Positions 1 to 64,000 of a stretch of DNA of 64,000 nt are shown one piece after another; the first letter of the stretch is position 1; each line of letters opens with the position of its first letter. Under the pieces are notes generated by a model that was not told the DNA's origin, made no database searches, and worked only from the letters and a program-made list of their open reading frames with translations. The stretch spans positions 14,971 to 78,970 of IMG/VR virus record IMGVR_UViG_3300020577_006243, one strand, 5' to 3'. A program made the position numbers and the translations under genes. The stretch is from a virus. Lineage: Duplodnaviria; Caudoviricetes.

Positions 1-3000
1 CACTTCAACATTTCTTGCAACTAATGATATTAACGCGGTACATTCCGGAGTTGCGTTACAAATAGAATTTAAAGAAGGTGGAGTTGAAGCGACAGGTACT
101 TTTGATATAGTAAATTCTTCACATAATGCAAATAGAGTTTATAGAGCACTTAATGCAACAAACTGGGCTACTGTTAATAGCAGTCAAAATCCAGGATACA
201 TGGCATGGACGACTAATAATCAAGCGGACAATCATCTTGTAGCAGTAAGTTCTCAGGATTATAAATTTGGAACTGGCGACTTTACTATAGATGCAATTGT
301 AAAAGGTTATAATAGTGTCTACGCTGGATCAAATTGGTTTTTAGAAAAATCAGAACCGGATGAAAGAAGACAAATTCGTAACACATATTCTACATCAACT
401 ATGAGAAATTCTCCTATTATATTAGGAGATAAATTATACATTGGGTTTACTGATGGCACATTAATTGAATTTGATGCAAATACATTAGCTCGCTTAAGAG
501 GTACAACACTTGCTGGTGGAACAAATGGTGTTCAGGGAATGGCATATGACGGCACATACATATGGATTGCAGATTATGATAATAATAGAGTTAGGAAAAT
601 AGACGTTGACGTTAATCATAATGCTGGTGTTATGACATCATCTGGTGATATCAGTTCTACAATTTCTAATCCATATGCTTTATTATATCTATCTGGTTTT
701 CTTTATGTAGTTAATTCGTCTGCGAATACTGTTTCTAGGGTTGATGTATTAAATAATACGGTAAGTGGCACAGCATCTGTCGGAACAACACCGATGGGTA
801 TTATATATGACGAAAATAATTTTATATGGGTGTCAAATTTTGGCACTAACACAGTGTCATATATAGATGTCACTAATTTCACAGCGTCTGGAACGGTTAC
901 TGTTGGTTCAGCACCTGCTGGTATGGAATATCATAGTGGATACATATATGTTTGTAACTATAACTCAAACACACTTTCAAAAATTGATATTGCAACAAAA
1001 ACAGTAGTGACCACTTTCAGTGAAAGTTACAACCCATTAACAAATCCATATTTTGTGTCAAAAACACCAGAGAATACTTTACTGATAACTGAATACGGAA
1101 GAAGTGCAATAAGAGTTTTTGATTTAGAAAAACAAGTTTTAAGTAGAGTTTTTAGTAACTACTCCACTAATCTATCTAGTTCTTTAATGCCTCCGTTAGT
1201 TGTAAGTGGCTCAGCAATATTAACAAATGCCGGTAACTCTACAATAGCAAAAATGCCTTATTCTACAATGTGGAATACATTTAGTTGGAGAAGATCGGAT
1301 ACTACTCGTCGTGCTGGTTTTGGTACTTATTTAAGTGGGAAGGTTTACATACCTGATACAGTAAATAACCAAGTAGTTGTTCTTAATACGAACACAGGAT
1401 TATTTGAAAATGAAATTAATCTTGGTGGTGGAAGTACTGGTTCTAGAACAGCAATTAATGTCAGTGGGTTCATATTTGTTGCAACAGATACAAGTATAGT
1501 AAAAATCAATCCTGCTACAAGTGGAATAGTTGGGTATTACTCTGGCGGCGTAAACCATAGAGGTCTTGTTTATGATAATAATGGTTATATTTGGACTAAT
1601 AATGTTACGAATAGTAGTTTACACAAAGTAGATGTAAATACATTAAGTGGAACTATTTATTCAAGTGTATTTTCAACATCTGCACATGCCACTGGCAGTA
1701 TGTGTATATTGAGTGGGTATTTGTTCACAATTGATGCTAATAACTATTTGTATCGTCTAAATTTGTCAGACCCAACAATAAACAATGCGAGACTTAATTC
1801 TTACTATACTGTTTCTTGTGATGATAATTATGTTTATGCAGTTAGGGTGTCAAGTGTAATAGAAAAATTTGATCCATTAATGGATGATTGGGTTAACGCA
1901 AGTTGTGTTGATAGGATTTCTCCTTGTCAAGATATTGGATACATTTTGACAAGAGATACAGTTAATAATACCGGATTTTGGTTGGGGACAAATCAAACAG
2001 ATAATAATACGTTAATGTATATTGATGGATACGCGCAATGGACATTTCCAATAAGTACTTATACTTCATTTAATATAGGTGGGGAAGGGACATATACTTA
2101 TGTCATTCCTGGAGATAGTAAACATTCTTATGCAGTAAACTGGGGACTTGGTTCAAGTGCAACAGGCATAAACATAATCAGATTAAAATCTGGTCCAAAA
2201 ACCGATTATGGAATGTTCTTACATTACGAGGATGTGTCAAGTCCGGTTAGGTATCTGATCGGCTACTATGGAGGCCCAGGAAAAGTATTACTAAATAATA
2301 ACACAATATTTAATCAAGATACAACGCTAAATAGACCTGATGGTGGCGATACCACAACTTATAATTACTTTACTAGAATTTCAAGAAAAAACAGTAAATT
2401 AGGTATGTGGCTATGGGGGCAATATGATAACACTAATCGTTTTTGGGGTAATTTTTTAAAATTACAGAATTTAATTGATGACACAAAAAATTATAATTCA
2501 AATTATGATATTTACATTGGTGGTAATCAACTTACTAATAATGCGACTGGTCCACATTCATTAATGAGATACCTTTCAATAACAAAAGGTAAGGCATTAT
2601 CATTTGGCCAGAGTGAATATGCAATTGAACCAAGAATAGTTATAAATTATTCCAATGCATTGAAAATCAATGGGAATGATACTACTATTATGATTAATGG
2701 CAAAGGTGATAGAAGTAAAAATATTGCAAGAGCATTGAATATATCAACTACTGCATCTCAGACTTATATAAATAAAACTCCTGGTCAAACGAATAGTTCT
2801 ATAAAAGGAAACAATGGCGACAATCAGTACGCACAGTTTGGCGTTGGTAATTTATTAAATTTCGGAACAAGTGATTTTACAATTCAAATGTGGTTCAAAA
2901 TATACTTTGAGAATACTGGGCATTTAATAGCGAATAGCGATAATGCTGGAACACTCGCATGGAAATTGAAGTATAATTATAGTGTTCCAAGTGGATATAA

Positions 3001-3661
3001 TAGATATAAAAATACTTTAGAGTGGTCTGGGCAATCATACACTTTAACAAGTGATGATCTGTATAATAGACTAAGACTTGGAAAATGGAACCACGTTGGT
3101 ATTTCTAGAAGTGGTACAGTTTTAAATGTTTATCTTAACGGAGAAAGAGTTATAACTGGGACAGATACAGATAACTACAATTCTGGATTGCCTTATTTAT
3201 TTGTAGGTAAAGACAGAGCGTCAAGTGGTACAGGTGTCGCTGCTTATTATGATGAAGTTAGAATTGATAGTGGCGTTGCGTTGTTTAGTGGTAGCGGACC
3301 TATAACTTATCAAACAAGAGGAGAAATAGAATTTTATCCAAAAAGAGTTGCAAATCAATCTAACGTGTCAATCCATTATCCGATAAGCGACACGTATCTA
3401 GCAATCAACGGCGAGAATTCAGCAACCGGTTTAAGAAGTAGAGCAAATGTTGGAAGGCACAGAGAGTTGAATTACAGTGGTATAGGCGATGACAGTACGA
3501 TAATCGCTATGGATGCTGGTGGTACATATGGTTTTAATACTCAGGGTCGTCCATTAAACCAAGGGAAGACAAATGAATTTTCAAATCCAGCGATTACTAT
3601 AAATAAGCCTAAAACTACTGGTGTAAAAATATACGAATGGGTAGGAAGGTATAAACCATGA
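1..3661 (+). CDS. Tail fibre/adhesin, 5'-truncated: YVTN/NHL-type beta-propeller repeats plus C-terminal LamG-like domain
   Basis: Frame of the ATG at 200 is open back to base 2, so the gene starts before the window. Repeats such as VGTTPMGIIYD, VGSAPAGMEY, NSNTLSKID; LamG-like segment FGTSDFTIQMWFK...GKWNHVGISRSGTVLNVYLNG...YYDEVRI. Confidence 0.75.
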   Translation, partial: TSTFLATNDINAVHSGVALQIEFKEGGVEATGTFDIVNSSHNANRVYRALNATNWATVNSSQNPGYMAWTTNNQADNHLVAVSSQDYKFGTGDFTIDAIVKGYNSVYAGSNWFLEKSEPDERRQIRNTYSTSTMRNSPIILGDKLYIGFTDGTLIEFDANTLARLRGTTLAGGTNGVQGMAYDGTYIWIADYDNNRVRKIDVDVNHNAGVMTSSGDISSTISNPYALLYLSGFLYVVNSSANTVSRVDVLNNTVSGTASVGTTPMGIIYDENNFIWVSNFGTNTVSYIDVTNFTASGTVTVGSAPAGMEYHSGYIYVCNYNSNTLSKIDIATKTVVTTFSESYNPLTNPYFVSKTPENTLLITEYGRSAIRVFDLEKQVLSRVFSNYSTNLSSSLMPPLVVSGSAILTNAGNSTIAKMPYSTMWNTFSWRRSDTTRRAGFGTYLSGKVYIPDTVNNQVVVLNTNTGLFENEINLGGGSTGSRTAINVSGFIFVATDTSIVKINPATSGIVGYYSGGVNHRGLVYDNNGYIWTNNVTNSSLHKVDVNTLSGTIYSSVFSTSAHATGSMCILSGYLFTIDANNYLYRLNLSDPTINNARLNSYYTVSCDDNYVYAVRVSSVIEKFDPLMDDWVNASCVDRISPCQDIGYILTRDTVNNTGFWLGTNQTDNNTLMYIDGYAQWTFPISTYTSFNIGGEGTYTYVIPGDSKHSYAVNWGLGSSATGINIIRLKSGPKTDYGMFLHYEDVSSPVRYLIGYYGGPGKVLLNNNTIFNQDTTLNRPDGGDTTTYNYFTRISRKNSKLGMWLWGQYDNTNRFWGNFLKLQNLIDDTKNYNSNYDIYIGGNQLTNNATGPHSLMRYLSITKGKALSFGQSEYAIEPRIVINYSNALKINGNDTTIMINGKGDRSKNIARALNISTTASQTYINKTPGQTNSSIKGNNGDNQYAQFGVGNLLNFGTSDFTIQMWFKIYFENTGHLIANSDNAGTLAWKLKYNYSVPSGYNRYKNTLEWSGQSYTLTSDDLYNRLRLGKWNHVGISRSGTVLNVYLNGERVITGTDTDNYNSGLPYLFVGKDRASSGTGVAAYYDEVRIDSGVALFSGSGPITYQTRGEIEFYPKRVANQSNVSIHYPISDTYLAINGENSATGLRSRANVGRHRELNYSGIGDDSTIIAMDAGGTYGFNTQGRPLNQGKTNEFSNPAITINKPKTTGVKIYEWVGRYKP

Positions 3662-4224
3662 GCGGCGAATTAATGATTTATATACACGATAATAATCTAA
3701 ATGTAATGAACATGTTACCAGCATCACTCGCTGGTAGTGTCAATATTGAGATAGACAGACAAAACTCTAATAATCCATCCGAGAAAAAATATTACATAGT
3801 TGCTACAGAATTTCCACCAGAAGGTAAAAAATTCGTTGATGGACAGTGGGTTGAAATGTCAATGCAAGAAAAAGTTGATGCTGGTATTTTTTCACTGTCA
3901 ACTTATAAACAAAATGCTGATTACAGAATAGAGACAGAGGCAAGAGCTTATATGGATAAAGTAACAACCCCTGCTGGAAAAAGAGTTTCAGTGTATGACT
4001 GTTTAATGGTTTTATTTACAATGCATTACAGTTCCGTTCCAGATAATGATCCTGATAAACAATTAAGAGCAAGTCAAGGTTTATTTGTATCACCTTCATT
4101 GATTTCAGGAATGATTGACAAAATAGCTCAGATAAACGCTGGAGTTTACTATGCAAAACAAGCTATAGCAAATTCTTCTGGGGTTATTCAGATAGATAAC
4201 ATAAAATTTGAGCATTACATTTAA
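3658..4224 (+). CDS. Putative tail fibre assembly/chaperone protein
   Basis: ATGA overlap with the fibre gene; PPEGKKFVDGQWVE motif typical of fibre assembly proteins; position. Confidence 0.5.
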   Translation: MSGELMIYIHDNNLNVMNMLPASLAGSVNIEIDRQNSNNPSEKKYYIVATEFPPEGKKFVDGQWVEMSMQEKVDAGIFSLSTYKQNADYRIETEARAYMDKVTTPAGKRVSVYDCLMVLFTMHYSSVPDNDPDKQLRASQGLFVSPSLISGMIDKIAQINAGVYYAKQAIANSSGVIQIDNIKFEHYI

Positions 4225-4232
4225 TCCTCTTT

Positions 4233-4240
4233 TAAGTTAA
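4233..4240 (+). promoter_or_regulatory. Putative late promoter TAAGTTAA
   Basis: Lies 7 nt before ATG 4248; same motif precedes several virion genes. Confidence 0.6.
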
Positions 4241-4247
4241 TAATACA

Positions 4248-5558
4248 ATGTCTAATGAAGTAAGAGGCGATCAACGAATAGATAGAAATCTAATCGTTGG
4301 TGGATTTTTTGAAATTGAAGAAGAGCAGATAGTTTCTGCCCCATCTTCTAACAGACTTCGTATTCATAAAAAAACGGGTGACGATAATTTATATCTGATA
4401 AGCAGTTCAGGTAGTGTTTTTCCATTAGTGTCAAATCTATCATCAACTAGTTCAAGTGGTATTTTACTTATATCTAAAGGCGGCACAGGACTTTCAACAA
4501 CGCCATCAAATGGGCAATTATTGATAGGTAACGGAACAGGGTATTCTTTAGCAACTTTAACTGAAGGAACTGGTGTCACAATTGTAAATAGTGCTGGGGC
4601 AATCACAATAAGTAGTACAGGCGGCGGTTCTGGGTCAGGTTCTGCTTATGTAGGTACACCAAAAAGAATTTCTGCTGTTGATTTTGGTAACACTTTTACT
4701 GTTATAGGCGACACGACTTCTGGGTCTGCGACAGTAAGTAATCTGACATCTACATCTCGTATATTACCTGGCATGACAATAAGCGGCACTGGGATAGTTT
4801 CTGGTACAACTATATCATCAATAACATCGTCTACTGCTATAGTGCTTAGTCAATCTGCAAGTAGCACAGCATCTTCAACTACATTTACTTTCAATGCGGC
4901 AGTTGACACTTCAATAAAACTTTATATAACGCCAACATCAACGTATAATCAAGCTAGTAGGCTTACCGTTTCAAATAGAAATGCGAATTCTGCTTATGTA
5001 TCAATAGGGCATGGTGGTACATCTGTTTCAAATTACATTGTGTATAATATGCTTACTTTACCAAATGAAACGAAGCAACTTACTTTACCAGGGTTACAAC
5101 CAGCAGATACTTTAGAAGTAATGTCTGATACAAGTGATGTAAATTTTATTTTTACTGGACTAGAAGGAACGACTTCAATACCACAAAAAAAATTAGCAAG
5201 TCTATACATAGACGGTTCTACATATTTAGTTAATACAAATTATGTGATGTATATATCATCTGGAGCAATTTCTACAAATCTTATAGTATGTAACGAATCA
5301 AGTTCTTCATCAAGTAATGTTAGAATTGCAATTATAAACGGAAATTCAGTTACAGTTGGAAGTGGAATTGTTGAAGGCAACAATTCATTTTATAAAAGTG
5401 ATTATATTATTTTTGATGATACACTATTACAAAACGAAACAAAGATATATGAAGGAGAGAATTCTCTTGTTGGATTCGTGGATATGTCTACGAATCAAAG
5501 TGTAGTTGTTAGGGCAAGTAGCGTTGGAACTAACTTCATTCTCTGGAGAGCACAATAA
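4248..5558 (+). CDS. Virion structural protein, tail fibre-like
   Basis: Ser/Thr/Gly-rich; ISKGGTG...NGQLLIGNGTGY motif seen in fibre proteins; internal duplication (LTVSNRN...YIVYNMLTLPNETK versus LIVCNES...YIIFDDTLLQNETK). Confidence 0.6.
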   Translation: MSNEVRGDQRIDRNLIVGGFFEIEEEQIVSAPSSNRLRIHKKTGDDNLYLISSSGSVFPLVSNLSSTSSSGILLISKGGTGLSTTPSNGQLLIGNGTGYSLATLTEGTGVTIVNSAGAITISSTGGGSGSGSAYVGTPKRISAVDFGNTFTVIGDTTSGSATVSNLTSTSRILPGMTISGTGIVSGTTISSITSSTAIVLSQSASSTASSTTFTFNAAVDTSIKLYITPTSTYNQASRLTVSNRNANSAYVSIGHGGTSVSNYIVYNMLTLPNETKQLTLPGLQPADTLEVMSDTSDVNFIFTGLEGTTSIPQKKLASLYIDGSTYLVNTNYVMYISSGAISTNLIVCNESSSSSSNVRIAIINGNSVTVGSGIVEGNNSFYKSDYIIFDDTLLQNETKIYEGENSLVGFVDMSTNQSVVVRASSVGTNFILWRAQ

Positions 5559-8272
5559 TGGGTATCACATCAAGTAAACAGGATATAAATTTAGCAAAGA
5601 AAAGTTACATCCATGCTTATATGGTTGGAACCCAAACAACCAATGTTGGCAATGGTGACCATATTAAATGGGATACATTAGGCACACAGTTCGGTAGTGA
5701 TGTAACCCTTGATTTAGCAACTACTTATACTTCGAGTGCTAACGTAGCATCAATAGGGAGATTTACCCTTAAGGCTGGAAAGACTTACAAATTATACACA
5801 AGCCTCAGACTCCGCGCTTCATCAAGCACAGCGATAGCAATTAAATGGTATGATGCTACAAATTCAAGTACAATAGGAAGAGGGCTTGGCTGGGACACTG
5901 TTCAGGAATCTTACGACTATAGTAGTGCCACTGCTCTTACTGCTTTTATCACACCAGTTGTTGATACATTTGTTGAAGTCAGGTTTGACGATGGTAATGT
6001 TGCAGATGTTGTTGCTGGCAGTCATGCTGTCATAGAAACTGTTGATTCTACAATCTCAATTTCTCCGACTTACGAATCTGCGATTGGCGATTGGACTTCT
6101 TATAGTTTAACAATCGGGTCAACCGGAACTGCTCCAGACGAAGGCGGTGGAACAAAATACAAAAGAGCAATGTGGCGTAGAGTTGGCGATTCTATGGAAA
6201 TTTTATTTGAATACAGACAGTCAACTGGAGGCTCTGCTGGTACTGGGACTTATCTATGGCCAATCCCACCAGGGTATCAAATTGATACAAGTAAAATCAC
6301 AACTTCATCCTCAACTGGTTTAACACACTTTGGTTTATGTGGACATGGATGGGTTAACGATAATGGTGGTGGAATGTATCCAGTTGCATCTGTAGCATAC
6401 GACACAACTAATATCAAACTTATTAGTACTGATTATAGTTATTCTGGTTATGAAATCGGTTCTACATTTGAGACATTTGCGAACACAGATTATCGTGTAT
6501 TTTTCTTGGCTAAGGTTCCAATTGTTGGCTGGAATAGAGATTTAGTATTTGCTGACTCAAGAGTTGAATATGGATCAAATACTTCGACAAATGACGGAGA
6601 TGATACAACTACGTTTTCTCTTGAAACCTATGGAGCAGTCATTCCTGCTGTAACTTCTCTTTATAAGAAGAGAGTACAGTTTGCTTATCCTATAACTCAA
6701 ACAGATGAAATCGAAATTCAGGCAGACTGGGATGGTCAAGGAATCTGGAATCTCTGGGAAGATCAAGGATACGATAACGTTGAAGGAAAGTTTGGTCCTA
6801 CCTGGGAGTATGTTTCAGGATCAAAGTATCAGATTGACGTGTGGATGCGTGGTAATCAGCATGCTAGATTTCAGAACTCTACTGCAAACTTCCGCTCTTA
6901 CACCCAGGAGAACTCTGCTGGATCACGCTGGAGAGTTAGAAAGACAGCAAATCCTCTCGCAGTTGAAACACCAGGAGTTGTCAGTGCAATAGGCGACTGG
7001 ACACAATATACTCCAACTTTCACAGGTTTGGGAACAGTTTCTGATGTTTATTTCTTCTGGAGACGAGTTGGCGACCTTCTTCAAATTCGTGGGTCTGTCG
7101 TGCCTGGAACGGTTACTGGTAGTGCGCCTACTTTTACATTGCCGCCAGGCTTAGCAATAGATACATCAAAAATTAAAAATGTAGCATTTAAAGAACACTT
7201 TGGTGCGTGGGGGCCGTTGACATCTGCAAGCTCAGCAATTGTTTCTAATATTATCTCTTGTACGTTCAATGGTGACCCAACTGTATTGCAATGGGTGTAT
7301 GCTTCAGCTTCAGATACATTAACTAACAGCCCAGGTTCAACGGTGTTCAACTCTTCAAGACCTATTGTTACACTTGGATTAGTAGAAGTTCCTATTGTAA
7401 ATTGGTCTTCCAATATAATAATACAAGATTCTAAAGTTGAGTATGTTTATAACTCATCAACATCTGATGGCAATGATGCCTCAGCTTACGCTACAGGTGC
7501 TTCTGGTGGTACTGTTCCATCCGTCACTTCAGATTATTATAAAGAAGTTCAATTGTCTAAAGTTTTTAATCACGTTAGATTGGAATTTAAAGAGTCGTCT
7601 GGTGACTGGATTGAAGTAGGAAGTTCTCCTTTCGCAAGACAAGAGCATTTTGGAACAACCAGATATGGTGCTCTATTAATACGTCAAAGTGATACACTAT
7701 ATCGTGTATATTTTTTAAGAGCAGGTTACGCAAGTGCTTCTAGTGGTGCCGCAGTTACATGGGCTACTGCCGCAAGCGCAGGTGTTAAATGGAGAGTTGT
7801 CGGTTCCGACAATCCCCTTTCTGTAGAATCGGCGGTAGTGACAGGCAGCAGTTATGCCATTCTGGATACATTATCCGGTGTATCAAACTGGGGTAGTACA
7901 AACACAAAAATACCTAGGTTTCAAAATGTTTCTGTTGTCGGTTCAGACCTTGTTACAACTCAGTCCGCCACCGATGGAGATAGCATTACAATTAGCACAA
8001 CAGGCGGTTACAGTGTAGAAGCATGTACTCAATATGATGGTGGCGCCGCAAACTATGACGTAATTGTTAAAAATGGGTCACAATTATCTACGGACCCAGC
8101 GGGTAACAACATAACCGGAACTTTAGTGCGATGTGTAGGTCCGGCTGGAGGTGCCAGTGTATTATCTCGAATTGTGCCATTAACTGCCGGTGACGTAATT
8201 CGTTTACAGGGCAGAGGTTCTAATGCAAACTATTCATCTGTTTGGTATTTTCAAATAACGAGGCTATGGTAA
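5558..8272 (+). CDS. Modular tail fibre/adhesin, architecture A-B-C-B'-C'-D
   Basis: Two copies of SAIGDWT...WRRVGD and of DS(R/K)VEY...WRV...NPL(A/S)VE; N- and C-terminal modules shared with 8277..9176. Confidence 0.65.
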   Translation: MGITSSKQDINLAKKSYIHAYMVGTQTTNVGNGDHIKWDTLGTQFGSDVTLDLATTYTSSANVASIGRFTLKAGKTYKLYTSLRLRASSSTAIAIKWYDATNSSTIGRGLGWDTVQESYDYSSATALTAFITPVVDTFVEVRFDDGNVADVVAGSHAVIETVDSTISISPTYESAIGDWTSYSLTIGSTGTAPDEGGGTKYKRAMWRRVGDSMEILFEYRQSTGGSAGTGTYLWPIPPGYQIDTSKITTSSSTGLTHFGLCGHGWVNDNGGGMYPVASVAYDTTNIKLISTDYSYSGYEIGSTFETFANTDYRVFFLAKVPIVGWNRDLVFADSRVEYGSNTSTNDGDDTTTFSLETYGAVIPAVTSLYKKRVQFAYPITQTDEIEIQADWDGQGIWNLWEDQGYDNVEGKFGPTWEYVSGSKYQIDVWMRGNQHARFQNSTANFRSYTQENSAGSRWRVRKTANPLAVETPGVVSAIGDWTQYTPTFTGLGTVSDVYFFWRRVGDLLQIRGSVVPGTVTGSAPTFTLPPGLAIDTSKIKNVAFKEHFGAWGPLTSASSAIVSNIISCTFNGDPTVLQWVYASASDTLTNSPGSTVFNSSRPIVTLGLVEVPIVNWSSNIIIQDSKVEYVYNSSTSDGNDASAYATGASGGTVPSVTSDYYKEVQLSKVFNHVRLEFKESSGDWIEVGSSPFARQEHFGTTRYGALLIRQSDTLYRVYFLRAGYASASSGAAVTWATAASAGVKWRVVGSDNPLSVESAVVTGSSYAILDTLSGVSNWGSTNTKIPRFQNVSVVGSDLVTTQSATDGDSITISTTGGYSVEACTQYDGGAANYDVIVKNGSQLSTDPAGNNITGTLVRCVGPAGGASVLSRIVPLTAGDVIRLQGRGSNANYSSVWYFQITRLW

Positions 8273-8276
8273 TAAC

Positions 8277-9176
8277 ATGATTACATCATCAACATCAAGA
8301 CAAGCATTAATTGCTACAAAGAGTCTGTTACTAGTAAAAATGTCAGCAAATCAGACAACTGGATTTTCAGATGGCGATCCTGTAAAATTTAATACAGTAG
8401 ATACATCAAACGGTTCAGATATCTCATTAAATACTTCAACATGGATATTCACATTAAAAGCAGGGAAAACATATAGTCTTGAGTCAGGTGTGAGAATTCA
8501 AGGTAGCGCCGCTATTTTTGGTTATCAGTGGTATAATATCACTAATTCTACATTTATTGGAACAATTGGGTTCAGTCAGACAGCAGATAGTTCTAACAAT
8601 TCAGAGCAACAGACAGCTAAAGCGTACATTACACCTTCCACAGACATCACAGTTAAATTATATATTATAGGGAGTTTGGTGTCTAATATCTCTGCTGTAG
8701 ATTACAGATTCTCTTACGCACAAATTGAAGCAGTTGAACAAGTAATACCAGTTGGGGTCGGGGTGTCAGCATCCAGAATACGAAGAAGAGGCGGCACGAC
8801 TCGCGGTTCATCTAATACAAATGTTATTATTTATGCGACCGCTGAAGAATTAAATGGCACTAGCTTAACATACTCAAACGACGCCACAAACGGCGATTCG
8901 TTTATTGTAAACACGTCTGGGGTATATGCAGTTTCACTCACAGCAGAATCTACAACAAATGATGGAACATTAATTATATGCGTAGGATCAACTATTGTGA
9001 ACAGTCCAGTTGGTACTTCTAGCTTGCGAACTTTTCTAGATGTTTCTGGTAATAGATGCTCTATTGCTTGGACTGGATATGTAGAAGCTGGTCAAAAAAT
9101 CTGGGCGGCTTTCAGTACCACTACATTAAACAGTAACTCATACGATAATCAAATATCAATCGCAGGACCATTATGA
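8277..9176 (+). CDS. Short paralogue of the preceding fibre (modules A and D only)
   Basis: FTLKAGKTY shared; C-terminal NDATNGDSFIVNTSGVYAV resembles QSATDGDSITISTTGGYSV. Confidence 0.6.
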   Translation: MITSSTSRQALIATKSLLLVKMSANQTTGFSDGDPVKFNTVDTSNGSDISLNTSTWIFTLKAGKTYSLESGVRIQGSAAIFGYQWYNITNSTFIGTIGFSQTADSSNNSEQQTAKAYITPSTDITVKLYIIGSLVSNISAVDYRFSYAQIEAVEQVIPVGVGVSASRIRRRGGTTRGSSNTNVIIYATAEELNGTSLTYSNDATNGDSFIVNTSGVYAVSLTAESTTNDGTLIICVGSTIVNSPVGTSSLRTFLDVSGNRCSIAWTGYVEAGQKIWAAFSTTTLNSNSYDNQISIAGPL

Positions 9177-9685
9177 AAAGAGAAGACAAATTATCAACAG
9201 CGATAAATTCAATTTACTCAGGAATGGCTATATGGTATGGCAATTCAATTGAAACTTTATATTGGGATGCTTCAAACTCAATGCCAAAACCAACTCAAGA
9301 ACAAATTGACACTGAGTGGGAAAGCATTTTATTATTTGATGAGAAAACACAGACAATACAAAAAGTAAAACAAAAATATTATGAAGTTATCACTTCGCCA
9401 TTTTTATGGACAGACGGCAATACTTACCAGTATGATGAAGAAGCAAGAATGAATATAGGCGATGCTATGACAGTAATTTCTGTAACAAGCCCAAGTGAAT
9501 GGAAGTGGTTTGATATAACTAATGTTCAAAGAATTTTTACAGTTAATGATTTTAAATCAATGGTTGCATCAATGTGGGATAGAGAACAAAGTGCTTACGA
9601 AACCATGCAATTGAAAAAATCAGGCATTCTAGAATTAACTACTATGAGTGGTGTTCTAGCTTATGACATTAATTCTGGCTGGTAA
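9173..9685 (+). CDS. DUF4376-like tail fibre assembly protein
   Basis: YQYDEEARMNI...WFDITN pattern; last gene of the fibre run; ATGA overlap. Confidence 0.5.
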   Translation: MKREDKLSTAINSIYSGMAIWYGNSIETLYWDASNSMPKPTQEQIDTEWESILLFDEKTQTIQKVKQKYYEVITSPFLWTDGNTYQYDEEARMNIGDAMTVISVTSPSEWKWFDITNVQRIFTVNDFKSMVASMWDREQSAYETMQLKKSGILELTTMSGVLAYDINSGW

Positions 9686-10120
9686 TCACAATAGAATTTC
9701 ATTTATTGAAAATTTTATATCATTGTTAAATTCGTGGTATATAACTCTCGTCATACCAGATTGTTTTATGAATGGCATACACGATTCGCAAGGCTTTGAT
9801 GAGATTGATAGATTTGGCTGTATTGAGTGAGATAGTGATACTACGCAAAGAGTGTAATTAGATATATCTTTGTCAAACATATTCACAAATTTGTTGATTG
9901 CGTCAACTTCTGCGTGTTTAGTAATGACAACATTTGTCTTAGTTTGTATTGTTGACGGATGTGATTTAGTATATGAATTTACACCATATACTAAAATTCT
10001 ATTTCCTTTTGAAATAGAGGCAACCACAACCCTTGAATTACTTTCAAAATAGTTTGACTTTAATCTTCTCGCTCTACTGAGCGTTCTGTTGAATATGTTT
10101 ACGTCTCTTGTCGTAATCAT
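9686..10120 (-). CDS. Cytidine/dCMP deaminase-family zinc protein
   Basis: HAE and PCESC zinc motifs (KHAEVDAI...SKPCESC). Confidence 0.75.
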   Translation of the reverse strand: MITTRDVNIFNRTLSRARRLKSNYFESNSRVVVASISKGNRILVYGVNSYTKSHPSTIQTKTNVVITKHAEVDAINKFVNMFDKDISNYTLCVVSLSHSIQPNLSISSKPCESCMPFIKQSGMTRVIYHEFNNDIKFSINEILL

Positions 10121-10467
10121 ACAAGTTCTTCTTTTTTAACTTCTATAGGATTTAGAAGAAGCGCATATCTTTCCAAATCCCTTTTTTCAAGTTCGTCAGT
10201 GAAATCAATTAAGAAATCGTCTAACGTATAACCAACGCTTGCTCCATATTCTTTATATCTGTTAGAAGAATATAAAATCACAAATCTCATAGTTCTAGTT
10301 TCGTCAGCAGAAATTGCATTAATCTGCTCCATCAATAACATTACATTGTCTTGATCCAGCATTTTAATGTTTATTACACAAGTATTTGAAAATGGGTTAA
10401 CTGCTACATTGTAGAGTTTATCATATCTTATACTTTCTAGTATTGCTTTTTTTGTTGTATCCATCAT
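10117..10467 (-). CDS. Hypothetical protein, paralogue of 10464..10946
   Basis: DQDNVMLLMEQIN...RFVILYSSNRYKEY resembles NENNVLDVIMKIN...RIIVARSNSEKYEEF; overlapping stop/start. Confidence 0.55.
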   Translation of the reverse strand: MMDTTKKAILESIRYDKLYNVAVNPFSNTCVINIKMLDQDNVMLLMEQINAISADETRTMRFVILYSSNRYKEYGASVGYTLDDFLIDFTDELEKRDLERYALLLNPIEVKKEELV

Positions 10468-10946
10468 ATGTTTAATGCCACCATGTATTTTAACAAGCCT
10501 TTTTGTTCAAGTTCCTCGTATAGCATTTTTACAAAATGCTCTGAACTCCTATTGTTATAATCGTCAACATCATTGTAATCTCTAATATAAAATTCCTCGT
10601 ATTTTTCAGAGTTAGAGCGAGCAACTATAATTCTTAAAAAATCAGTTTTATCAACATTCTTTTCATTTATCTTCATTATTACATCTAATACATTATTCTC
10701 GTTAACTCTATCTAAAATAATACCAATGCAAAATATGCGTTCGTCACCTTCAACAGTTACGCATTTCATCACTTTGCCTTCTTCTTTTAAATCATTTAAG
10801 ATATCCCAATAACTGATTGACGCATTTCCTTCATCAACATATTCCCAACCATAATTATCGTATAACATTTCATCAATATCGTATGGAATCGAATTACCAT
10901 TTTCATCCAAATTTTGCTCAATCTTGGCAATTTTACTATTATCCAT
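10464..10946 (-). CDS. Hypothetical acidic early protein
   Basis: ORF directly under a sigma70-type promoter; paralogous to the downstream gene. Confidence 0.6.
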   Translation of the reverse strand: MDNSKIAKIEQNLDENGNSIPYDIDEMLYDNYGWEYVDEGNASISYWDILNDLKEEGKVMKCVTVEGDERIFCIGIILDRVNENNVLDVIMKINEKNVDKTDFLRIIVARSNSEKYEEFYIRDYNDVDDYNNRSSEHFVKMLYEELEQKGLLKYMVALNI

Positions 10947-10954
10947 ACCACTAT

Positions 10955-10983
10955 ATTTTAACGGTTTCTATACAAAAAATCAA
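10955..10983 (-). promoter_or_regulatory. Sigma70-type early promoter TTGATT-17-TAAAAT
   Basis: 17-nt spacer, A-rich upstream AAAAAAATAC, ATG 8 nt after the -10 box. Confidence 0.6.
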
Positions 10984-10992
10984 GTATTTTTT

Positions 10993-11000
10993 TAAGTTAA
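10993..11000 (+). promoter_or_regulatory. Putative late promoter TAAGTTAA
   Basis: Lies 7 nt before ATG 11008, back-to-back with an early promoter on the other strand. Confidence 0.6.
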
Positions 11001-11007
11001 ATAGGAA

Positions 11008-12870
11008 ATGTTACTAAATGAAAGAAGATTTATAGACACGGAACAACTAGCAAGGCATTTATACGCACATTTAATGCGTCTTCCAGAGATGCACATAAGG
11101 GAATTTTCTCACATCCGTCCATTTCGTCAGTGGCCTGATTTGTATGACGAATTCTATGAAATCGCCTCTCAACATAAATTAAAAGACGAATCAAGATTTA
11201 ATGAAAAAATGAAGAAGATGAAAGGTGAATTTATAATAAGATATTCACCGCATTATTATTCAGATGATAAAAAAGTTTACGGTGTAATTGCTTCTATTAC
11301 AGATTTTCAAATTACTTTACATAAAGCATTTTTTAAAGAGTATAAAAAAAAACAGAGAATAGAAGTTCTCTCACATGAACTTATCCATCTTGTCCAACAT
11401 ATTTTTCCTCATATACCAGACGAGAAAAGAGAATACCAGCATCAACCGTATGAAGTTGAGGCTTTGTCAAAAGATATAGTATATGATTTGAGAGTAAAGA
11501 TTAGAAGAGGGAAGATAAAAAATCAAGAAGAAGCTAGAAAAGAAATAGCAAATAACCCTGATTTTGAAAAATTCACACCAAAACAACAAAATAGAATGAT
11601 GAAAAAAATTCTTCTTGATTTATATTATCATAATCCAATTCACGAAAATTTAAACGAAGCGAGATACATGAATGTTGGTAATTTGCCAGAGATGATGTTA
11701 AAAAGAATAGAAGATGTTCTGTGGTTAAAAAAATTGCCAGTGTTCAAAGGTAAAGATGGTGCCATAAAAATAAGAAACAAACATGAATTACCAAAAAGAA
11801 AAGAAATAGAATATGGACTTTTTTATCTTGATCTTGACTTATGGAAAGAGTTTAAAAAGGTTATGTTAGAGAAATACAGCGAGCATCTTCTTGATGTAAA
11901 GCAAACCAAGAAAATGTATAGAGATAGTATGTTGACGATTTATCCTAATAAAAAAGGAACAGATGGAGCATTCGCTTTTGTTAATCCGTTAGGACTTCAT
12001 TTATTTAAAGATTTCTTTACAATTGGTAAAGAAGAACAGTTGTCAATTCTGCATCACGAAATTACACATCTGTTTCAATCCCAGTTTCCAATATTTGCAG
12101 GAAAGTATTGGGAAAAAATGAAAAGTGGAAAAAATGTTTATGAAAAAGACCCATTTGAACTTCAAGCGTACAGTAGTGAACTTGTTAAAATGATTGGGGA
12201 CTCTGTTAAGAAAAATGAAATAAAATCTATGGAAGAAGTTGCTGTAGCAATTACAGAGCATCCATTCTATCAACTTACGAGCGAGAAATTTAAAAAGAGA
12301 ATGTTTCAAAAGATCATGGCAAACGTAAAAGAAATTTATCATTTACCAACAAAGATTGATGGTTATACAGAAAGTATAAACGAACTTCTTCTACCGTCCA
12401 AAAAATTGGATGACGATACTTTGATAGACAGCATATTAAAAAGAAAAGAATTGAGAAAAGAAGCGATTGAAAGTAAATTTCTTATATTGTTCTTTAGAAT
12501 TTTGAAAGTATATAACATAGAACCAGAAACATTCATAAATAGATATCACAAATATGTAGACGGAGTTGACACGAATAGTATTTCAATAGAAGATATTAAA
12601 GACTTTTTAAGATTTGCTGGTAAGGTAGATGAGCATTCAAAAGTTTTAAGAGTGTTAAGGATTTCTCAGAAAAGATTAGATAATCTTAAAAATAGATTTG
12701 AAACAAAATTGATTGAACCTATGAAGAGAATTATGAGACACGATACGACTGATGCCACACATGCTGGATTACATTTCCCTGCAAGTGGAAAGCGATATAA
12801 TGCTATGCTTATCAATGCTCTTCAAAAAGCAGAAAAGGTAAAAACTTTAAAGGAAAAAGGGGAAATTTAA
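11008..12870 (+). CDS. Tandem zincin-like (HExxH x2) protein, possibly an internal head protein
   Basis: VLSHELIHLVQ...QPYEVEA and ILHHEITHLFQ...DPFELQA; LNE/INE motifs at the domain borders. Confidence 0.55.
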   Translation: MLLNERRFIDTEQLARHLYAHLMRLPEMHIREFSHIRPFRQWPDLYDEFYEIASQHKLKDESRFNEKMKKMKGEFIIRYSPHYYSDDKKVYGVIASITDFQITLHKAFFKEYKKKQRIEVLSHELIHLVQHIFPHIPDEKREYQHQPYEVEALSKDIVYDLRVKIRRGKIKNQEEARKEIANNPDFEKFTPKQQNRMMKKILLDLYYHNPIHENLNEARYMNVGNLPEMMLKRIEDVLWLKKLPVFKGKDGAIKIRNKHELPKRKEIEYGLFYLDLDLWKEFKKVMLEKYSEHLLDVKQTKKMYRDSMLTIYPNKKGTDGAFAFVNPLGLHLFKDFFTIGKEEQLSILHHEITHLFQSQFPIFAGKYWEKMKSGKNVYEKDPFELQAYSSELVKMIGDSVKKNEIKSMEEVAVAITEHPFYQLTSEKFKKRMFQKIMANVKEIYHLPTKIDGYTESINELLLPSKKLDDDTLIDSILKRKELRKEAIESKFLILFFRILKVYNIEPETFINRYHKYVDGVDTNSISIEDIKDFLRFAGKVDEHSKVLRVLRISQKRLDNLKNRFETKLIEPMKRIMRHDTTDATHAGLHFPASGKRYNAMLINALQKAEKVKTLKEKGEI

Positions 12871-13535
12871 CGGATATTTAATATACATTGTTTGAAATCT
12901 TTAAACCCTTTGAAACCAAATTTTTTTATTTTATAAGTTATCGTATCGTTTATTACATGAAATTTTCTACCTAATCTAACGGCAGTTATTTTATTATCTT
13001 GCTTTATTTCATTTATTATGTCCCCGAGTGCTATGTCTACGCATACGGCACTATTTCTACTTATTTTTTTTCTATGTTCTAACGAGAGTGGTTTCCTAAT
13101 TATACCAGCCAATGATTTACTTATCTTTTCTTTATGTTTTTGAGAATGTGGCTTCCCAAACATTGGATTTTTATCACCAATTTTTGATAGTCTTATTTTT
13201 TCTATACTTTCACTTGAGAGTTTGCCTCTATAACCACCTTCTTTCATATTGTAATTTCTATCACTATTCACACCGCCATAATATTCTATAAAAGAATTCT
13301 CTACTATGTTCAAATCTTCTTGAGTAAAGCATTCACATAACATCCTCCATTCAAAGTTTTCTTTGCCATATTTTCTTATTGCGTTATAAAATGGGTAATT
13401 AAACAAATTAGCATTCGCACAGTATAAATGGTCAGATTTTCTCTTTTTAAAATTAGATGTTTGACCTATATACACCTTACCATTTGTTTTATTTGTGACC
13501 TTATATATCACTCCTTTCACACCATTATCTTTCAA
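12867..13535 (-). mobile_element. GIY-YIG homing endonuclease with NUMOD3-like repeats
   Basis: GVIYKVTNKTNGKVYIGQT...RKSDH...YNMKEGG; NPMFGKPHSQKHKEKISKS; antisense among virion genes. Confidence 0.85.
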
Positions 13536-13592
13536 AAAAGATTAGAAATTATGCAAGATATTGTAAGACTTTTTAAGTTATTAGTAACTACT

Positions 13593-16310
13593 ATGAGTGA
13601 AAGACGCGTACATATAACTCGCAATGAACAGATAATCAAGGAATATGGCATTCAGCAAAGGACTGATGACCCAGCTTCACCAATAGAAGGACAGGAATGG
13701 TTCCAATCAGTAGAAGGCGTTAGAAAAGTACGCATCGCTGGTAATGATAAAATCTACGCTTTTAAGGGCGAGAATGAAGGTCAAGTACCGTATTCTACTG
13801 TAGTAAAAAATACAAATGAACTTATAAGTGCAACATCTTCTGGTGTTAACAATACAATATATTTAAAGGTGTATGATTATGACCTTACTTTAACAGCCTA
13901 CTCGCTTGTTACTGAAAAATCCCTCAGATTTCAAGGTGAAACAACTGCACAAACTGCTGGAAAAAGAGTTAGAATTTATACAGACAGCTCGCATTTTGTA
14001 AAGGCAAACCCAACTATTACAACTATTACAAATAACGGTTCTGTTTCTGCGGTAAATGGGTCTAACACAATTAATCTTACTTCTGGTTTATGGGCAACTG
14101 ACTTAAGTGGGCAGTACATATTTATTAATGGTAAATATTATCTCATTAGTTCAAACCCAACACAAACGCAATTAATTCTTTCGGAAGTTTATACAGGACC
14201 AAGTGTCGCCTCGTCTGCATATTTCGTTGCTTATATGATTAAAGACGTTATATTTGAAAACATAGAATTTGTTGGTAAGAATGCATTACATATTGGTTTA
14301 TATCTAAGAAATGTTATTAATCCACAATTCATCAATTGCCGTTTTACAACAGAAACTGCATCCATGTTCCTAAAAGCCGATCTTCAATATACAACTAATG
14401 CATTATTCGTTGATTGTGATTTCAGAAATACAAAATTAGACTTTACTAATGACAACTATGACGCATTTATAAGTGATTGTACGATTAAAACTAACACAAC
14501 TATGGGCAGTGAGTACTTCGTTAAAGTTGATACTCAAAAAGGAGTTACCCAATTACCAACTAATTTCAAGATTACTAATAATACATTCTTTGGTCCAGCT
14601 TCATTTGTTAAATTAGTTTCTTCAAAACAGAACATAATAATGAACAACCTCTGCAAAGAGGTTCTAAACAATCTTGTGTCTATTGATGCTAATTCAAATG
14701 ACAATATGATTGCGAATAATATAGTTAACACACAGGCAAGCTCATCTACAGTATTGTCAATAGCTTCTAAATACAATGTTATAGCAGATAACAGAATAGT
14801 AAAAACATCTGGTTATGCAATTGACCTTGCGTCAACAGCACAATACAACTCTATTGTTGGAAACTTACTTACGGGTGGCGCAACAATAAATGATACTTTG
14901 CCATCAATCAATTTTAACAGAATAGAAGATGATTTGTCAAGGCTTGGTAGTGCGTCAACAGGGACATCTAAGGATTTAATTGACAGGTTAAATGATGTTA
15001 TAACAACTCTTCAAAATAAACCCAAAGTATTAATCCAACAAAATGTAGCTGTTGACCCAGCACTTACAAATGAAACATTTGTATATTGGAATGACGCTAA
15101 CAACCAATACGAAAAAGCAGATGGGTCTAACCTTGCTAAAGATAATGCATATGGGATGGTAGTTAACATAAGTGGATCAAGTGGCGATATACAATTTATT
15201 GGTATTAGAGAAATTTTATCTGCGCCATCTGGAAATCCACAAATAACACACCTTTATAATAGTGGCTATATCGGTGAGAAATTTTACTTAGGTGTTGATG
15301 GAGTATTAGTTCCTGAAAGCATACTTTTAACAAACGTCTCTGGTGTTCCTACAAATCAAAAATCAATGGGAGTACTTATAGACGTTGTTGGTGGGACGTT
15401 GCCACAATTCTTGTTACTACCGACAGAGGAATATAAATATGGCACTCCTTCAAATTATTGGCAACTTGGTAAAAATGATAGTAGCTTTAAGTATCTCAGC
15501 TTTGGCACAGTATCTGGAACTGTCAGTCAAATTGCTTTCAATTCTACTAATGGAACCATCCTCTATATTAAAAATGACAAATCCGGCGAGATTACTCAAC
15601 CTTTTAATAATAATTACTTGGCTAATACCGTTAATTCTTATCAAGGAGCTAATCTTTTATCTAGCGTCTCTTCTGGATCAATCACAGTTTCCAATCATAG
15701 CATATTTATTGGTGGATACCGTCAAGATAAGTCTACGACTGTTTTAAATCCAATAACTGGTTACAGTGGCGACGTATTCTTATTTGATACATCAGTTGGC
15801 ACTATAGTTGACTCTGGAATTGTTAATGGAGTTTACATAGGATTACAAGAGCAATCAGGTGGAATATTCTTAACAAACAAAACTACAAATGTAGCTTCAT
15901 TTGGAAGAATAGAAAGATATAATGCGAATGACATAACTCCAGATTCTAATTCGTTTGTAGAACTTGAAAAAGTATATATTCCGATCTATAGTAATTCAGG
16001 TGGAGTTGATGTTGTCGTTACTGCATCAACTCAAGCAAGATCATCAATGCAAACACTTTATCCGCATCAGATAGTTAACATAAAATTAAGAGTTAATGAT
16101 GTAGATGTTACTGGAAGTTTAAGAAGAGATTCGCTTTACTTCGTAGCATCTGGTGAAGTTTCATATTCAGATATGAGCGTAAGTAAACTAGTTAATGTTT
16201 ATAGTGCGGCATCTGGTATGATTAAAGTATCCTTAATGGGTAGATATGAATACGGTGGATCAGTATCTCCTGTTACATTCAATAATACAAATTTAAGAGT
16301 AGAAGTATAA
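13593..16310 (+). CDS. Virion protein with parallel beta-helix (pectin-lyase-like) region; tail spike/fibre
   Basis: N-rich repeats such as NIIMNN, NMIANN, NVIADNRI; start placed at ATG 13593 behind TAAGTTA (13574-13580) rather than at 13428. Confidence 0.65.
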   Translation: MSERRVHITRNEQIIKEYGIQQRTDDPASPIEGQEWFQSVEGVRKVRIAGNDKIYAFKGENEGQVPYSTVVKNTNELISATSSGVNNTIYLKVYDYDLTLTAYSLVTEKSLRFQGETTAQTAGKRVRIYTDSSHFVKANPTITTITNNGSVSAVNGSNTINLTSGLWATDLSGQYIFINGKYYLISSNPTQTQLILSEVYTGPSVASSAYFVAYMIKDVIFENIEFVGKNALHIGLYLRNVINPQFINCRFTTETASMFLKADLQYTTNALFVDCDFRNTKLDFTNDNYDAFISDCTIKTNTTMGSEYFVKVDTQKGVTQLPTNFKITNNTFFGPASFVKLVSSKQNIIMNNLCKEVLNNLVSIDANSNDNMIANNIVNTQASSSTVLSIASKYNVIADNRIVKTSGYAIDLASTAQYNSIVGNLLTGGATINDTLPSINFNRIEDDLSRLGSASTGTSKDLIDRLNDVITTLQNKPKVLIQQNVAVDPALTNETFVYWNDANNQYEKADGSNLAKDNAYGMVVNISGSSGDIQFIGIREILSAPSGNPQITHLYNSGYIGEKFYLGVDGVLVPESILLTNVSGVPTNQKSMGVLIDVVGGTLPQFLLLPTEEYKYGTPSNYWQLGKNDSSFKYLSFGTVSGTVSQIAFNSTNGTILYIKNDKSGEITQPFNNNYLANTVNSYQGANLLSSVSSGSITVSNHSIFIGGYRQDKSTTVLNPITGYSGDVFLFDTSVGTIVDSGIVNGVYIGLQEQSGGIFLTNKTTNVASFGRIERYNANDITPDSNSFVELEKVYIPIYSNSGGVDVVVTASTQARSSMQTLYPHQIVNIKLRVNDVDVTGSLRRDSLYFVASGEVSYSDMSVSKLVNVYSAASGMIKVSLMGRYEYGGSVSPVTFNNTNLRVEV

Positions 16311-16311
16311 A

Positions 16312-19300
16312 ATGCCTATAGCAACCGAAACACGTTTAAAAGGTACCCACCAGTTTACAGACGTAATTACTGATATTATCAGAAATTACGCTGTAACTGC
16401 TATAAAATTAAATCCGGATGTAGCTGGCAATGGTATTATACTTGATGAAAACAATAAAATAAGTTTCACAGGATATACAATTGTTAAAAACGAAGCTGAG
16501 TTAGCGTTTCAGTTAGCAAGTGGCACTACTACAAATATTTTATTCAAAGAAGGTGTTTATAATATTGGTGATAGTTTAGTTTTAAGAAAACCATATTCGT
16601 TTATCGGTGAAAATAAAAAGAATACATTAATCAGCCTTTCTCCATCTGGACAAATTTATTTTTATCCGCAATCAGGTCAAATTGTAAATGGTACTGCTAC
16701 CCTTCAAACTGAAAGCACAGTAATATTAAGCAACCCAGATGTTTCTGGGACAATGACATTTGGTTCATACGCTGGTGCATCACTTATTCTTGATGATATT
16801 CCTTATAAAGTTGTTAGTGTTATCTCTGGTGAAGTTACTGGAACGGCAGTTGTACAATTGTCAGAACCATACACAAGTCCATCGTTTGTTGGAAAATCAT
16901 TTAAGATGCAATATTTATTAGATTTTGTTGTATTAAAAAATATAGGTTTCTCGTCTGCATACAACGATGGTATAATTAAAATTGATAGTGTAAGAAATCT
17001 TTTAATTGATGACGTTGAAATTAGAGGTTCCGATGTTACAAACAGTCCTTCTCAGGGACTTAACATCAACAACACATTTTTCTCAAGAATAAATAATTTA
17101 GATGTAACATTAACAAAAGTTACTCTACCATTAAGCGAGAATAAAGAATATGGCGTTTATATATCTAATAGTAGATATATTAGTCTTTCAAATGTGAATA
17201 TTTATAATACCAATTCAAATGGTATTTACTTACTTTCTGACAAATTTATAGAATTGGATGGATTGAAAGTTTTTGGGATTGATGGAAATCCGTTAAGAAT
17301 AAGTGCGTCAGAAAACATTACAGTAAACTCCTCAAGTTTCAAAACATTTGGTTTAAAGTCAACAATTCTTAATTCAGATCAAATTTTAATAAACGGGAGT
17401 AGTTTTACTAGTGTATCAGATCAACAAGCAATTGAAATAACAGAAAGCCACGTTGGTTTGTTAAATAATAATTTTTATAACACTTATGTTAGAGTGTTAA
17501 ATACAACACAAGAAACAATAATCTCTTCAAATGAATTTGAAAATATTGTGTCAACAACAAATTCTCTTTATATATATGGTAAAGAGAGAAGTGTTATTGA
17601 TGGCAACATATTCAACACACTTGCTACTAACTCTATTTTAGTTAATAGTGGAAACGCTATAGTAAGTAATAACTATTTTTCAAATGCGACAAATGCTGTA
17701 ACTGCTCAAACATATTCAAGTTTGATACTGTCAAATAACGTAGTAGAACAAAACACAAATGGTTTTGTATTTGATAGCACAGTAACAAATTCAAGTGTTA
17801 ATAATAACTCGTTTAGTGTATCTAACTATGCTATAAACATAGCGGCTACAGGCAATTATGTTACAAGTAATACATTAATTTCCGGAACAGTAAATCTTGC
17901 GTTCGGGAATGTATTCCCATTCTTAACTACTTTTGAACCTTACTATTCAGGATTAGTTGACATTGGTTCAAATCTTAAACCAGTAAAAGACATTTATGTT
18001 AATAACGCAGTAAGAAGTAAAAATCTTATTCTAAACAATGGTGCTATTTTCGGTGCTAATGAAATAAATTTAAGTGGCCATGTAGTTACTGTAGACGCAT
18101 CACATTTATACATTGATGGCGAAGACCTTGCTGGATTAAGTTTAACAGATATTCAATATGTTCATAATCAAGTTGTAGTTTCTTCGAGTTGGACAATTAA
18201 ACATAATCTTGGAACAAAAAATGTAGCGGTAACTATATTTGACGAATTTGACCAAATGATAGAACCAGCGACTGTTTCAAATATTGATGTGAACAAAATA
18301 TTAGTAACATTTGGTTCTTTGATAAAAGGTAGAGCGATTGTTCACTCTGCTGGAACTAAATCAAATAACACTGGATACGCAGGATACTCTTACACACATC
18401 AACAAACATCTCTCGCTCCTATATGGACTATATCACATAATTTACAATCTACAAATCTTATTGTCCAAACTTATGATGAAAATGATGAAATGTATCTACC
18501 GTCAACAGTTAAATTTATTGACGATAATACTGTTAAGGTATATAACGCATACGCTAAAAAAGGTAAGGCAGTTTTATTCTCAGAAAACGCATTCAATATA
18601 GGAACAAGTCAATATGTATTTAGACAAAACGTAGCAAGCGCAAATTGGACTATCCCACATAATAGATCGTCAAAAGATTTTGTAATATCTGTATACGACG
18701 ACCCAGATGCCGGTACTATAATTCCTAATGCTTCTATTGTAATCAATGATGAAAATACAGTTTATGTTAATTTAACAAGTGGAACAGTTGGTAGAGCAAT
18801 TTTAGTATTTGCTTCTGCTAATCCAGTAAGATTTACAGACGTTAAATACGTTCATACACAGTCATCATTATCAACAGTATGGGACATTCTTCATAATTTA
18901 AACACAGAGGATGTTTCTGTTGTCATGTATGATAATACTGGAAGTCAAATACTTACTGGTGTTAACTACACTAAAATAATTGATCCAGACTATGTTCAAG
19001 TTCAATTTTCATCTGCTAAAGCAGGTAAAGCAATTGTTCTGGCTCCAATAAGTTCTAACCGTATAACTACTATAGAAGATAATGTAGGGACATTAACAAA
19101 TCTGTTAACTGATGACCAAACAAGTATTGTTAATTCAGTTAATGAAATTTATACATTAATTACTGACAATGATATTAATAAAAACAGAATTGTAAACGGT
19201 GATTTCATGTTCTCTTATGAATATGGTGATTACAATTCAGGAGTTGTGACATCAGGTGTTCCTGCTGGAATTGTTACGAGTGGAACTTATGTTGGAGATA

Positions 19301-20223
19301 TATTCAAATACAATTTCTCAGGAGCCGCTCAAGTAGCATGGACTAGAACGACAGATGTTCCAAATACAAATGACAGAAGTTCACATAGTATTAGATTTGA
19401 TGTCATATCTGGTGAAGCAATTGGGTTAAACGATTTCTATGCATTTCAAATTCCAATAGAAGGATATAAAATTGCTGACACATACAACTCTACAACGTCA
19501 TTTAGTTTCTATGCTAAGACAAATAAGCCAGGAACTTATTCTATTGCATTAAGAGGTTCTCATGCAACTTCTCCAAAAACTACATATATCACACCATTTA
19601 CAGTTGGGGCAATAAACACATGGGAAAAGATTAGTGTTGTAATTCCTTCTGATGCTAACTGGCCTTATTATTACAATGATACAGGTCTTGGGCTTGAAGC
19701 TAATATCGTATTAGCCGCAGGCTCTGGTTATATGTCAGTTGGTGATAATGCGTGGTATGCAGATTTAACAAATGATTTCCGTTCTCCTAGTCAGGATACC
19801 AACCTTACAGAATACACAAGTGGTCATATGTATATTACAAGATTGAAATATGAAAAAGGTAACGCTGCTACAAACTTCATCCCTGGTGATATAGCAGATG
19901 AGAGAAGGAAGATGGATAGATATTACCAAGTGCTTTCTGGCAAGCAACAAGTAACTACATATGTTGGTGTTAATAACGACGCTATGATTATGATTAATCA
20001 TAGAGAAGAAATGAGAACAACACCAACCGCTGATATTAAAAATGTTATGGTTTCAAATAATAACACAACATGGGTTTCTGGAACTATAGTAGCTATAGAG
20101 AGTGCTAACAAATACAGCACAACACTATATACTTCTTATAGTGGTGCATATAAGTTTGTTGGTGGTGATGGAAGCTATGATGGAATGAGTGGTTTCATCA
20201 TTCATAATAAAGCAAGGCTTTAA
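16312..20223 (+). CDS. Large tail spike/fibre: beta-helix, four HNL-type repeats and C-terminal carbohydrate-binding-like domain
   Basis: LFKEGVYNI then right-handed beta-helix pattern; NRIVNGDF...ERRKMDRYYQ C-terminal fibre module. Confidence 0.7.
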   Translation: MPIATETRLKGTHQFTDVITDIIRNYAVTAIKLNPDVAGNGIILDENNKISFTGYTIVKNEAELAFQLASGTTTNILFKEGVYNIGDSLVLRKPYSFIGENKKNTLISLSPSGQIYFYPQSGQIVNGTATLQTESTVILSNPDVSGTMTFGSYAGASLILDDIPYKVVSVISGEVTGTAVVQLSEPYTSPSFVGKSFKMQYLLDFVVLKNIGFSSAYNDGIIKIDSVRNLLIDDVEIRGSDVTNSPSQGLNINNTFFSRINNLDVTLTKVTLPLSENKEYGVYISNSRYISLSNVNIYNTNSNGIYLLSDKFIELDGLKVFGIDGNPLRISASENITVNSSSFKTFGLKSTILNSDQILINGSSFTSVSDQQAIEITESHVGLLNNNFYNTYVRVLNTTQETIISSNEFENIVSTTNSLYIYGKERSVIDGNIFNTLATNSILVNSGNAIVSNNYFSNATNAVTAQTYSSLILSNNVVEQNTNGFVFDSTVTNSSVNNNSFSVSNYAINIAATGNYVTSNTLISGTVNLAFGNVFPFLTTFEPYYSGLVDIGSNLKPVKDIYVNNAVRSKNLILNNGAIFGANEINLSGHVVTVDASHLYIDGEDLAGLSLTDIQYVHNQVVVSSSWTIKHNLGTKNVAVTIFDEFDQMIEPATVSNIDVNKILVTFGSLIKGRAIVHSAGTKSNNTGYAGYSYTHQQTSLAPIWTISHNLQSTNLIVQTYDENDEMYLPSTVKFIDDNTVKVYNAYAKKGKAVLFSENAFNIGTSQYVFRQNVASANWTIPHNRSSKDFVISVYDDPDAGTIIPNASIVINDENTVYVNLTSGTVGRAILVFASANPVRFTDVKYVHTQSSLSTVWDILHNLNTEDVSVVMYDNTGSQILTGVNYTKIIDPDYVQVQFSSAKAGKAIVLAPISSNRITTIEDNVGTLTNLLTDDQTSIVNSVNEIYTLITDNDINKNRIVNGDFMFSYEYGDYNSGVVTSGVPAGIVTSGTYVGDIFKYNFSGAAQVAWTRTTDVPNTNDRSSHSIRFDVISGEAIGLNDFYAFQIPIEGYKIADTYNSTTSFSFYAKTNKPGTYSIALRGSHATSPKTTYITPFTVGAINTWEKISVVIPSDANWPYYYNDTGLGLEANIVLAAGSGYMSVGDNAWYADLTNDFRSPSQDTNLTEYTSGHMYITRLKYEKGNAATNFIPGDIADERRKMDRYYQVLSGKQQVTTYVGVNNDAMIMINHREEMRTTPTADIKNVMVSNNNTTWVSGTIVAIESANKYSTTLYTSYSGAYKFVGGDGSYDGMSGFIIHNKARL
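18157..19044 (+). repeat. Four protein-level repeats Y(V/T)(H/F)xQ...W(T/D)IxHN...G(R/K)A(I/V)
   Basis: YVHNQVVVSSSWTIKHNL, YTHQQTSLAPIWTISHNL, YVFRQNVASANWTIPHNR, YVHTQSSLSTVWDILHNL. Confidence 0.8.
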
Positions 20224-20225
20224 TA

Positions 20226-20357
20226 TTATTTTATAAGACATTTAGAGAAATTATTTTCTCTAGCTGTATAGAATGTTTCGTCGCAATTAGTTATATAGTG
20301 GTACAATCCAAAAAGTATTGCTAATGATAGTATTGAAGTTGCAATAAATGTCTTCAT
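20226..20357 (-). CDS. Small membrane protein (43 aa), not in the ORF track
   Basis: MKTFIATSILSLAILFGLYHYITNCDETFYTARENNFSKCLIK; TAATG coupling with the upstream gene. Confidence 0.55.
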   Translation of the reverse strand: MKTFIATSILSLAILFGLYHYITNCDETFYTARENNFSKCLIK

Positions 20358-20887
20358 TACATTCCAACTACGTTTTGGACTATCTTCCATTCGCCGTTAA
20401 CATTCTTTCTATACATGAATACCATTACTGGTGGGAGGATACCTCTGAATTTTTCTTGAAGTGGAAAGACAACAAAATAATCACCTGGAACAAGAAGTCT
20501 ACTATATTTATCTCTTATCTGGTCAACTCCCATTAGTTCTCTATAACTAAGAATATAAATCAAATTCATTTGAAACACATCTTCAAAGGATTTACCTTTT
20601 AAATATTGATCGTATTCTTTACTTTCATAAAATTCCTGAAGTCTTTCAAGTATTGGCCCAGATGAAGAAAAACTATTTATATATGCCTTATCACCGTTAA
20701 TGAATAATTGCATATGGTCTTTTGATGTATGGTAAATTTCTGTTTTATCCCTTAATTCTTTTTCAAAAAAGTCTTCAGCTCTAATGGGATAAATCATTAG
20801 GTATATGGCTGGAACTAGTGCGTACAATAATCTTTTGAACATCAATACTAACTTTTTTGAAAAAGTAGTTTTAACAGCTTTTTTCAA
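20357..20887 (-). CDS. Hypothetical exported protein
   Basis: Hydrophobic N-terminal segment RLLYALVPAIYLMIYPIRA resembles a signal peptide; start codon uncertain. Confidence 0.5.
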   Translation of the reverse strand: MKKAVKTTFSKKLVLMFKRLLYALVPAIYLMIYPIRAEDFFEKELRDKTEIYHTSKDHMQLFINGDKAYINSFSSSGPILERLQEFYESKEYDQYLKGKSFEDVFQMNLIYILSYRELMGVDQIRDKYSRLLVPGDYFVVFPLQEKFRGILPPVMVFMYRKNVNGEWKIVQNVVGM

Positions 20888-20892
20888 AAAAA

Positions 20893-22107
20893 TTAACGAG
20901 ACGTAATTTCTTCAAATTGTTTTATTCCAAAAGGAATGACAGACGAATGAGAGATCAATAATGGGCCATGATAGTTAATCATATCAATTACAATGCGCCC
21001 TGTGTCATCCTGGTAACGTACAAAGCCTGTTTCCATAGGTTTTGGGGATAATTTAAGGAGTGAAATAAGTGTTTCATGGTTAGAAATAGGGCAATCTTTG
21101 GATGCACAAATAGCATAATAATAGCGTCCTTCTTTTCCACGTATATTTTGATTTATAAACATTGTGGTATTTTTCAAATTATCGTAATCATAATTTGTCT
21201 CTAGGTCAACTATTGCTTTTATTCTAAAAGCTCGTTTATCTCTAAACTCATGGCATTTCTCATATTCTTCCATTGTGTCATTTTTACATTCGCCATTCGT
21301 TCTTGTTTTCATTAATTGATATCTAGGTGATGAACCATTTGAATAAGCAAATATAAATACATTTTCATTATTCTCATAAAGTTCATTTGTAAATATCTCA
21401 TCATATTTATCCCAAAACGCACTCTTGTCAAAGAATGTCCATGTGTTACCGACGTATCTATTGCCGTCATAAACTCTATTATGACAAGCGGCTTGAAGCC
21501 TGTCAGTTTTAACGTCAGAACCTTCGGCATCTACAAACACGTAGTTATCTGGAAGGAACATAAGATCATCCTTATATTTATCATTTCTTCTCATAAGAGC
21601 AAGCATTTCCATAGGAAGATTACTTTTATGTATTCCATAATCCGATCCTCTTATACCTATCAAAACTCTACTTTTATGATGATTGTATTTATCTAAATTA
21701 TTTACGTGTAGTAATGATGGCCAGTCGTTTATAATAGTGATTCCAGTAAACGAATTAGTGTCATTTTTATTTTCGCCAAAGAAATTAAGATAAGGATAGG
21801 CATAAAAAGGCTGTGGGATTACATCTGCCGCTTTCCATCTACAGTCAAAAAATCTTCCTTCATCTTTTGGTTGTAGTTTATAGTATTTGTCTCTTATATT
21901 ATAATATAAGAAATCATGTTCTTGACGTTTTACTTCTGATGCTTTTTCAGCCGCCCACTCAGCTTCTATTTTTTCATTACGTGCCTTTATTTTTGGATGA
22001 ATTCTGAAATAAAATAGAGAAAAAACTGATCCAAATATAAACAAACCAGACGTTATCAAAAAGGCAATAAAAGACCTGTATGGGAATGCTTGTCCGGTTT
22101 GTTTCAT
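20893..22107 (-). CDS. Membrane-anchored hypothetical protein
   Basis: N-terminal TM segment FIAFLITSGLFIFGSVFSLFYF; AAAGTTAA motif 7 nt upstream of the ATG. Confidence 0.6.
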   Translation of the reverse strand: MKQTGQAFPYRSFIAFLITSGLFIFGSVFSLFYFRIHPKIKARNEKIEAEWAAEKASEVKRQEHDFLYYNIRDKYYKLQPKDEGRFFDCRWKAADVIPQPFYAYPYLNFFGENKNDTNSFTGITIINDWPSLLHVNNLDKYNHHKSRVLIGIRGSDYGIHKSNLPMEMLALMRRNDKYKDDLMFLPDNYVFVDAEGSDVKTDRLQAACHNRVYDGNRYVGNTWTFFDKSAFWDKYDEIFTNELYENNENVFIFAYSNGSSPRYQLMKTRTNGECKNDTMEEYEKCHEFRDKRAFRIKAIVDLETNYDYDNLKNTTMFINQNIRGKEGRYYYAICASKDCPISNHETLISLLKLSPKPMETGFVRYQDDTGRIVIDMINYHGPLLISHSSVIPFGIKQFEEITSR

Positions 22108-22114
22108 ATTTTAT

Positions 22115-22483
22115 TTAACTTTCACAATGTCTGTGTTTATGCTTTTCAAACTTTTGTTTCCAATTGTGATGTTTTTTACATTTACCTTTGCTATCCCAAC
22201 CGTCTTCAGTATCGTCATCATCTTCATTATATCCGTCGTTATCATCTTCATCATCCACGACACCTGTTCCTGTTCCTGTTCCTGTTCCTGTTCCTGTTCC
22301 TGTTGTGCTTGTTGAACTCGGATTGTTGTTATCTCCGCTGTTTGACGGGGCAGCATTTGGATTATTTGTTTGAGCCAATAATGGTAATAATAATAGTGCA
22401 ATATTTTTTTTCTTATGATGAGTGCAATTCATTAAATTTAATGTTAATAACATTATAAGTGCTGTTAGTACAATTTTCTTCAT
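22115..22483 (-). CDS. Putative lipoprotein with spirochaete-type lipobox and low-complexity body
   Basis: AGGAGG RBS; MKK-hydrophobic-LNLMNC; second hydrophobic stretch IALLLLPLLA; (TG)7, acidic tract, His/Lys-rich tail. Confidence 0.6.
   Translation of the reverse strand: MKKIVLTALIMLLTLNLMNCTHHKKKNIALLLLPLLAQTNNPNAAPSNSGDNNNPSSTSTTGTGTGTGTGTGTGVVDDEDDNDGYNEDDDDTEDGWDSKGKCKKHHNWKQKFEKHKHRHCES
22263..22304. repeat. Perfect hexamer tandem repeat (CCTGTT)7
   Basis: Seven identical copies, encoding (Thr-Gly)7 on the - strand. Confidence 0.95.
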
Positions 22484-22517
22484 TTTTTTATTCGTTTTCC
22501 CTCCTTGAATGTATCTC

Positions 22518-22943
22518 TTACCATACCTTGCTTAAAATTTCATCAATATTTACATAATAATACCAACTAAGTATAGCAAATAAAAACCAAAAAGGCAAGT
22601 AAAGCAAGTTAACTCTATGGTTTATGTGCAATGCAAAATATTTTCTCAATAATCTGATTTTATGAGTATAATGCCAAGGCTTTATTTTAAAAGTGTCAAA
22701 AATAAAGCCCCACGCGTATTCTGAAATGTAGATTAGTAGTGTTATTATTGAGTATCTAACTATAGCGTGTTGTTCTCTAATTAGATTGCCAAATAATGAT
22801 GTCATTAAGAGATAACTGGAGGCGTAAACTGGAAACATCAAAAGAGATACTTCCCCTTTAAATTTTTTTCTAAAGTTGTAAAAGCCAGTGAAGACTGTTT
22901 CAATCATTAATCCGAGCAACCCATATATTACTGCGGCGATCAT
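22518..22943 (-). CDS. Multi-pass membrane protein resembling the 'putative ABC transporter permease' (CmpB/DUF1113) family
   Basis: YGLLGLMIETVF...SLLMFPVYA...EYAWG...PWHY...LYLPFW pattern. Confidence 0.6.
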   Translation of the reverse strand: MIAAVIYGLLGLMIETVFTGFYNFRKKFKGEVSLLMFPVYASSYLLMTSLFGNLIREQHAIVRYSIITLLIYISEYAWGFIFDTFKIKPWHYTHKIRLLRKYFALHINHRVNLLYLPFWFLFAILSWYYYVNIDEILSKVW

Positions 22944-23010
22944 ATAAGCATATCTTTTAAATTTTATGGTGTAAAAAAAATTTTGTCATTTTTATTAAAA
23001 AGATAGTCTA

Positions 23011-23289
23011 GTGAAAGGAGATCACATTTTTTTGTTTATAAATGAATTTATTATGAATAGTAGTTCTGCTAAAAGATTACAAGAATATTTAGACAACAAA
23101 ACAGTTGAAGAATTTTATAGGGATTTGAACAATAACAATGAAACAAATAAATTCGTTAGAGAGTATTTGTGTAGAAGGATAGGAACTTCAGTGAGCATAC
23201 AAGAGTCAATCGAATTATTTACGTTACTAAATGACATAAATAATGAAAATAAAAGAAAAGATGAAAGTAAAAAAGATAGAATGGGTTGA
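23011..23289 (+). CDS. Hypothetical protein (start may be ATG 23053)
   Basis: ORF at the head of a run of + strand genes. Confidence 0.4.
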   Translation: MKGDHIFLFINEFIMNSSSAKRLQEYLDNKTVEEFYRDLNNNNETNKFVREYLCRRIGTSVSIQESIELFTLLNDINNENKRKDESKKDRMG

Positions 23290-23521
23290 TAAATCCTCCG
23301 ACATGGAAAAATGGATTGGGGTTCAATATTTATCTGGAAAGGTAAATGGGAAAGAGATATTTGAAGTTGTATTTGATGGCGGAAAATCTGAAAATTACAA
23401 ATTATACTTTTTGTCGCAAAAAGACCTAATTCTTGAGTCAAATGATATAGATGAAATTTTTCAAGTTGCAGAGACTTTTTTCTTAAAATGGATGAATAAT
23501 GTTATTATAGAAACTGACTAA
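23243..23521 (+). CDS. Hypothetical protein
   Basis: ORF with globular composition; start may be 23261. Confidence 0.5.
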   Translation: MKIKEKMKVKKIEWVDKSSDMEKWIGVQYLSGKVNGKEIFEVVFDGGKSENYKLYFLSQKDLILESNDIDEIFQVAETFFLKWMNNVIIETD

Positions 23522-23543
23522 ATTTTAATTTGCTTTCAAAGCC

Positions 23544-24290
23544 ATGATATGTTACCATATATGTATGGAAGACCTCCTGCTAAGATCAGCTATAATCATA
23601 ACACCAGAGACTATGAGAAACACTATCTTCACAAAAGAAGATAGGGATTTAATATTTCTTCATAAGAAACACATTATAAAAAACCTTTACAAAAAATCGC
23701 CATTATTCAAACATACAATAGAAAACTTTGACAAGGTTGAGCAATACTATTTTATAGTTCAAAATATTTATAGAGACTATGACAGAAAGTTTGAGATACA
23801 GATGGGCGTGTCAATCTATTTGGAAGATTACCAGTATTTGTTAAATTTAATGACTGAATTTGCTAACAAGCAGTCTGAAGACGATGGATCAAACGATGTA
23901 GAGATTGAATATAATTATGATGGCGTGTTCGGTTCTTCGGAAAGAAAAAGGATACCATTTGATGTAGGAAAATTGTCATATGTAGTAGACAAATTTTCAA
24001 TTAACATTGAATGGTTTAATATGTCAGAAGATGCAAAGTTAGATGCTTTCTATAGATTTAATAATAATGACGATAATGATAAATACAATTTTAACTTCAA
24101 TGACAGAAATACATTCAGTATAGTTCTAAAAAACTATGAGAAGGATGTGTTGACACCAGCAGATAGAAAAAAGATAAACATTCCTTTAAATAAAGGCAAT
24201 GGTGGCAGAATGTTTAAACACTATAAAAAATCATTTATAAAAAACGATCCTGCATTCTACGATAAATACAAGTTAATAATGGACGAATGA
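23544..24290 (+). CDS. Hypothetical protein with the C-terminal KY(K/R)LL-family motif
   Basis: Ends KNDPAFYDKYKLIMDE. Confidence 0.6.
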   Translation: MICYHICMEDLLLRSAIIITPETMRNTIFTKEDRDLIFLHKKHIIKNLYKKSPLFKHTIENFDKVEQYYFIVQNIYRDYDRKFEIQMGVSIYLEDYQYLLNLMTEFANKQSEDDGSNDVEIEYNYDGVFGSSERKRIPFDVGKLSYVVDKFSINIEWFNMSEDAKLDAFYRFNNNDDNDKYNFNFNDRNTFSIVLKNYEKDVLTPADRKKINIPLNKGNGGRMFKHYKKSFIKNDPAFYDKYKLIMDE

Positions 24291-24400
24291 AAGAGAAAAT
24301 AGCACTCGGGATTGTTATAATCATAATACTTATTGGGCTTGGATACTCAGCTTACGAAAATATTTACACAGCCAATAGCTTTTTTAGAACAATAAAATAA
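24287..24400 (+). CDS. Small membrane protein (37 aa), not in the ORF track
   Basis: MKEKIALGIVIIIILIGLGYSAYENIYTANSFFRTIK; ATGA overlap. Confidence 0.55.
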   Translation: MKEKIALGIVIIIILIGLGYSAYENIYTANSFFRTIK

Positions 24401-24423
24401 CAGCATTCTTAAAGTTACTGCAT

Positions 24424-25410
24424 ATGAGTAATGCAGAAGAACAATTAGAACAAGAGATTACTGGCGAAAAACCAAGAGTTGTTCCTAATCAATCTAAAGG
24501 GCTATCATTATTAGCCGAACCAGCACCTATCCCACTTATTTTACCATCTAAAGGTATTCTATACAAAAATGATCCAAAGGTTGGAGAAGTGGATAAAGAT
24601 GGACAAATTTTTATTCGTCCAATTACATTGGATGATCTTGAATTATTTGTTAACCCTGAACTAATTGAAACTGGCACAGTAATTGACGCTCTTTTCAATA
24701 GAATTATCAAGTCAAAAATAAACCCGAAATATCTGTTAGTTTCCGACAGAAATTACATCCTGCTTTACGCTAGAGCGCAGTCTTATGGGCCAGAATATTC
24801 ATTTTCTTTTAAATGTAAGGCTTGCGATAAATCAATCAAAAAAATGATTGATCTTGGCGATCTCACCGTTAGATACCTTGATGAAATTCATGGGCAGGTA
24901 AACGAGAGAGGAGATTTAATTCCAGATAGTGTTAAGAAAATTAAGGAACCTTTCGTAGCAAACCTCTCAATGTCTGGTGCAAAAGTTACATTTAATCTTG
25001 CAAGAGGTATTGACGAAAGTGAAGCCAATACTAATAAATACAGGAATAGAGTTAAAAAAGAAGTAGAAAAGAAAAAACAAGTTCTGTCAAATGTTCCAGA
25101 CGAAACAACTGTTACGATGGAAGAACAACCAGATAGTCTTATTGATGTTCTTTCAAGAAACATTATTAAAATTGAAAGTGCAGATAGTTCTGAAACATTC
25201 ACAGATGAAAAAGATATCAGACTTGTACTTTCAAAACTTAAGGCAGGTGATATTTCTGAACTTCAAGAACAAATGAGAAGTGCGGACAGTGGTGTTGATA
25301 TGAACACAGAGGTAGTTTGCCCAAGTTGCAAGCACAGGAATGAAGTTTCAGTCCCACTGAACGAAAACTTCTTCAGGAGGGAGGTTAGGCAACGAAGCAC
25401 GCAAAAATAA
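24424..25410 (+). CDS. T4 gp26-like baseplate hub / tail assembly protein
   Basis: ILPSKGILY...IRPITLDD...DRNYILLYARAQSYG, CKAC and CPSC zinc pairs, ends PLNENFF; AAAGTTA motif 6 nt upstream. Confidence 0.7.
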   Translation: MSNAEEQLEQEITGEKPRVVPNQSKGLSLLAEPAPIPLILPSKGILYKNDPKVGEVDKDGQIFIRPITLDDLELFVNPELIETGTVIDALFNRIIKSKINPKYLLVSDRNYILLYARAQSYGPEYSFSFKCKACDKSIKKMIDLGDLTVRYLDEIHGQVNERGDLIPDSVKKIKEPFVANLSMSGAKVTFNLARGIDESEANTNKYRNRVKKEVEKKKQVLSNVPDETTVTMEEQPDSLIDVLSRNIIKIESADSSETFTDEKDIRLVLSKLKAGDISELQEQMRSADSGVDMNTEVVCPSCKHRNEVSVPLNENFFRREVRQRSTQK

Positions 25411-25600
25411 TTATCGTGCTATCAATGAGGAACGAAAAAATTTAATTCGTTCTGCATTTGATCTAGCCTATGCCACTAGAGTTTTTTCATATAAGGAAGT
25501 TCGTATGTTAACTCCATTTGAACTTCGTGTTATAGCGGAAAGATATACTGAAATCATTGAAGAAAGAAACAGAGAATATGAGAAGATAAGCAAAAAATAG
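25361..25600 (+). CDS. gp51-like segment without its own start codon; probable +1 frameshift extension of 24424..25410
   Basis: Open +1 frame encodes ...AFDLAYATRVFSYKEVRMLTPFELRVIAERYTEIIEERNREYEK; no ATG/GTG/TTG before an internal Met; TTC TTC AGG AGG GAG at 25369-25383. Confidence 0.55.
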   Translation, partial: TKTSSGGRLGNEARKNNYRAINEERKNLIRSAFDLAYATRVFSYKEVRMLTPFELRVIAERYTEIIEERNREYEKISKK

Positions 25601-25609
25601 CAACTTCAG

Positions 25610-25638
25610 TTGACAATGTAACGCAATTTTATTATACT
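25610..25638 (+). promoter_or_regulatory. Near-consensus sigma70 promoter TTGACA-17-TATACT for the sigma-factor operon
   Basis: Consensus -35 and spacing; the -10 box is enclosed by a 14-bp perfect inverted repeat (25619-25632 and 25641-25654). Confidence 0.75.
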
Positions 25639-25646
25639 ATATAAAA

Positions 25647-26027
25647 TTGCGTTATCTATTTTCAGTAGAAACAAAAATTCTGGAAATGTGCGTGTTCCAG
25701 AATTTTGTGTTTTATAACAAGGAATGGTTTGATGAGCAGTATAAGATAAGTCTTATACGAAAATGGATAATTAACGAATGTAAATTGAATTTAAAATTGA
25801 TTGGCAGTGAAATAAGTCACTATACTGTAATAATTAAATACGATCTGTCTGACGAAAATGAAAATGTAAATAAATTTGATGGTAAATTCTATTATTACTA
25901 TAGAAAACCTAAATTTAAAGGATGTTTAAATTGTGTATCGTTCAATAGACTGAATAGATTTTGCTCCTGGAAGGACAGGATGCTGATACAGCCTATCCGA
26001 TATTGCGATGGTTTTTTGGAAAAATGA
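25647..26027 (+). CDS. Hypothetical protein with C-terminal Cys cluster
   Basis: CLNC...C...C; ATGA overlap with the sigma gene; start uncertain. Confidence 0.5.
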   Translation: MRYLFSVETKILEMCVFQNFVFYNKEWFDEQYKISLIRKWIINECKLNLKLIGSEISHYTVIIKYDLSDENENVNKFDGKFYYYYRKPKFKGCLNCVSFNRLNRFCSWKDRMLIQPIRYCDGFLEK

Positions 26028-27130
26028 CAGTATCTATTATGGGTGAAATATTATTAGAAACAGCAACTGAAGAAACAAAATTAACATCTGAGCAGGAAGA
26101 AGAATTTGCTTTCTTGAAGAAATATCACAAAAAAATTCTTGAATTTGCTCAAAGCGAAACAATAAACGCAAAACTAGCGTTTATAGAAGAAAATTCTGAC
26201 CCTCAATTCAGATCAGACTTTATAAATGTGTACGAAGAGTATTACAGGTATCTTAAAATAACTTCAAATAAAGAAAAACTCATAAATACTATGAATTCTT
26301 TTTTTGAAAGTGTAGATATTTTTAAATCAATAATGAAAACGGAAGATGATCTGATATTCTTTCAAGATAAAATACTCACATTTAAAGAATATGAAAAATT
26401 GCATAAAAGAGTTTATAAAATAAACAAGAAATTGTTTAAGAAATATCAGTATAGAATAAGAGAGAGTTACTATGATAACTACATGGTGAATAGTTTTATA
26501 AAATTGTATAATGCGACTAAACATCCTACGATTATAGCTCTATTGTCAGTTCAGGTTGACGCAATTATAATAAGACAGATTAATCGTCTTAAATTCCATC
26601 GTTTTAATACTCCTATGGAAGATTTAATACAGGATTTGAGAGCCGCTTGTATATCAGCGATAGAAAAATTTGATCCATCAAAAGGAAAACCTGGACGTGA
26701 GAGTTTTAATTATTTTTCACATATATGTAAGAAAGCCGGTTATATGACAACCGTGAAGCAGAGCGATAGATTAAAATGGGAAACGTCTGAGAGTGATATT
26801 TTTACAGAGGATGGCTCTTTCTATGAAACAATAGAAAGCAAAACTAACTACAAAGATTATTACGAAGATATGTTATTAAACGAACATAGAGATGCTATAT
26901 CCAATTTCTATAATTACTATTACGTCCTTTTTAAAGGCAAGGAGCGTTTTCAGTTATTATTGCAAATTCTCATCCATTATGTATTGATTACAAAGAATTT
27001 GAATTTCAAAAAGAATTTATTTGTTAAATACGCAAAATCACATGGCTTCACGGGTGCATTTGTTAATAAATTTTTAAGCGTTATTAAGACATACAAAAAA
27101 GAGTTTATCTCATACGACAAAGACAAATAA
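26024..27130 (+). CDS. Phage-encoded RNA polymerase sigma factor (gp55-like, region 2)
   Basis: EDLIQDLRAACISAIEKFDPSKGK...FNYFSHICK matches sigma region 2; start at ATG 26024 by overlap. Confidence 0.7.
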   Translation: MTVSIMGEILLETATEETKLTSEQEEEFAFLKKYHKKILEFAQSETINAKLAFIEENSDPQFRSDFINVYEEYYRYLKITSNKEKLINTMNSFFESVDIFKSIMKTEDDLIFFQDKILTFKEYEKLHKRVYKINKKLFKKYQYRIRESYYDNYMVNSFIKLYNATKHPTIIALLSVQVDAIIIRQINRLKFHRFNTPMEDLIQDLRAACISAIEKFDPSKGKPGRESFNYFSHICKKAGYMTTVKQSDRLKWETSESDIFTEDGSFYETIESKTNYKDYYEDMLLNEHRDAISNFYNYYYVLFKGKERFQLLLQILIHYVLITKNLNFKKNLFVKYAKSHGFTGAFVNKFLSVIKTYKKEFISYDKDK

Positions 27131-27137
27131 GCAAAAA

Positions 27138-27164
27138 AAAAGGGTAGCGCAATGCTACCCTTTT
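27138..27164. terminator. Bidirectional intrinsic terminator
   Basis: AAAAGGGTAGC-gcaat-GCTACCCTTTT between convergent genes. Confidence 0.85.
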
Positions 27165-27643
27165 ACTAGTTGTTTAATGTCCATTTCTTTTTCAAACTTT
27201 TCTAAAAGTTTGTTACAATCCCTTTCATGGTTTTGAAATTGATACCGGAGAATGCTCCTCCAAATTCTATTGAACGGCGTCTCTCCAGTTTGAAATCTAC
27301 TATATCTTTTGTCATAGTTGATTTTACCCTGAATACCATTCAGGTCTGTTGACTTAAAGCGAATTAATTTCGCTTTAGCAACATTGTCTTTGTATTCACC
27401 CCAAACAATATCAAACGCATATTTGAAAAGCTGTTTTACGTCATCAGTGATTGCGTTTTCATCAATCAGGTCTTGCTGGCTTACACCAGCAAGTTTAAGA
27501 ATTGTTTCGTAATTTGCTTTTAAAGTGCCTTTGAGTTGCCATTTGGTCTTGCCGTTTTTAAGAACGTATTTGTTACCTTCTTTGCCAAGAACAAACTTTG
27601 TTGAGGCGATAAGTTCGTTTATCTGTTTTACAGTTATCTTCAT
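27155..27643 (-). CDS. Hypothetical early protein
   Basis: Own promoter, AAGGA RBS and terminator. Confidence 0.65.
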   Translation of the reverse strand: MKITVKQINELIASTKFVLGKEGNKYVLKNGKTKWQLKGTLKANYETILKLAGVSQQDLIDENAITDDVKQLFKYAFDIVWGEYKDNVAKAKLIRFKSTDLNGIQGKINYDKRYSRFQTGETPFNRIWRSILRYQFQNHERDCNKLLEKFEKEMDIKQLVKG

Positions 27644-27670
27644 AAACCTATCCTTTTATTAGTATATTAC

Positions 27671-27698
27671 ATTATACCATAATTGCAGAATTTTGCAA
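27671..27698 (-). promoter_or_regulatory. Sigma70 promoter TTGCAA-16-TATAAT with extended TGn -10
   Basis: Read directly from the sequence; upstream of 27643. Confidence 0.65.
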
Positions 27699-27714
27699 GT
27701 CTTTTTTAAATGGT

Positions 27715-27740
27715 AAAACCCCTGAAAATTCAGGGGTTTT
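27715..27740. terminator. Intrinsic terminator
   Basis: AAAACCCCTGAA-aa-TTCAGGGGTTTT just after the stop of 27749..27967. Confidence 0.8.
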
Positions 27741-27748
27741 GCATTTTC

Positions 27749-27967
27749 TTATTCTTCATTGTTGTCGTCATTACCAAGATTTTGCTCAAGCAAATCAATA
27801 TAATCAGTGATAAGACTTACAATATATTCTTCTAAAGTCATCTTGGCTTCTTTAGCATGTGCTGAAAGCGATTTGAATTCTTTTTCACCAAGAGTAACTT
27901 CAATTCTATTGTCGTCAAGTTCTTTTACTGAAACGCCGTCAAATTCTTGTTCTTGTACTTTTTCCAT
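27749..27967 (-). CDS. Small protein, possible ribbon-helix-helix DNA-binding domain
   Basis: IEVTLGEKEFKSLSAHAKEAKMTLEEYIVSLITDYI; start moved to ATG 27967, 6 nt after TATAAT. Confidence 0.5.
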   Translation of the reverse strand: MEKVQEQEFDGVSVKELDDNRIEVTLGEKEFKSLSAHAKEAKMTLEEYIVSLITDYIDLLEQNLGNDDNNEE

Positions 27968-27973
27968 AATAAT

Positions 27974-28002
27974 ATTATATATCATATGAAAAGAAAAAGC
28001 AA
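27974..28002 (-). promoter_or_regulatory. Sigma70 promoter TTGCTT-17-TATAAT, leaderless geometry
   Basis: ATG lies 6 nt after the -10 box. Confidence 0.65.
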
Positions 28003-28009
28003 GTATATT

Positions 28010-29104
28010 TTAGAATGTTGCAGAAAATCCTATTGTGACTGCGTAATTTTTAGGTGTGTGTTTCCCGTAAGTTGAAACTCCCTGTAATGTAAATCCAGAG
28101 ATACTTAACCCAGCAATAAGATATTTTTGCATGTATGCATCTTCATAATAATTCTGTCTCATCTTAACTATTATATTTGTTGGTTCATTTGCAACTACAT
28201 ATGTCCCATTTCTATAAAAAGACATAAAAACTCCCCCGTTACTTGCAGATGCTCCAGCGCCACCATACAATGTTATAAAATCTAAAACTTTAATTCCTGT
28301 TCTTGCATCTATGTATTTTGTTTCTATATCAGACCTATAATTTACTACATTGGTACCACTCCACTCGTATTTCAATTCGTCTACCTGAAGTCCTAATTTC
28401 ATGTCCTTTAATTTCTTAGCAAAGTCTATTCTTGTTAGCTGATAGCCAACACCAACAGAAACGCCTGGAAGTTTTAAAAAATCAAAGAACATTCTTCTTT
28501 CTTGAAACACTTGATATCTTATTGCGTAACCACGATTTCCGATCTGCCTTCTATTCTCGTAGTATGTGTCAAAATCATTATACTTTATACTGTCTGTTTT
28601 ACCAACGCCATTAACATAAATTTCAAGTCTTGATAGTATAGGCATTTCAAAATTGTAATCACACTTAGTGAAGTTAAAATCACAATAAAAAACATCCATA
28701 TACATAGAATACCAGAAGGTAACTAACCATCCGACATTGACACCTGCATAATAATTGTAATTGACAGCAACTCCAAATTCATTCATCTTTTTGTATTGGT
28801 TTTGCGCTGGGTTATATATACCTATTTGATGAGTTTCTGTAGCGGCCAGAGTTCCAGAAATGCCGAAAGTAAATTTATTTAATGTTATTGGATATGGTAT
28901 GGTGGCAACTTGTGTTGTAGCTTGTGCCCTGAATATGTCTCTAGCTAATAGAGGCAAATAATCGCGTTCAAAACTGTTTAAAAATCCACTATACTTTCTA
29001 TCAAAAGCAATGCAATCTTTACCAACACATTCATATTCTGAAAATACTGGTGTAAATGGTAAAATTAAAAGTAAAGAAAAAAGTACTTTGCCGAGCCATC
29101 TCAT
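28010..29104 (-). CDS. Outer-membrane beta-barrel-like protein resembling the Leptospira Lsa36 family
   Basis: Signal peptide, ECVGKDC, NKFTFG, VNVGWL, WSGTNVVNY...DARTG...TLYGGAGAS, C-terminal Phe (IGFSATF); family resemblance recalled from memory; TAAGTTA 6 nt before the ATG. Confidence 0.6.
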   Translation of the reverse strand: MRWLGKVLFSLLLILPFTPVFSEYECVGKDCIAFDRKYSGFLNSFERDYLPLLARDIFRAQATTQVATIPYPITLNKFTFGISGTLAATETHQIGIYNPAQNQYKKMNEFGVAVNYNYYAGVNVGWLVTFWYSMYMDVFYCDFNFTKCDYNFEMPILSRLEIYVNGVGKTDSIKYNDFDTYYENRRQIGNRGYAIRYQVFQERRMFFDFLKLPGVSVGVGYQLTRIDFAKKLKDMKLGLQVDELKYEWSGTNVVNYRSDIETKYIDARTGIKVLDFITLYGGAGASASNGGVFMSFYRNGTYVVANEPTNIIVKMRQNYYEDAYMQKYLIAGLSISGFTLQGVSTYGKHTPKNYAVTIGFSATF

Positions 29105-29138
29105 CAAGGATAACTTAACGAGAAAAAACGCTAAAAAA

Positions 29139-29693
29139 TCAATCGGTAATTTTTTCTGTTTCTACAATATCAGTCAATAGCACTTTTTCTTTTAAAAAAA
29201 CAACAACTTTATATGTATAATTTTCAATACCTTCTATATGCTGAGAGTCTTCTCTTAACTTGAATGTTTCAACATTATCATTTGTTTTGTAGTTATCTAC
29301 AAGCCATTGACTAAGTTCTTTCATAATATAATTGAGATTCCACTTTCTTTCAAGTTTATGTAATGCGGATTTAAAAGCCTCTGAAAGAGTGTTGCCTGAA
29401 CCAATCTGGAATGCGTCATATTCTGGTATTTTTTGAAAATCCTCACTATCAGTTATCCCTAAATCTATAACGTAAAATTCTTCTGGAATCAACAAGTCTT
29501 CTTGTTCAACTAAAGAAAGTGGATGGTCTATCGTTTTGCCAACAAATCTTCCTGTATCTTTGAACCATATTGCTTTTTTGTCTCTGCCATCCGCAGCTCT
29601 TTTGATAATGCCATGAACGAACATATCGTCAGTATATTCAATTATTATTCTTTTTTTACTTTTTGTAGTATACCTTTTTTCAGTATTTATCAT
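29139..29693 (-). CDS. Hypothetical protein
   Basis: ORF in an operon with ATGA overlap. Confidence 0.55.
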   Translation of the reverse strand: MINTEKRYTTKSKKRIIIEYTDDMFVHGIIKRAADGRDKKAIWFKDTGRFVGKTIDHPLSLVEQEDLLIPEEFYVIDLGITDSEDFQKIPEYDAFQIGSGNTLSEAFKSALHKLERKWNLNYIMKELSQWLVDNYKTNDNVETFKLREDSQHIEGIENYTYKVVVFLKEKVLLTDIVETEKITD

Positions 29694-30475
29694 TTAAATT
29701 CCCTCACTATTGATTGGATTATTTCTTTGATAGGTGTATGTGCTTTCCATTTCAATTCTTTTAACATAAAACTTCCATCTAAAAGATTATGTCGCATAGT
29801 TGTGCTATTGTTATATCTTCTTATTTGGTTTTCAGTTACAATATCATAAATATCTTCATAAGAATATTTTTCTAGTGATGTGATATTATACTTCTTACCA
29901 ACAAACGAAGAACTTGACACAACGGATATTGCCTGTACAACATCTTCTATATAAATAAAATTGTATTTTGTATCGTCTATTACTCTTGTCGCACTTGATT
30001 TAACTATTGTAATCATTTGCTCTATTTTTTCTCTAGATATGATTTCACATATTCTTAAAACTATCAAAGGGAATTTATCACTAAATCTTCTATATTGAAA
30101 AATCAATTCATTTTCTATTAGGGCAGTGTCACTACTGTTAATATCAAACGGTTTGTATGGTGAATTTTCAACAAATAAATCAGCAGCGTTCCCAAGACCG
30201 TAAACTTTTCCACTTGATAAAAGGATAACTCTTGTAAACTTTTTTTCTTTGATTATTGTTTCAGTCATCGCTCTAATGTAATCAATAGATACTCCAATAG
30301 AAAAATTATTTGCATCTGGTATTATTAACGCTGTATGCGTCTCTTCCAAAATATCAATGTTTTGTGATATTTCCCATATTTGAATATCATGCGTTTTTGA
30401 ATATTGGTTGTACATCTGTTTGAAAAGCAGGCTGTCTCTATTCAAGCAGATTAATGTTATTTTGTTTTTATGCAT
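29690..30475 (-). CDS. Degenerate NAD-dependent epimerase/dehydratase (extended SDR)-like protein
   Basis: VILLSSGKVYG, LIVLR, FIYIEDVVQAI, KYNITS, ELKWKA; GxxGxxG and YxxxK are absent. Confidence 0.55.
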   Translation of the reverse strand: MHKNKITLICLNRDSLLFKQMYNQYSKTHDIQIWEISQNIDILEETHTALIIPDANNFSIGVSIDYIRAMTETIIKEKKFTRVILLSSGKVYGLGNAADLFVENSPYKPFDINSSDTALIENELIFQYRRFSDKFPLIVLRICEIISREKIEQMITIVKSSATRVIDDTKYNFIYIEDVVQAISVVSSSSFVGKKYNITSLEKYSYEDIYDIVTENQIRRYNNSTTMRHNLLDGSFMLKELKWKAHTPIKEIIQSIVREFK

Positions 30476-30899
30476 CGTAGTTTTTTCTAGCGTATTCGTA
30501 CATGAATGCTTTACAGTGTTTATAATTTACTGAGTCCTTATCGTCAACATAAAACACAGTTTCAATTTTTCTTCTATAGAATTTTGGATGCCCTTCAAAA
30601 TCATCCATATCATATAATAGTTTTTTTAATTCAGTTCTATCTCTATCAAAAAATTGAAATAGGTTTCCTTTTATTCTTGTCGCCAGATTATTTTTTATAG
30701 CATAAGGCACCATTCCTTTTGGGCAAATGTATAATCTACTATGACGCAAAGGCATAATTCCTTCAATGTAATAACCTTTTATATAAGCATTTTCGTGAAT
30801 TAAATCTGGCTTATGCTCTAAGAAATGTCTTTTGAAATTATGTTCACCTATTCTCAAAGTTCCATAAACGAATATGTTTAAATTTGCTTTATTTTTCAT
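30468..30899 (-). CDS. Gamma-glutamylcyclotransferase (AIG2-like)
   Basis: IFVYGTLR...KGNLF...MDDFEGHPKFYRR. Confidence 0.8.
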   Translation of the reverse strand: MKNKANLNIFVYGTLRIGEHNFKRHFLEHKPDLIHENAYIKGYYIEGIMPLRHSRLYICPKGMVPYAIKNNLATRIKGNLFQFFDRDRTELKKLLYDMDDFEGHPKFYRRKIETVFYVDDKDSVNYKHCKAFMYEYARKNYDA

Positions 30900-30902
30900 C
30901 TT

Positions 30903-31985
30903 TTATGATTCCAACAGATTATATATATTATTTAAAATTGTCTTATCTCTTCCGAACCCAATTCTATTTAACATAATTTGTTTGATGTTTTCATCATCTT
31001 CTTCTTTAATTTTTTCTTCAGTAATTTCTTCTGGATTTTCAATAATCCAAGAAGGAACATTTACACCATTCATATAATATAAAGAATAGCCATCGGCAAA
31101 TACCATAGCAGGTTCAGTGTTATGATGTAATTGCCCATCTTTATTTAAATTTAGAGTGGTAGGTCTATCAGACAAAAACACAATTCGTTCAAAAGGAAAC
31201 CACCAATAACATTCGCTTGCTTCTTCCATCCATAAAGACAAAATTTCTTTATCTTTTTTTGAATATTGGACTCCTATTTTATTACAAAAATCATAAAAAA
31301 CTTTCCATCCACACCATTGAGAACCACCAAAATAATTTTCAAAATTTATTTTGGCATCCACAAGATGATTGTCCCTAAGATTGTTCCCAAGATTGCTCCC
31401 AAGATTGCTCCCAAGATTGTTCCAAAGATTGTTCTCAAGATTGTCCCTAAGATTGCTCCAAAGATTGCTCCAAAGATTGTCCCTAAGATTGTCCCAAAGA
31501 TTGCTCCCAAGATTGTCCCTAAGATTGTTCCCAAGATTGCTCCCAAGATTGTCCCTAAGATTGTTCCTAAGATTGTTCCCAAGATTGCTCTCAAGATTGT
31601 CTTTAAGATTGTTCCAAAGATTGTTCCCAAGATTGCTCTCAAGATTGTCTTTAAGATTGTTCCAAAGATTGTTCTCAAGATTGTTCTCAAGATTGTCTCT
31701 AAGATTGCTCCCAAGATTGTTCCTAAGATTGCTCCTAAGATTGTTCTCAAGATTGATCCAAAGATTGCTTTTTAGCAAATGTATTATAAATAAACATTGA
31801 TAAGGGGAATCGCAAAACCATATAAATGGTTCTTGTTTTCCATTTACTTTATATAATGCTTTTATGGCGTTAGCAGATTTTATTCTGTCAATTCTTTTTG
31901 TTGAACGGCCAATTTCCAACCATTTTTCAAGAGTTGTTTTTAATTCTTTTTCTTGTTCGTATGTTAATTTTTCAATTTTTTTCAT
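30903..31985 (-). CDS. DUF6745-like protein with 33 NLxx tetrapeptide repeats
   Basis: C-terminal WWFPFERIVFLSDRP...LHHNTEPA...FADGYSLYYMNGV; paralogue of 36871..37854. Confidence 0.65.
   Translation of the reverse strand: MKKIEKLTYEQEKELKTTLEKWLEIGRSTKRIDRIKSANAIKALYKVNGKQEPFIWFCDSPYQCLFIIHLLKSNLWINLENNLRSNLRNNLGSNLRDNLENNLENNLWNNLKDNLESNLGNNLWNNLKDNLESNLGNNLRNNLRDNLGSNLGNNLRDNLGSNLWDNLRDNLWSNLWSNLRDNLENNLWNNLGSNLGSNLGNNLRDNHLVDAKINFENYFGGSQWCGWKVFYDFCNKIGVQYSKKDKEILSLWMEEASECYWWFPFERIVFLSDRPTTLNLNKDGQLHHNTEPAMVFADGYSLYYMNGVNVPSWIIENPEEITEEKIKEEDDENIKQIMLNRIGFGRDKTILNNIYNLLES
31377..31767. repeat. 12-bp tandem repeat array, 33 units with invariant AAGATT(G) core
   Basis: Unbroken 12-nt phase; encodes N-L-x-x on the - strand. 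Confidence 0.95.
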
Positions 31986-34207
31986 AGGTATAGTACATCA
32001 CAAGCGTAAGCATATTTTTTCAATTCTTCTAGTGATACAGCGTCACTCATAAAATGTTGAAGATGTCTCAACAATGGCTTCTTTTTAGTGATATTAGAAA
32101 TTTGTTCTCTCATTTCTTTGAAATCAGTATCAATTTTTGTAACAGTAATATCTGATCTCAGTTTTATCAATTGTTCTATAGCCTGTCTTTCATGTCCACT
32201 AACGTAATAATTTCCAGCATTTACAATATTACTCATTTCTTTAAGATTTTTAGCCATGTCTTCAGTAAGGTCAAATATCTGAGCAATAATTTGAATTGTC
32301 TCGTCAGTTAATGTTGTACTACCATAGTAGTTACTGCCAAAAAGACCATTCATATCTCTTTGAATTTTTGATTTTTCATTAGACATAATATATGCCTTGA
32401 TAGCATCAGTTACTTCTTGTTCATAAAACATATCATCTATATTTTTGTTAATTGTTACATAGTTTTCAAGTTTTTTCGTCATAACTTTGTTCAAAATTAA
32501 CATTGGCTTTTTAATCGCCTTTGACAATGCAAACATATGCATTGGCAATTTAGTGTTGATTGCATGTTCTGATTTGTAATCAGTAACTTTTTCAACTTCA
32601 TGGACATAAACTCCATTTGGTATTGTTACTTCGTTAATTTTCCCATACACTGCACTAAGAATAGTGTTAGTATTCTTGTCAGCAGTAATGGTTATATTTT
32701 GTCTTTTTTGGTAAAACTTCGCAGGGATGATATATACTCCTGTGATTATGTCAGTGCCAGCATCTTTAGTTTTTTTCTCTCTCTTGTCTCTTTCAATTTT
32801 AGTTTTTTCAACAGTAGAATACCTAACAATTTCAAAACCAAGTTTGATAAGATATTTCAACGCTTGATAGAAACTATCAATTTTTTGCTGGCTGTCTTTT
32901 TCAAGTTTAATTTTTGTGAGCATCATAAAATGCCCATTATGTTCATTGAGAAGAGTGAGTGTTCTCTCAGCAGACCTTCTGCTTTCATCAAGCCAATAAA
33001 TTTTCCTGCTTGCATACTTGTTGTCAAGTGTGTAAGTAGTTTTCGCTTCTGCTTGAGTAAGTTTTTTCTGTGCAATTTTTTCAATAATAACCCCTCCATC
33101 CTTTTTAGGAATAGAAAGTGTTCCAAGAAATTTTGAACCGTCTTTATAATCATGGATGTACTCATCAGCACCGTGGTTCATCAAATCCACTTTAGGATTA
33201 TTATGGTTAATCATTAAGAAAATGTTCGCATCAATAGATGCATTTCCACCCATTCTTGTATCCCAAATGATTGAATTTGCTTTAATACAGTAATCAAGAT
33301 AATCACCCGAATGCAGTCTGTCAACAAATTGTTTGTTAAATAGTGCAACAGTATCATTGAAACTTTTATGTAAAGTTTTTGATGTTGTTTCATCAAAGTA
33401 TAATGTCTCTCTGTTAGCTGATACAGACACATCACTTTTCTTGTAAACAAAGGTGATTGTTGAGCCAGTGAGAGTTTTTGAATGACTTATACCGATTTTA
33501 GATACATCTACTTTGTATGGAATTTCATCTACAAGCGCAAGTACTTCACCGTAAAGATGAACGGCTTCACCTGTAAGAACTTTTGTATCAGAATTCCCGT
33601 ATTCTTTTGAGAATATAATATCTTCATATTTAAAGTGATTGAAATTTATCAATATTGGACGCGGTGTCCAGAATTGCGTAAAATACACAACCTTTCTTTC
33701 AAAGTTGTAAATATCGTCGTAGTTCTTAATTGGAATTTGAATTTCAGTTCCGTTTGGCTCTTTTGTTTTTTCTTCTTTGGTAAGTTTAATACTCCCATTG
33801 TCACTGTCAAGGGCACAGAGATATGTATATCTATTGCCATTAACATTTGTAATTACATTAAATTCATCAGTGTAAGCAAACGGAGTTTTCGCACCAAGAC
33901 CAAAACCACCTGTAAGATGTGTACTTGTTCTTTTGGTTGAAGAAGCAAAATTACAAAACACATTTTCCATCCTATCGGCAGAAATCCCTGGGCCTTCATC
34001 TTTAAAAATTATATAAGTAATGCCATTGATAATCTGCATAGAAATTTCAATTGGTTTCGTATTCCCAACTTCTCTATTTGCATCTCTAGAATTTGAAGCA
34101 ACTTCTCTACAAATACTTCCAATAGGGTCGCTATATAGTTTGCTTCTTAGTATTTTTAAAATACTACCAACATCTTCTTGTTTTATGCCAAACTGAAATT
34201 CCTTCAT
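31982..34207 (-). CDS. rIIA: rIIA-like protein with GHKL/Hsp90-type ATPase domain
   Basis: LYSDPIGSICREVASNSRDA...DEGPGIS...STKR...GGFGLGAKTPFAYTD. Confidence 0.8.
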   Translation of the reverse strand: MKEFQFGIKQEDVGSILKILRSKLYSDPIGSICREVASNSRDANREVGNTKPIEISMQIINGITYIIFKDEGPGISADRMENVFCNFASSTKRTSTHLTGGFGLGAKTPFAYTDEFNVITNVNGNRYTYLCALDSDNGSIKLTKEEKTKEPNGTEIQIPIKNYDDIYNFERKVVYFTQFWTPRPILINFNHFKYEDIIFSKEYGNSDTKVLTGEAVHLYGEVLALVDEIPYKVDVSKIGISHSKTLTGSTITFVYKKSDVSVSANRETLYFDETTSKTLHKSFNDTVALFNKQFVDRLHSGDYLDYCIKANSIIWDTRMGGNASIDANIFLMINHNNPKVDLMNHGADEYIHDYKDGSKFLGTLSIPKKDGGVIIEKIAQKKLTQAEAKTTYTLDNKYASRKIYWLDESRRSAERTLTLLNEHNGHFMMLTKIKLEKDSQQKIDSFYQALKYLIKLGFEIVRYSTVEKTKIERDKREKKTKDAGTDIITGVYIIPAKFYQKRQNITITADKNTNTILSAVYGKINEVTIPNGVYVHEVEKVTDYKSEHAINTKLPMHMFALSKAIKKPMLILNKVMTKKLENYVTINKNIDDMFYEQEVTDAIKAYIMSNEKSKIQRDMNGLFGSNYYGSTTLTDETIQIIAQIFDLTEDMAKNLKEMSNIVNAGNYYVSGHERQAIEQLIKLRSDITVTKIDTDFKEMREQISNITKKKPLLRHLQHFMSDAVSLEELKKYAYACDVLYL

Positions 34208-34213
34208 ATTTCA

Positions 34214-34242
34214 ATTGTACCATAAAAAAATAAATTAAACAA
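34214..34242 (-). promoter_or_regulatory. Sigma70 promoter TTGTTT-17-TACAAT, leaderless geometry
   Basis: ATG lies 6 nt after the -10 box; upstream AAAAAATTAC identical to the 37862 promoter. Confidence 0.65.
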
Positions 34243-34283
34243 GTAATTTTTTAAAAAACAAGCATATTTTACAATTATTCATA

Positions 34284-34291
34284 TAAGTTAA
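34284..34291 (+). promoter_or_regulatory. Putative late promoter TAAGTTAA
   Basis: Lies 4 nt before ATG 34296. Confidence 0.5.
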
Positions 34292-34295
34292 GTAT

Positions 34296-34466
34296 ATGAA
34301 TGACAATACAAGAATAACATTTTTAGCAGATGTGGAACTATGGAAAAAATTTAAAGGTTTTGCAATTTTAGACGGAACAACTCCATCAGAATTGTTTAGA
34401 GAATACATGGAAAATTTTATTAATAAAAGAGAAGTAAAATATGTGGAAAGTAAGAAAAACAACTGA
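34296..34466 (+). CDS. Ribbon-helix-helix protein (56 aa), not in the ORF track
   Basis: MNDNTRITFLADVELWKKFKGFAILDGTTPSELFREYMENFINK...: alternating strand then two helices; overlaps the endonuclease start. Confidence 0.65.
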   Translation: MNDNTRITFLADVELWKKFKGFAILDGTTPSELFREYMENFINKREVKYVESKKNN

Positions 34467-35352
34467 ACAATTCATTACGGAAGCAAATTTGGTTCATAGT
34501 TATAAATATGATTATGAATTAGTTGATTATAAATCAAACAAAATTAAAGTTGCAGTTATTTGTAAAACACATGGAAAATTTTCCGTATCACCGGACAATC
34601 ATTTGTCAAAAAAATCAGGTTGCCCTAAATGCTATCACGACAGTAAGAAATTAAATTTAATAAATTTTATTGAAAAAGCAAAAAATATTCATGGGAATAA
34701 GTATGATTATAGTTTAGTAGATTTGAATTTAACAAAAAATAAAATAATTATCATATGTAATATTCATGGAAAGTTTTTACAAACGCCAAATTCACATTTA
34801 TCAAATCACGGATGCCCAAAATGTTACGGCCTTTACAAAAATAATGACGATATAATAAAATTATTTAAAAGAACTCATGGCGATAAGTATGATTATTCTA
34901 TGATTGATTATATTAATAGTTCAACAAAGGTAATAATTGTCTGCAAAAAACATGGTGAATTTAAACAATCAATACATCATCATATTGATGGAGTTGGATG
35001 CCCAAATTGCAATTTATCTAAAGGTGAAGAGAAGATTAGATTATTTTTAAAACAAAACAATATTAAGTTTGAACAACAAAAAAATTTTAAAAAATTAGGT
35101 AAATATGAATTTGATTTTTATTTACCTGAACAAAATATACTAATTGAATATGACGGTAAACAACATTTTGAACCAGTAAAGATATTTGGCGGTAAGGACG
35201 AATTTATAAAAACAATATATAGAGATAATGTTAAAGACAAATTTGCAGAAGAAAATGATATTAAATTAATTAGGATACCATATATTAAATTTAACTCAAT
35301 AAATGAAATCCTAATTAATGTTATTAATTCTCCTGCATCATTTTCATCATAG
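34441..35352 (+). mobile_element. Homing-type endonuclease: three DUF723-like Zn repeats plus PD-(D/E)XK domain
   Basis: HGxKYDYS...IICxxHGxF...GCP(K/N)C x3; EFDFYLPEQNILIEYDGKQHF. Confidence 0.75.
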
Positions 35353-35845
35353 TGATGAAAAGTTTTGCTATATTATAAGCGTCATCACTTGCTCTATGCT
35401 GTTTTCCTTCAAATTTAAGCCCGAAACTTTCAAGCATAAATTCAAGGCTTTTATCGCTGTTAAAATCTTTTCTTACAACTTTATAAAGACTTGAAACATT
35501 TACTATATCACTTCCAAATGGATTTAATTCTTTAAATAGAGATGTCTCATTTTCGTCATCAACAACGAGAAGTCTATTTTTACTACCATATTTTTCTTTT
35601 ATTCTTTCACAAGCAGTTTCAAGTGAAACACCTTGTTTCAAAAGTTTTGCAGTAGTCCAACCTGTGAGATGAGAAACAAAAGGATTAACCTCCATCCCTT
35701 CTGGAAGAAGAACTGGTATGCTCACTTTTTTGACAATAGTTAAGCTATCAAGATCAACCATAGCAAGGCCGATCTCTATTATGTCTTTTGTGGTTTCTGG
35801 ATTGTTAAATTCCAAATCCAATACATTTGCTATTTTATTTCTCAT
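35324..35845 (-). CDS. DEDDh 3'-5' exonuclease
   Basis: VLDLEF...IIEIG...HRASDDAYN. Confidence 0.8.
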   Translation of the reverse strand: MRNKIANVLDLEFNNPETTKDIIEIGLAMVDLDSLTIVKKVSIPVLLPEGMEVNPFVSHLTGWTTAKLLKQGVSLETACERIKEKYGSKNRLLVVDDENETSLFKELNPFGSDIVNVSSLYKVVRKDFNSDKSLEFMLESFGLKFEGKQHRASDDAYNIAKLFITMMKMMQEN

Positions 35846-36168
35846 TTATTTTTTCTTTTTAGTTCATTAGAGTTTGTCACTTCATATTCGATTTCTATAA
35901 CTTTTACTTTTAAATCTTTAGCCTCAACTCTAATTGGGTCATAGCCCTTTATTTTAAGTTCAGCAATTTTATTTTTTTTGTCCTTTACAAAAGTATCTAA
36001 ATTACAAGCTGCGTTATGGACGTTAGAATAAGAATTGTATGATTGCGTATAACTATCAAAACAATCAATTGTGCAATTGAGATAAATATCGTGACGCCCA
36101 GTAAAGTAAAAATCTACATTCCTATATTCTATACCAACAAAATAGCGAGTATTTAATTGTTTATTCAT
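35842..36168 (-). CDS. Hypothetical protein
   Basis: ORF with ATGA overlap. Confidence 0.5.
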   Translation of the reverse strand: MNKQLNTRYFVGIEYRNVDFYFTGRHDIYLNCTIDCFDSYTQSYNSYSNVHNAACNLDTFVKDKKNKIAELKIKGYDPIRVEAKDLKVKVIEIEYEVTNSNELKRKNK

Positions 36169-36199
36169 AATCTAATTTTAGCATGTGTTTAAGCTAAAA

Positions 36200-36874
36200 T
36201 CAAGCAAATAATAGTCTATATTTATCGTAAAACCATGTACAATTATGAACAAACCACTGATTAAGCAATACCTTTCTATTGTTGATGATTAGATGATATT
36301 CAAATCTTTTGTCTATCAATTCCATAAGTTCTTCTTGAGTAGTTGGTATTTTTTTAAGCAATTTAGTTTCTAATTCTTCACCATGAATGAAGAATTTTTC
36401 TCCACGTTCTGGTGAAACTATTGCTGGACCATCTTCTCTGTGTTTACGCCCATTTTCATCAGTCCATCTCTCTTCCAACATAACATTTCTTCTACGAATT
36501 AAACTTGACGGCCCGCTATCATTTTTTCTATATTGCTTACCATCTATGTAATAGATTTCTTTAATTGCATTTTGCAATAAAAATCCTATAAATGCTGGAC
36601 CATATTCTCTATGCAGTTCTTTATCTTTGTAATATTCAATCTTATTGATGTTTTTGGTTTCTTCATCAATATAACTGAATTTCAAAAATTTCTTGCCTCT
36701 TATTTGAGAATTAAGCCGTTTCAGAAAAAATGGGTATTCATCATGTTTGACACGAATGCTCAAATATTTTTTTTCTTCTTCTATTGCACGTTTCTTATAC
36801 TGTGATTTTGATATATAATCCTCCATAATCAGATTATAATCTGACACTACCAATAAATCAAGTTTATTTCTCAT
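36200..36874 (-). CDS. HRExGPA-repeat (MORN-variant-like) protein with the C-terminal KY(K/R)LL motif
   Basis: LHREYGPA, YRKNDSGPS, KHREDGPAI; ends WFYDKYRLLFA. Confidence 0.6.
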   Translation of the reverse strand: MRNKLDLLVVSDYNLIMEDYISKSQYKKRAIEEEKKYLSIRVKHDEYPFFLKRLNSQIRGKKFLKFSYIDEETKNINKIEYYKDKELHREYGPAFIGFLLQNAIKEIYYIDGKQYRKNDSGPSSLIRRRNVMLEERWTDENGRKHREDGPAIVSPERGEKFFIHGEELETKLLKKIPTTQEELMELIDKRFEYHLIINNRKVLLNQWFVHNCTWFYDKYRLLFA

Positions 36875-37854
36875 ACTTCTAATAAATCTAAATACCTTTC
36901 TAGAGTTTCTTTATTATTATCAAATCCAATCCTATTAAACATAATTTGTTTAATAGTTTCGTTTTTCTCTTGTTTAATTTTTTCTTTTGTTATTTGTTCC
37001 GGATATTCAACAATCCAAGAAGGGACAATAATTCCATGAATTGAGTATAATTTGTATCCGTCAGCAAATGAAATTGCTGGTTTCGTGTTATGATGTAATT
37101 TGCCATCTTTATCTAAATTTAATTCAATTGGTCTTTCACTGCAAAAAACAATATTTTCAAAAGGAAACCACCAATAACATTCTTTTGATTGTTCTATCCA
37201 TAAACTTAATAATTCTTTATCCTTATCGTTATAAGGCACTCCTATTTTATTACAAAAATCATAAAATACATCCCAATAACACCATTGAGAACCGCCAAAA
37301 TAATTTTCAAACTTTATGTCCTCAAGATTGTTCTCAAGATTGTTCCTAAGATTGTTCGCAAGATTGTTCGCAAGATTGTTCCTAAGATTGTCCTCAAGAT
37401 TGTTCCTAAGATTGTTCCTAAGATTGTCCTCAAGATTGTTCCTAAGATTGTCCTCAAGATTGTTCCTAAGATTGTTCCTAAGATTGTCCTCAAGATTGTT
37501 CGCAAGATTGTCCTCAAGATTGTTCCTAAGATTGTTCCTAAGATTGTTCCTAAGATTGTCCTCAAGATTGTCCTCAAGATTGTTCCAAAGATTGTTCCAA
37601 AGATTGCTCCCAAGATTGTCCCTAAGATTGTTCCCAAGATTGCTCTTAAATAAATGAATAACTAACATACATTGCAAAGGAGAGTCGCAAAACCAAAACA
37701 TTGGTTCTTCATTTCCATTTGCTTTATATAAATTTGTAATTGATTTGGCAACAGCAGATTTGTTCAGCCGTTCAGTTGAACGGCCAATATCAAGCCATTT
37801 ATTAATGGTATTTTGTAAATCTAATTTCTGTTCTTTCGTTAGGTTTGAAATCAT
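36871..37854 (-). CDS. DUF6745-like protein with 27 NLxx repeats
   Basis: Close paralogue of 30903..31985 on both sides of the repeat. Confidence 0.65.
   Translation of the reverse strand: MISNLTKEQKLDLQNTINKWLDIGRSTERLNKSAVAKSITNLYKANGNEEPMFWFCDSPLQCMLVIHLFKSNLGNNLRDNLGSNLWNNLWNNLEDNLEDNLRNNLRNNLRNNLEDNLANNLEDNLRNNLRNNLEDNLRNNLEDNLRNNLRNNLEDNLRNNLANNLANNLRNNLENNLEDIKFENYFGGSQWCYWDVFYDFCNKIGVPYNDKDKELLSLWIEQSKECYWWFPFENIVFCSERPIELNLDKDGKLHHNTKPAISFADGYKLYSIHGIIVPSWIVEYPEQITKEKIKQEKNETIKQIMFNRIGFDNNKETLERYLDLLEV
37324..37642. repeat. 12-bp tandem repeat array, 27 units with invariant AAGATT(G) core
   Basis: Same unit structure as 31377..31767. Confidence 0.95.
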
Positions 37855-37861
37855 ATTTCAT

Positions 37862-37890
37862 ATTTTAATATATTTCTTAAATTAAATCAA
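37862..37890 (-). promoter_or_regulatory. Sigma70 promoter TTGATT-17-TAAAAT
   Basis: ATG lies 7 nt after the -10 box; upstream AAAAAATTAC. Confidence 0.65.
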
Positions 37891-37910
37891 GTAATTTTTT
37901 TATTTCTCAG

Positions 37911-37939
37911 TTGACATAGTAAAAGTAAAATCGTATAAT
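37911..37939 (+). promoter_or_regulatory. Perfect consensus sigma70 promoter TTGACA-17-TATAAT, leaderless geometry
   Basis: ATG 37946 lies 6 nt after the -10 box; no RBS possible. Confidence 0.8.
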
Positions 37940-37945
37940 AATCCA

Positions 37946-38284
37946 ATGGCTAAAACAGTAACACCGGCAGAGATTGTCGAAGAAACAGTAACAAAACCAG
38001 TAGTTGGTTCTGCTAATATTGAAATGAGTGAGAATGGCAACAAAATTATGAAAATGACGCATGTTGCACTTCTCAAAGAAGTTGCTATGAAGAAAGAAAA
38101 TATTTATAGACAACTTGGAATGATTGAAGAAGCGAAGCACGCTTTGTTGAAAGACATTGATGTTGCAGAAAAAAACAGAATGGAACTAGCTACTGAAATC
38201 CAAAAAGAGTATGACTTACCAGAGGGAAAACTCTGGCAACTCCGACCAGACACTCGTGAGATTTTAGTATCTAACGAACAATAA
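37946..38284 (+). CDS. Hypothetical coiled-coil early protein
   Basis: Under a consensus promoter; heptad-like helix. Confidence 0.65.
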   Translation: MAKTVTPAEIVEETVTKPVVGSANIEMSENGNKIMKMTHVALLKEVAMKKENIYRQLGMIEEAKHALLKDIDVAEKNRMELATEIQKEYDLPEGKLWQLRPDTREILVSNEQ

Positions 38285-38294
38285 AGTTGATAAT

Positions 38295-39047
38295 TTAACT
38301 CGCTGGAATTCCAGCGAGTTTTTCTTTTATACATTTTTCTTTATTAGTCCTCCATTCATTTTCCCACACAACAATATATTTATACCCATTTTCTTCAAAA
38401 AGCAATTTTACATTGTCATCATATTCCCAAATTTCTTTAGCAGTCTTTGATTTTATTTTATGAAAATAATTTGGGCTATCATAATTTTTAACATTTGGGT
38501 TACAATGCCAATAATCTCCGTGAAAATTAATAGCAAATTTACCATCAATGATAATGTCAGCCTCTCTTTTTAGAAGCCTTACATTTTCATTAATAATAGA
38601 TTTTGAGAAAATTCTTTTAATTTCATCCTTAAATTCAATTTCAATTTTTGACGTTCCACCCAATGAACATTTAGGGCATCTTCTTTTACTATCTTTAAAT
38701 TTATTGAATTTCATTTTAAACCTACACCCTTTAGGACACACTAAACTCATTTTGGTAATATTATTTTTGTATTCACTGTCTAATAAGACATATCCTTCTT
38801 TTTCTATAAATAATTTTACTTCTTCATAGTTAAGTCTTTTAGTTCCACCACATTTGGGGCATCTTATTCCTTTTTTAAAATGATTGAATTCAGTTTCATA
38901 GATATGCCCTTCTGGACATTCAAATTTCATTTTAGAGTGAGTATTAATGTACTCATTGCTTAATAATTTATATCCAGCATTTTCAACAATAGACTTAGCA
39001 AATTCTAATGTAAATTTTTTTGTGCTTTTACCAGTAGGATTACTCAT
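38295..39047 (-). mobile_element. Homing-type endonuclease: two Zn-ribbon repeats plus Vsr/PD-(D/E)XK-like domain
   Basis: CPEGH...RCPKC, CPKGC...RCPKC; EADIIIDGKFAINFHGDYWH (Asn where Glu is usual); IVVWENEW. Confidence 0.7.
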
Positions 39048-39186
39048 TCTCTTCCTCTGTGTATTTTTTCATAAGTTCTCCTAAAATAGAAGAAGCACTC
39101 CTGTCATTTTTTTCGCAGGCTTCTTTAAATCGTTCCCAAATTTCTTTTTTTACCATTATGCTTGCTCTAATTTTATTTTCATTCAT
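39040..39186 (-). CDS. Ribbon-helix-helix protein (48 aa), not in the ORF track
   Basis: MNENKIRASIMVKKEIWERFKEACEKNDRSASSILGELMKKYTEEENE; its stop overlaps the endonuclease ATG (ATGAGTAA). Confidence 0.65.
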   Translation of the reverse strand: MNENKIRASIMVKKEIWERFKEACEKNDRSASSILGELMKKYTEEENE

Positions 39187-39243
39187 ATACATATCTTATA
39201 CATAATTCCTATATATATCAAATAACAAATAATTTTTTATCAT

Positions 39244-39272
39244 TTGACATAAAAAACGAATAATGTTATTGT
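39244..39272 (+). promoter_or_regulatory. Sigma70-type promoter TTGACA-17-TATTGT with TGn
   Basis: Consensus -35, imperfect -10; followed about 130 nt later by a terminator. Confidence 0.5.
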
Positions 39273-39374
39273 TTAATCACAAGAGAAATTCTTGTGTCAA
39301 ATGAGTAAAAATATAAATTTCTATTTTGACGCCTCCTCAAATTGTGGAAATAGAAAAATAACAAACTAAACTTC

Positions 39375-39403
39375 AACCGATGTTGAAAAACATCGGTTTT
39401 TTT
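39375..39403 (+). terminator. Intrinsic terminator
   Basis: AACCGATGTT-gaaa-AACATCGGTT followed by a T run. Confidence 0.85.
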
Positions 39404-39404
39404 G

Positions 39405-39412
39405 TAAGTTAA
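39405..39412 (+). promoter_or_regulatory. Putative late promoter TAAGTTAA
   Basis: Directly after the terminator and 4 nt before ATG 39417, so this gene needs its own promoter here. Confidence 0.65.
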
Positions 39413-39416
39413 TGAT

Positions 39417-39794
39417 ATGGGAATGGAAGACTGGATAATAGCATTAAAAAATCATGCAGAAAAACAAAGAAGCATCATATCGTCACAGGCAAACATTTAT
39501 TTCACAAAAGAAATAACAGACACTATGAATAACATGGTTGCTGGAGAAAATTATAAATTCATTCTTATTAAGAACACACTAATCCCTGATGACGTTGACA
39601 AGGCGTTAAACTCTGAGTTTGGAACGCCAACTGGAAAAGGACAGAGTACTACAACCGACATCCCAAGTGAAAAGATAAGAAAATCATTGGTAACTCTAAA
39701 TAGTAATATGTCATTTAAAAAGTCTTTTGATCTATATTTAGACTTGGATAGGCCATCTAAAATAGTTAAGATTACAATTAGAAGTAAAATTTAG
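39417..39794 (+). CDS. Hypothetical late protein
   Basis: Late motif upstream; next to the tail terminator gene. Confidence 0.55.
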   Translation: MGMEDWIIALKNHAEKQRSIISSQANIYFTKEITDTMNNMVAGENYKFILIKNTLIPDDVDKALNSEFGTPTGKGQSTTTDIPSEKIRKSLVTLNSNMSFKKSFDLYLDLDRPSKIVKITIRSKI

Positions 39795-39828
39795 GTCTAA
39801 AAATAACCAATGTAAAACCTGTTATTTG

Positions 39829-39836
39829 TAAGTTAA
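39829..39836 (+). promoter_or_regulatory. Putative late promoter TAAGTTAA
   Basis: Lies 6 nt before ATG 39843. Confidence 0.6.
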
Positions 39837-39842
39837 TGGTGG

Positions 39843-40682
39843 ATGATTACAGAAGAATTACGAGACTATAACGGAGAAGCCAGTTACCCACAATTTTATC
39901 TATACATATCTGCTGTTGGCGCATGGTTGAACACATTTCGTGTCCCAAGAAAGCACGATAGTATGCCTGTAATCTACTCAACTCCACAAAGACCTTATTT
40001 TCTAAATCAACTTGCAAAGTATGGGTTTGATACATCAAATGGACAAATTCCAACCCCGATTTGGTCTTATAGAATTTCTGGATATGAAAGAAGAAAGGAT
40101 AGAGAAATTCCAAGAGTTGTTAAGTATTTTAATAAAGAAACGAACAAATTTTATCCTGACTTAATTCCTTTTAATATAACTTGGACTATATCCCTTTGGA
40201 CAAGAAAAGAAGCGGATACTATGGATATTATGTATCAATTTCAAACTGCATTTGAACAGGGTATGAAATGGATCATTTTTACTGATGAGGAATTTCCTAA
40301 AAGAACACAAACAACAGTTTTCTTTTTAGACAGTATAGCGGACAGCACAAATCCTGAACCTGGTGAAAAAGGTGATATGGAATATAAAACTGATATAACA
40401 CTAAAGTCAGAATGCTATCTCCCTAGAACTGGTTTTGACGGTTCGTTTGTTAAAAAGATTTATATTGATCTTGGAACTAGCGAAGATACAGATAATTGTA
40501 CTATTGAATACATAAGTGGGAGCGGTGAAGTTTATGTAAGTGGAGTTCCACAATTAGGAGTTAAGAAAATAAATACTGGTGAATTGTGTGGGATTATATC
40601 TCCTAACTTAATAGCGTTCTCAGGAACTGTTAATGTTGGAGAACCTGACGAGCAATTAGTAGTGGAGCATTACACATGGTAA
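39843..40682 (+). CDS. T4 gp15-like tail sheath terminator/completion protein
   Basis: MPVIYSTPQR...PIWSYRISG...IPFNITWTISLWTRKEADTMDIMYQF pattern. Confidence 0.65.
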   Translation: MITEELRDYNGEASYPQFYLYISAVGAWLNTFRVPRKHDSMPVIYSTPQRPYFLNQLAKYGFDTSNGQIPTPIWSYRISGYERRKDREIPRVVKYFNKETNKFYPDLIPFNITWTISLWTRKEADTMDIMYQFQTAFEQGMKWIIFTDEEFPKRTQTTVFFLDSIADSTNPEPGEKGDMEYKTDITLKSECYLPRTGFDGSFVKKIYIDLGTSEDTDNCTIEYISGSGEVYVSGVPQLGVKKINTGELCGIISPNLIAFSGTVNVGEPDEQLVVEHYTW

Positions 40683-42523
40683 TAGACAAAATAATAGAAA
40701 CTCTTTTGCAGAGAGATAAATATAAACATGATCCGATTGCGGTTCCGTCACAATATGCTCAAAACAAACAACATATTCATGTTCTGACAAATAAGAAAAA
40801 TGAAAAGAAATACATAGAGAAGGGATACAAGCCAAATTTTGACCATAAGATTATGACATCAATGATGGCGGCTTATGAATTTGTTGGTTATTATGTTGCT
40901 AATAATATATTGAAAGATTACAAACTTGAAGGTTTTTCAATACCAAAAGTAAAAGGTTTGACTGTAAACGCAGGTAATTTAAAACTGATAGTTGATAAAG
41001 CTCCTGGTAAATCTGTTGCTCAACATCTTGTAAAAGGTAAAAATTGGGAAGATAGAGAGGAAAGGCATATGGTTGCAGTTGAAAGATATAATGCAGTTGG
41101 ACTTCCGTTGTTTGATTTACTTGGTCACATAGATACTCACGAAGGTAATACCGTTGTTTCTAAATCTGGCAAAATCAATTTTATTGATTTTGAGGGTGCG
41201 TTTGGAAGTAGTCATAATATAGATGAAACAATTATTACAATGATGGCAAGATCGTATCACTCAGAATATGCTAAAAAATTAGACAAAATATTAATATCAA
41301 AATTTTTCAAAAATCTTTTCAAATTAAAACATATAAGTGATGACGTTGTATTTATGTATGTCCAAGAAGCAATAGATGAAATAGATAAATCATTAGTACA
41401 CGAAAATTTCAATAGACAAAACTTAAAAATGAAATTAGAAAATATTTTCTTAAAAGGCAATGAAAGATCAATAATTCACGAAAACATATTGCACATAAAG
41501 GAAATGGTTAAGATAGCCGAACAAGCGATTAAGGATAATAATATTAATCTGGAGGAGGCTATGAAATTTCCATCAGACAAATATACGACTTCAAGACTTG
41601 GTGAAGTAAAAAGAGGCTATCAACCAGTAAATTCTGAAACAATTAGAAAAGTCTACAACAAGAAAAACAAAAAAATGTATGTTAGAAAAGCATACTCAGA
41701 CTCTTTCTTTGATGAAAGCGTAGCGGCTGTTTTTGAATATGCCGCTTACAGAGCAATCAAAGAAGTAAATAGAGAAACTACTTTATCAATGAGGATACCA
41801 AGATTTTTCGCTTTAAATTTAAATGATAAAACCTCTCGCTTTGAGTTACTTACATCTGTTGACTTTGCCAATGCAAGACCTTTAGTAAATTTAAAAACGA
41901 AATTAAAAAAATTAAACGATTTTCTTGATAATCAGTTAATACCAGTCACTCCGATTCTTTTACTTCTTGGGCATTTTGATGTTCATGGTGGCAATATAGT
42001 TATGAGTAAGACTGGCTACTACATGATAGATTTTGAAAGAGCGTTTACAAATACTGTTAAAAAACAAGATAATGTTAGAGAAGATAGTTTCAAATATATG
42101 CAAAGAACCTTTCTTGAACCATTACATAAATCAATTGTAAATTTCTACAACAAAGATTACAAAACACATTTCAAAAGAGATATCATAATAAAATTTGTTA
42201 AGAGTGTTAATTCATTAGATATAAACCACACAGCAATTCAAATTTATTCGTCAATTGAAAAAACTGAGAGATACGCTACGACATTAATAAACAAAGCAGA
42301 AATTTCTGAAAATAAAAAGGCTTCTTTAAAGAAAAAACTATCTGACGAAATGGCACAAGTAAAAAATTCCATCAACGATAATTACAAATATTTAGAAAAT
42401 TATGTTCAAACGATTAAACTCATGCCAAATTTTAAACGCATATTGGAAGAAAATAATAAGGTAAAAGAACAATATGAAAAGATTATCAGGACAAGAACTG
42501 GAGAAACACCTAAAACACATTAA
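40676..42523 (+). CDS. Protein with two tandem atypical kinase-like (HipA/PI3-4K-like) domains
   Basis: LLGHIDTHEGNTVV...FIDFEGAF and LLGHFDVHGGNIVM...MIDFERAF. Confidence 0.65.
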   Translation: MVIDKIIETLLQRDKYKHDPIAVPSQYAQNKQHIHVLTNKKNEKKYIEKGYKPNFDHKIMTSMMAAYEFVGYYVANNILKDYKLEGFSIPKVKGLTVNAGNLKLIVDKAPGKSVAQHLVKGKNWEDREERHMVAVERYNAVGLPLFDLLGHIDTHEGNTVVSKSGKINFIDFEGAFGSSHNIDETIITMMARSYHSEYAKKLDKILISKFFKNLFKLKHISDDVVFMYVQEAIDEIDKSLVHENFNRQNLKMKLENIFLKGNERSIIHENILHIKEMVKIAEQAIKDNNINLEEAMKFPSDKYTTSRLGEVKRGYQPVNSETIRKVYNKKNKKMYVRKAYSDSFFDESVAAVFEYAAYRAIKEVNRETTLSMRIPRFFALNLNDKTSRFELLTSVDFANARPLVNLKTKLKKLNDFLDNQLIPVTPILLLLGHFDVHGGNIVMSKTGYYMIDFERAFTNTVKKQDNVREDSFKYMQRTFLEPLHKSIVNFYNKDYKTHFKRDIIIKFVKSVNSLDINHTAIQIYSSIEKTERYATTLINKAEISENKKASLKKKLSDEMAQVKNSINDNYKYLENYVQTIKLMPNFKRILEENNKVKEQYEKIIRTRTGETPKTH

Positions 42524-42638
42524 TTCTGTCGCTTTTACAGACGTAGTAAAAGAAGTTTTTAAAAAGATCATTGAAGGTAAAGAAGAAGAAATTACCTACA
42601 CTGAAGTACAATTTGTTCTAAGTAAATTAAAAGAATAA
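42474..42638 (+). CDS. Small protein (54 aa) overlapping the kinase gene end, not in the ORF track
   Basis: MKRLSGQELEKHLKHINSVAFTDVVKEVFKKIIEGKEEEITYTEVQFVLSKLKE fills the gap before 42652. Confidence 0.5.
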   Translation: MKRLSGQELEKHLKHINSVAFTDVVKEVFKKIIEGKEEEITYTEVQFVLSKLKE

Positions 42639-42651
42639 CAAAGTTAATGAT

Positions 42652-43374
42652 ATGCTGGATAAAATACAAATACTAATTAAAATCATTGTTGGAATGTTCT
42701 CAAGAGATGAGACACCATTAAGTACTGCTTCAAAAACGGCTTCTGCTTCAATCCCAGAAACGCAATCAAATGTAACACAATTAAATAGTGTAGTTACCAT
42801 TGATGATGTTAATAAAGCAGAACTTGCAACTCCACCAAAACCAAGATTTGTTTTGCCAGCAGAAGGTAGAGTTACATCTGGATTTGGTATGAGAGCCATT
42901 CCTGGTGTTCTTGGTGGTAAACTACATTTTCACAATGGCATTGATTTCACATGCTGGCAAAAATTTGGTGTCCCTATTAAGTGTCCAGAAGATGGAACAG
43001 TTATAATGAATAAAAAAGACCCAACGTATCCAGAAGGTGTTACGTTTGTGGCTATTAAAGGAAAATACAGTGGAGGATATCATTATCTTCTCCACATGGG
43101 AAGCAAAGACAATAAAGTATCTCCATTGGTTGTTGTTGGACAACAAGTGAAAGCAGGAGATGTTTTAGGTTATTCTAATTCAACTGGTCCAACAACAGGT
43201 CCACATTCTCATTGGAGTTATTATACTCCTAAATGGGTTTGTGTGGATGTTGTCAGATGTTGGATGAAAAGATTTGCGCCTGAATTACTGTCGCAAATTT
43301 CATACTATGTTGATAAAGGGGAGAAAGAACCAGGAAATAAAACTGGCAACTGTTGCGGCGAATGGGGTAATTAA
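42652..43374 (+). CDS. M23-family peptidoglycan endopeptidase
   Basis: VTSGFG...HNGID...LHM...VKAGDVLG...TGPTTGPHSH; AAAGTTAA 4 nt upstream. Confidence 0.85.
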   Translation: MLDKIQILIKIIVGMFSRDETPLSTASKTASASIPETQSNVTQLNSVVTIDDVNKAELATPPKPRFVLPAEGRVTSGFGMRAIPGVLGGKLHFHNGIDFTCWQKFGVPIKCPEDGTVIMNKKDPTYPEGVTFVAIKGKYSGGYHYLLHMGSKDNKVSPLVVVGQQVKAGDVLGYSNSTGPTTGPHSHWSYYTPKWVCVDVVRCWMKRFAPELLSQISYYVDKGEKEPGNKTGNCCGEWGN

Positions 43375-44963
43375 TGGCTGATATAACAACTCCTGAAAGT
43401 GCTAACGTAAACAATAATCTTCCTGCTGGTTTAACACCTGAAGGTGCATATGTAAAATTTAAATATGATGGAGAATTTACTGCTTTAAAATCAGCTACTG
43501 CGTCAACAGAAACTCCAGCAAATGGGCTAAATTGGTTTTTGCCAACAACTAGTGGGAAAAGAATAGAAATAAAAAGACATTTGTATGAGAGTAATCTTGT
43601 GTATTTAAGAGATACACCTGAAAAACCATCATATGAAAACATTGATAAGGTAAGCGCACAAATAACAGAAGGAACTGTGACTGATGCTTTTAGTTCAACA
43701 GAAAAAATGGCGAGTTCAATTCCACTGGTTACTGTAGTAAAATGTGCTCCTAACCAATTAATATATAATTTTAACGAACCTTATAAGTTAAGTGCCCACG
43801 TAGTCCCTGGATGTTTATTTAAAACTCTGGATAATAGAAAAACCACTACTTCACAAATAATAGCTTTTGAAGGGATAGATACTAAATATACTTATATATT
43901 CTATGGTGTTGATTTTTATATTGATGATAAACCGCCAGAAGCAATAAAGGATAGTACAGGAGTTTCTGTAACAAATTCAAATACAGTTTGGCAACCGAAA
44001 GAAAATTTAGTCATTTCTAAATTTGATACATTAATTAGTTCTTCAAATAAATACATAAAAGACACAACAACATTAAAAGTTGGAACAGTCATACTTAAAG
44101 TAGTTAAAGATTTTTTTGGTGTCGTTGTCTTCACTGACAGATTTGAAGCAATAGATCCATTATTAATAACATCTACAATAGGTAAAGAAATACAAATTCA
44201 AGAGGCGGGTAGTACAAATAATACTGGTGTTACTGCTGGGCCAACTGCCATTGGTAGTGGAACTGGTCGTTGTGACTGTGCCTACCCACCAGTAATAAGA
44301 AAAACGATGCCAAAGCTAATAGTAAATTACACTAAACCAAACGCTAGATACATTCCTCTTTCAAACATATCGGCTATTAGAGCGGCTTTGCAAGAAGTGA
44401 AGGAAAATCCAAATGTTATTGAAGGAATTATAAGAAAAGCAACGTCAATAAAAAAAGAGTTTGAAAAATTTGATTTAGTATATAATGCTTTTTGTTGTGT
44501 TGGTAAATTTTCAATAGAAACTAATGGTGTAACTGAAGCGTCAAGTCAAATAGACGCCAGTTATAAAAATATGGAAGACAGTTCTGTAAAATACTCTATT
44601 AATTTTGAGGAAAATGATTTGTCGGTTACAGCAGGTGCACCTTCTATGAAGAAACCTCCATATACAAAAGAAGATGTTAATGAAGGTGACACATCAATGA
44701 ATGCGCTGGTTAATAAATTCGCTGCTTCTATAGCACATAAACAAGCAGAGTTTCAAAATACATACGGAAAAGCAGGTGGTCGTAATGGTGTTATTTATGC
44801 GACAATTCCTGTAATGCCTGATTACTATAATGGAGAAGGGCAACGTGATCCAACTGTTGTTTATTTTTGGAGCGGTGGTAGCGCAGCATATAAAACACTT
44901 GTTCAGAGCTGTTTCCCACCAGGGCAAGGTAGCAGTTCTTCTGGTTCAAGTAGCTCATTTTAA
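43374..44963 (+). CDS. Putative virion (baseplate/tail) protein
   Basis: Coupled to the M23 gene; Thr/Ser-rich; no recognised catalytic motif. Confidence 0.5.
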   Translation: MADITTPESANVNNNLPAGLTPEGAYVKFKYDGEFTALKSATASTETPANGLNWFLPTTSGKRIEIKRHLYESNLVYLRDTPEKPSYENIDKVSAQITEGTVTDAFSSTEKMASSIPLVTVVKCAPNQLIYNFNEPYKLSAHVVPGCLFKTLDNRKTTTSQIIAFEGIDTKYTYIFYGVDFYIDDKPPEAIKDSTGVSVTNSNTVWQPKENLVISKFDTLISSSNKYIKDTTTLKVGTVILKVVKDFFGVVVFTDRFEAIDPLLITSTIGKEIQIQEAGSTNNTGVTAGPTAIGSGTGRCDCAYPPVIRKTMPKLIVNYTKPNARYIPLSNISAIRAALQEVKENPNVIEGIIRKATSIKKEFEKFDLVYNAFCCVGKFSIETNGVTEASSQIDASYKNMEDSSVKYSINFEENDLSVTAGAPSMKKPPYTKEDVNEGDTSMNALVNKFAASIAHKQAEFQNTYGKAGGRNGVIYATIPVMPDYYNGEGQRDPTVVYFWSGGSAAYKTLVQSCFPPGQGSSSSGSSSSF

Positions 44964-45008
44964 AAACAAAATTATGATTAAATTGTATATTTTTTAAAGA
45001 TAAGAGTA

Positions 45009-45206
45009 ATGGCTCTTACAAAAAAATATACGATTAGTCAGGGATGTAAAATTCTTACATTTAGTAAAATTACACTTCCAGTAATAAATGTTGTTGATAG
45101 AACAGTTGCTCCATCTATTGATCCAAACGGTGTGGATAAAACAAATAGTAAAGATCAGGCGTCGGCACTGCCAACTGGCACGTCGACATCTAAAAAAGAG
45201 GGGTAA
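45009..45206 (+). CDS. Small hypothetical protein
   Basis: Fills the gap in the late operon. Confidence 0.45.
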   Translation: MALTKKYTISQGCKILTFSKITLPVINVVDRTVAPSIDPNGVDKTNSKDQASALPTGTSTSKKEG

Positions 45207-45214
45207 GAGTAAGT

Positions 45215-45880
45215 ATGCCAGTATTTAAATCAAAAGAAGGGTTTCTTAAGTCGTCTACAGTTCCTTATATTACTCCGTTTGACAACACATATCAAGAGGA
45301 AGTGATAGGCACCCCTGCCGGTCAGATAAGTTATGAAAATCCATTTCCTGGAATCGCAGTAGCGGTAACAAGTGCTTTTGGAAAAAGAAAATTACTTGGG
45401 GATCAATGGCCAGAAGCATTAAAACAATGTCATTGGCATTTTGCAGTTGACATAGGTGGCACTGGTTTTAATACATTTAAAGCGCCTGAAAAGGGTAGAG
45501 CGAGTATGGTTCTTAATCAGACAATTCCTGATGGATGTTGGGGTGCCCCATTGGGAGACGATCATGCTACTCCAATAGTAAAATTGGAGGCGGTGTCTGG
45601 TAATACGCATTATTTCGTTCATTGCGATGGAAGTATTGTAGGTTCTGGTAAAGATGTTGAGGCTGGTCAAAATTGGTGTAAGGGCGCTCCTTGGTATGGT
45701 GGACCTCACGTTCATTGGGTGTTTACAAAAAAAGGAAGTAATACTCCACTTGATGTATTTAAATATTTTATAGATGACCCTCAAGTAAAATCAACAAGCC
45801 CAGCTATGAAAGCATTAGCTGATGTATTACGCCCATCTTATCAACAAGCGGTAGCGGCATTAAACTGCCCACAGGTATAA
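45215..45880 (+). CDS. Second M23-family peptidase
   Basis: VTSAFG...HFAVD...VHC...GQ...GGPHVH. Confidence 0.7.
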   Translation: MPVFKSKEGFLKSSTVPYITPFDNTYQEEVIGTPAGQISYENPFPGIAVAVTSAFGKRKLLGDQWPEALKQCHWHFAVDIGGTGFNTFKAPEKGRASMVLNQTIPDGCWGAPLGDDHATPIVKLEAVSGNTHYFVHCDGSIVGSGKDVEAGQNWCKGAPWYGGPHVHWVFTKKGSNTPLDVFKYFIDDPQVKSTSPAMKALADVLRPSYQQAVAALNCPQV

Positions 45881-45884
45881 TATT

Positions 45885-46175
45885 ATGAATGAAGAATTTA
45901 AAATAATAGTAGACAATATAAGAAGAGGAAATGAGAAATCTCACTTCTATCATAATGACAAGAAGTACAAAGATAAATATGATCTAATGGTAAAAAAATA
46001 TTTTGTATTGGATACATTTGGAAATCCATTGAATGAAGTCATTAATGCTTTATATCCTTATTCAAAAGGGGGTTTCGGAGTATATGATGATGATCCAAAT
46101 ATTCAAAAATTTTCAAAGGTTATGCAATTGGCTTCTAAAAACGAATCTACTAACAACACCACAACAAAGAATTAA
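45885..46175 (+). CDS. Hypothetical protein
   Basis: Last + strand ORF before convergent genes. Confidence 0.5.
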   Translation: MNEEFKIIVDNIRRGNEKSHFYHNDKKYKDKYDLMVKKYFVLDTFGNPLNEVINALYPYSKGGFGVYDDDPNIQKFSKVMQLASKNESTNNTTTKN

Positions 46176-46627
46176 TCATTTTTATCTATTGAATCTGCCG
46201 CTCTTAATAATGCTCTCTTTTCTCTAATGAGTTTTAATTTGTCTTCTGGATCGTCCAGATTGATCTGCTTTTCACCAGACCCTGAAATGCGTAGTAAAAT
46301 ATCACCTTTATATTTAGCAACTTGAAGTTTTGCTATTACATCCATTACCTTCGGAATTTTGTCACTGCTATTGACCAGTTCCTTATAAGCCATAGTCATT
46401 TGCGAAATAGCGTTGTTTAGTTGTTCTTCTATAGCTCCGTCTTCTGTGTTCATTTCATCAAGCTCTGTCTTAGCCTTAATATCTTCGTAATTCTTTTTCG
46501 CTATCTCATATAATTCAACACCTCTTCTTCTATCATCGTTCATCGTTTCTTCTAATTTGATTAGAATGTTAAAGATAGTATGAATTTCATCTATTGTTTT
46601 TTGATCTATTTCTGGTTGTTTGGCCAT
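46172..46627 (-). CDS. Hypothetical helical protein
   Basis: Long ORF in a - strand operon. Confidence 0.55.
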   Translation of the reverse strand: MAKQPEIDQKTIDEIHTIFNILIKLEETMNDDRRRGVELYEIAKKNYEDIKAKTELDEMNTEDGAIEEQLNNAISQMTMAYKELVNSSDKIPKVMDVIAKLQVAKYKGDILLRISGSGEKQINLDDPEDKLKLIREKRALLRAADSIDKND

Positions 46628-46633
46628 ATGTAC

Positions 46634-46837
46634 TTATCTTTGGAACAAACGAAAAAACATTCCCAATATTAACAAACATGAGAATGCAGTTTTAACATCT
46701 AAGTTAGTCGCTTCTGCTACCAGTCCAGAAAGGATAAACAATGAAACAACTAAAAATAAATCAATGCCGATACTCTTTACGATATCGGCCATTGTTTCTT
46801 TTAATACAGTTAGTTTAAGCTGTCTGTACATTCTCAT
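46634..46837 (-). CDS. Small two-TM membrane protein
   Basis: LFLVVSLFILSGLVA and AFSCLLILGMFF. Confidence 0.5.
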   Translation of the reverse strand: MRMYRQLKLTVLKETMADIVKSIGIDLFLVVSLFILSGLVAEATNLDVKTAFSCLLILGMFFRLFQR

Positions 46838-47132
46838 TTAACCATCTTTTGAAATTTACTTTTGGTAAAGCGCCAACAATTTTGTCAATTAATTTTCCAT
46901 CTTTATATAGATGAATTGCAGGGATAGATGTAATACCGTATTTATTAGATAGTTCCATATTTTCATCTACGTCTACTTTAAAAAATTTTACGTTATTAAT
47001 TTCTGTTGATAGTTCCTCAATTACAGGAGCAACCATTCTACAAGGACCACACCAACTTGCCCAATAATCAACTACACTATACCCATCTTTAATATCATTG
47101 TCAAAATTATTTTGATTTGTTTCTTTTACCAT
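46815..47132 (-). CDS. trxA: Thioredoxin
   Basis: VVDYWASWCGPCRMVAP...KVDVDEN...ITSIPA. Confidence 0.95.
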   Translation of the reverse strand: MVKETNQNNFDNDIKDGYSVVDYWASWCGPCRMVAPVIEELSTEINNVKFFKVDVDENMELSNKYGITSIPAIHLYKDGKLIDKIVGALPKVNFKRWLNENVQTA

Positions 47133-47146
47133 TCCTTCTGTTTCTC

Positions 47147-47539
47147 CTATTTAAAAAGTAGTTTATATTTTTTGTAAACCCCCTTGTCTTTCTTAACAAC
47201 ATACTCATTAAAAAAATAGAAGCCTTTGCCTTTATCATTACTAACAAGTGTAGGGCTATTTATATGTCCTATTTTTTCTTCCTCTGTTAATTTATCGTAA
47301 ATAACATACTCCATATTAGTATTTGATGGTAATCCATTAGTCAATTGAAACCACGCACCATTAAATCTAACTACCATAAAACTATTAATATAAAATGCGT
47401 CTCCATCGTTTACGCCAATACCATTCAAACATTCTTCATCTATGTTCCTGAAGTTAAAGCCAGAAGATATAGCGTCTACATATGCTTTAGTGACGGCTTG
47501 TCCTCCAGACACTGGTTGCTGTATGTTACTGATCGTCAT
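47147..47539 (-). CDS. Small protein: fibre-like AVTKAYVD N-terminus plus the C-terminal KY(K/R)LL domain
   Basis: PVSGGQAVTKAYVDA; ends LTEEEKIGHINSP...VYKKYKLLFK; AAAGTTAA 12 nt upstream. Confidence 0.6.
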   Translation of the reverse strand: MTISNIQQPVSGGQAVTKAYVDAISSGFNFRNIDEECLNGIGVNDGDAFYINSFMVVRFNGAWFQLTNGLPSNTNMEYVIYDKLTEEEKIGHINSPTLVSNDKGKGFYFFNEYVVKKDKGVYKKYKLLFK

Positions 47540-47557
47540 AAGGGTGTTTAATTAACT

Positions 47558-49387
47558 TTAGAAAATGGTCTTTATTTTGCTTGTTTCTTCATCTTTATCT
47601 ACCCAAACTTCATATAATCCGTCAACACTATCCTTAATTGTTTTGTCGTGAGAGATAACATATACCACATCGTCTCTTGCAATGGTAGATAAAATATCTA
47701 CAATACTATTGCTTTTTTTGTTATCCAAGCCATCTGTTATCTCATCTACAAAGATAGCTGGGAATTGGCTTTTAGTCATCAGTCTAGCCATTTCAAAGAA
47801 TGCAAAATTGATGCAATTGTCAATAATTTTCTTCTGCCCTTTAGATAACATCTTGTAACTTCTTTGTCTCTTTTCAAAACGGATACTTTCATCAAGATTG
47901 TCACGAAACATCAATTTAACATTTTCGTCAGGGAAGAACTTGTTTATATAAATAGCAATGATCTCATTGAACTTTGTAATGATTTTCTGTATACGGAATT
48001 TCTTAATGTTGTTGTCAGCTTTGACATCAAATGCTTTTTTCCAAAAAGTCCAATACTCAAGGTCTTCTTTTAATTTTTGTTCCTTTGTTGTGTATTCAGG
48101 AATTTCTTTTTCTATTTGTGCGAGACGCTTCTTTGCATCTTTTACAAAGGTATCGTTGGTTAATTCTTCTAATTCATCTTGCAGTCCCTTGATATTTTTG
48201 TTATATCTTTCAGTGTCAAAACGGTCTTCCAGATTTTTAAGCCAAGTCTTATCAAGACCATATCGTGTGTCAACAATATCTAGAGCATTTTTGCCAGCCA
48301 TATTGTTGAATATTTTGACTAACTTTTCTAATTCGTTTGATACTGTCTTATCTTCTTTCTCTAATTTTTTTGTATTGTCTTCAATCTTCTTTAAAAGAAA
48401 ATTTTCTTTCTCTAAATTCTTTCTCAATTCAATAAGTTTATCACCAAGAGTTTTAGAAAGTTTTTTGTATTTGTCGCCACTTAATTCAGAGTCACAAACA
48501 TTACATCTTGAAGTAACTTTCAAACGCTTACTATCATACATAATAGTACTTTCTTCTTCTACAAATCGTTGAATATTATTTGAAATGTTTGTCATTTCAT
48601 TTACATGCTCTCCAAGTTTTTCTTCTAATTTTTCTTTTTCTTCTTCTTTTTGAGTGATGAGTTTGTAAGTGGCCAGTATCTTTTCTTTATCCTTCTTGTC
48701 AATACTATCCCTTTCTTCTTCTAATTCTTTTATCTCATTTTTAATTTCAGTAATTCTAACCTTTTTATTCTTAAGATAATCGTCAATAGAACTTTGCGTT
48801 ACTTCCTGTTTAGTTTTTAACTCAATGAGTTTATTAAGATTTGCCGCTATTTGATTGTTAGTATTTTTGATACCTTCAAGTACTTTCTTCTCATAAGCAT
48901 CAAGGCCGGACAATCCGAAGATTTCTTCAAAAATGTCAATTCTCTTTGCTCTCTGAATGTTCAATATGTTGGAGCTTTCATCATTAGTGATAAGGTTTGA
49001 TATTATGAACAATTTATCTGTCAAACCTATTATACTTTCAATTTTGTTCTGTGTATCCTTACCTTGATATTCTTTCTTGTCTATATATAATTTCAACTCA
49101 TCGCCGTATTCATCGTGACTTCTATATCTAACAACCTTGTAAGATACATTCTTTTTTTCAAATGATAATTTAACAAAACAGTTCTTTTCCTCATTTTCGT
49201 TAATAAGTTCTTCCATCTTTACTTTCTTGACTGTTCTACCAAATAGACACCATAATATCCCTTCAAAGATCGCTGACTTACCTGATCCAGTCTCTCCTGT
49301 AATCAAATACAGACCGTTTTTACTGAAATCAAAACGTAGTTTCTTATATGATATAAAATTCTGTAGTTCTAGATAGTTTAAATTCAT
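47558..49387 (-). CDS. sbcC: SbcC/gp46/Rad50-type ATPase
   Basis: Walker A GETGSGKS, coiled coil with CNVC hook, LSKGQ signature, IFVDE, ISHD. Start set at 49387 because the track's TTG at 49429 is part of a -35 box. Confidence 0.9.
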   Translation of the reverse strand: MNLNYLELQNFISYKKLRFDFSKNGLYLITGETGSGKSAIFEGILWCLFGRTVKKVKMEELINENEEKNCFVKLSFEKKNVSYKVVRYRSHDEYGDELKLYIDKKEYQGKDTQNKIESIIGLTDKLFIISNLITNDESSNILNIQRAKRIDIFEEIFGLSGLDAYEKKVLEGIKNTNNQIAANLNKLIELKTKQEVTQSSIDDYLKNKKVRITEIKNEIKELEEERDSIDKKDKEKILATYKLITQKEEEKEKLEEKLGEHVNEMTNISNNIQRFVEEESTIMYDSKRLKVTSRCNVCDSELSGDKYKKLSKTLGDKLIELRKNLEKENFLLKKIEDNTKKLEKEDKTVSNELEKLVKIFNNMAGKNALDIVDTRYGLDKTWLKNLEDRFDTERYNKNIKGLQDELEELTNDTFVKDAKKRLAQIEKEIPEYTTKEQKLKEDLEYWTFWKKAFDVKADNNIKKFRIQKIITKFNEIIAIYINKFFPDENVKLMFRDNLDESIRFEKRQRSYKMLSKGQKKIIDNCINFAFFEMARLMTKSQFPAIFVDEITDGLDNKKSNSIVDILSTIARDDVVYVISHDKTIKDSVDGLYEVWVDKDEETSKIKTIF

Positions 49388-49400
49388 AATTCTAAGATCA

Positions 49401-49429
49401 ATTATAGCATGACAAAAAGATAATATCAA
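49401..49429 (-). promoter_or_regulatory. Sigma70 promoter TTGATA-17-TATAAT with TGn
   Basis: Read directly; 13 nt upstream of ATG 49387. Confidence 0.7.
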
Positions 49430-49486
49430 ATGGAAACAGTGCTTAATTGGATTGTGGAGTTTGTAGGAATAAGTGGGGTATTATAA

Positions 49487-49831
49487 ATGTTATTAGAAGA
49501 ACTAATGAAGCAGTTAAACGAGAGAGTATCACAAAGTAACCCTCCACAATACAAAATCATAGTGTCATTTAAGGATGCTGACAAGGTGAATGGTAAGTTT
49601 TACTGCGTTTATGATCCAGCAGAATACAGCGATCATGCAGACCTTGAGGCATTTGCAAAAAGACAAGGCAAAGTCGGTGGGTTTTGTAGATTTGTAACTA
49701 TGGGTAAAAGAATAGTTGCTAACTCAAGACAATACGAAGACATTAAAGATGATGTGCTAGCGGACTTTATAACACAAATGCGTGGTAAAAAACCAGCACA
49801 CCACATCTTTATTCCAATGGTTAGAGGTTAG
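49487..49831 (+). CDS. Hypothetical protein, possibly head-associated
   Basis: Isolated + strand gene starting MLLEELMKQLNE, like the LNE leaders of the other putative head proteins. Confidence 0.5.
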   Translation: MLLEELMKQLNERVSQSNPPQYKIIVSFKDADKVNGKFYCVYDPAEYSDHADLEAFAKRQGKVGGFCRFVTMGKRIVANSRQYEDIKDDVLADFITQMRGKKPAHHIFIPMVRG

Positions 49832-50097
49832 TCTAACTCAGCAGTTTGATATATTTTCTTAATCTCTTCTGCTTTTGTTGCGACTTGATTAAATAAATAC
49901 CCCCAAACTTCTTCATATGCTTCATCAATATTAGCATCGTCTTTCAAAGAAAGGGATACTCCTGCATTAATATTGATATTTTCATAAGGTTCTGTTGTAA
50001 GTTTCATTGAAACTCCACAGTTAATTGATGTAGGAACACCATTCGTAAATTCAACTTCTGCATTTTTGTATTTTTTGATTAGTTGCTTGTTTGACAC
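49828..50097 (-). CDS. Hypothetical phage protein
   Basis: SMKLTTEPYENININAGVS...DEAYEEVW pattern. Confidence 0.55.
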   Translation of the reverse strand: MSNKQLIKKYKNAEVEFTNGVPTSINCGVSMKLTTEPYENININAGVSLSLKDDANIDEAYEEVWGYLFNQVATKAEEIKKIYQTAELD

Positions 50098-50362
50098 TTT
50101 TTCTCTCCATTTCTTTTCTATATTTTTTATAATCTTCTGGACGCCAGTTTATAGATTTAAAATCTTCTTCTGTACATGTTGAAAGAAGTTTTCTATCCTC
50201 TTCTGAGAGGTTTTTAATTACTGAACCCGGCATATATCTTTCTGGAATTTTATTTCCAGAAGAAGCGTACATGATTCCATTACCATTAGACCAAAGACCA
50301 GACCCTTTAAATTGGGCATCGTTGATTAAACGATTTAATAACTCTTTTTTCCTATCGTCCAT
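50051..50362 (-). CDS. Hypothetical early protein
   Basis: TTGATA-17-TATCAT promoter (50369-50397) ends 6 nt before the ATG. Confidence 0.6.
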   Translation of the reverse strand: MDDRKKELLNRLINDAQFKGSGLWSNGNGIMYASSGNKIPERYMPGSVIKNLSEEDRKLLSTCTEEDFKSINWRPEDYKKYRKEMERKSVKQATNQKIQKCRS

Positions 50363-50398
50363 ATATTTATGATAACATAAATACGAACAAATATCAAA

Positions 50399-51829
50399 TC
50401 AAGATTTTGTTAATTCGTCTCTATATTTTAAAAGAATTTGGATTTCCTGTTCAGTCTTAATCCTTCTTCTTTCTTTAGCACTTTTGACCAATTCAATTAA
50501 CCCATTATGGGAAACAGGACGGCTATAGTAATAGCCCTGAACACTATCGCAATTCAATACCTTCAATAGTTCAAGTTGATCTTTAGTTTCCACACCTTCC
50601 GCTGTACATTCAAGATTAAAGTGATAAGCAAGGGCAAGAATAGCATTTACTATTTTTTTGTCATCCTCGTTGTTCATTAAATCTCTGATAAACGATCTGT
50701 CAATTTTCAGTTTATGAACTTTAAATTTTCTCAAATAATTAAGTGAAGAAGCACCAATGCCGAAATCATCAATAGATACTCGGATACCATGTTTTGCCAA
50801 TTCTTGTATATTATGTGCGGCGTATTCCATATCTTCCATTACAGTTCTTTCTGTAATTTCTATTTCAAGAAAACGTGGGTTAGTATTTGTCTCATTTAAT
50901 ATCGAGAGAACATCCTTCACCATTTCTTTGGAGTGCATATATCTCTGTGAGAAATTAACAGACACCCAAAGTCTGGAGCCTAATTCTGCGTTTATTCTGT
51001 TTATACCTAAACAAGCCTGTCTCAACACATACCTATCAACTTCTACTATAAGATTACTTTCTTCACATATTGATATAAATGTTTCTGTATTTATCTCGCC
51101 TAAAGCAGTATCCGTCCATCTAACAAGTGCCTCAACACCAACAATTCTTCCTGTCTTAATATTTATTTGAGGTTGATATGCTATACTAAATCCTCTTTGT
51201 TGATGATGTAAATCCTTTCTAATATTGTTATCAATTCTCAATTTTTCAACAACTTTTTCATGTACTTCTGGAGTATAGAATTGATAACAGGAGCCGCCTT
51301 TATCTTTTGCTAAATACATAGCAAAATCGGCTTGTTTAAGAGCGTCAGTTAAATTTAGCGCATCGGTTGGGTAAATACAAATGCCAACAGAGGACGACAC
51401 TGCGATAACAGTACCGTTTATTTCAATGTCTACAGATACAGCTTCTATTATTTTCTCTGCAAGTTGCGCGGCACTTTTTGGGTTCGCTACATCTTCTTGT
51501 ATCATCACAAACTCATCGCCACCCATTCTGTATACTGTATCAGACTTTCTGAGTATTTGCGTAAGTCTATCTGCTGTGATTTTTAAAACCTGATCGCCAA
51601 CTAAATGACCCATACTATCGTTTATTCTTTTGAAATTGTCAAGATCAAAAAACAATAGAGCAAAATTCGTCTTCTGTCTGTCTGTTTTTATTATTGTTTT
51701 TTCAACGTCATTAAAGAATGACAATCTATTTGGCAGTCTTGTTAAACTGTCAAAATGTGCTAAATCAAATAGTCTTTCGTCTTTATACTTGAAAAGACTT
51801 AATATTTTTTTTATCATATTTATACTCAT
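50399..51829 (-). CDS. GGDEF-EAL diguanylate cyclase/phosphodiesterase
   Basis: DSLTRLPNR, DLDNFKRINDSMGHLVGD, RKSD I-site, RMGGDEF; YQPQ, VEAL, VNFS, EITE, DDFG, KIDRSF, EGVET, QGYYYSRP. Confidence 0.93.
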   Translation of the reverse strand: MSINMIKKILSLFKYKDERLFDLAHFDSLTRLPNRLSFFNDVEKTIIKTDRQKTNFALLFFDLDNFKRINDSMGHLVGDQVLKITADRLTQILRKSDTVYRMGGDEFVMIQEDVANPKSAAQLAEKIIEAVSVDIEINGTVIAVSSSVGICIYPTDALNLTDALKQADFAMYLAKDKGGSCYQFYTPEVHEKVVEKLRIDNNIRKDLHHQQRGFSIAYQPQINIKTGRIVGVEALVRWTDTALGEINTETFISICEESNLIVEVDRYVLRQACLGINRINAELGSRLWVSVNFSQRYMHSKEMVKDVLSILNETNTNPRFLEIEITERTVMEDMEYAAHNIQELAKHGIRVSIDDFGIGASSLNYLRKFKVHKLKIDRSFIRDLMNNEDDKKIVNAILALAYHFNLECTAEGVETKDQLELLKVLNCDSVQGYYYSRPVSHNGLIELVKSAKERRRIKTEQEIQILLKYRDELTKS

Positions 51830-51839
51830 TATCTTTTTA

Positions 51840-52088
51840 TTACTCTATTAAAAGGCGATATTTTTCGTATTGTTCTTGCTTGTATATTCTTGCACCTTGA
51901 AGAAAATTATAAGTGCCAACCAATAATGCGCTCTCTCCAAGTCTCATAATTTGAATTTTCTCTGGATTTTTTATAAAATACAAGAAATCTTCGTCTTCTA
52001 TTTCCCATCCTATGAATTCAAATTCTGTTATAGATAGAGCATAATACCTACTGTTTGGAAATTTTTCTACAATAGTAGAATACAACAT
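51840..52088 (-). CDS. KY(K/R)LL-family small protein
   Basis: Ends QYEKYRLLIE; paralogous to the C-terminal half of 52545..52928. Confidence 0.6.
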   Translation of the reverse strand: MLYSTIVEKFPNSRYYALSITEFEFIGWEIEDEDFLYFIKNPEKIQIMRLGESALLVGTYNFLQGARIYKQEQYEKYRLLIE

Positions 52089-52354
52089 TAATTAAACCTG
52101 AAATCTTGATTAAAATATACTTCAACAATTTGGGAATGATGAGCCTTAAAACATACTTTTTCTTCAACCGTATTAATCATAAAATCACATTTATATGGTA
52201 AATTATGCCTGTGTTTAAACTCAAAGTCATGCATCGCCCTCTCTGTAGCGTACATTATACCAATTGGATCATAACGATCAACTCCACTTAAATAATACAA
52301 ATATAGATCACGGAGTATATTAGCCTGTTTCAGTAGTTCTTCATATGTTACCAT
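52088..52354 (-). CDS. Hypothetical protein ending NQDFRFN
   Basis: TAATG coupling; shares its terminus with 52357..52542. Confidence 0.55.
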   Translation of the reverse strand: MVTYEELLKQANILRDLYLYYLSGVDRYDPIGIMYATERAMHDFEFKHRHNLPYKCDFMINTVEEKVCFKAHHSQIVEVYFNQDFRFN

Positions 52355-52356
52355 TT

Positions 52357-52542
52357 TTAATTAAACCTAAAATCATTCTGATATTGCTTTCTCATACCAG
52401 CAATTCTTTCTTTTATTCTCCTGTACTCTGGTTCAGGAATTCTATTTATGTCAATTATACCTCTTCTGACTTTATCAGTTAATTCTTCTATTGAGAAGAG
52501 ATTTGGATTTATCATCAATGTTTTGAAATAGATTACACCCAT
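52357..52542 (-). CDS. Hypothetical protein ending QNDFRFN
   Basis: Tight 2-nt spacing in the operon. Confidence 0.5.
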   Translation of the reverse strand: MGVIYFKTLMINPNLFSIEELTDKVRRGIIDINRIPEPEYRRIKERIAGMRKQYQNDFRFN

Positions 52543-52544
52543 TT

Positions 52545-52928
52545 TTAACCTTCTATTAAAAGACGATATTTCTCGTATAGTTCTGGATGATATTTCTTTG
52601 CCGCACTTTTGAAAGTTACATTTTTGTAAGAGCCACTTGAAGAAGATGACATTATCACAATCTTATTTGGGTTCTCAATATACTCAAGAAAATCAACATC
52701 GCTTATATTCCATCTTGAAAACTCAAATATAGTCATTGTTAGTATGTCAGTTTCCTCCAAGTCTTTAGCTACTCCGTTTAACGCAATGCTAATCTCAGTA
52801 GTAGCATCCCCAATACTTATCGTGTTTGAGTAAGTGTTTGTCAATATAAGACCACTGCCTACTGTCAAATTACCGCCTACACTAAGATTACGTGCGGCAC
52901 CTAAATTTTGATTAACGATATATGACAT
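52545..52928 (-). CDS. KY(K/R)LL-family protein with a fibre-like N-terminus
   Basis: NLSVGGNLTVGSGLILTN; ends YHPELYEKYRLLIEG. Confidence 0.6.
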   Translation of the reverse strand: MSYIVNQNLGAARNLSVGGNLTVGSGLILTNTYSNTISIGDATTEISIALNGVAKDLEETDILTMTIFEFSRWNISDVDFLEYIENPNKIVIMSSSSSGSYKNVTFKSAAKKYHPELYEKYRLLIEG

Positions 52929-54047
52929 TTATGCCCAATCTTCAAAGTCGTCCTTGAAATTAACAGAACTTGCAGTTGCTTTTGCTTCTCTTTTAGTCTT
53001 GCCTTTTTCAATGAGTTTCTTTGCAGTTGTATTCAACTTGTTAATTCTTGTTGGAAGGTTCATTCCAGAGAAAAGGATGTTGACCTTATAGTCTCTTGTG
53101 TCTGTGTTGACAACAGACTTCAACATTCTCTTTCCTTTGAATTTTCTTGAGATTAACTCAAATAGTTCGTTGATAGGAACAACGTCATCTGAACCGTGTT
53201 TTCTTGGTCTTTCAACTACAACAAGCATACCTTCACAAGAGGCATAATCGTATCCTTTTGCCATAGAAAGATTTGTTTCTTTCATTCCTTCTTTGAAACC
53301 TTCTTCAATATCAGCAAGTGAAATTTTGAATGATTTAATATCATTGAAACCAACATCATTACCTGCTCTCATTAGTCTAAATATACGAACGAATTCTCGC
53401 TCGTCAAGAGTGTTGAAAGTTTCAATGTCTGTACTTTCTGCTTCTGTAAGATTTAAGAACAGCATGATTTTAGAAATTCTTTCGTTGATTGCTTGCCAGT
53501 GATTAACTGTATGTTCTTCTTCTTCAAAAAGAAGTTGATTGTCAACGATAAAGAAAGGAGATACTTTAGTTCCTTTCAATACTTTTACTAAGTTATGAAG
53601 CCCATTAATACTATTTGGAATTGTTGGAGAACCTTCTTGATTAAGAGGAAGTGTGTAAATAACACCGAATTTTACTCTCAATTCATCAAGTATTCCACAT
53701 ACTACAGGCGCAAAACCTGTCCCCGTTCCACCACCACCACCGATTGTAACAATAAGAAATCCATCATATCCTTCAACTGTTGCTTCAAGGAAGTCTCTAA
53801 TAGTGTGTTTATTTTCCTGTGCGAGTGTTTCAGCAAATCCGGGTGATCTGCCAGTTCCAGAACCATCTATACAGAGTTTAATCTGTTCATCTTTGTTGCG
53901 TTTATTTCCTTTTGAGAAATAATCACCTTCTAATAAATCCATTTCATCTTTATGAGTGTTAAGATAATACATTTTTTCAGCGAAACTTTCAAAAGCCCTG
54001 CCTACTCCTGCCCCACCTTTACCAATACAAATTAATCTTAAACGCAT
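52929..54047 (-). CDS. Tubulin/FtsZ-family GTPase (PhuZ/TubZ-like)
   Basis: IGKGGAG, GSGTGRSP, signature GGGGGTGTG, T7-loop-like NTLDERE; AGGAG RBS. Confidence 0.88.
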   Translation of the reverse strand: MRLRLICIGKGGAGVGRAFESFAEKMYYLNTHKDEMDLLEGDYFSKGNKRNKDEQIKLCIDGSGTGRSPGFAETLAQENKHTIRDFLEATVEGYDGFLIVTIGGGGGTGTGFAPVVCGILDELRVKFGVIYTLPLNQEGSPTIPNSINGLHNLVKVLKGTKVSPFFIVDNQLLFEEEEHTVNHWQAINERISKIMLFLNLTEAESTDIETFNTLDEREFVRIFRLMRAGNDVGFNDIKSFKISLADIEEGFKEGMKETNLSMAKGYDYASCEGMLVVVERPRKHGSDDVVPINELFELISRKFKGKRMLKSVVNTDTRDYKVNILFSGMNLPTRINKLNTTAKKLIEKGKTKREAKATASSVNFKDDFEDWA

Positions 54048-54958
54048 ACATTCTCCTTTTTTATTCTAAAGTATATATTACTTTCTGTACAACCTATAAT
54101 ATCACTTATTTGTTTGACAGTCAACCCATCTTTTAGCATTTTATCTAAATCATGTTTTTCCCAATTGTATTTATGAGTAGGATTGTTTTTTTTAATATCT
54201 AAGTCTTTTAAACAACTTGATAAGAACTTGCGTCCTTTTTTAAAGTGTTTTTCCATTTCTTGCATACTAACATTTGCATCATTCATTTCAATCAATTCTT
54301 TTTTATGTCTTAAAATCCAAATTTTTTTTAATCTTTTAATACTTGTTGGTTTTATGTTTAATTTTTTTTGTCTTTTTACTACAGTGGTATAACATACTCC
54401 TAATTTTTTCGCTATAGCAAGAGTTGACATTTCTTTTGATAATGTTTTTAAATCTATATTACTCCAATCAAATTGGACATTTACTTTAGTAGCGTATATT
54501 GACGCACATTTTAACGAACAAAAATTGAAATTTATAAATTTATCTCTACCACAAATTGAACAATTATCAATTAACCTTTCGCCATTTTCATCAATTAAAA
54601 ATTCATTTTTAAATACTTCGTATGCGCTATCAAATTGCTTCATACTTTCAGTGACAGAACGAACCCCGTAATGAATTTCAGCGTGACAATTTGAACAAAC
54701 TAAAATACACTTTTTCAATTCTTTAACAATCATTTTCCATCTTTTTTGTCCTTGTTTTGTAGATAGAATTACATTTTCACCTATATTAAAATTAAAATCT
54801 TTTTCTTTAGGGTTTATATGATGAAAATGAAGTGAACAGTTATGTTTGTTATAACCACAAATTTTACATTTGCCACCCATTGCGGTTACAGCAATATTTT
54901 TATACGCTCGTTTTATTTTTCTTTTATAACTTATATAAAGTTCTTTATTCTTATACAT
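54038..54958 (-). mobile_element. HNH endonuclease with Zn finger and C-terminal HTH-like repeats
   Basis: GGKCKICGY...LHFHHINP...KCILVCSNCHAEIH; LAIAKKLGV and VKQISDIIGC helices. Confidence 0.8.
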
Positions 54959-55041
54959 ACAATTATCTTATAACTAAAAAGAAAAGGAGGGCAATAAAAA
55001 GGAAAAAGATTGTAATTTCATTTTCGTTTTTCTCCTAATTA

Positions 55042-55070
55042 ATTGTATTCCTAATGATTAAATATGTCAA
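55042..55070 (-). promoter_or_regulatory. Sigma70 promoter TTGACA-17-TACAAT
   Basis: The -35 box contains the TGA stop of 55067..55543. Confidence 0.7.
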
Positions 55071-55543
55071 GTCTTCTCCATCAACAATTTATATTTTTGA
55101 AATAATTCTGGACGGAATTGCTCAAGAAATTCCTCAAGCGTTATATAAGTTTTTACACCGTCATCACCATTGTAAATCATTTGTGAATGTGATTGATAAA
55201 CTTCCACCATTGCTTTACAAGGATTGAGTAATCCAATAATTTCATCTTCGCTTAAAAAATATGCCTTTTCACTACTTAGAATAATTTTGTGTTCAGGTTT
55301 TATTGAAATGTTTATATTATTAAAATTTACTGCCGTTCCAGAGGAGGCAATATAAGGAAATTGAACTGTCCAAGTTGACTGTGGGGTTGACGGCACCGTT
55401 ATAGTTGTTCCGACAGGATAAAATGTCGTTCCTGTAGTCGTTGTCGTAGTGTACGATCCATTCGTATTGGAGGTATCTGTATACTCACCGCTCAAAAGGT
55501 CATTTCCACCTGTCCCAAACAATTCGTTTAATTTTTTCCACAT
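55067..55543 (-). CDS. KY(K/R)LL-family protein with a Thr-rich N-terminus
   Basis: Ends QFRPELFQKYKLLMEKT. Confidence 0.65.
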   Translation of the reverse strand: MWKKLNELFGTGGNDLLSGEYTDTSNTNGSYTTTTTTGTTFYPVGTTITVPSTPQSTWTVQFPYIASSGTAVNFNNINISIKPEHKIILSSEKAYFLSEDEIIGLLNPCKAMVEVYQSHSQMIYNGDDGVKTYITLEEFLEQFRPELFQKYKLLMEKT

Positions 55544-55551
55544 TATATCGT

Positions 55552-55580
55552 ATTGTACGATACATTTCTCTAAATGTCAA
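55552..55580 (-). promoter_or_regulatory. Sigma70 promoter TTGACA-17-TACAAT
   Basis: The -35 box contains the TGA stop of 55577..55984; ATG lies 8 nt after the -10 box. Confidence 0.7.
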
Positions 55581-55984
55581 TTCTCTTCAATTAAAAGTTT
55601 GTATTTCTCATATAGTTCTGGACGGAATTTTTCTATGAATTTTGTTAACCTCACAAAATTTCTATGGTAGTTTTCTATCACTTCTACCCAAATTACTTTA
55701 TCTACTACAGCTATGAACTCTTCTTCTGTAATAAAGAATGCTTCCTTAGAAGAAAAGACCATTTCTATTTCAATATTTTTATTGAATAAATGGCTTGGAT
55801 AAATTCTCCCATTTTTGTTTGGTAGTGCTGGATTTGGAACTGTAAATTTTGGTATAGGCTGTTGTGGTTGGCCACCAGTTCCATGACGTGGGTTGTATCT
55901 TACAATTGTTATTTCATCAGGAATGTTTGGAATTACGCCAAAAAATCCTAATATAACTCTCAAAATGCCTTTTATAAATTCCAT
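55577..55984 (-). CDS. KY(K/R)LL-family protein with a Pro-rich N-terminus
   Basis: Ends KFRPELYEKYKLLIEEN. Confidence 0.65.
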   Translation of the reverse strand: MEFIKGILRVILGFFGVIPNIPDEITIVRYNPRHGTGGQPQQPIPKFTVPNPALPNKNGRIYPSHLFNKNIEIEMVFSSKEAFFITEEEFIAVVDKVIWVEVIENYHRNFVRLTKFIEKFRPELYEKYKLLIEEN

Positions 55985-55985
55985 T

Positions 55986-56363
55986 TTATTTATCCATTAA
56001 TAGTTTGTATTTATGACAGAATTCTTTGTATTCTTTAGTGAAATTCTCTTTGAAGAATTTCTTTGGCTCTAAAAATGAACCAGCAAGAACTGATTTTTTA
56101 TCCTGACTTATATTCTTAACATTGTCACAGAAATACAATTTAACATTTTCACTCTTGTCAATAAGTATCTCTATCATCTCTTCTTCTATCTCGTTGAATT
56201 CATCAAATGTTCCAACCTGTGGGTTGTCCATATCATTATTGTAGTCCATTTTAATAAAGAAAAATTTCTTTGATTGTTTATTCATAGGATCTATTCTTAC
56301 GGTTATGTGATGCACTTCATTATTATAATCAAATCTCTGCGTAGACTGCATTACAACTTTCAC
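55986..56363 (-). CDS. KY(K/R)LL-family protein
   Basis: Ends FCHKYKLLMDK. Confidence 0.6.
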   Translation of the reverse strand: MKVVMQSTQRFDYNNEVHHITVRIDPMNKQSKKFFFIKMDYNNDMDNPQVGTFDEFNEIEEEMIEILIDKSENVKLYFCDNVKNISQDKKSVLAGSFLEPKKFFKENFTKEYKEFCHKYKLLMDK

Positions 56364-57397
56364 TTTTTACCTTTAACAAACTCCTTCAATTTTTTCTTGT
56401 CAAGTTTAGTTTCAACATTTTCAATATAGACATCAATCATGTCTTCTGCGTTAGTCATGCTACTTGCATCAAAGTCACCCATCTTGCTTTCATCTAATTC
56501 CATGTCAGTAGTGATTTTTGTCGTTGAAAAATCTACCTGTTGATTTGTCTTTTCTAATTGCATTTTCATTTCAATTAGTTTTGCATTTGTAATCTTCTTA
56601 GTGTTCTCTTCGTTCACATTGATCTTGATAAATCCATTTTTGATCTTCTTAATCTTATCCATTTGTGTGATATCAAGTTCGTGAAAGCAAGGTGGAACAT
56701 AATCGTCGTATACTTTGAATTTATGTTCAAGAGTTTTTAAGTCTAATTCAACAAAGCCATAGACATTCCCTGCATCTCTCTTTCCTTGATGATGAGTAGA
56801 ACCGATATATGTTATATGCTTATGCTCTCTTCTTCTATGATAATGTCCAACGAATACTTTGTCAAACATTCTTAGATTGTGCGGATTGATTGAAGCAGTC
56901 TTCATTTCAAATCCATTATTTACATAGAAACCATTACAATCAAAATGTCCGAACAGAACATTCTTCTTCCCCTTCTTAACAGGAAGACTTTCGCCTGAAA
57001 TGTGATCGTTACCTGCGTAATTGCAAAATATGAAATTGTTGCCATCTATTTCTTTAACTGTAAATGGATCAGGGACAACTTCAAGGTATTCATCAAATAG
57101 ATTGATAAGACAATATTCACTGCTTCCTTTATATACTAAATCGTGATTACCAACAACGAATGTAGTTTTGAAATTCTTAAATCTTTCAAATGTTGGTTTT
57201 ATTTTTGGCAATACATGGGATGAAAGAATTTCTTTTTGATGAAATGTGTCACCCAAGCAAAACAAATATTCAATTCTATTTTTTTCAGCATAATCTATTA
57301 TGTTATTCAAACATGCTAAAGCAGTATCAACAAATATCTCACTTGAGCCTTTTGTAATATCAATGTGGACATCGGTAAATAGTAAACATTTTGACAT
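56360..57397 (-). CDS. sbcD: SbcD/gp47/Mre11-type metallophosphoesterase nuclease
   Basis: FTDVH, LGDTFH, VGNHD, FGHF, GHYH...YIGS. Confidence 0.88.
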   Translation of the reverse strand: MSKCLLFTDVHIDITKGSSEIFVDTALACLNNIIDYAEKNRIEYLFCLGDTFHQKEILSSHVLPKIKPTFERFKNFKTTFVVGNHDLVYKGSSEYCLINLFDEYLEVVPDPFTVKEIDGNNFIFCNYAGNDHISGESLPVKKGKKNVLFGHFDCNGFYVNNGFEMKTASINPHNLRMFDKVFVGHYHRRREHKHITYIGSTHHQGKRDAGNVYGFVELDLKTLEHKFKVYDDYVPPCFHELDITQMDKIKKIKNGFIKINVNEENTKKITNAKLIEMKMQLEKTNQQVDFSTTKITTDMELDESKMGDFDASSMTNAEDMIDVYIENVETKLDKKKLKEFVKGKK

Positions 57398-58086
57398 TAT
57401 TTGGCACTCCTATTATAATTGTACTGCCTCATCCTTTCTGCCCTTTTTAATTTTTCTTCTTCTGACATAACCCATTTTTTTCTATTTTTAGTTCCGATTC
57501 TGATGTTTTCTAAAGCCTCTCCAGTTCTTTTTTTACCTGTATTTGAAATTCTTATTTTTTCAACAATTTTACTATCTCTTATACTGCCAACTTTTGGTAC
57601 AAATCTTGTTTTTTTAAATTTGTTAAGTCGTCTTTGCTTCTCTTTATTATCCATTCCATCCCACATTTTTTTAGTCGCTATTGATTTATGAACCTTTTCT
57701 TCTTCGGTTGCTTTTCTGCCTTTGACAGCAAGGCCGATTTTCTTTTTAGTGTCTTCATTTAAACTGCCGTTCGCGCCACCTTCTCTAAGATTATACCCAT
57801 TCTCTATAGTATTGTATTTTTCAATATAATGAATTTCCATATTGTTCAATGCTTCTTGATTTTGTCCATAACAAAATTCAATTACTCCCCATAAAAAATT
57901 TTTAACACCATGTTTTTTCATCGCATTGAACAGTTTAACTGATTTCTTCTTTGGTTGCCTATTCAACATTTCAAGATTAAAATGTTCATGTATTCTGTAT
58001 TCAACTTTTCTAACAGTCTGCCCAATATACATTTTACCATCAATTAGGCATTTGACGCAATATATAGTTCCAAATATTTTACTCAT
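57397..58086 (-). mobile_element. GIY-YIG homing endonuclease with NUMOD3-like repeats
   Basis: GTIYCVKCLIDGKMYIGQT...RIHEH...EIHYI...GYNLREGG; sits directly upstream of the nuclease gene. Confidence 0.85.
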
Positions 58087-58092
58087 TAATTC

Positions 58093-58494
58093 TCACTCTT
58101 TTATATAAATTGGTTTTAATCTTGGCTCTATTGCTATTGTATCATAATTCCCATCACCAAGCAATCTATATTTGTCGTATAGTTCAGGAAGATACCTTTT
58201 AACATAGTGGTGCAGAAAGTAATATTCTCCGCTCGTTTGCCTTCTAACAAATTTATAATCGCCTTGCAATGAACCAATGTATAACTCATCTGTTATCTCT
58301 TCTGGTTGTATCTCTGCCTTTAACACATCTCTAATTGTATGTTTTATGTTTTGTGAAGCAATAAATCCATAAAGATGGCTAATATACAAACAATCTTTAT
58401 CAATATGAAATTTATAATCAAGGCTATGATTGTTAATTTCCATCTTGATTATAAATGCTGAACTATATATTTCATCTGGAGTTACTGTTTTCAC
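58093..58494 (-). CDS. KY(K/R)LL-family protein
   Basis: YFLHHYVKRYLPELYDKYRLL near the C-terminus. Confidence 0.6.
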   Translation of the reverse strand: MKTVTPDEIYSSAFIIKMEINNHSLDYKFHIDKDCLYISHLYGFIASQNIKHTIRDVLKAEIQPEEITDELYIGSLQGDYKFVRRQTSGEYYFLHHYVKRYLPELYDKYRLLGDGNYDTIAIEPRLKPIYIKE

Positions 58495-58916
58495 TTAAAA
58501 TTTTCCTTGTCTAATAATTTGTATTTCTCATACATTTCTGGCATATGTAATTTCACATAATGATGCAGAAGATAGTACGTCATCTTGTCTTCTTTAATGA
58601 TGCCAGAGCTAACAATTTTTGTATCGTCGTTGAAACTACCAATAACCATCTCCTCTGTTATATCCTTTGGTTCAACTCTTAAATCTGTTTTAATCAAATC
58701 AAATTCCATAGAAATTGCTTTTCCATTTTCATACATATAATCTATTTCAAGAGTTTTCTTATTAACTGAAACTTGATAATCCCCAAGTTGATAATAATGA
58801 TACGGTAATATTTGATCTACCACTCCCTTTGGAGCGACAATGTGGTTTACCTGTCCTTTATTTATTTCTTGATAAATTGTAGCGGATATGTTTGTAATTA
58901 ATTCACTTAAATTCAT
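58491..58916 (-). CDS. KY(K/R)LL-family protein
   Basis: YLLHHYVKLHMPEMYEKYKLL. Confidence 0.6.
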   Translation of the reverse strand: MNLSELITNISATIYQEINKGQVNHIVAPKGVVDQILPYHYYQLGDYQVSVNKKTLEIDYMYENGKAISMEFDLIKTDLRVEPKDITEEMVIGSFNDDTKIVSSGIIKEDKMTYYLLHHYVKLHMPEMYEKYKLLDKENFK

Positions 58917-59191
58917 AGGTCATTATTAGGAACATCTGCGTCTCTAACCTTTTTCGCTTCTTCAACATCTTGTTTAATATTCATTATAGCAGACTTCTTA
59001 CTATCTGCAATCTGTTTTCTTAAATTAACGCATTGATCGTGTAAATTATGTATTACTGCAACTAACACTTCTGTATCTACTCCCTTTGCTTCAACTTCTT
59101 CATTAATCATAACCATCCATTCTATCAAATCAAGAAGGCTTACATAAGGTTCTCCATTCACTACTTGTGCGTCTATTTTTATTTCATTCAT
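58913..59191 (-). CDS. Hypothetical protein
   Basis: ATGA-coupled ORF. Confidence 0.5.
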   Translation of the reverse strand: MNEIKIDAQVVNGEPYVSLLDLIEWMVMINEEVEAKGVDTEVLVAVIHNLHDQCVNLRKQIADSKKSAIMNIKQDVEEAKKVRDADVPNNDL

Positions 59192-59601
59192 GTAATTTTA
59201 AAAAACTCCTTAAATTCTTTTTTCTCTCTTTCGTTAAATCTTTCAAACTTCCCATCATTCAAAGACCAAACATATTCCATACGAAAATAGTCTTCGTCAT
59301 CCATTTTGTTTTTTAAAAGAAAAAAACCACCAACACAACTACCGTATGTTTTATTACCCCTCATATCCTCTAAGATATAATAGTGGTCATCATTGTCACT
59401 CATAATACCAATTAGTTTTCTTACTGAAAAACTATCGTCTAATACTAATTCATCACAATGCCTATAGATATTTTGAACAATATCACGATAATTGTCAAGA
59501 GATAGATTATGAGCCATTTCAAACTCTTTCCAAAGTGCCTCTTTACCAATCACTTCTCTTCTTTCTATATAGTCCATTAACTTACCCAAATCTTCCACCA
59601 T
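59188..59601 (-). CDS. Hypothetical protein
   Basis: ATGA-coupled ORF. Confidence 0.5.
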   Translation of the reverse strand: MVEDLGKLMDYIERREVIGKEALWKEFEMAHNLSLDNYRDIVQNIYRHCDELVLDDSFSVRKLIGIMSDNDDHYYILEDMRGNKTYGSCVGGFFLLKNKMDDEDYFRMEYVWSLNDGKFERFNEREKKEFKEFFKIT

Positions 59602-59816
59602 TTTCTTTCATAATATTTGCAATCATGATATTGATTTAATTCCTTGTGGTCATAAATACGAAAGTCTTCATAAGGTTCAAAACAATAAGGGTGAAAACAT
59701 TCTTCTTTTATTTTTACAGAATACACATCATCTAATTTAAAATGTTTACAATTCTCACAATAGACATTATTTTTTTGCATTGAAAAACCCTGGGAATTTC
59801 TTTTTCTTTTCTTCAA
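59577..59816 (-). CDS. Small Cys-rich protein
   Basis: CENCKHF...CFHPYC...CKYY; true start probably the second Met. Confidence 0.45.
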   Translation of the reverse strand: MKKRKRNSQGFSMQKNNVYCENCKHFKLDDVYSVKIKEECFHPYCFEPYEDFRIYDHKELNQYHDCKYYERKWWKIWVS

Positions 59817-60414
59817 GAGCCTTTTTCTTTTCTGGAGGTAGTTGGTCTTCTGTTAGAGCCTTAAAATCTTGAGCCATTTTTTTCAAAAGGTCTTCACCAG
59901 AAGGTTCTGACGCACCCTTTCTTTCAAGTGCGGCTTGTGCCCTTGCTAACTCCTGTGCTTCCTGTTCTGCTTTATTAACCTGAACAATTGCTGTCACACC
60001 GTTTGGTTCCTCTTTCACTTCAAACACGTTAACTTTCTTTGGAGTTGGAAGTCCATTACTTCCAATTGTTTGTGTTGGTGCTTGACCTTGATGAATATAC
60101 ATTTCTGGATTTGTTGCACTAAATGGAACAACTGGAGCGTCGTTATTAGGAACAGCATATTGAAATGGCTGATGATAACTCTGCCCTGATATTGACATAA
60201 TCTTTTGACAAATATCTACAAAGGCTTGACTATCGCCTTCACCCTTAAATGATAAAAGAGTTTTTTTGTCGCTCTTTCTTACAATTTTGATCTTATCAAA
60301 AAATCTTTGAACTTCTTTGATCTCGGATTCTGTATCACTCAATTCCTTTTTTGTAATATGACAAATGTACTCATCGTTTTCTACTGTTAGATTTTCTATT
60401 AGTTCTCTTTTCAT
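59767..60414 (-). CDS. Hypothetical protein with a Pro/Gln-rich linker
   Basis: Long ORF in the operon. Confidence 0.55.
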   Translation of the reverse strand: MKRELIENLTVENDEYICHITKKELSDTESEIKEVQRFFDKIKIVRKSDKKTLLSFKGEGDSQAFVDICQKIMSISGQSYHQPFQYAVPNNDAPVVPFSATNPEMYIHQGQAPTQTIGSNGLPTPKKVNVFEVKEEPNGVTAIVQVNKAEQEAQELARAQAALERKGASEPSGEDLLKKMAQDFKALTEDQLPPEKKKALEEKKKKFPGFFNAKK

Positions 60415-61144
60415 CTTTTTCTTTTACCTCTTTTTTCTTTACCTCTTTATCCTCAGTCCCGTCTGCTTTAATTAACTTAGTATCAGCAAACTTTTCATCT
60501 TCTGGAAATCTCTGATGGTAGTATCTATAATTAGTAATTGGTTCTCCATGAACACTACCATAATATTTTTCAACTACCCATGCATAAGCAATTTGGTCAT
60601 AATCATAATCAAGAGTTTTGTGTCCATATAAATCAATACATGGCTTAACATATTTTTTAATCTCATCCATCATAAATTTCCAAACTTCTTTTGGTTTTAA
60701 ATCTTTATAAACGTAATATGGATATTGATCCGTCTCTTCTTGCGTTCTTTCATCGTTAATTATCCCTTTCAATATTCTATTTAAAGATTTTAAATAAGTA
60801 TTTTCTTTGCCATATGGATGACCATATTTTTCAACTAATCTACATATAAATTCTTTTATTGTTGGGTTTGTAAGTTTATATTCTTCCCACCAATCAAATG
60901 GTTCATTACCATTCTTTGCCGATATTTTACCAGACTTCTTAGCCTTTGGAGAGTAATGTTCAACTACCTCTGCATCTTTTAATTCTTTTTTATTAAACCT
61001 TAAATCTGGCAGTATTTTAGTTAAATAGCGTTTCTCGTCAGCACTATACTTTATACACTGAAAAACTTTTTCTTTTCCAGTACCACTTGTTTTTACAAGG
61101 AGAAACAACTTATCATCAATTCTTAATACATCGCCCTTTTTCAT
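60371..61144 (-). CDS. Hypothetical protein
   Basis: Long ORF in the operon. Confidence 0.55.
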   Translation of the reverse strand: MKKGDVLRIDDKLFLLVKTSGTGKEKVFQCIKYSADEKRYLTKILPDLRFNKKELKDAEVVEHYSPKAKKSGKISAKNGNEPFDWWEEYKLTNPTIKEFICRLVEKYGHPYGKENTYLKSLNRILKGIINDERTQEETDQYPYYVYKDLKPKEVWKFMMDEIKKYVKPCIDLYGHKTLDYDYDQIAYAWVVEKYYGSVHGEPITNYRYYHQRFPEDEKFADTKLIKADGTEDKEVKKKEVKEKDEKRTNRKSNSRKR

Positions 61145-61365
61145 TCTTCCTTCTCTGTTATAATAACATAATATTTGCTTTCTATAATCATTTTAAGATT
61201 TTCAATGGCTTGTTTCCATACTTTCTTTGGACTGCTGAAAAATACTTTCTGTGCGAGAATTCCATAAACAGGATGCTCAACATTATGCCCAGCACTTGTC
61301 GTATTTTCATACATTCTACATCTGTCAATTTCTTCTTTTAATATTTGTTTAACATCGTATTTCAT
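61141..61365 (-). CDS. Hypothetical early protein
   Basis: Promoter TTGACA-16-(TGG)TATAAT at 61377-61404 and AGGA RBS. Confidence 0.55.
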   Translation of the reverse strand: MKYDVKQILKEEIDRCRMYENTTSAGHNVEHPVYGILAQKVFFSSPKKVWKQAIENLKMIIESKYYVIITEKEE

Positions 61366-61405
61366 TTCAAATTCCTATTATACCAGATTTAATTCTTTTG
61401 TCAAA

Positions 61406-61588
61406 TTACTTTGAATATACTTTTAGAATGACAAATTCGTCATACATAGTTGAGTATTCGGCTAAAATTGAAATAATCTGTGCTTCTGCCTGCTCAAGAT
61501 CATCAAAATTATTCCATAATTTTGCAGAAAGAAATTCTTCTGGCATCCCGTTTTTTGCCAGTTTAAATATTTTATAAATTTCTTTCAT
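61406..61588 (-). CDS. Hypothetical protein
   Basis: Small ORF in the operon. Confidence 0.45.
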   Translation of the reverse strand: MKEIYKIFKLAKNGMPEEFLSAKLWNNFDDLEQAEAQIISILAEYSTMYDEFVILKVYSK

Positions 61589-61591
61589 TAC

Positions 61592-61825
61592 TTAATCACC
61601 AATTCCTGTTTCATATTCCAAATCTTCTACAGCCTTCATAAAACTTGGTTCTGTTGACTTTCCTCTTACAGAAGTTCCTCTATAATGCCCACCAATATAA
61701 ACACCCCCATTATTCCACGATATTTTCAATTCTCCAGCAATGTCCATTGCTTCCATAATTATAGTATCTATTGATACTAAATCACGCCCTTCTCTTTTTA
61801 GTTTGTCAACAATTTTTTCTTTCAT
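61592..61825 (-). CDS. Hypothetical protein
   Basis: Directly follows the polymerase gene. Confidence 0.5.
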   Translation of the reverse strand: MKEKIVDKLKREGRDLVSIDTIIMEAMDIAGELKISWNNGGVYIGGHYRGTSVRGKSTEPSFMKAVEDLEYETGIGD

Positions 61826-64000
61826 TTATTGCTCCAAAATGTGATGCGTTATCAATGTATAGGAATTAAACAGTTCTTGGTATTCAAGCCTGAACGCTCC
61901 CAATGCCCCTTTCTTTTGTAGTTCATCACTCATCTTGTTTTCCCAAACTTTTACTTTCGCTACATCAACTTGATCCGTCAACGTTAGTTCAAGATATGGT
62001 TTTTTATTTTTAGTTTTCTTTACTTTAAAATCAGTAACGATCGCAAGAACATTATCACTCTCGTCTTCTCGTTCAGAGATTGAGCAAGTTTTAATCCCTT
62101 GTTTGCTGTACCATTTCTTTGCAAATTTGATAGGGTCTTCAAGTAGATACATTTCAAGATACTTTTGTTCATACTCTAATTTTTCAAACAGAGTACAATC
62201 TTCAATGTTGTAGTCTTTTATTTGTTTAAATATGTCTTCAAATTTAATTCTCTTACTTTCTGTTTTGAGTTTTTTCTTTGATTGATAAACTTTAAACAAT
62301 TCAAATAGTTGAAATAACATTCTTCTATTTGGGTATAATTCATCGAGCGCACCTAACATTATCAGTGGCTCAACTGTTTTGATATTGAAAGAGATATTAT
62401 CAAGAGCAAGAAAGAAATCAACTATGTTTTCAAATTTACCATTCTTGTTTCTCTCTTCAATGATATTATCAATAATTTTCTTTGACACACCTTTAATCAT
62501 CTTGAACCCTGGGAGTAATGTGTTTGTTTCTGTGTCAATATCAAATTCATAATTACTTCTGTTAATATCAAATGTCCCAACATTAACGCCTCTCATTTTT
62601 GCATCTGTAAAGAATTGAGAAAGCGTTTGTCTATCATCTTCAAAGTCACAAAGAACTTTATAGAAAATCAACGGATACTTTGCTTTGAAATAAGCATCAA
62701 TATATGCAACAGCACTATAGGAAGTAGCATGACTTTTATTGAAAGAATAACCTTGAGCATCTGCAAGAAATTGAACAAACTTATCAGTTTGTTTATCATC
62801 AAAACCTTTCTTCTTTGCACCTTTCCTGAACTTACTCATCATTTGTTGATATTCATAATACTCAATACTGTTCTTATCTGGATTTTTATTTCTCGTCAAT
62901 TTCTTTAGAATTGCTCTTGCCCTGTCAGCTTCATTAAGTGTAAAACCACCAACAATTTGCATCATTTGCATTGTTTGTTCTTGATAGATTACAAGACCAT
63001 AAGTAAGTTTTAATGCTTCTTCAAGGTCTGGATGCTCATAAGTAATCATCTCAGGATTTTTCATTCTATGGACAAGATCATCAAACTGATTGATTGCACC
63101 TGGCCTGTATAAAGCATTGATGATACATACGTCGTTGAATGATTTTATCTCTGCTTGTTTAAGACAGTTTCTAATACCATCACTACCGAATTGAAACACT
63201 CCAATAGTATCATAATTATCAAATACTTTGATTACATCTGGATCATTATAATCACCTTTATAAATGATTTGTTTATATAGTTCGTTGCCATCTATGTTAT
63301 AGTACTTTTTAAGATTGTCAAACATTTTCATGTTTTTTGATACGTTGATAAGTCCAAGCCAATCAAATTTAAGAAGGCCAAATGCCGATACTTCTTTTGC
63401 GTGTCCGCCTTCTTGAAGTCCAAGAAGAATTTCCCCTCTAACCTTTTTTAATGGTGCGAAATCTTTGAAAGGTTCTGCTGACACAGCGATACCTGATGCG
63501 TGTTTACCTGTCTTATCAACCTGACCATTGATCTTTAATGCATATTGGAATAGTATTTCTTCACAGGTAAGGTTTCTATGTTCTTTAAGAAGAAACTTAA
63601 CATACTTTGGTTTTGAGTTTAAGAAATCTTGAGTTTTCTTTGATAAACTCTTTTTCAATTTTTGAAATGATGCAATTTGTGTTTCAAAGTCATTACCTTC
63701 ACCAACATCACTCCCAAAGTAATCTGATATTTCTTTTACGATGCTCATATCATCTGTTAATGACATAGATCGGCATAACATTCTAATAGTTGATTTCGGG
63801 CTATAATAACCTATAGTTTGTATATGCCCAACATTATCTTGCCCATGTTTATCAACAAGATATTTTTCTACTAAATCTTTAGCTTCTGCCGATAAGTCTA
63901 TGTCACAATCGGGACTATCCCCAAGAGAAAAAATATGAGGAATGTTATTTTTAATCGGGTCAACATCAGTAATACCTAATAAATATGCAAATACAAGACC
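61826..64000 (-). CDS. dnaE: DNA polymerase III alpha subunit (C-family), 5'-truncated
   Basis: Frame open from 64000: LVFAYLLGITDVDP, PDCDID, GKHASGI, KFDWLGL, GVFQF, INALYRPG, LVIYQEQ, YSFNKSHA, C-terminal OB fold. Confidence 0.93.
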   Translation of the reverse strand, partial: GLVFAYLLGITDVDPIKNNIPHIFSLGDSPDCDIDLSAEAKDLVEKYLVDKHGQDNVGHIQTIGYYSPKSTIRMLCRSMSLTDDMSIVKEISDYFGSDVGEGNDFETQIASFQKLKKSLSKKTQDFLNSKPKYVKFLLKEHRNLTCEEILFQYALKINGQVDKTGKHASGIAVSAEPFKDFAPLKKVRGEILLGLQEGGHAKEVSAFGLLKFDWLGLINVSKNMKMFDNLKKYYNIDGNELYKQIIYKGDYNDPDVIKVFDNYDTIGVFQFGSDGIRNCLKQAEIKSFNDVCIINALYRPGAINQFDDLVHRMKNPEMITYEHPDLEEALKLTYGLVIYQEQTMQMMQIVGGFTLNEADRARAILKKLTRNKNPDKNSIEYYEYQQMMSKFRKGAKKKGFDDKQTDKFVQFLADAQGYSFNKSHATSYSAVAYIDAYFKAKYPLIFYKVLCDFEDDRQTLSQFFTDAKMRGVNVGTFDINRSNYEFDIDTETNTLLPGFKMIKGVSKKIIDNIIEERNKNGKFENIVDFFLALDNISFNIKTVEPLIMLGALDELYPNRRMLFQLFELFKVYQSKKKLKTESKRIKFEDIFKQIKDYNIEDCTLFEKLEYEQKYLEMYLLEDPIKFAKKWYSKQGIKTCSISEREDESDNVLAIVTDFKVKKTKNKKPYLELTLTDQVDVAKVKVWENKMSDELQKKGALGAFRLEYQELFNSYTLITHHILEQ

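What the first reader, a model, noticed from the sequence alone, without database searches (positions are those of the whole stretch)
23544..58916. At least ten proteins with different N-termini share a C-terminal 'PELYEKYKLL' domain: a candidate modular adaptor/targeting system
Seen: ten ORFs carry essentially the same motif at or near the C-terminus: 23544 (PAFYDKYKLIMDE*), 36200 (WFYDKYRLLFA*), 47147 (VYKKYKLLFK*), 51840 (QYEKYRLLIE*), 52545 (PELYEKYRLLIEG*), 55067 (PELFQKYKLLMEKT*), 55577 (PELYEKYKLLIEEN*), 55986 (FCHKYKLLMDK*), 58093 (PELYDKYRLLGD, then about 17 more aa) and 58491 (PEMYEKYKLLDK...). About 35-55 aa upstream most also have an acidic helix (LTEEEKIGHINSP, IEDEDFLYFIKNP, ISDVDFLEYIENP, LSEDEIIGLLNP, ITEEEFIAVVDK, IEEEMIEILIDK, TTQEELMELIDK, ITDELYIGSLQG, ITEEMVIGSFND). 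Codons differ synonymously (TAT/TAC, AAA/AAG, CTT/TTA/CTA/TTG), so selection acts on the peptide and not on a DNA site. The N-termini are unrelated apart from three pairs: HRExGPA repeats, fibre-like fragments, Thr-rich, Pro-rich, or almost nothing. The genes are scattered over 35 kb on both strands. Inference: a constant C-terminal docking module plus variable N-terminal cargo, comparable in logic to poxvirus ANK/PRANC adaptors. It could recruit one shared partner (host protease/chaperone, RNA polymerase, membrane machinery, the phage tubulin) or act as a sorting/packaging tag. I do not recognise it as a named family.
Basis: partly seen in the sequence, partly recalled or inferred. Interest (0 to 1): 0.88.

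Follow-up and report, generated by a model that had tools for sequence, protein, structure and literature searches.

The report
Expanded small-protein family in a megaphage
Ten genes in this huge uncultivated phage encode members of an undescribed family of small proteins that share a roughly 60-residue folded domain ending in FYEKY(K/R)LL; related phages carry 13 to 23 copies, many of them little more than the domain, so it looks more like a duplicating, diverging gene family than a tag fused to different cargoes.

Summary
KY[KR]L[LIVM] occurs exactly ten times in the six-frame translation of the whole 78,970-bp contig. All ten lie in the ten named ORFs, 2-21 residues from the stop; shuffles give a mean of 1.8.

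The motif is not a free tail. With a 31-sequence alignment AlphaFold2 gives a confident model (pLDDT 88) of a compact beta-alpha-alpha-beta-beta-alpha-alpha-alpha domain. FYEKY(K/R)LL forms its last two helices and the acidic 'TEEE' stretch is helix 2.

No Pfam, PHROG, NCBIfam, PDB, BFVD or ESM Atlas match was found. A profile search of 1.84 billion proteins gave only 27 hits, and no prokaryotic genome had one.

The family is restricted to a few low-GC megaphages. The window phage is a 356-kb contig elsewhere. A syntenic relative has 12 consecutive tandem copies of 61-109 aa, and a third phage has about 23 copies.

N-terminal extensions are gained and lost between orthologues. The 'constant dock plus variable cargo' reading is therefore only partly supported.

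Most likely this is a clade-specific, birth-and-death family of small, mostly acidic, largely early proteins, with a stable mini-scaffold and variable surfaces, acting in host takeover or counter-defence. That function is inferred, not shown. Interest is moderate.

The parts
23544..24290 (+). Family member, 248 aa. It has the longest N-terminal extension (~180 aa) and matches only the C-terminal two-thirds of the domain profile. It ends ...PAFYDKYKLIMDE.
   Evidence: Its orthologues P0042 (90% identity) and P0043 (51%) keep the same C-terminus.
36200..36874 (-). Family member, 224 aa. The N-terminal ~160 aa carries HRExGPA-type repeats, followed by the C-terminal domain (...WFYDKYRLLFA). It lies directly downstream of a DUF6745 gene.
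   Evidence: The orthologue P0006 (208 aa) is.
47147..47539 (-). Family member, 130 aa, directly downstream of the Rad50-like gene. A TAAAGTTAA motif (the scan's candidate late promoter) lies 13 nt before the ATG.
   Evidence: In the L009 strain a 1-nt deletion in codon 13 leaves a 93-aa ORF that keeps the domain.
51840..52088 (-). Family member, 82 aa, essentially the domain alone.
52545..52928 (-). Family member, 127 aa, immediately downstream of the tubulin gene. It is a paralogue of 51840 (50% identity over the domain).
55067..55543 (-). Family member, 158 aa, with a Thr-rich N-terminus. Its stop codon lies inside a TTGACA-17-TACAAT promoter-like site for the next gene.
55577..55984 (-). 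Family member, 135 aa. It has an N-terminal hydrophobic segment (Kyte-Doolittle 19-residue mean 1.69) and a Pro-rich linker. Its stop codon lies inside a TTGACA-17-TACAAT promoter-like site that would drive 55067.
55986..56363 (-). Family member, 125 aa (121 aa if the later ATG is used). It is divergent and ends ...EFCHKYKLLMDK.
   Evidence: (P0010)
58093..58494 (-). Family member, 133 aa. It is the only window member with a C-terminal tail (21 aa) after the motif, and orthologue P0007 keeps that tail. It is a tandem paralogue of 58491.
58491..58916 (-). Family member, 141 aa, tandem paralogue of 58093 (35% identity over 98 aa).
55552..55580 (-). Sigma-70-like promoter (TTGACA, 17 nt, TACAAT) overlapping the stop codon of 55577.
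   Evidence: This is a consensus match only.
55042..55070 (-). Sigma-70-like promoter (TTGACA, 17 nt, TACAAT) overlapping the stop codon of 55067.
   Evidence: This is a consensus match only.

Best explanation
The ten genes belong to a previously undescribed protein family restricted to one small clade of phages. The family is built on a compact alpha/beta domain of about 58-65 residues.

What the motifs are:
- FYEKY(K/R)LL forms the last two helices of the domain.
- The acidic 'TEEE' stretch is its second helix.
- Both are therefore parts of one fold, not a detachable tag.

How the family evolves: it grows and shrinks by local, often tandem, duplication and deep divergence. This happens within the replication/recombination gene module of a small group of low-GC, T4-like megaphages. 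N-terminal extensions are secondary and evolutionarily labile additions. They include a hydrophobic helix with a Pro-rich linker, a Thr-rich tract, HRExGPA repeats and short beta-rich pieces.

Inferred mechanism: each paralogue is a small, usually acidic, mostly early-expressed binding protein. It presents a different surface (the beta2-beta3 hairpin and the N-terminus) on a constant scaffold, so that the family as a whole handles many host or competitor targets, in host takeover or counter-defence.

The fold, distribution and mode of evolution are shown here. The timing of expression is suggested by promoter-like sites. The function is inference.
For: Family membership and specificity:
- Ten hits, all C-terminal, against 1.8 expected by chance.
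- The HMM finds only these ten in the contig.

Fold:
- The AF2 model of the 68-aa standalone member P0011 with 31 sequences has pLDDT 88 and pTM 0.74. Its elements are b8-11, a12-16, a20-26, b30-36, b40-45, a46-53, a55-60 and a62-66.
- Conserved columns include hydrophobic and aromatic positions (L24, F46, Y49, F57, Y58, Y61, L63, L64) and positions of the kind that cap helices (T19, P55-E56).

Distribution:
- 27 hits among 1.84 billion representative proteins; the longest is 208 aa and many are 67-86 aa standalone proteins.
- None in 185,579 prokaryotic species genomes.

Expansion in related phages:
- 12 consecutive overlapping genes of 61-109 aa, plus one more, in L013.
- About 23 copies in the 87-kb record G001.
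- Three tandem copies in L002.

Real genes under purifying selection: between the window and L002 orthologues pS is 0.60-0.89 and pN is 0.19-0.34, in both the domain and the N-terminus.

Labile N-termini: an 86-aa orthologue against the 135-aa window protein, and a strain with a frameshifted N-terminus that keeps the domain ORF.

Context:
- L013 is syntenic with the window (PolIII alpha, Mre11-like, tubulin, Rad50-like), but the array sits in a different slot.
- In G001 the copies lie among glycosyltransferases, a RecA/UvsX-like gene and a helicase.
- Near-consensus sigma-70-like promoters overlap two gene ends.

Composition: the family is mostly acidic, with median net charge -4 and pI 5.1.

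Tree: branches are deep (median terminal length 1.45) and only local duplicate pairs are well supported.

Precedent: phage G has a lineage-specific expansion of about 35 copies of a small Zn-ribbon (PMC7824862).
Against: - No function-bearing homologue, ligand or partner was found, so 'host takeover or counter-defence' is an argument from analogy.
- Three near-invariant charged positions (E20, K60, K/R62) sit beside invariant Y61. That pattern is more typical of a shared binding or active site than of a pure scaffold, and it favours a common partner or ligand.
- One member (47147) sits behind the candidate late-promoter motif, and another (23544) lies next to baseplate genes. Not all members look early.
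- Promoter calls are consensus matches in AT-rich DNA: 102 were found against 88 expected.
- The tree is too poorly resolved to date the duplications.
Confidence: 0.5

Rival explanations
1. Constant docking or adaptor module. The conserved face (E20-E22, Y58, K60, Y61, K/R62) binds one shared partner. Candidates are a phage machine such as the tubulin or replisome, or a host protease or chaperone. The variable hairpin and N-terminus bring different targets or locations to that partner.
For: - Near-invariant charged and aromatic residues in a family with 12% mean column identity.
- The domain is always at or near the C-terminus.
- Some members carry distinct N-terminal parts: a putative membrane helix in 55577 and HRExGPA repeats in 36200.
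- A family member lies within three genes downstream of the tubulin gene in both syntenic phages.
Against: - Many members are bare domains of 61-86 aa with no cargo.
- N-termini are lost between orthologues.
- No N-terminal module occurs independently, and there are no fusions to known domains.
- No F-box or PRANC similarity was found.
- No partner was identified.
Confidence: 0.22
2. A family of small nucleic-acid-binding or regulatory proteins. These would be dimeric, Phd/YefM-like or winged-helix-like transcription factors or DNA-architectural proteins, comparable to the Zn-ribbon expansion of phage G.
For: - The order of secondary-structure elements (b-a-a-b-b-a) is that of the Phd/YefM N-domain.
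- 9 of the top 50 VIA-align hits are Phd/YefM-type antitoxins, at Z 2.1-2.8.
- One ESM Atlas fold-search row is a Phd family cluster, at TM 0.47.
- The genes lie in a replication/recombination module.
- Precedent in PMC7824862.
Against: - The Z scores are far below the tool's own noise level, which is typically Z 7-8 for the best hit.
- The PF02604 model finds nothing in the contig.
- The family is mostly acidic (median net charge -4), and the putative 'recognition' helix is EEE-rich.
- There is no adjacent toxin gene.
Confidence: 0.1
3. Virion-associated proteins. The domain would anchor small fibre-like or decoration pieces to the particle, or mark proteins for packaging.
For: - 47147 and 52545 (with relatives P0008 and P0015) have short Gly/Asn/Ser/Thr-rich, beta-looking N-termini.
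- 47147 follows the candidate late-promoter motif.
- 23544 lies next to baseplate genes.
- There is one weak PHROG 'tail protein' hit for 58491, at E 8e-4.
Against: - Most members sit in same-strand operons with replication and recombination genes, and two are followed by sigma-70-like promoters.
- The N-terminal pieces have no significant similarity to the contig's own fibre genes.
- Tandem arrays of 12-23 bare domains are not what structural genes look like.
Confidence: 0.08
4. Chance motif, or non-coding or mis-called ORFs.
For: None found.
Against: - Ten hits against 1.8 expected, all in frame and all C-terminal.
- pN is much lower than pS between orthologues.
- Homologues occur in independent assemblies.
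- The fold prediction is confident.
Confidence: 0.01

Closest known systems
Lineage-specific expansions of small domains in jumbo phages and megaphages, for example the ~35-copy Zn-ribbon family of Bacillus phage G (PMC7824862)
   Same: Many paralogous copies of one small domain in a very large phage genome; restricted to one lineage; function unknown, and proposed to be regulatory or conflict-related.
   Different: Different fold: there are no Zn ligands, and this is a b-a-a-b-b-a-a-a domain. The family is acidic rather than basic, has a characteristic FYEKY(K/R)LL C-terminus, and is found only in uncultivated phages.
Small early ORF clusters in the hyperplastic regions of T4-like phages (from general knowledge of T4 genomics)
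   Same: Short, tightly packed, same-strand genes between replication and recombination genes, with their own sigma-70-like promoters. Content varies between related phages.
   Different: T4 hyperplastic-region ORFs are mostly unrelated to one another. Here one family fills the slots with 11 to 23 or more paralogues.
Poxvirus ANK/PRANC (F-box-like) host-range family
   Same: A multigene family of a large virus with a conserved small C-terminal module.
   Different: PRANC is an F-box-like helical motif attached to large ankyrin arrays and binds Skp1. Here there was no hit to any Pfam family, which includes the F-box and PRANC models. Most members also have no N-terminal domain, and the host is a bacterium.
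Phd/YefM antitoxin N-terminal domain (PF02604)
   Same: Similar size and the same order of strands and helices. It gives repeated weak structural hits.
   Different: Z is only 2.1-2.8, there is no sequence-profile match, there is no partner toxin gene, and the surface is acidic.

Membership tests
Any curated protein family (Pfam-A 2025, PHROGs v4, NCBIfam 20) | Profile match above or near the curated threshold | tested here: not met
   None of the ten window proteins or the 31 aligned members has a meaningful hit. The best are scattered single hits at E 0.002-0.1 to unrelated families.
Poxvirus PRANC / F-box adaptor | Sequence match to an F-box or PRANC profile at the C-terminus | tested here: not met
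   hmmscan against the whole of Pfam-A at E<=1 lists no F-box or PRANC family for any member.
Poxvirus PRANC / F-box adaptor | A large N-terminal target-binding repeat domain in every member | tested here: not met
   Many members are 61-86 aa bare domains.
Phd/YefM antitoxin (PF02604) | Match to the PF02604 profile | tested here: not met
   A six-frame search of the contig with PF02604 gave no match at E<=0.01, while 7 of 14 control genomes matched. Pfam scans of the members also gave none.
Phd/YefM antitoxin (PF02604) | Shared fold | tested here: inconclusive
   VIA-align gives Z 2.1-2.8, rmsd 2.7-3.4 A and 41-47 aligned residues for nine Phd/YefM-type chains. The Atlas gives TM 0.47. Both are below noise levels.
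Phd/YefM antitoxin (PF02604) | Adjacent cognate toxin gene | tested here: not met
   The neighbours are paralogues, tubulin, an HTH protein, a GIY-YIG gene, a Mre11-like gene and a GGDEF-EAL gene. No toxin family was detected.
Lineage-specific multigene family of a large phage | Several paralogues per genome, partly in tandem, with homologues confined to a narrow clade | tested here: met
   10 copies, plus one more outside the window, in the window phage; 13 in 16 kb of L013; about 23 in G001. There are only 27 hits among 1.84 billion proteins and none in prokaryotic genomes.
Short linear C-terminal tag (degron or sorting signal) | The motif lies in a disordered tail, independent of any fold | tested here: not met
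   In the AF2 model residues 55-66 are helical, and the 10-residue blocks covering residues 51-68 have mean pLDDT 95 and 87. Five or six members carry 13-28 aa after the motif. This is a prediction, not an experiment.

The most novel reading that the evidence does not exclude
The domain is a true adaptor module of a bacterial virus. Its invariant E20/Y58/K60/Y61/K62 face docks every paralogue onto one phage or host machine, for example the phage tubulin, the replisome or a host protease. The variable hairpin or N-terminus selects different targets. That would be an F-box-like 'one dock, many specificities' system in a megaphage.
Probability: 0.15. Interest if true: 0.8.

Novelty: new member of a known kind. 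Interest (0 to 1): 0.45.

Why it matters
The work defines an unannotated protein domain with a confident predicted fold and no detectable relative in Pfam, PHROGs, PDB or BFVD. The domain has expanded to 11-23 or more copies in a small clade of ~350-kb uncultivated phages.

Expanded families of this kind in large viruses are usually the genes through which the virus adapts to hosts and defences. The family is therefore a defined target set for finding new host-takeover or anti-defence activities.

It also gives annotators a profile (alignment A4) that names about 5% of the genes in these phage regions.

It does not by itself reveal a new mechanism.

Tried and rejected
- Homodimer co-fold of the domain (P0011 with alignment A4, two copies): score 0.02, no verdict. 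It is not used as evidence either way.
- Single-sequence AF2 of 55577: pLDDT 38, uninformative.
- Fold searches gave no usable match. Foldseek against PDB had its best hit at E 1.6. VIA-align wide had its best hit at Z 4.5, to an ankyrin protein. BFVD had its best hit at E 0.22. The Atlas gave TM 0.53 or less.
- ESM Atlas feature search gave HAD-like rows at 0.90 with few shared features, judged to be chance.
- PDB sequence-profile search gave nothing below E 0.08.
- tblastn of 55577 against 50,697 phage genomes gave no match.
- A search for longer, fused forms found none; this is weak evidence.
- The N-terminus of 23544 has only orthologues that keep the domain.
- Strain-level dN/dS was uninformative, because L009-L012 are about 100% identical to the window.
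- The genome search on the ENA loci is not possible, so the 356-kb genome could not be counted in full.
- A literature search for the motif strings found nothing relevant.
- A T4 prohead-protease-like 'L-x-E' site at the C-terminus was considered. It was rejected as coincidental: cleavage there would remove only 0-4 residues, and T4 targeting signals are N-terminal (from general knowledge).
- Clamp-binding, SsrA-like and SSB-tail-like motifs were considered and rejected, because the sequences do not resemble them (from general knowledge).


Full report
**Observation**

- A six-frame scan for KY[KR]L[LIVM] finds exactly ten matches in the window and in the whole 78,970-bp contig of which the window is bases 14,971-78,970.
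- All ten are in the named ORFs, 2-21 residues from the stop.
- Shuffled contigs give a mean of 1.8 and at most 5 matches.
- A profile of the last ~70 residues recovers the ten (E 1e-27 to 5e-12) and nothing else; the next ORF has E 0.14.
- Codons of the motif differ synonymously, and the underlying DNA is only 52-90% identical between copies. The constraint is therefore on the protein.

**What the shared part is**

Aligning the C-termini (A1) and searching 1.84 billion representative proteins gave only 27 hits with E<1e-3. None is longer than 208 aa. Many are standalone proteins of 67-86 aa that end ...FYEKY(K/R)LL(I/F/L)E.

With a 31-sequence alignment (A2), AlphaFold2 models the 68-aa member P0011 at pLDDT 88 and pTM 0.74. 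The elements are strand 8-11, helices 12-16 and 20-26, a hairpin 30-36/40-45, and helices 46-53, 55-60 and 62-66.

- 'PELYEKYKLL' forms the last two helices.
- Conserved positions are mostly hydrophobic or aromatic (L24, F46, Y49, F57, Y58, Y61, L63, L64), or are residues of the kind that cap helices (T19, P55-E56).
- Three are near-invariant charges: E20, K60 and K/R62.

The motif is thus part of a small folded domain, not a linear tag. I could not inspect coordinates, so whether the charged residues form internal salt bridges or an exposed site remains open.

**Is it a known domain?**

No.

- Pfam-A, PHROGs and NCBIfam give no meaningful hit for any member.
- A PDB sequence-profile search gives nothing below E 0.08.
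- Foldseek against PDB and BFVD gives nothing below E 0.2.
- The exhaustive VIA-align search peaks at Z 4.5, well under the tool's stated background.
- The ESM Atlas gives TM 0.53 or less.

The only recurring lead is the Phd/YefM antitoxin N-domain. It has the same order of elements, and nine chains score Z 2.1-2.8. However, the PF02604 model finds nothing in the contig, and the family is acidic, with median net charge -4. I treat this as a resemblance of topology only.

**Distribution and evolution**

- The window phage also exists as a 356,254-bp contig (L009). There a further member lies just beyond the window's end, at L009:352-690.
- A relative on a 115-kb contig (L013) shares tubulin at 57% identity, PolIII alpha at 56%, a Mre11-like protein at 47% and a Rad50-like protein at 38%. 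It has twelve consecutive family genes of 61-109 aa with overlapping stops and starts directly after PolIII alpha, and one more near the tubulin gene.
- A third, more distant IMG/VR record (G001; 87 kb, GC 30.6%, about 36% complete) has 22-24 matches of 71-204 aa in several clusters. They lie among glycosyltransferases, a RecA/UvsX-like gene and a helicase.
- Short contigs add a few more members.
- No prokaryotic genome of 185,579 species encodes the domain, and no INPHARED phage matched the one member searched.
- Orthologues in L002 show saturated synonymous change (pS 0.60-0.89) against pN 0.19-0.34, both in the domain and upstream of it. These are real genes under purifying selection.
- A tree of 55 domains has very long branches, and only local duplicate pairs are well supported. 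This fits old, continuing birth-and-death evolution.

**The N-termini**

In the window they range from 11 to about 180 residues.

- Two pairs (55067/55577 and 58093/58491) are tandem duplicates that are alike for 95-110 residues. The third (51840/52545) is alike only over the domain.
- 55577 starts with a hydrophobic segment that could be a membrane anchor, followed by a Pro-rich linker. 55067 is Thr-rich.
- 36200 carries HRExGPA repeats. They weakly resemble a motif in the two neighbouring DUF6745 proteins.
- The orthologue of 55577 in L002 is 86 aa and lacks the whole N-terminal part. One strain carries a 1-nt deletion that removes the N-terminus of 47147 but leaves a 93-aa ORF with the domain.
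- The N-terminal 185 residues of 23544 have only orthologues that keep the domain.
- No fusions to larger known domains were found.

The 'variable cargo' therefore consists of labile, lineage-specific additions and not of shuffled modules.

**Context and timing**

The contig is from a large T4-like myovirus. It encodes a T4 baseplate protein, a gp15-like protein, long beta-helix fibre proteins and an M23 peptidase.

Eight of the ten members sit on the minus strand among PolIII alpha, a GIY-YIG endonuclease, a Mre11-like gene, an HTH protein, a tubulin, a GGDEF-EAL enzyme and a Rad50-like gene. A ninth, 36200, is also on the minus strand but lies elsewhere, directly downstream of a DUF6745 gene.

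- Two near-consensus TTGACA-17-TACAAT sites overlap the stop codons of 55577 and 55067. This suggests transcription by the host polymerase, that is, early expression.
- 47147 instead follows the TAAAGTTAA motif that the scan proposed as a late promoter.
- 23544 lies on the plus strand before baseplate genes.

Timing is therefore probably mixed, and it has not been measured.

**Interpretation**

Shown:
- a new, narrowly distributed, expanded family built on a small predicted fold;
- evolution by local duplication in the non-structural gene module;
- dispensable N-terminal additions.

Inferred: the members are small binding proteins that present different surfaces on a constant scaffold and serve host takeover or counter-defence. 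This rests on analogy with other expanded families of large viruses and with the variable small early genes of T4-like phages. Phage G's Zn-ribbon expansion of about 35 copies is a published precedent for the phenomenon (PMC7824862).

The invariant charged residues keep it alive. The many bare-domain members and the absence of any identified partner weaken it. A homodimer co-fold gave no verdict and is not counted either way.

**Verdict**

The feature is real and undescribed. It is an instance of a known kind, a lineage-specific multigene family in a giant phage, and its function is unresolved. It is of moderate interest. It would become highly interesting only if a common partner or a defined anti-defence activity were demonstrated.

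Noticed in passing
window 30903-31985 (-) and 36871-37854 (-): Two paralogous proteins combine a long run of five-residue 'NLxxN' repeats (NLRNNLEDNL...), which look like pentapeptide repeats, with a C-terminal DUF6745 domain (E 1e-20). Their 'GKLHHNTKPA..F.DG' stretch weakly resembles the HRExGPA repeats of the family member at 36200.
   Followed up: partly
window 47558-57397 (-); L013:9937-15351: The phage tubulin gene lies between a Mre11-like gene (345 aa; its L013 homologue carries a Metallophos hit) and a Rad50-like gene. The arrangement is conserved in the related 115-kb phage contig. In T4 the equivalent genes 47 and 46 are adjacent.
   Followed up: partly
window 55042-55070 and 55552-55580 (-): The stop codons of two tandem family genes lie inside the -35 hexamer of near-consensus TTGACA-17-TACAAT promoter-like sites for the next gene. 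The duplication unit may therefore include the promoter.
   Followed up: partly
L009:18556-18837, compared with window 47147-47539: In the 356-kb assembly a 1-nt deletion in codon 13 frameshifts the N-terminus of the 47147 orthologue. This leaves a 93-aa ORF that still encodes the domain. It could be a real variant or an assembly error.
   Followed up: partly
window 50399-51829 (-): A phage-encoded GGDEF-EAL protein (E 2e-45 and 2e-65) lies directly downstream of the 82-aa family member. A c-di-GMP link to the family is pure speculation.
   Followed up: no
window 40676-42523 (+): A 615-aa protein has weak hits to atypical kinase folds (ABC1, APH, DUF4135; E 2e-4 to 8e-4). It lies next to tail genes.
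   Followed up: no
L013:1439-5270 and L009:953-4221: In the relative, PolIII alpha appears split by a DUF723/CapR-type endonuclease gene. In the window phage a DUF723 endonuclease gene sits immediately upstream of, and overlaps, PolIII alpha.
   Followed up: no
window 58093-58158 (-): The 58093 member has a 21-aa tail after the motif (GDGNYDTIAIEPRLKPIYIKE). Orthologue P0007 conserves it, so this sub-family has gained a C-terminal extension.
   Followed up: no
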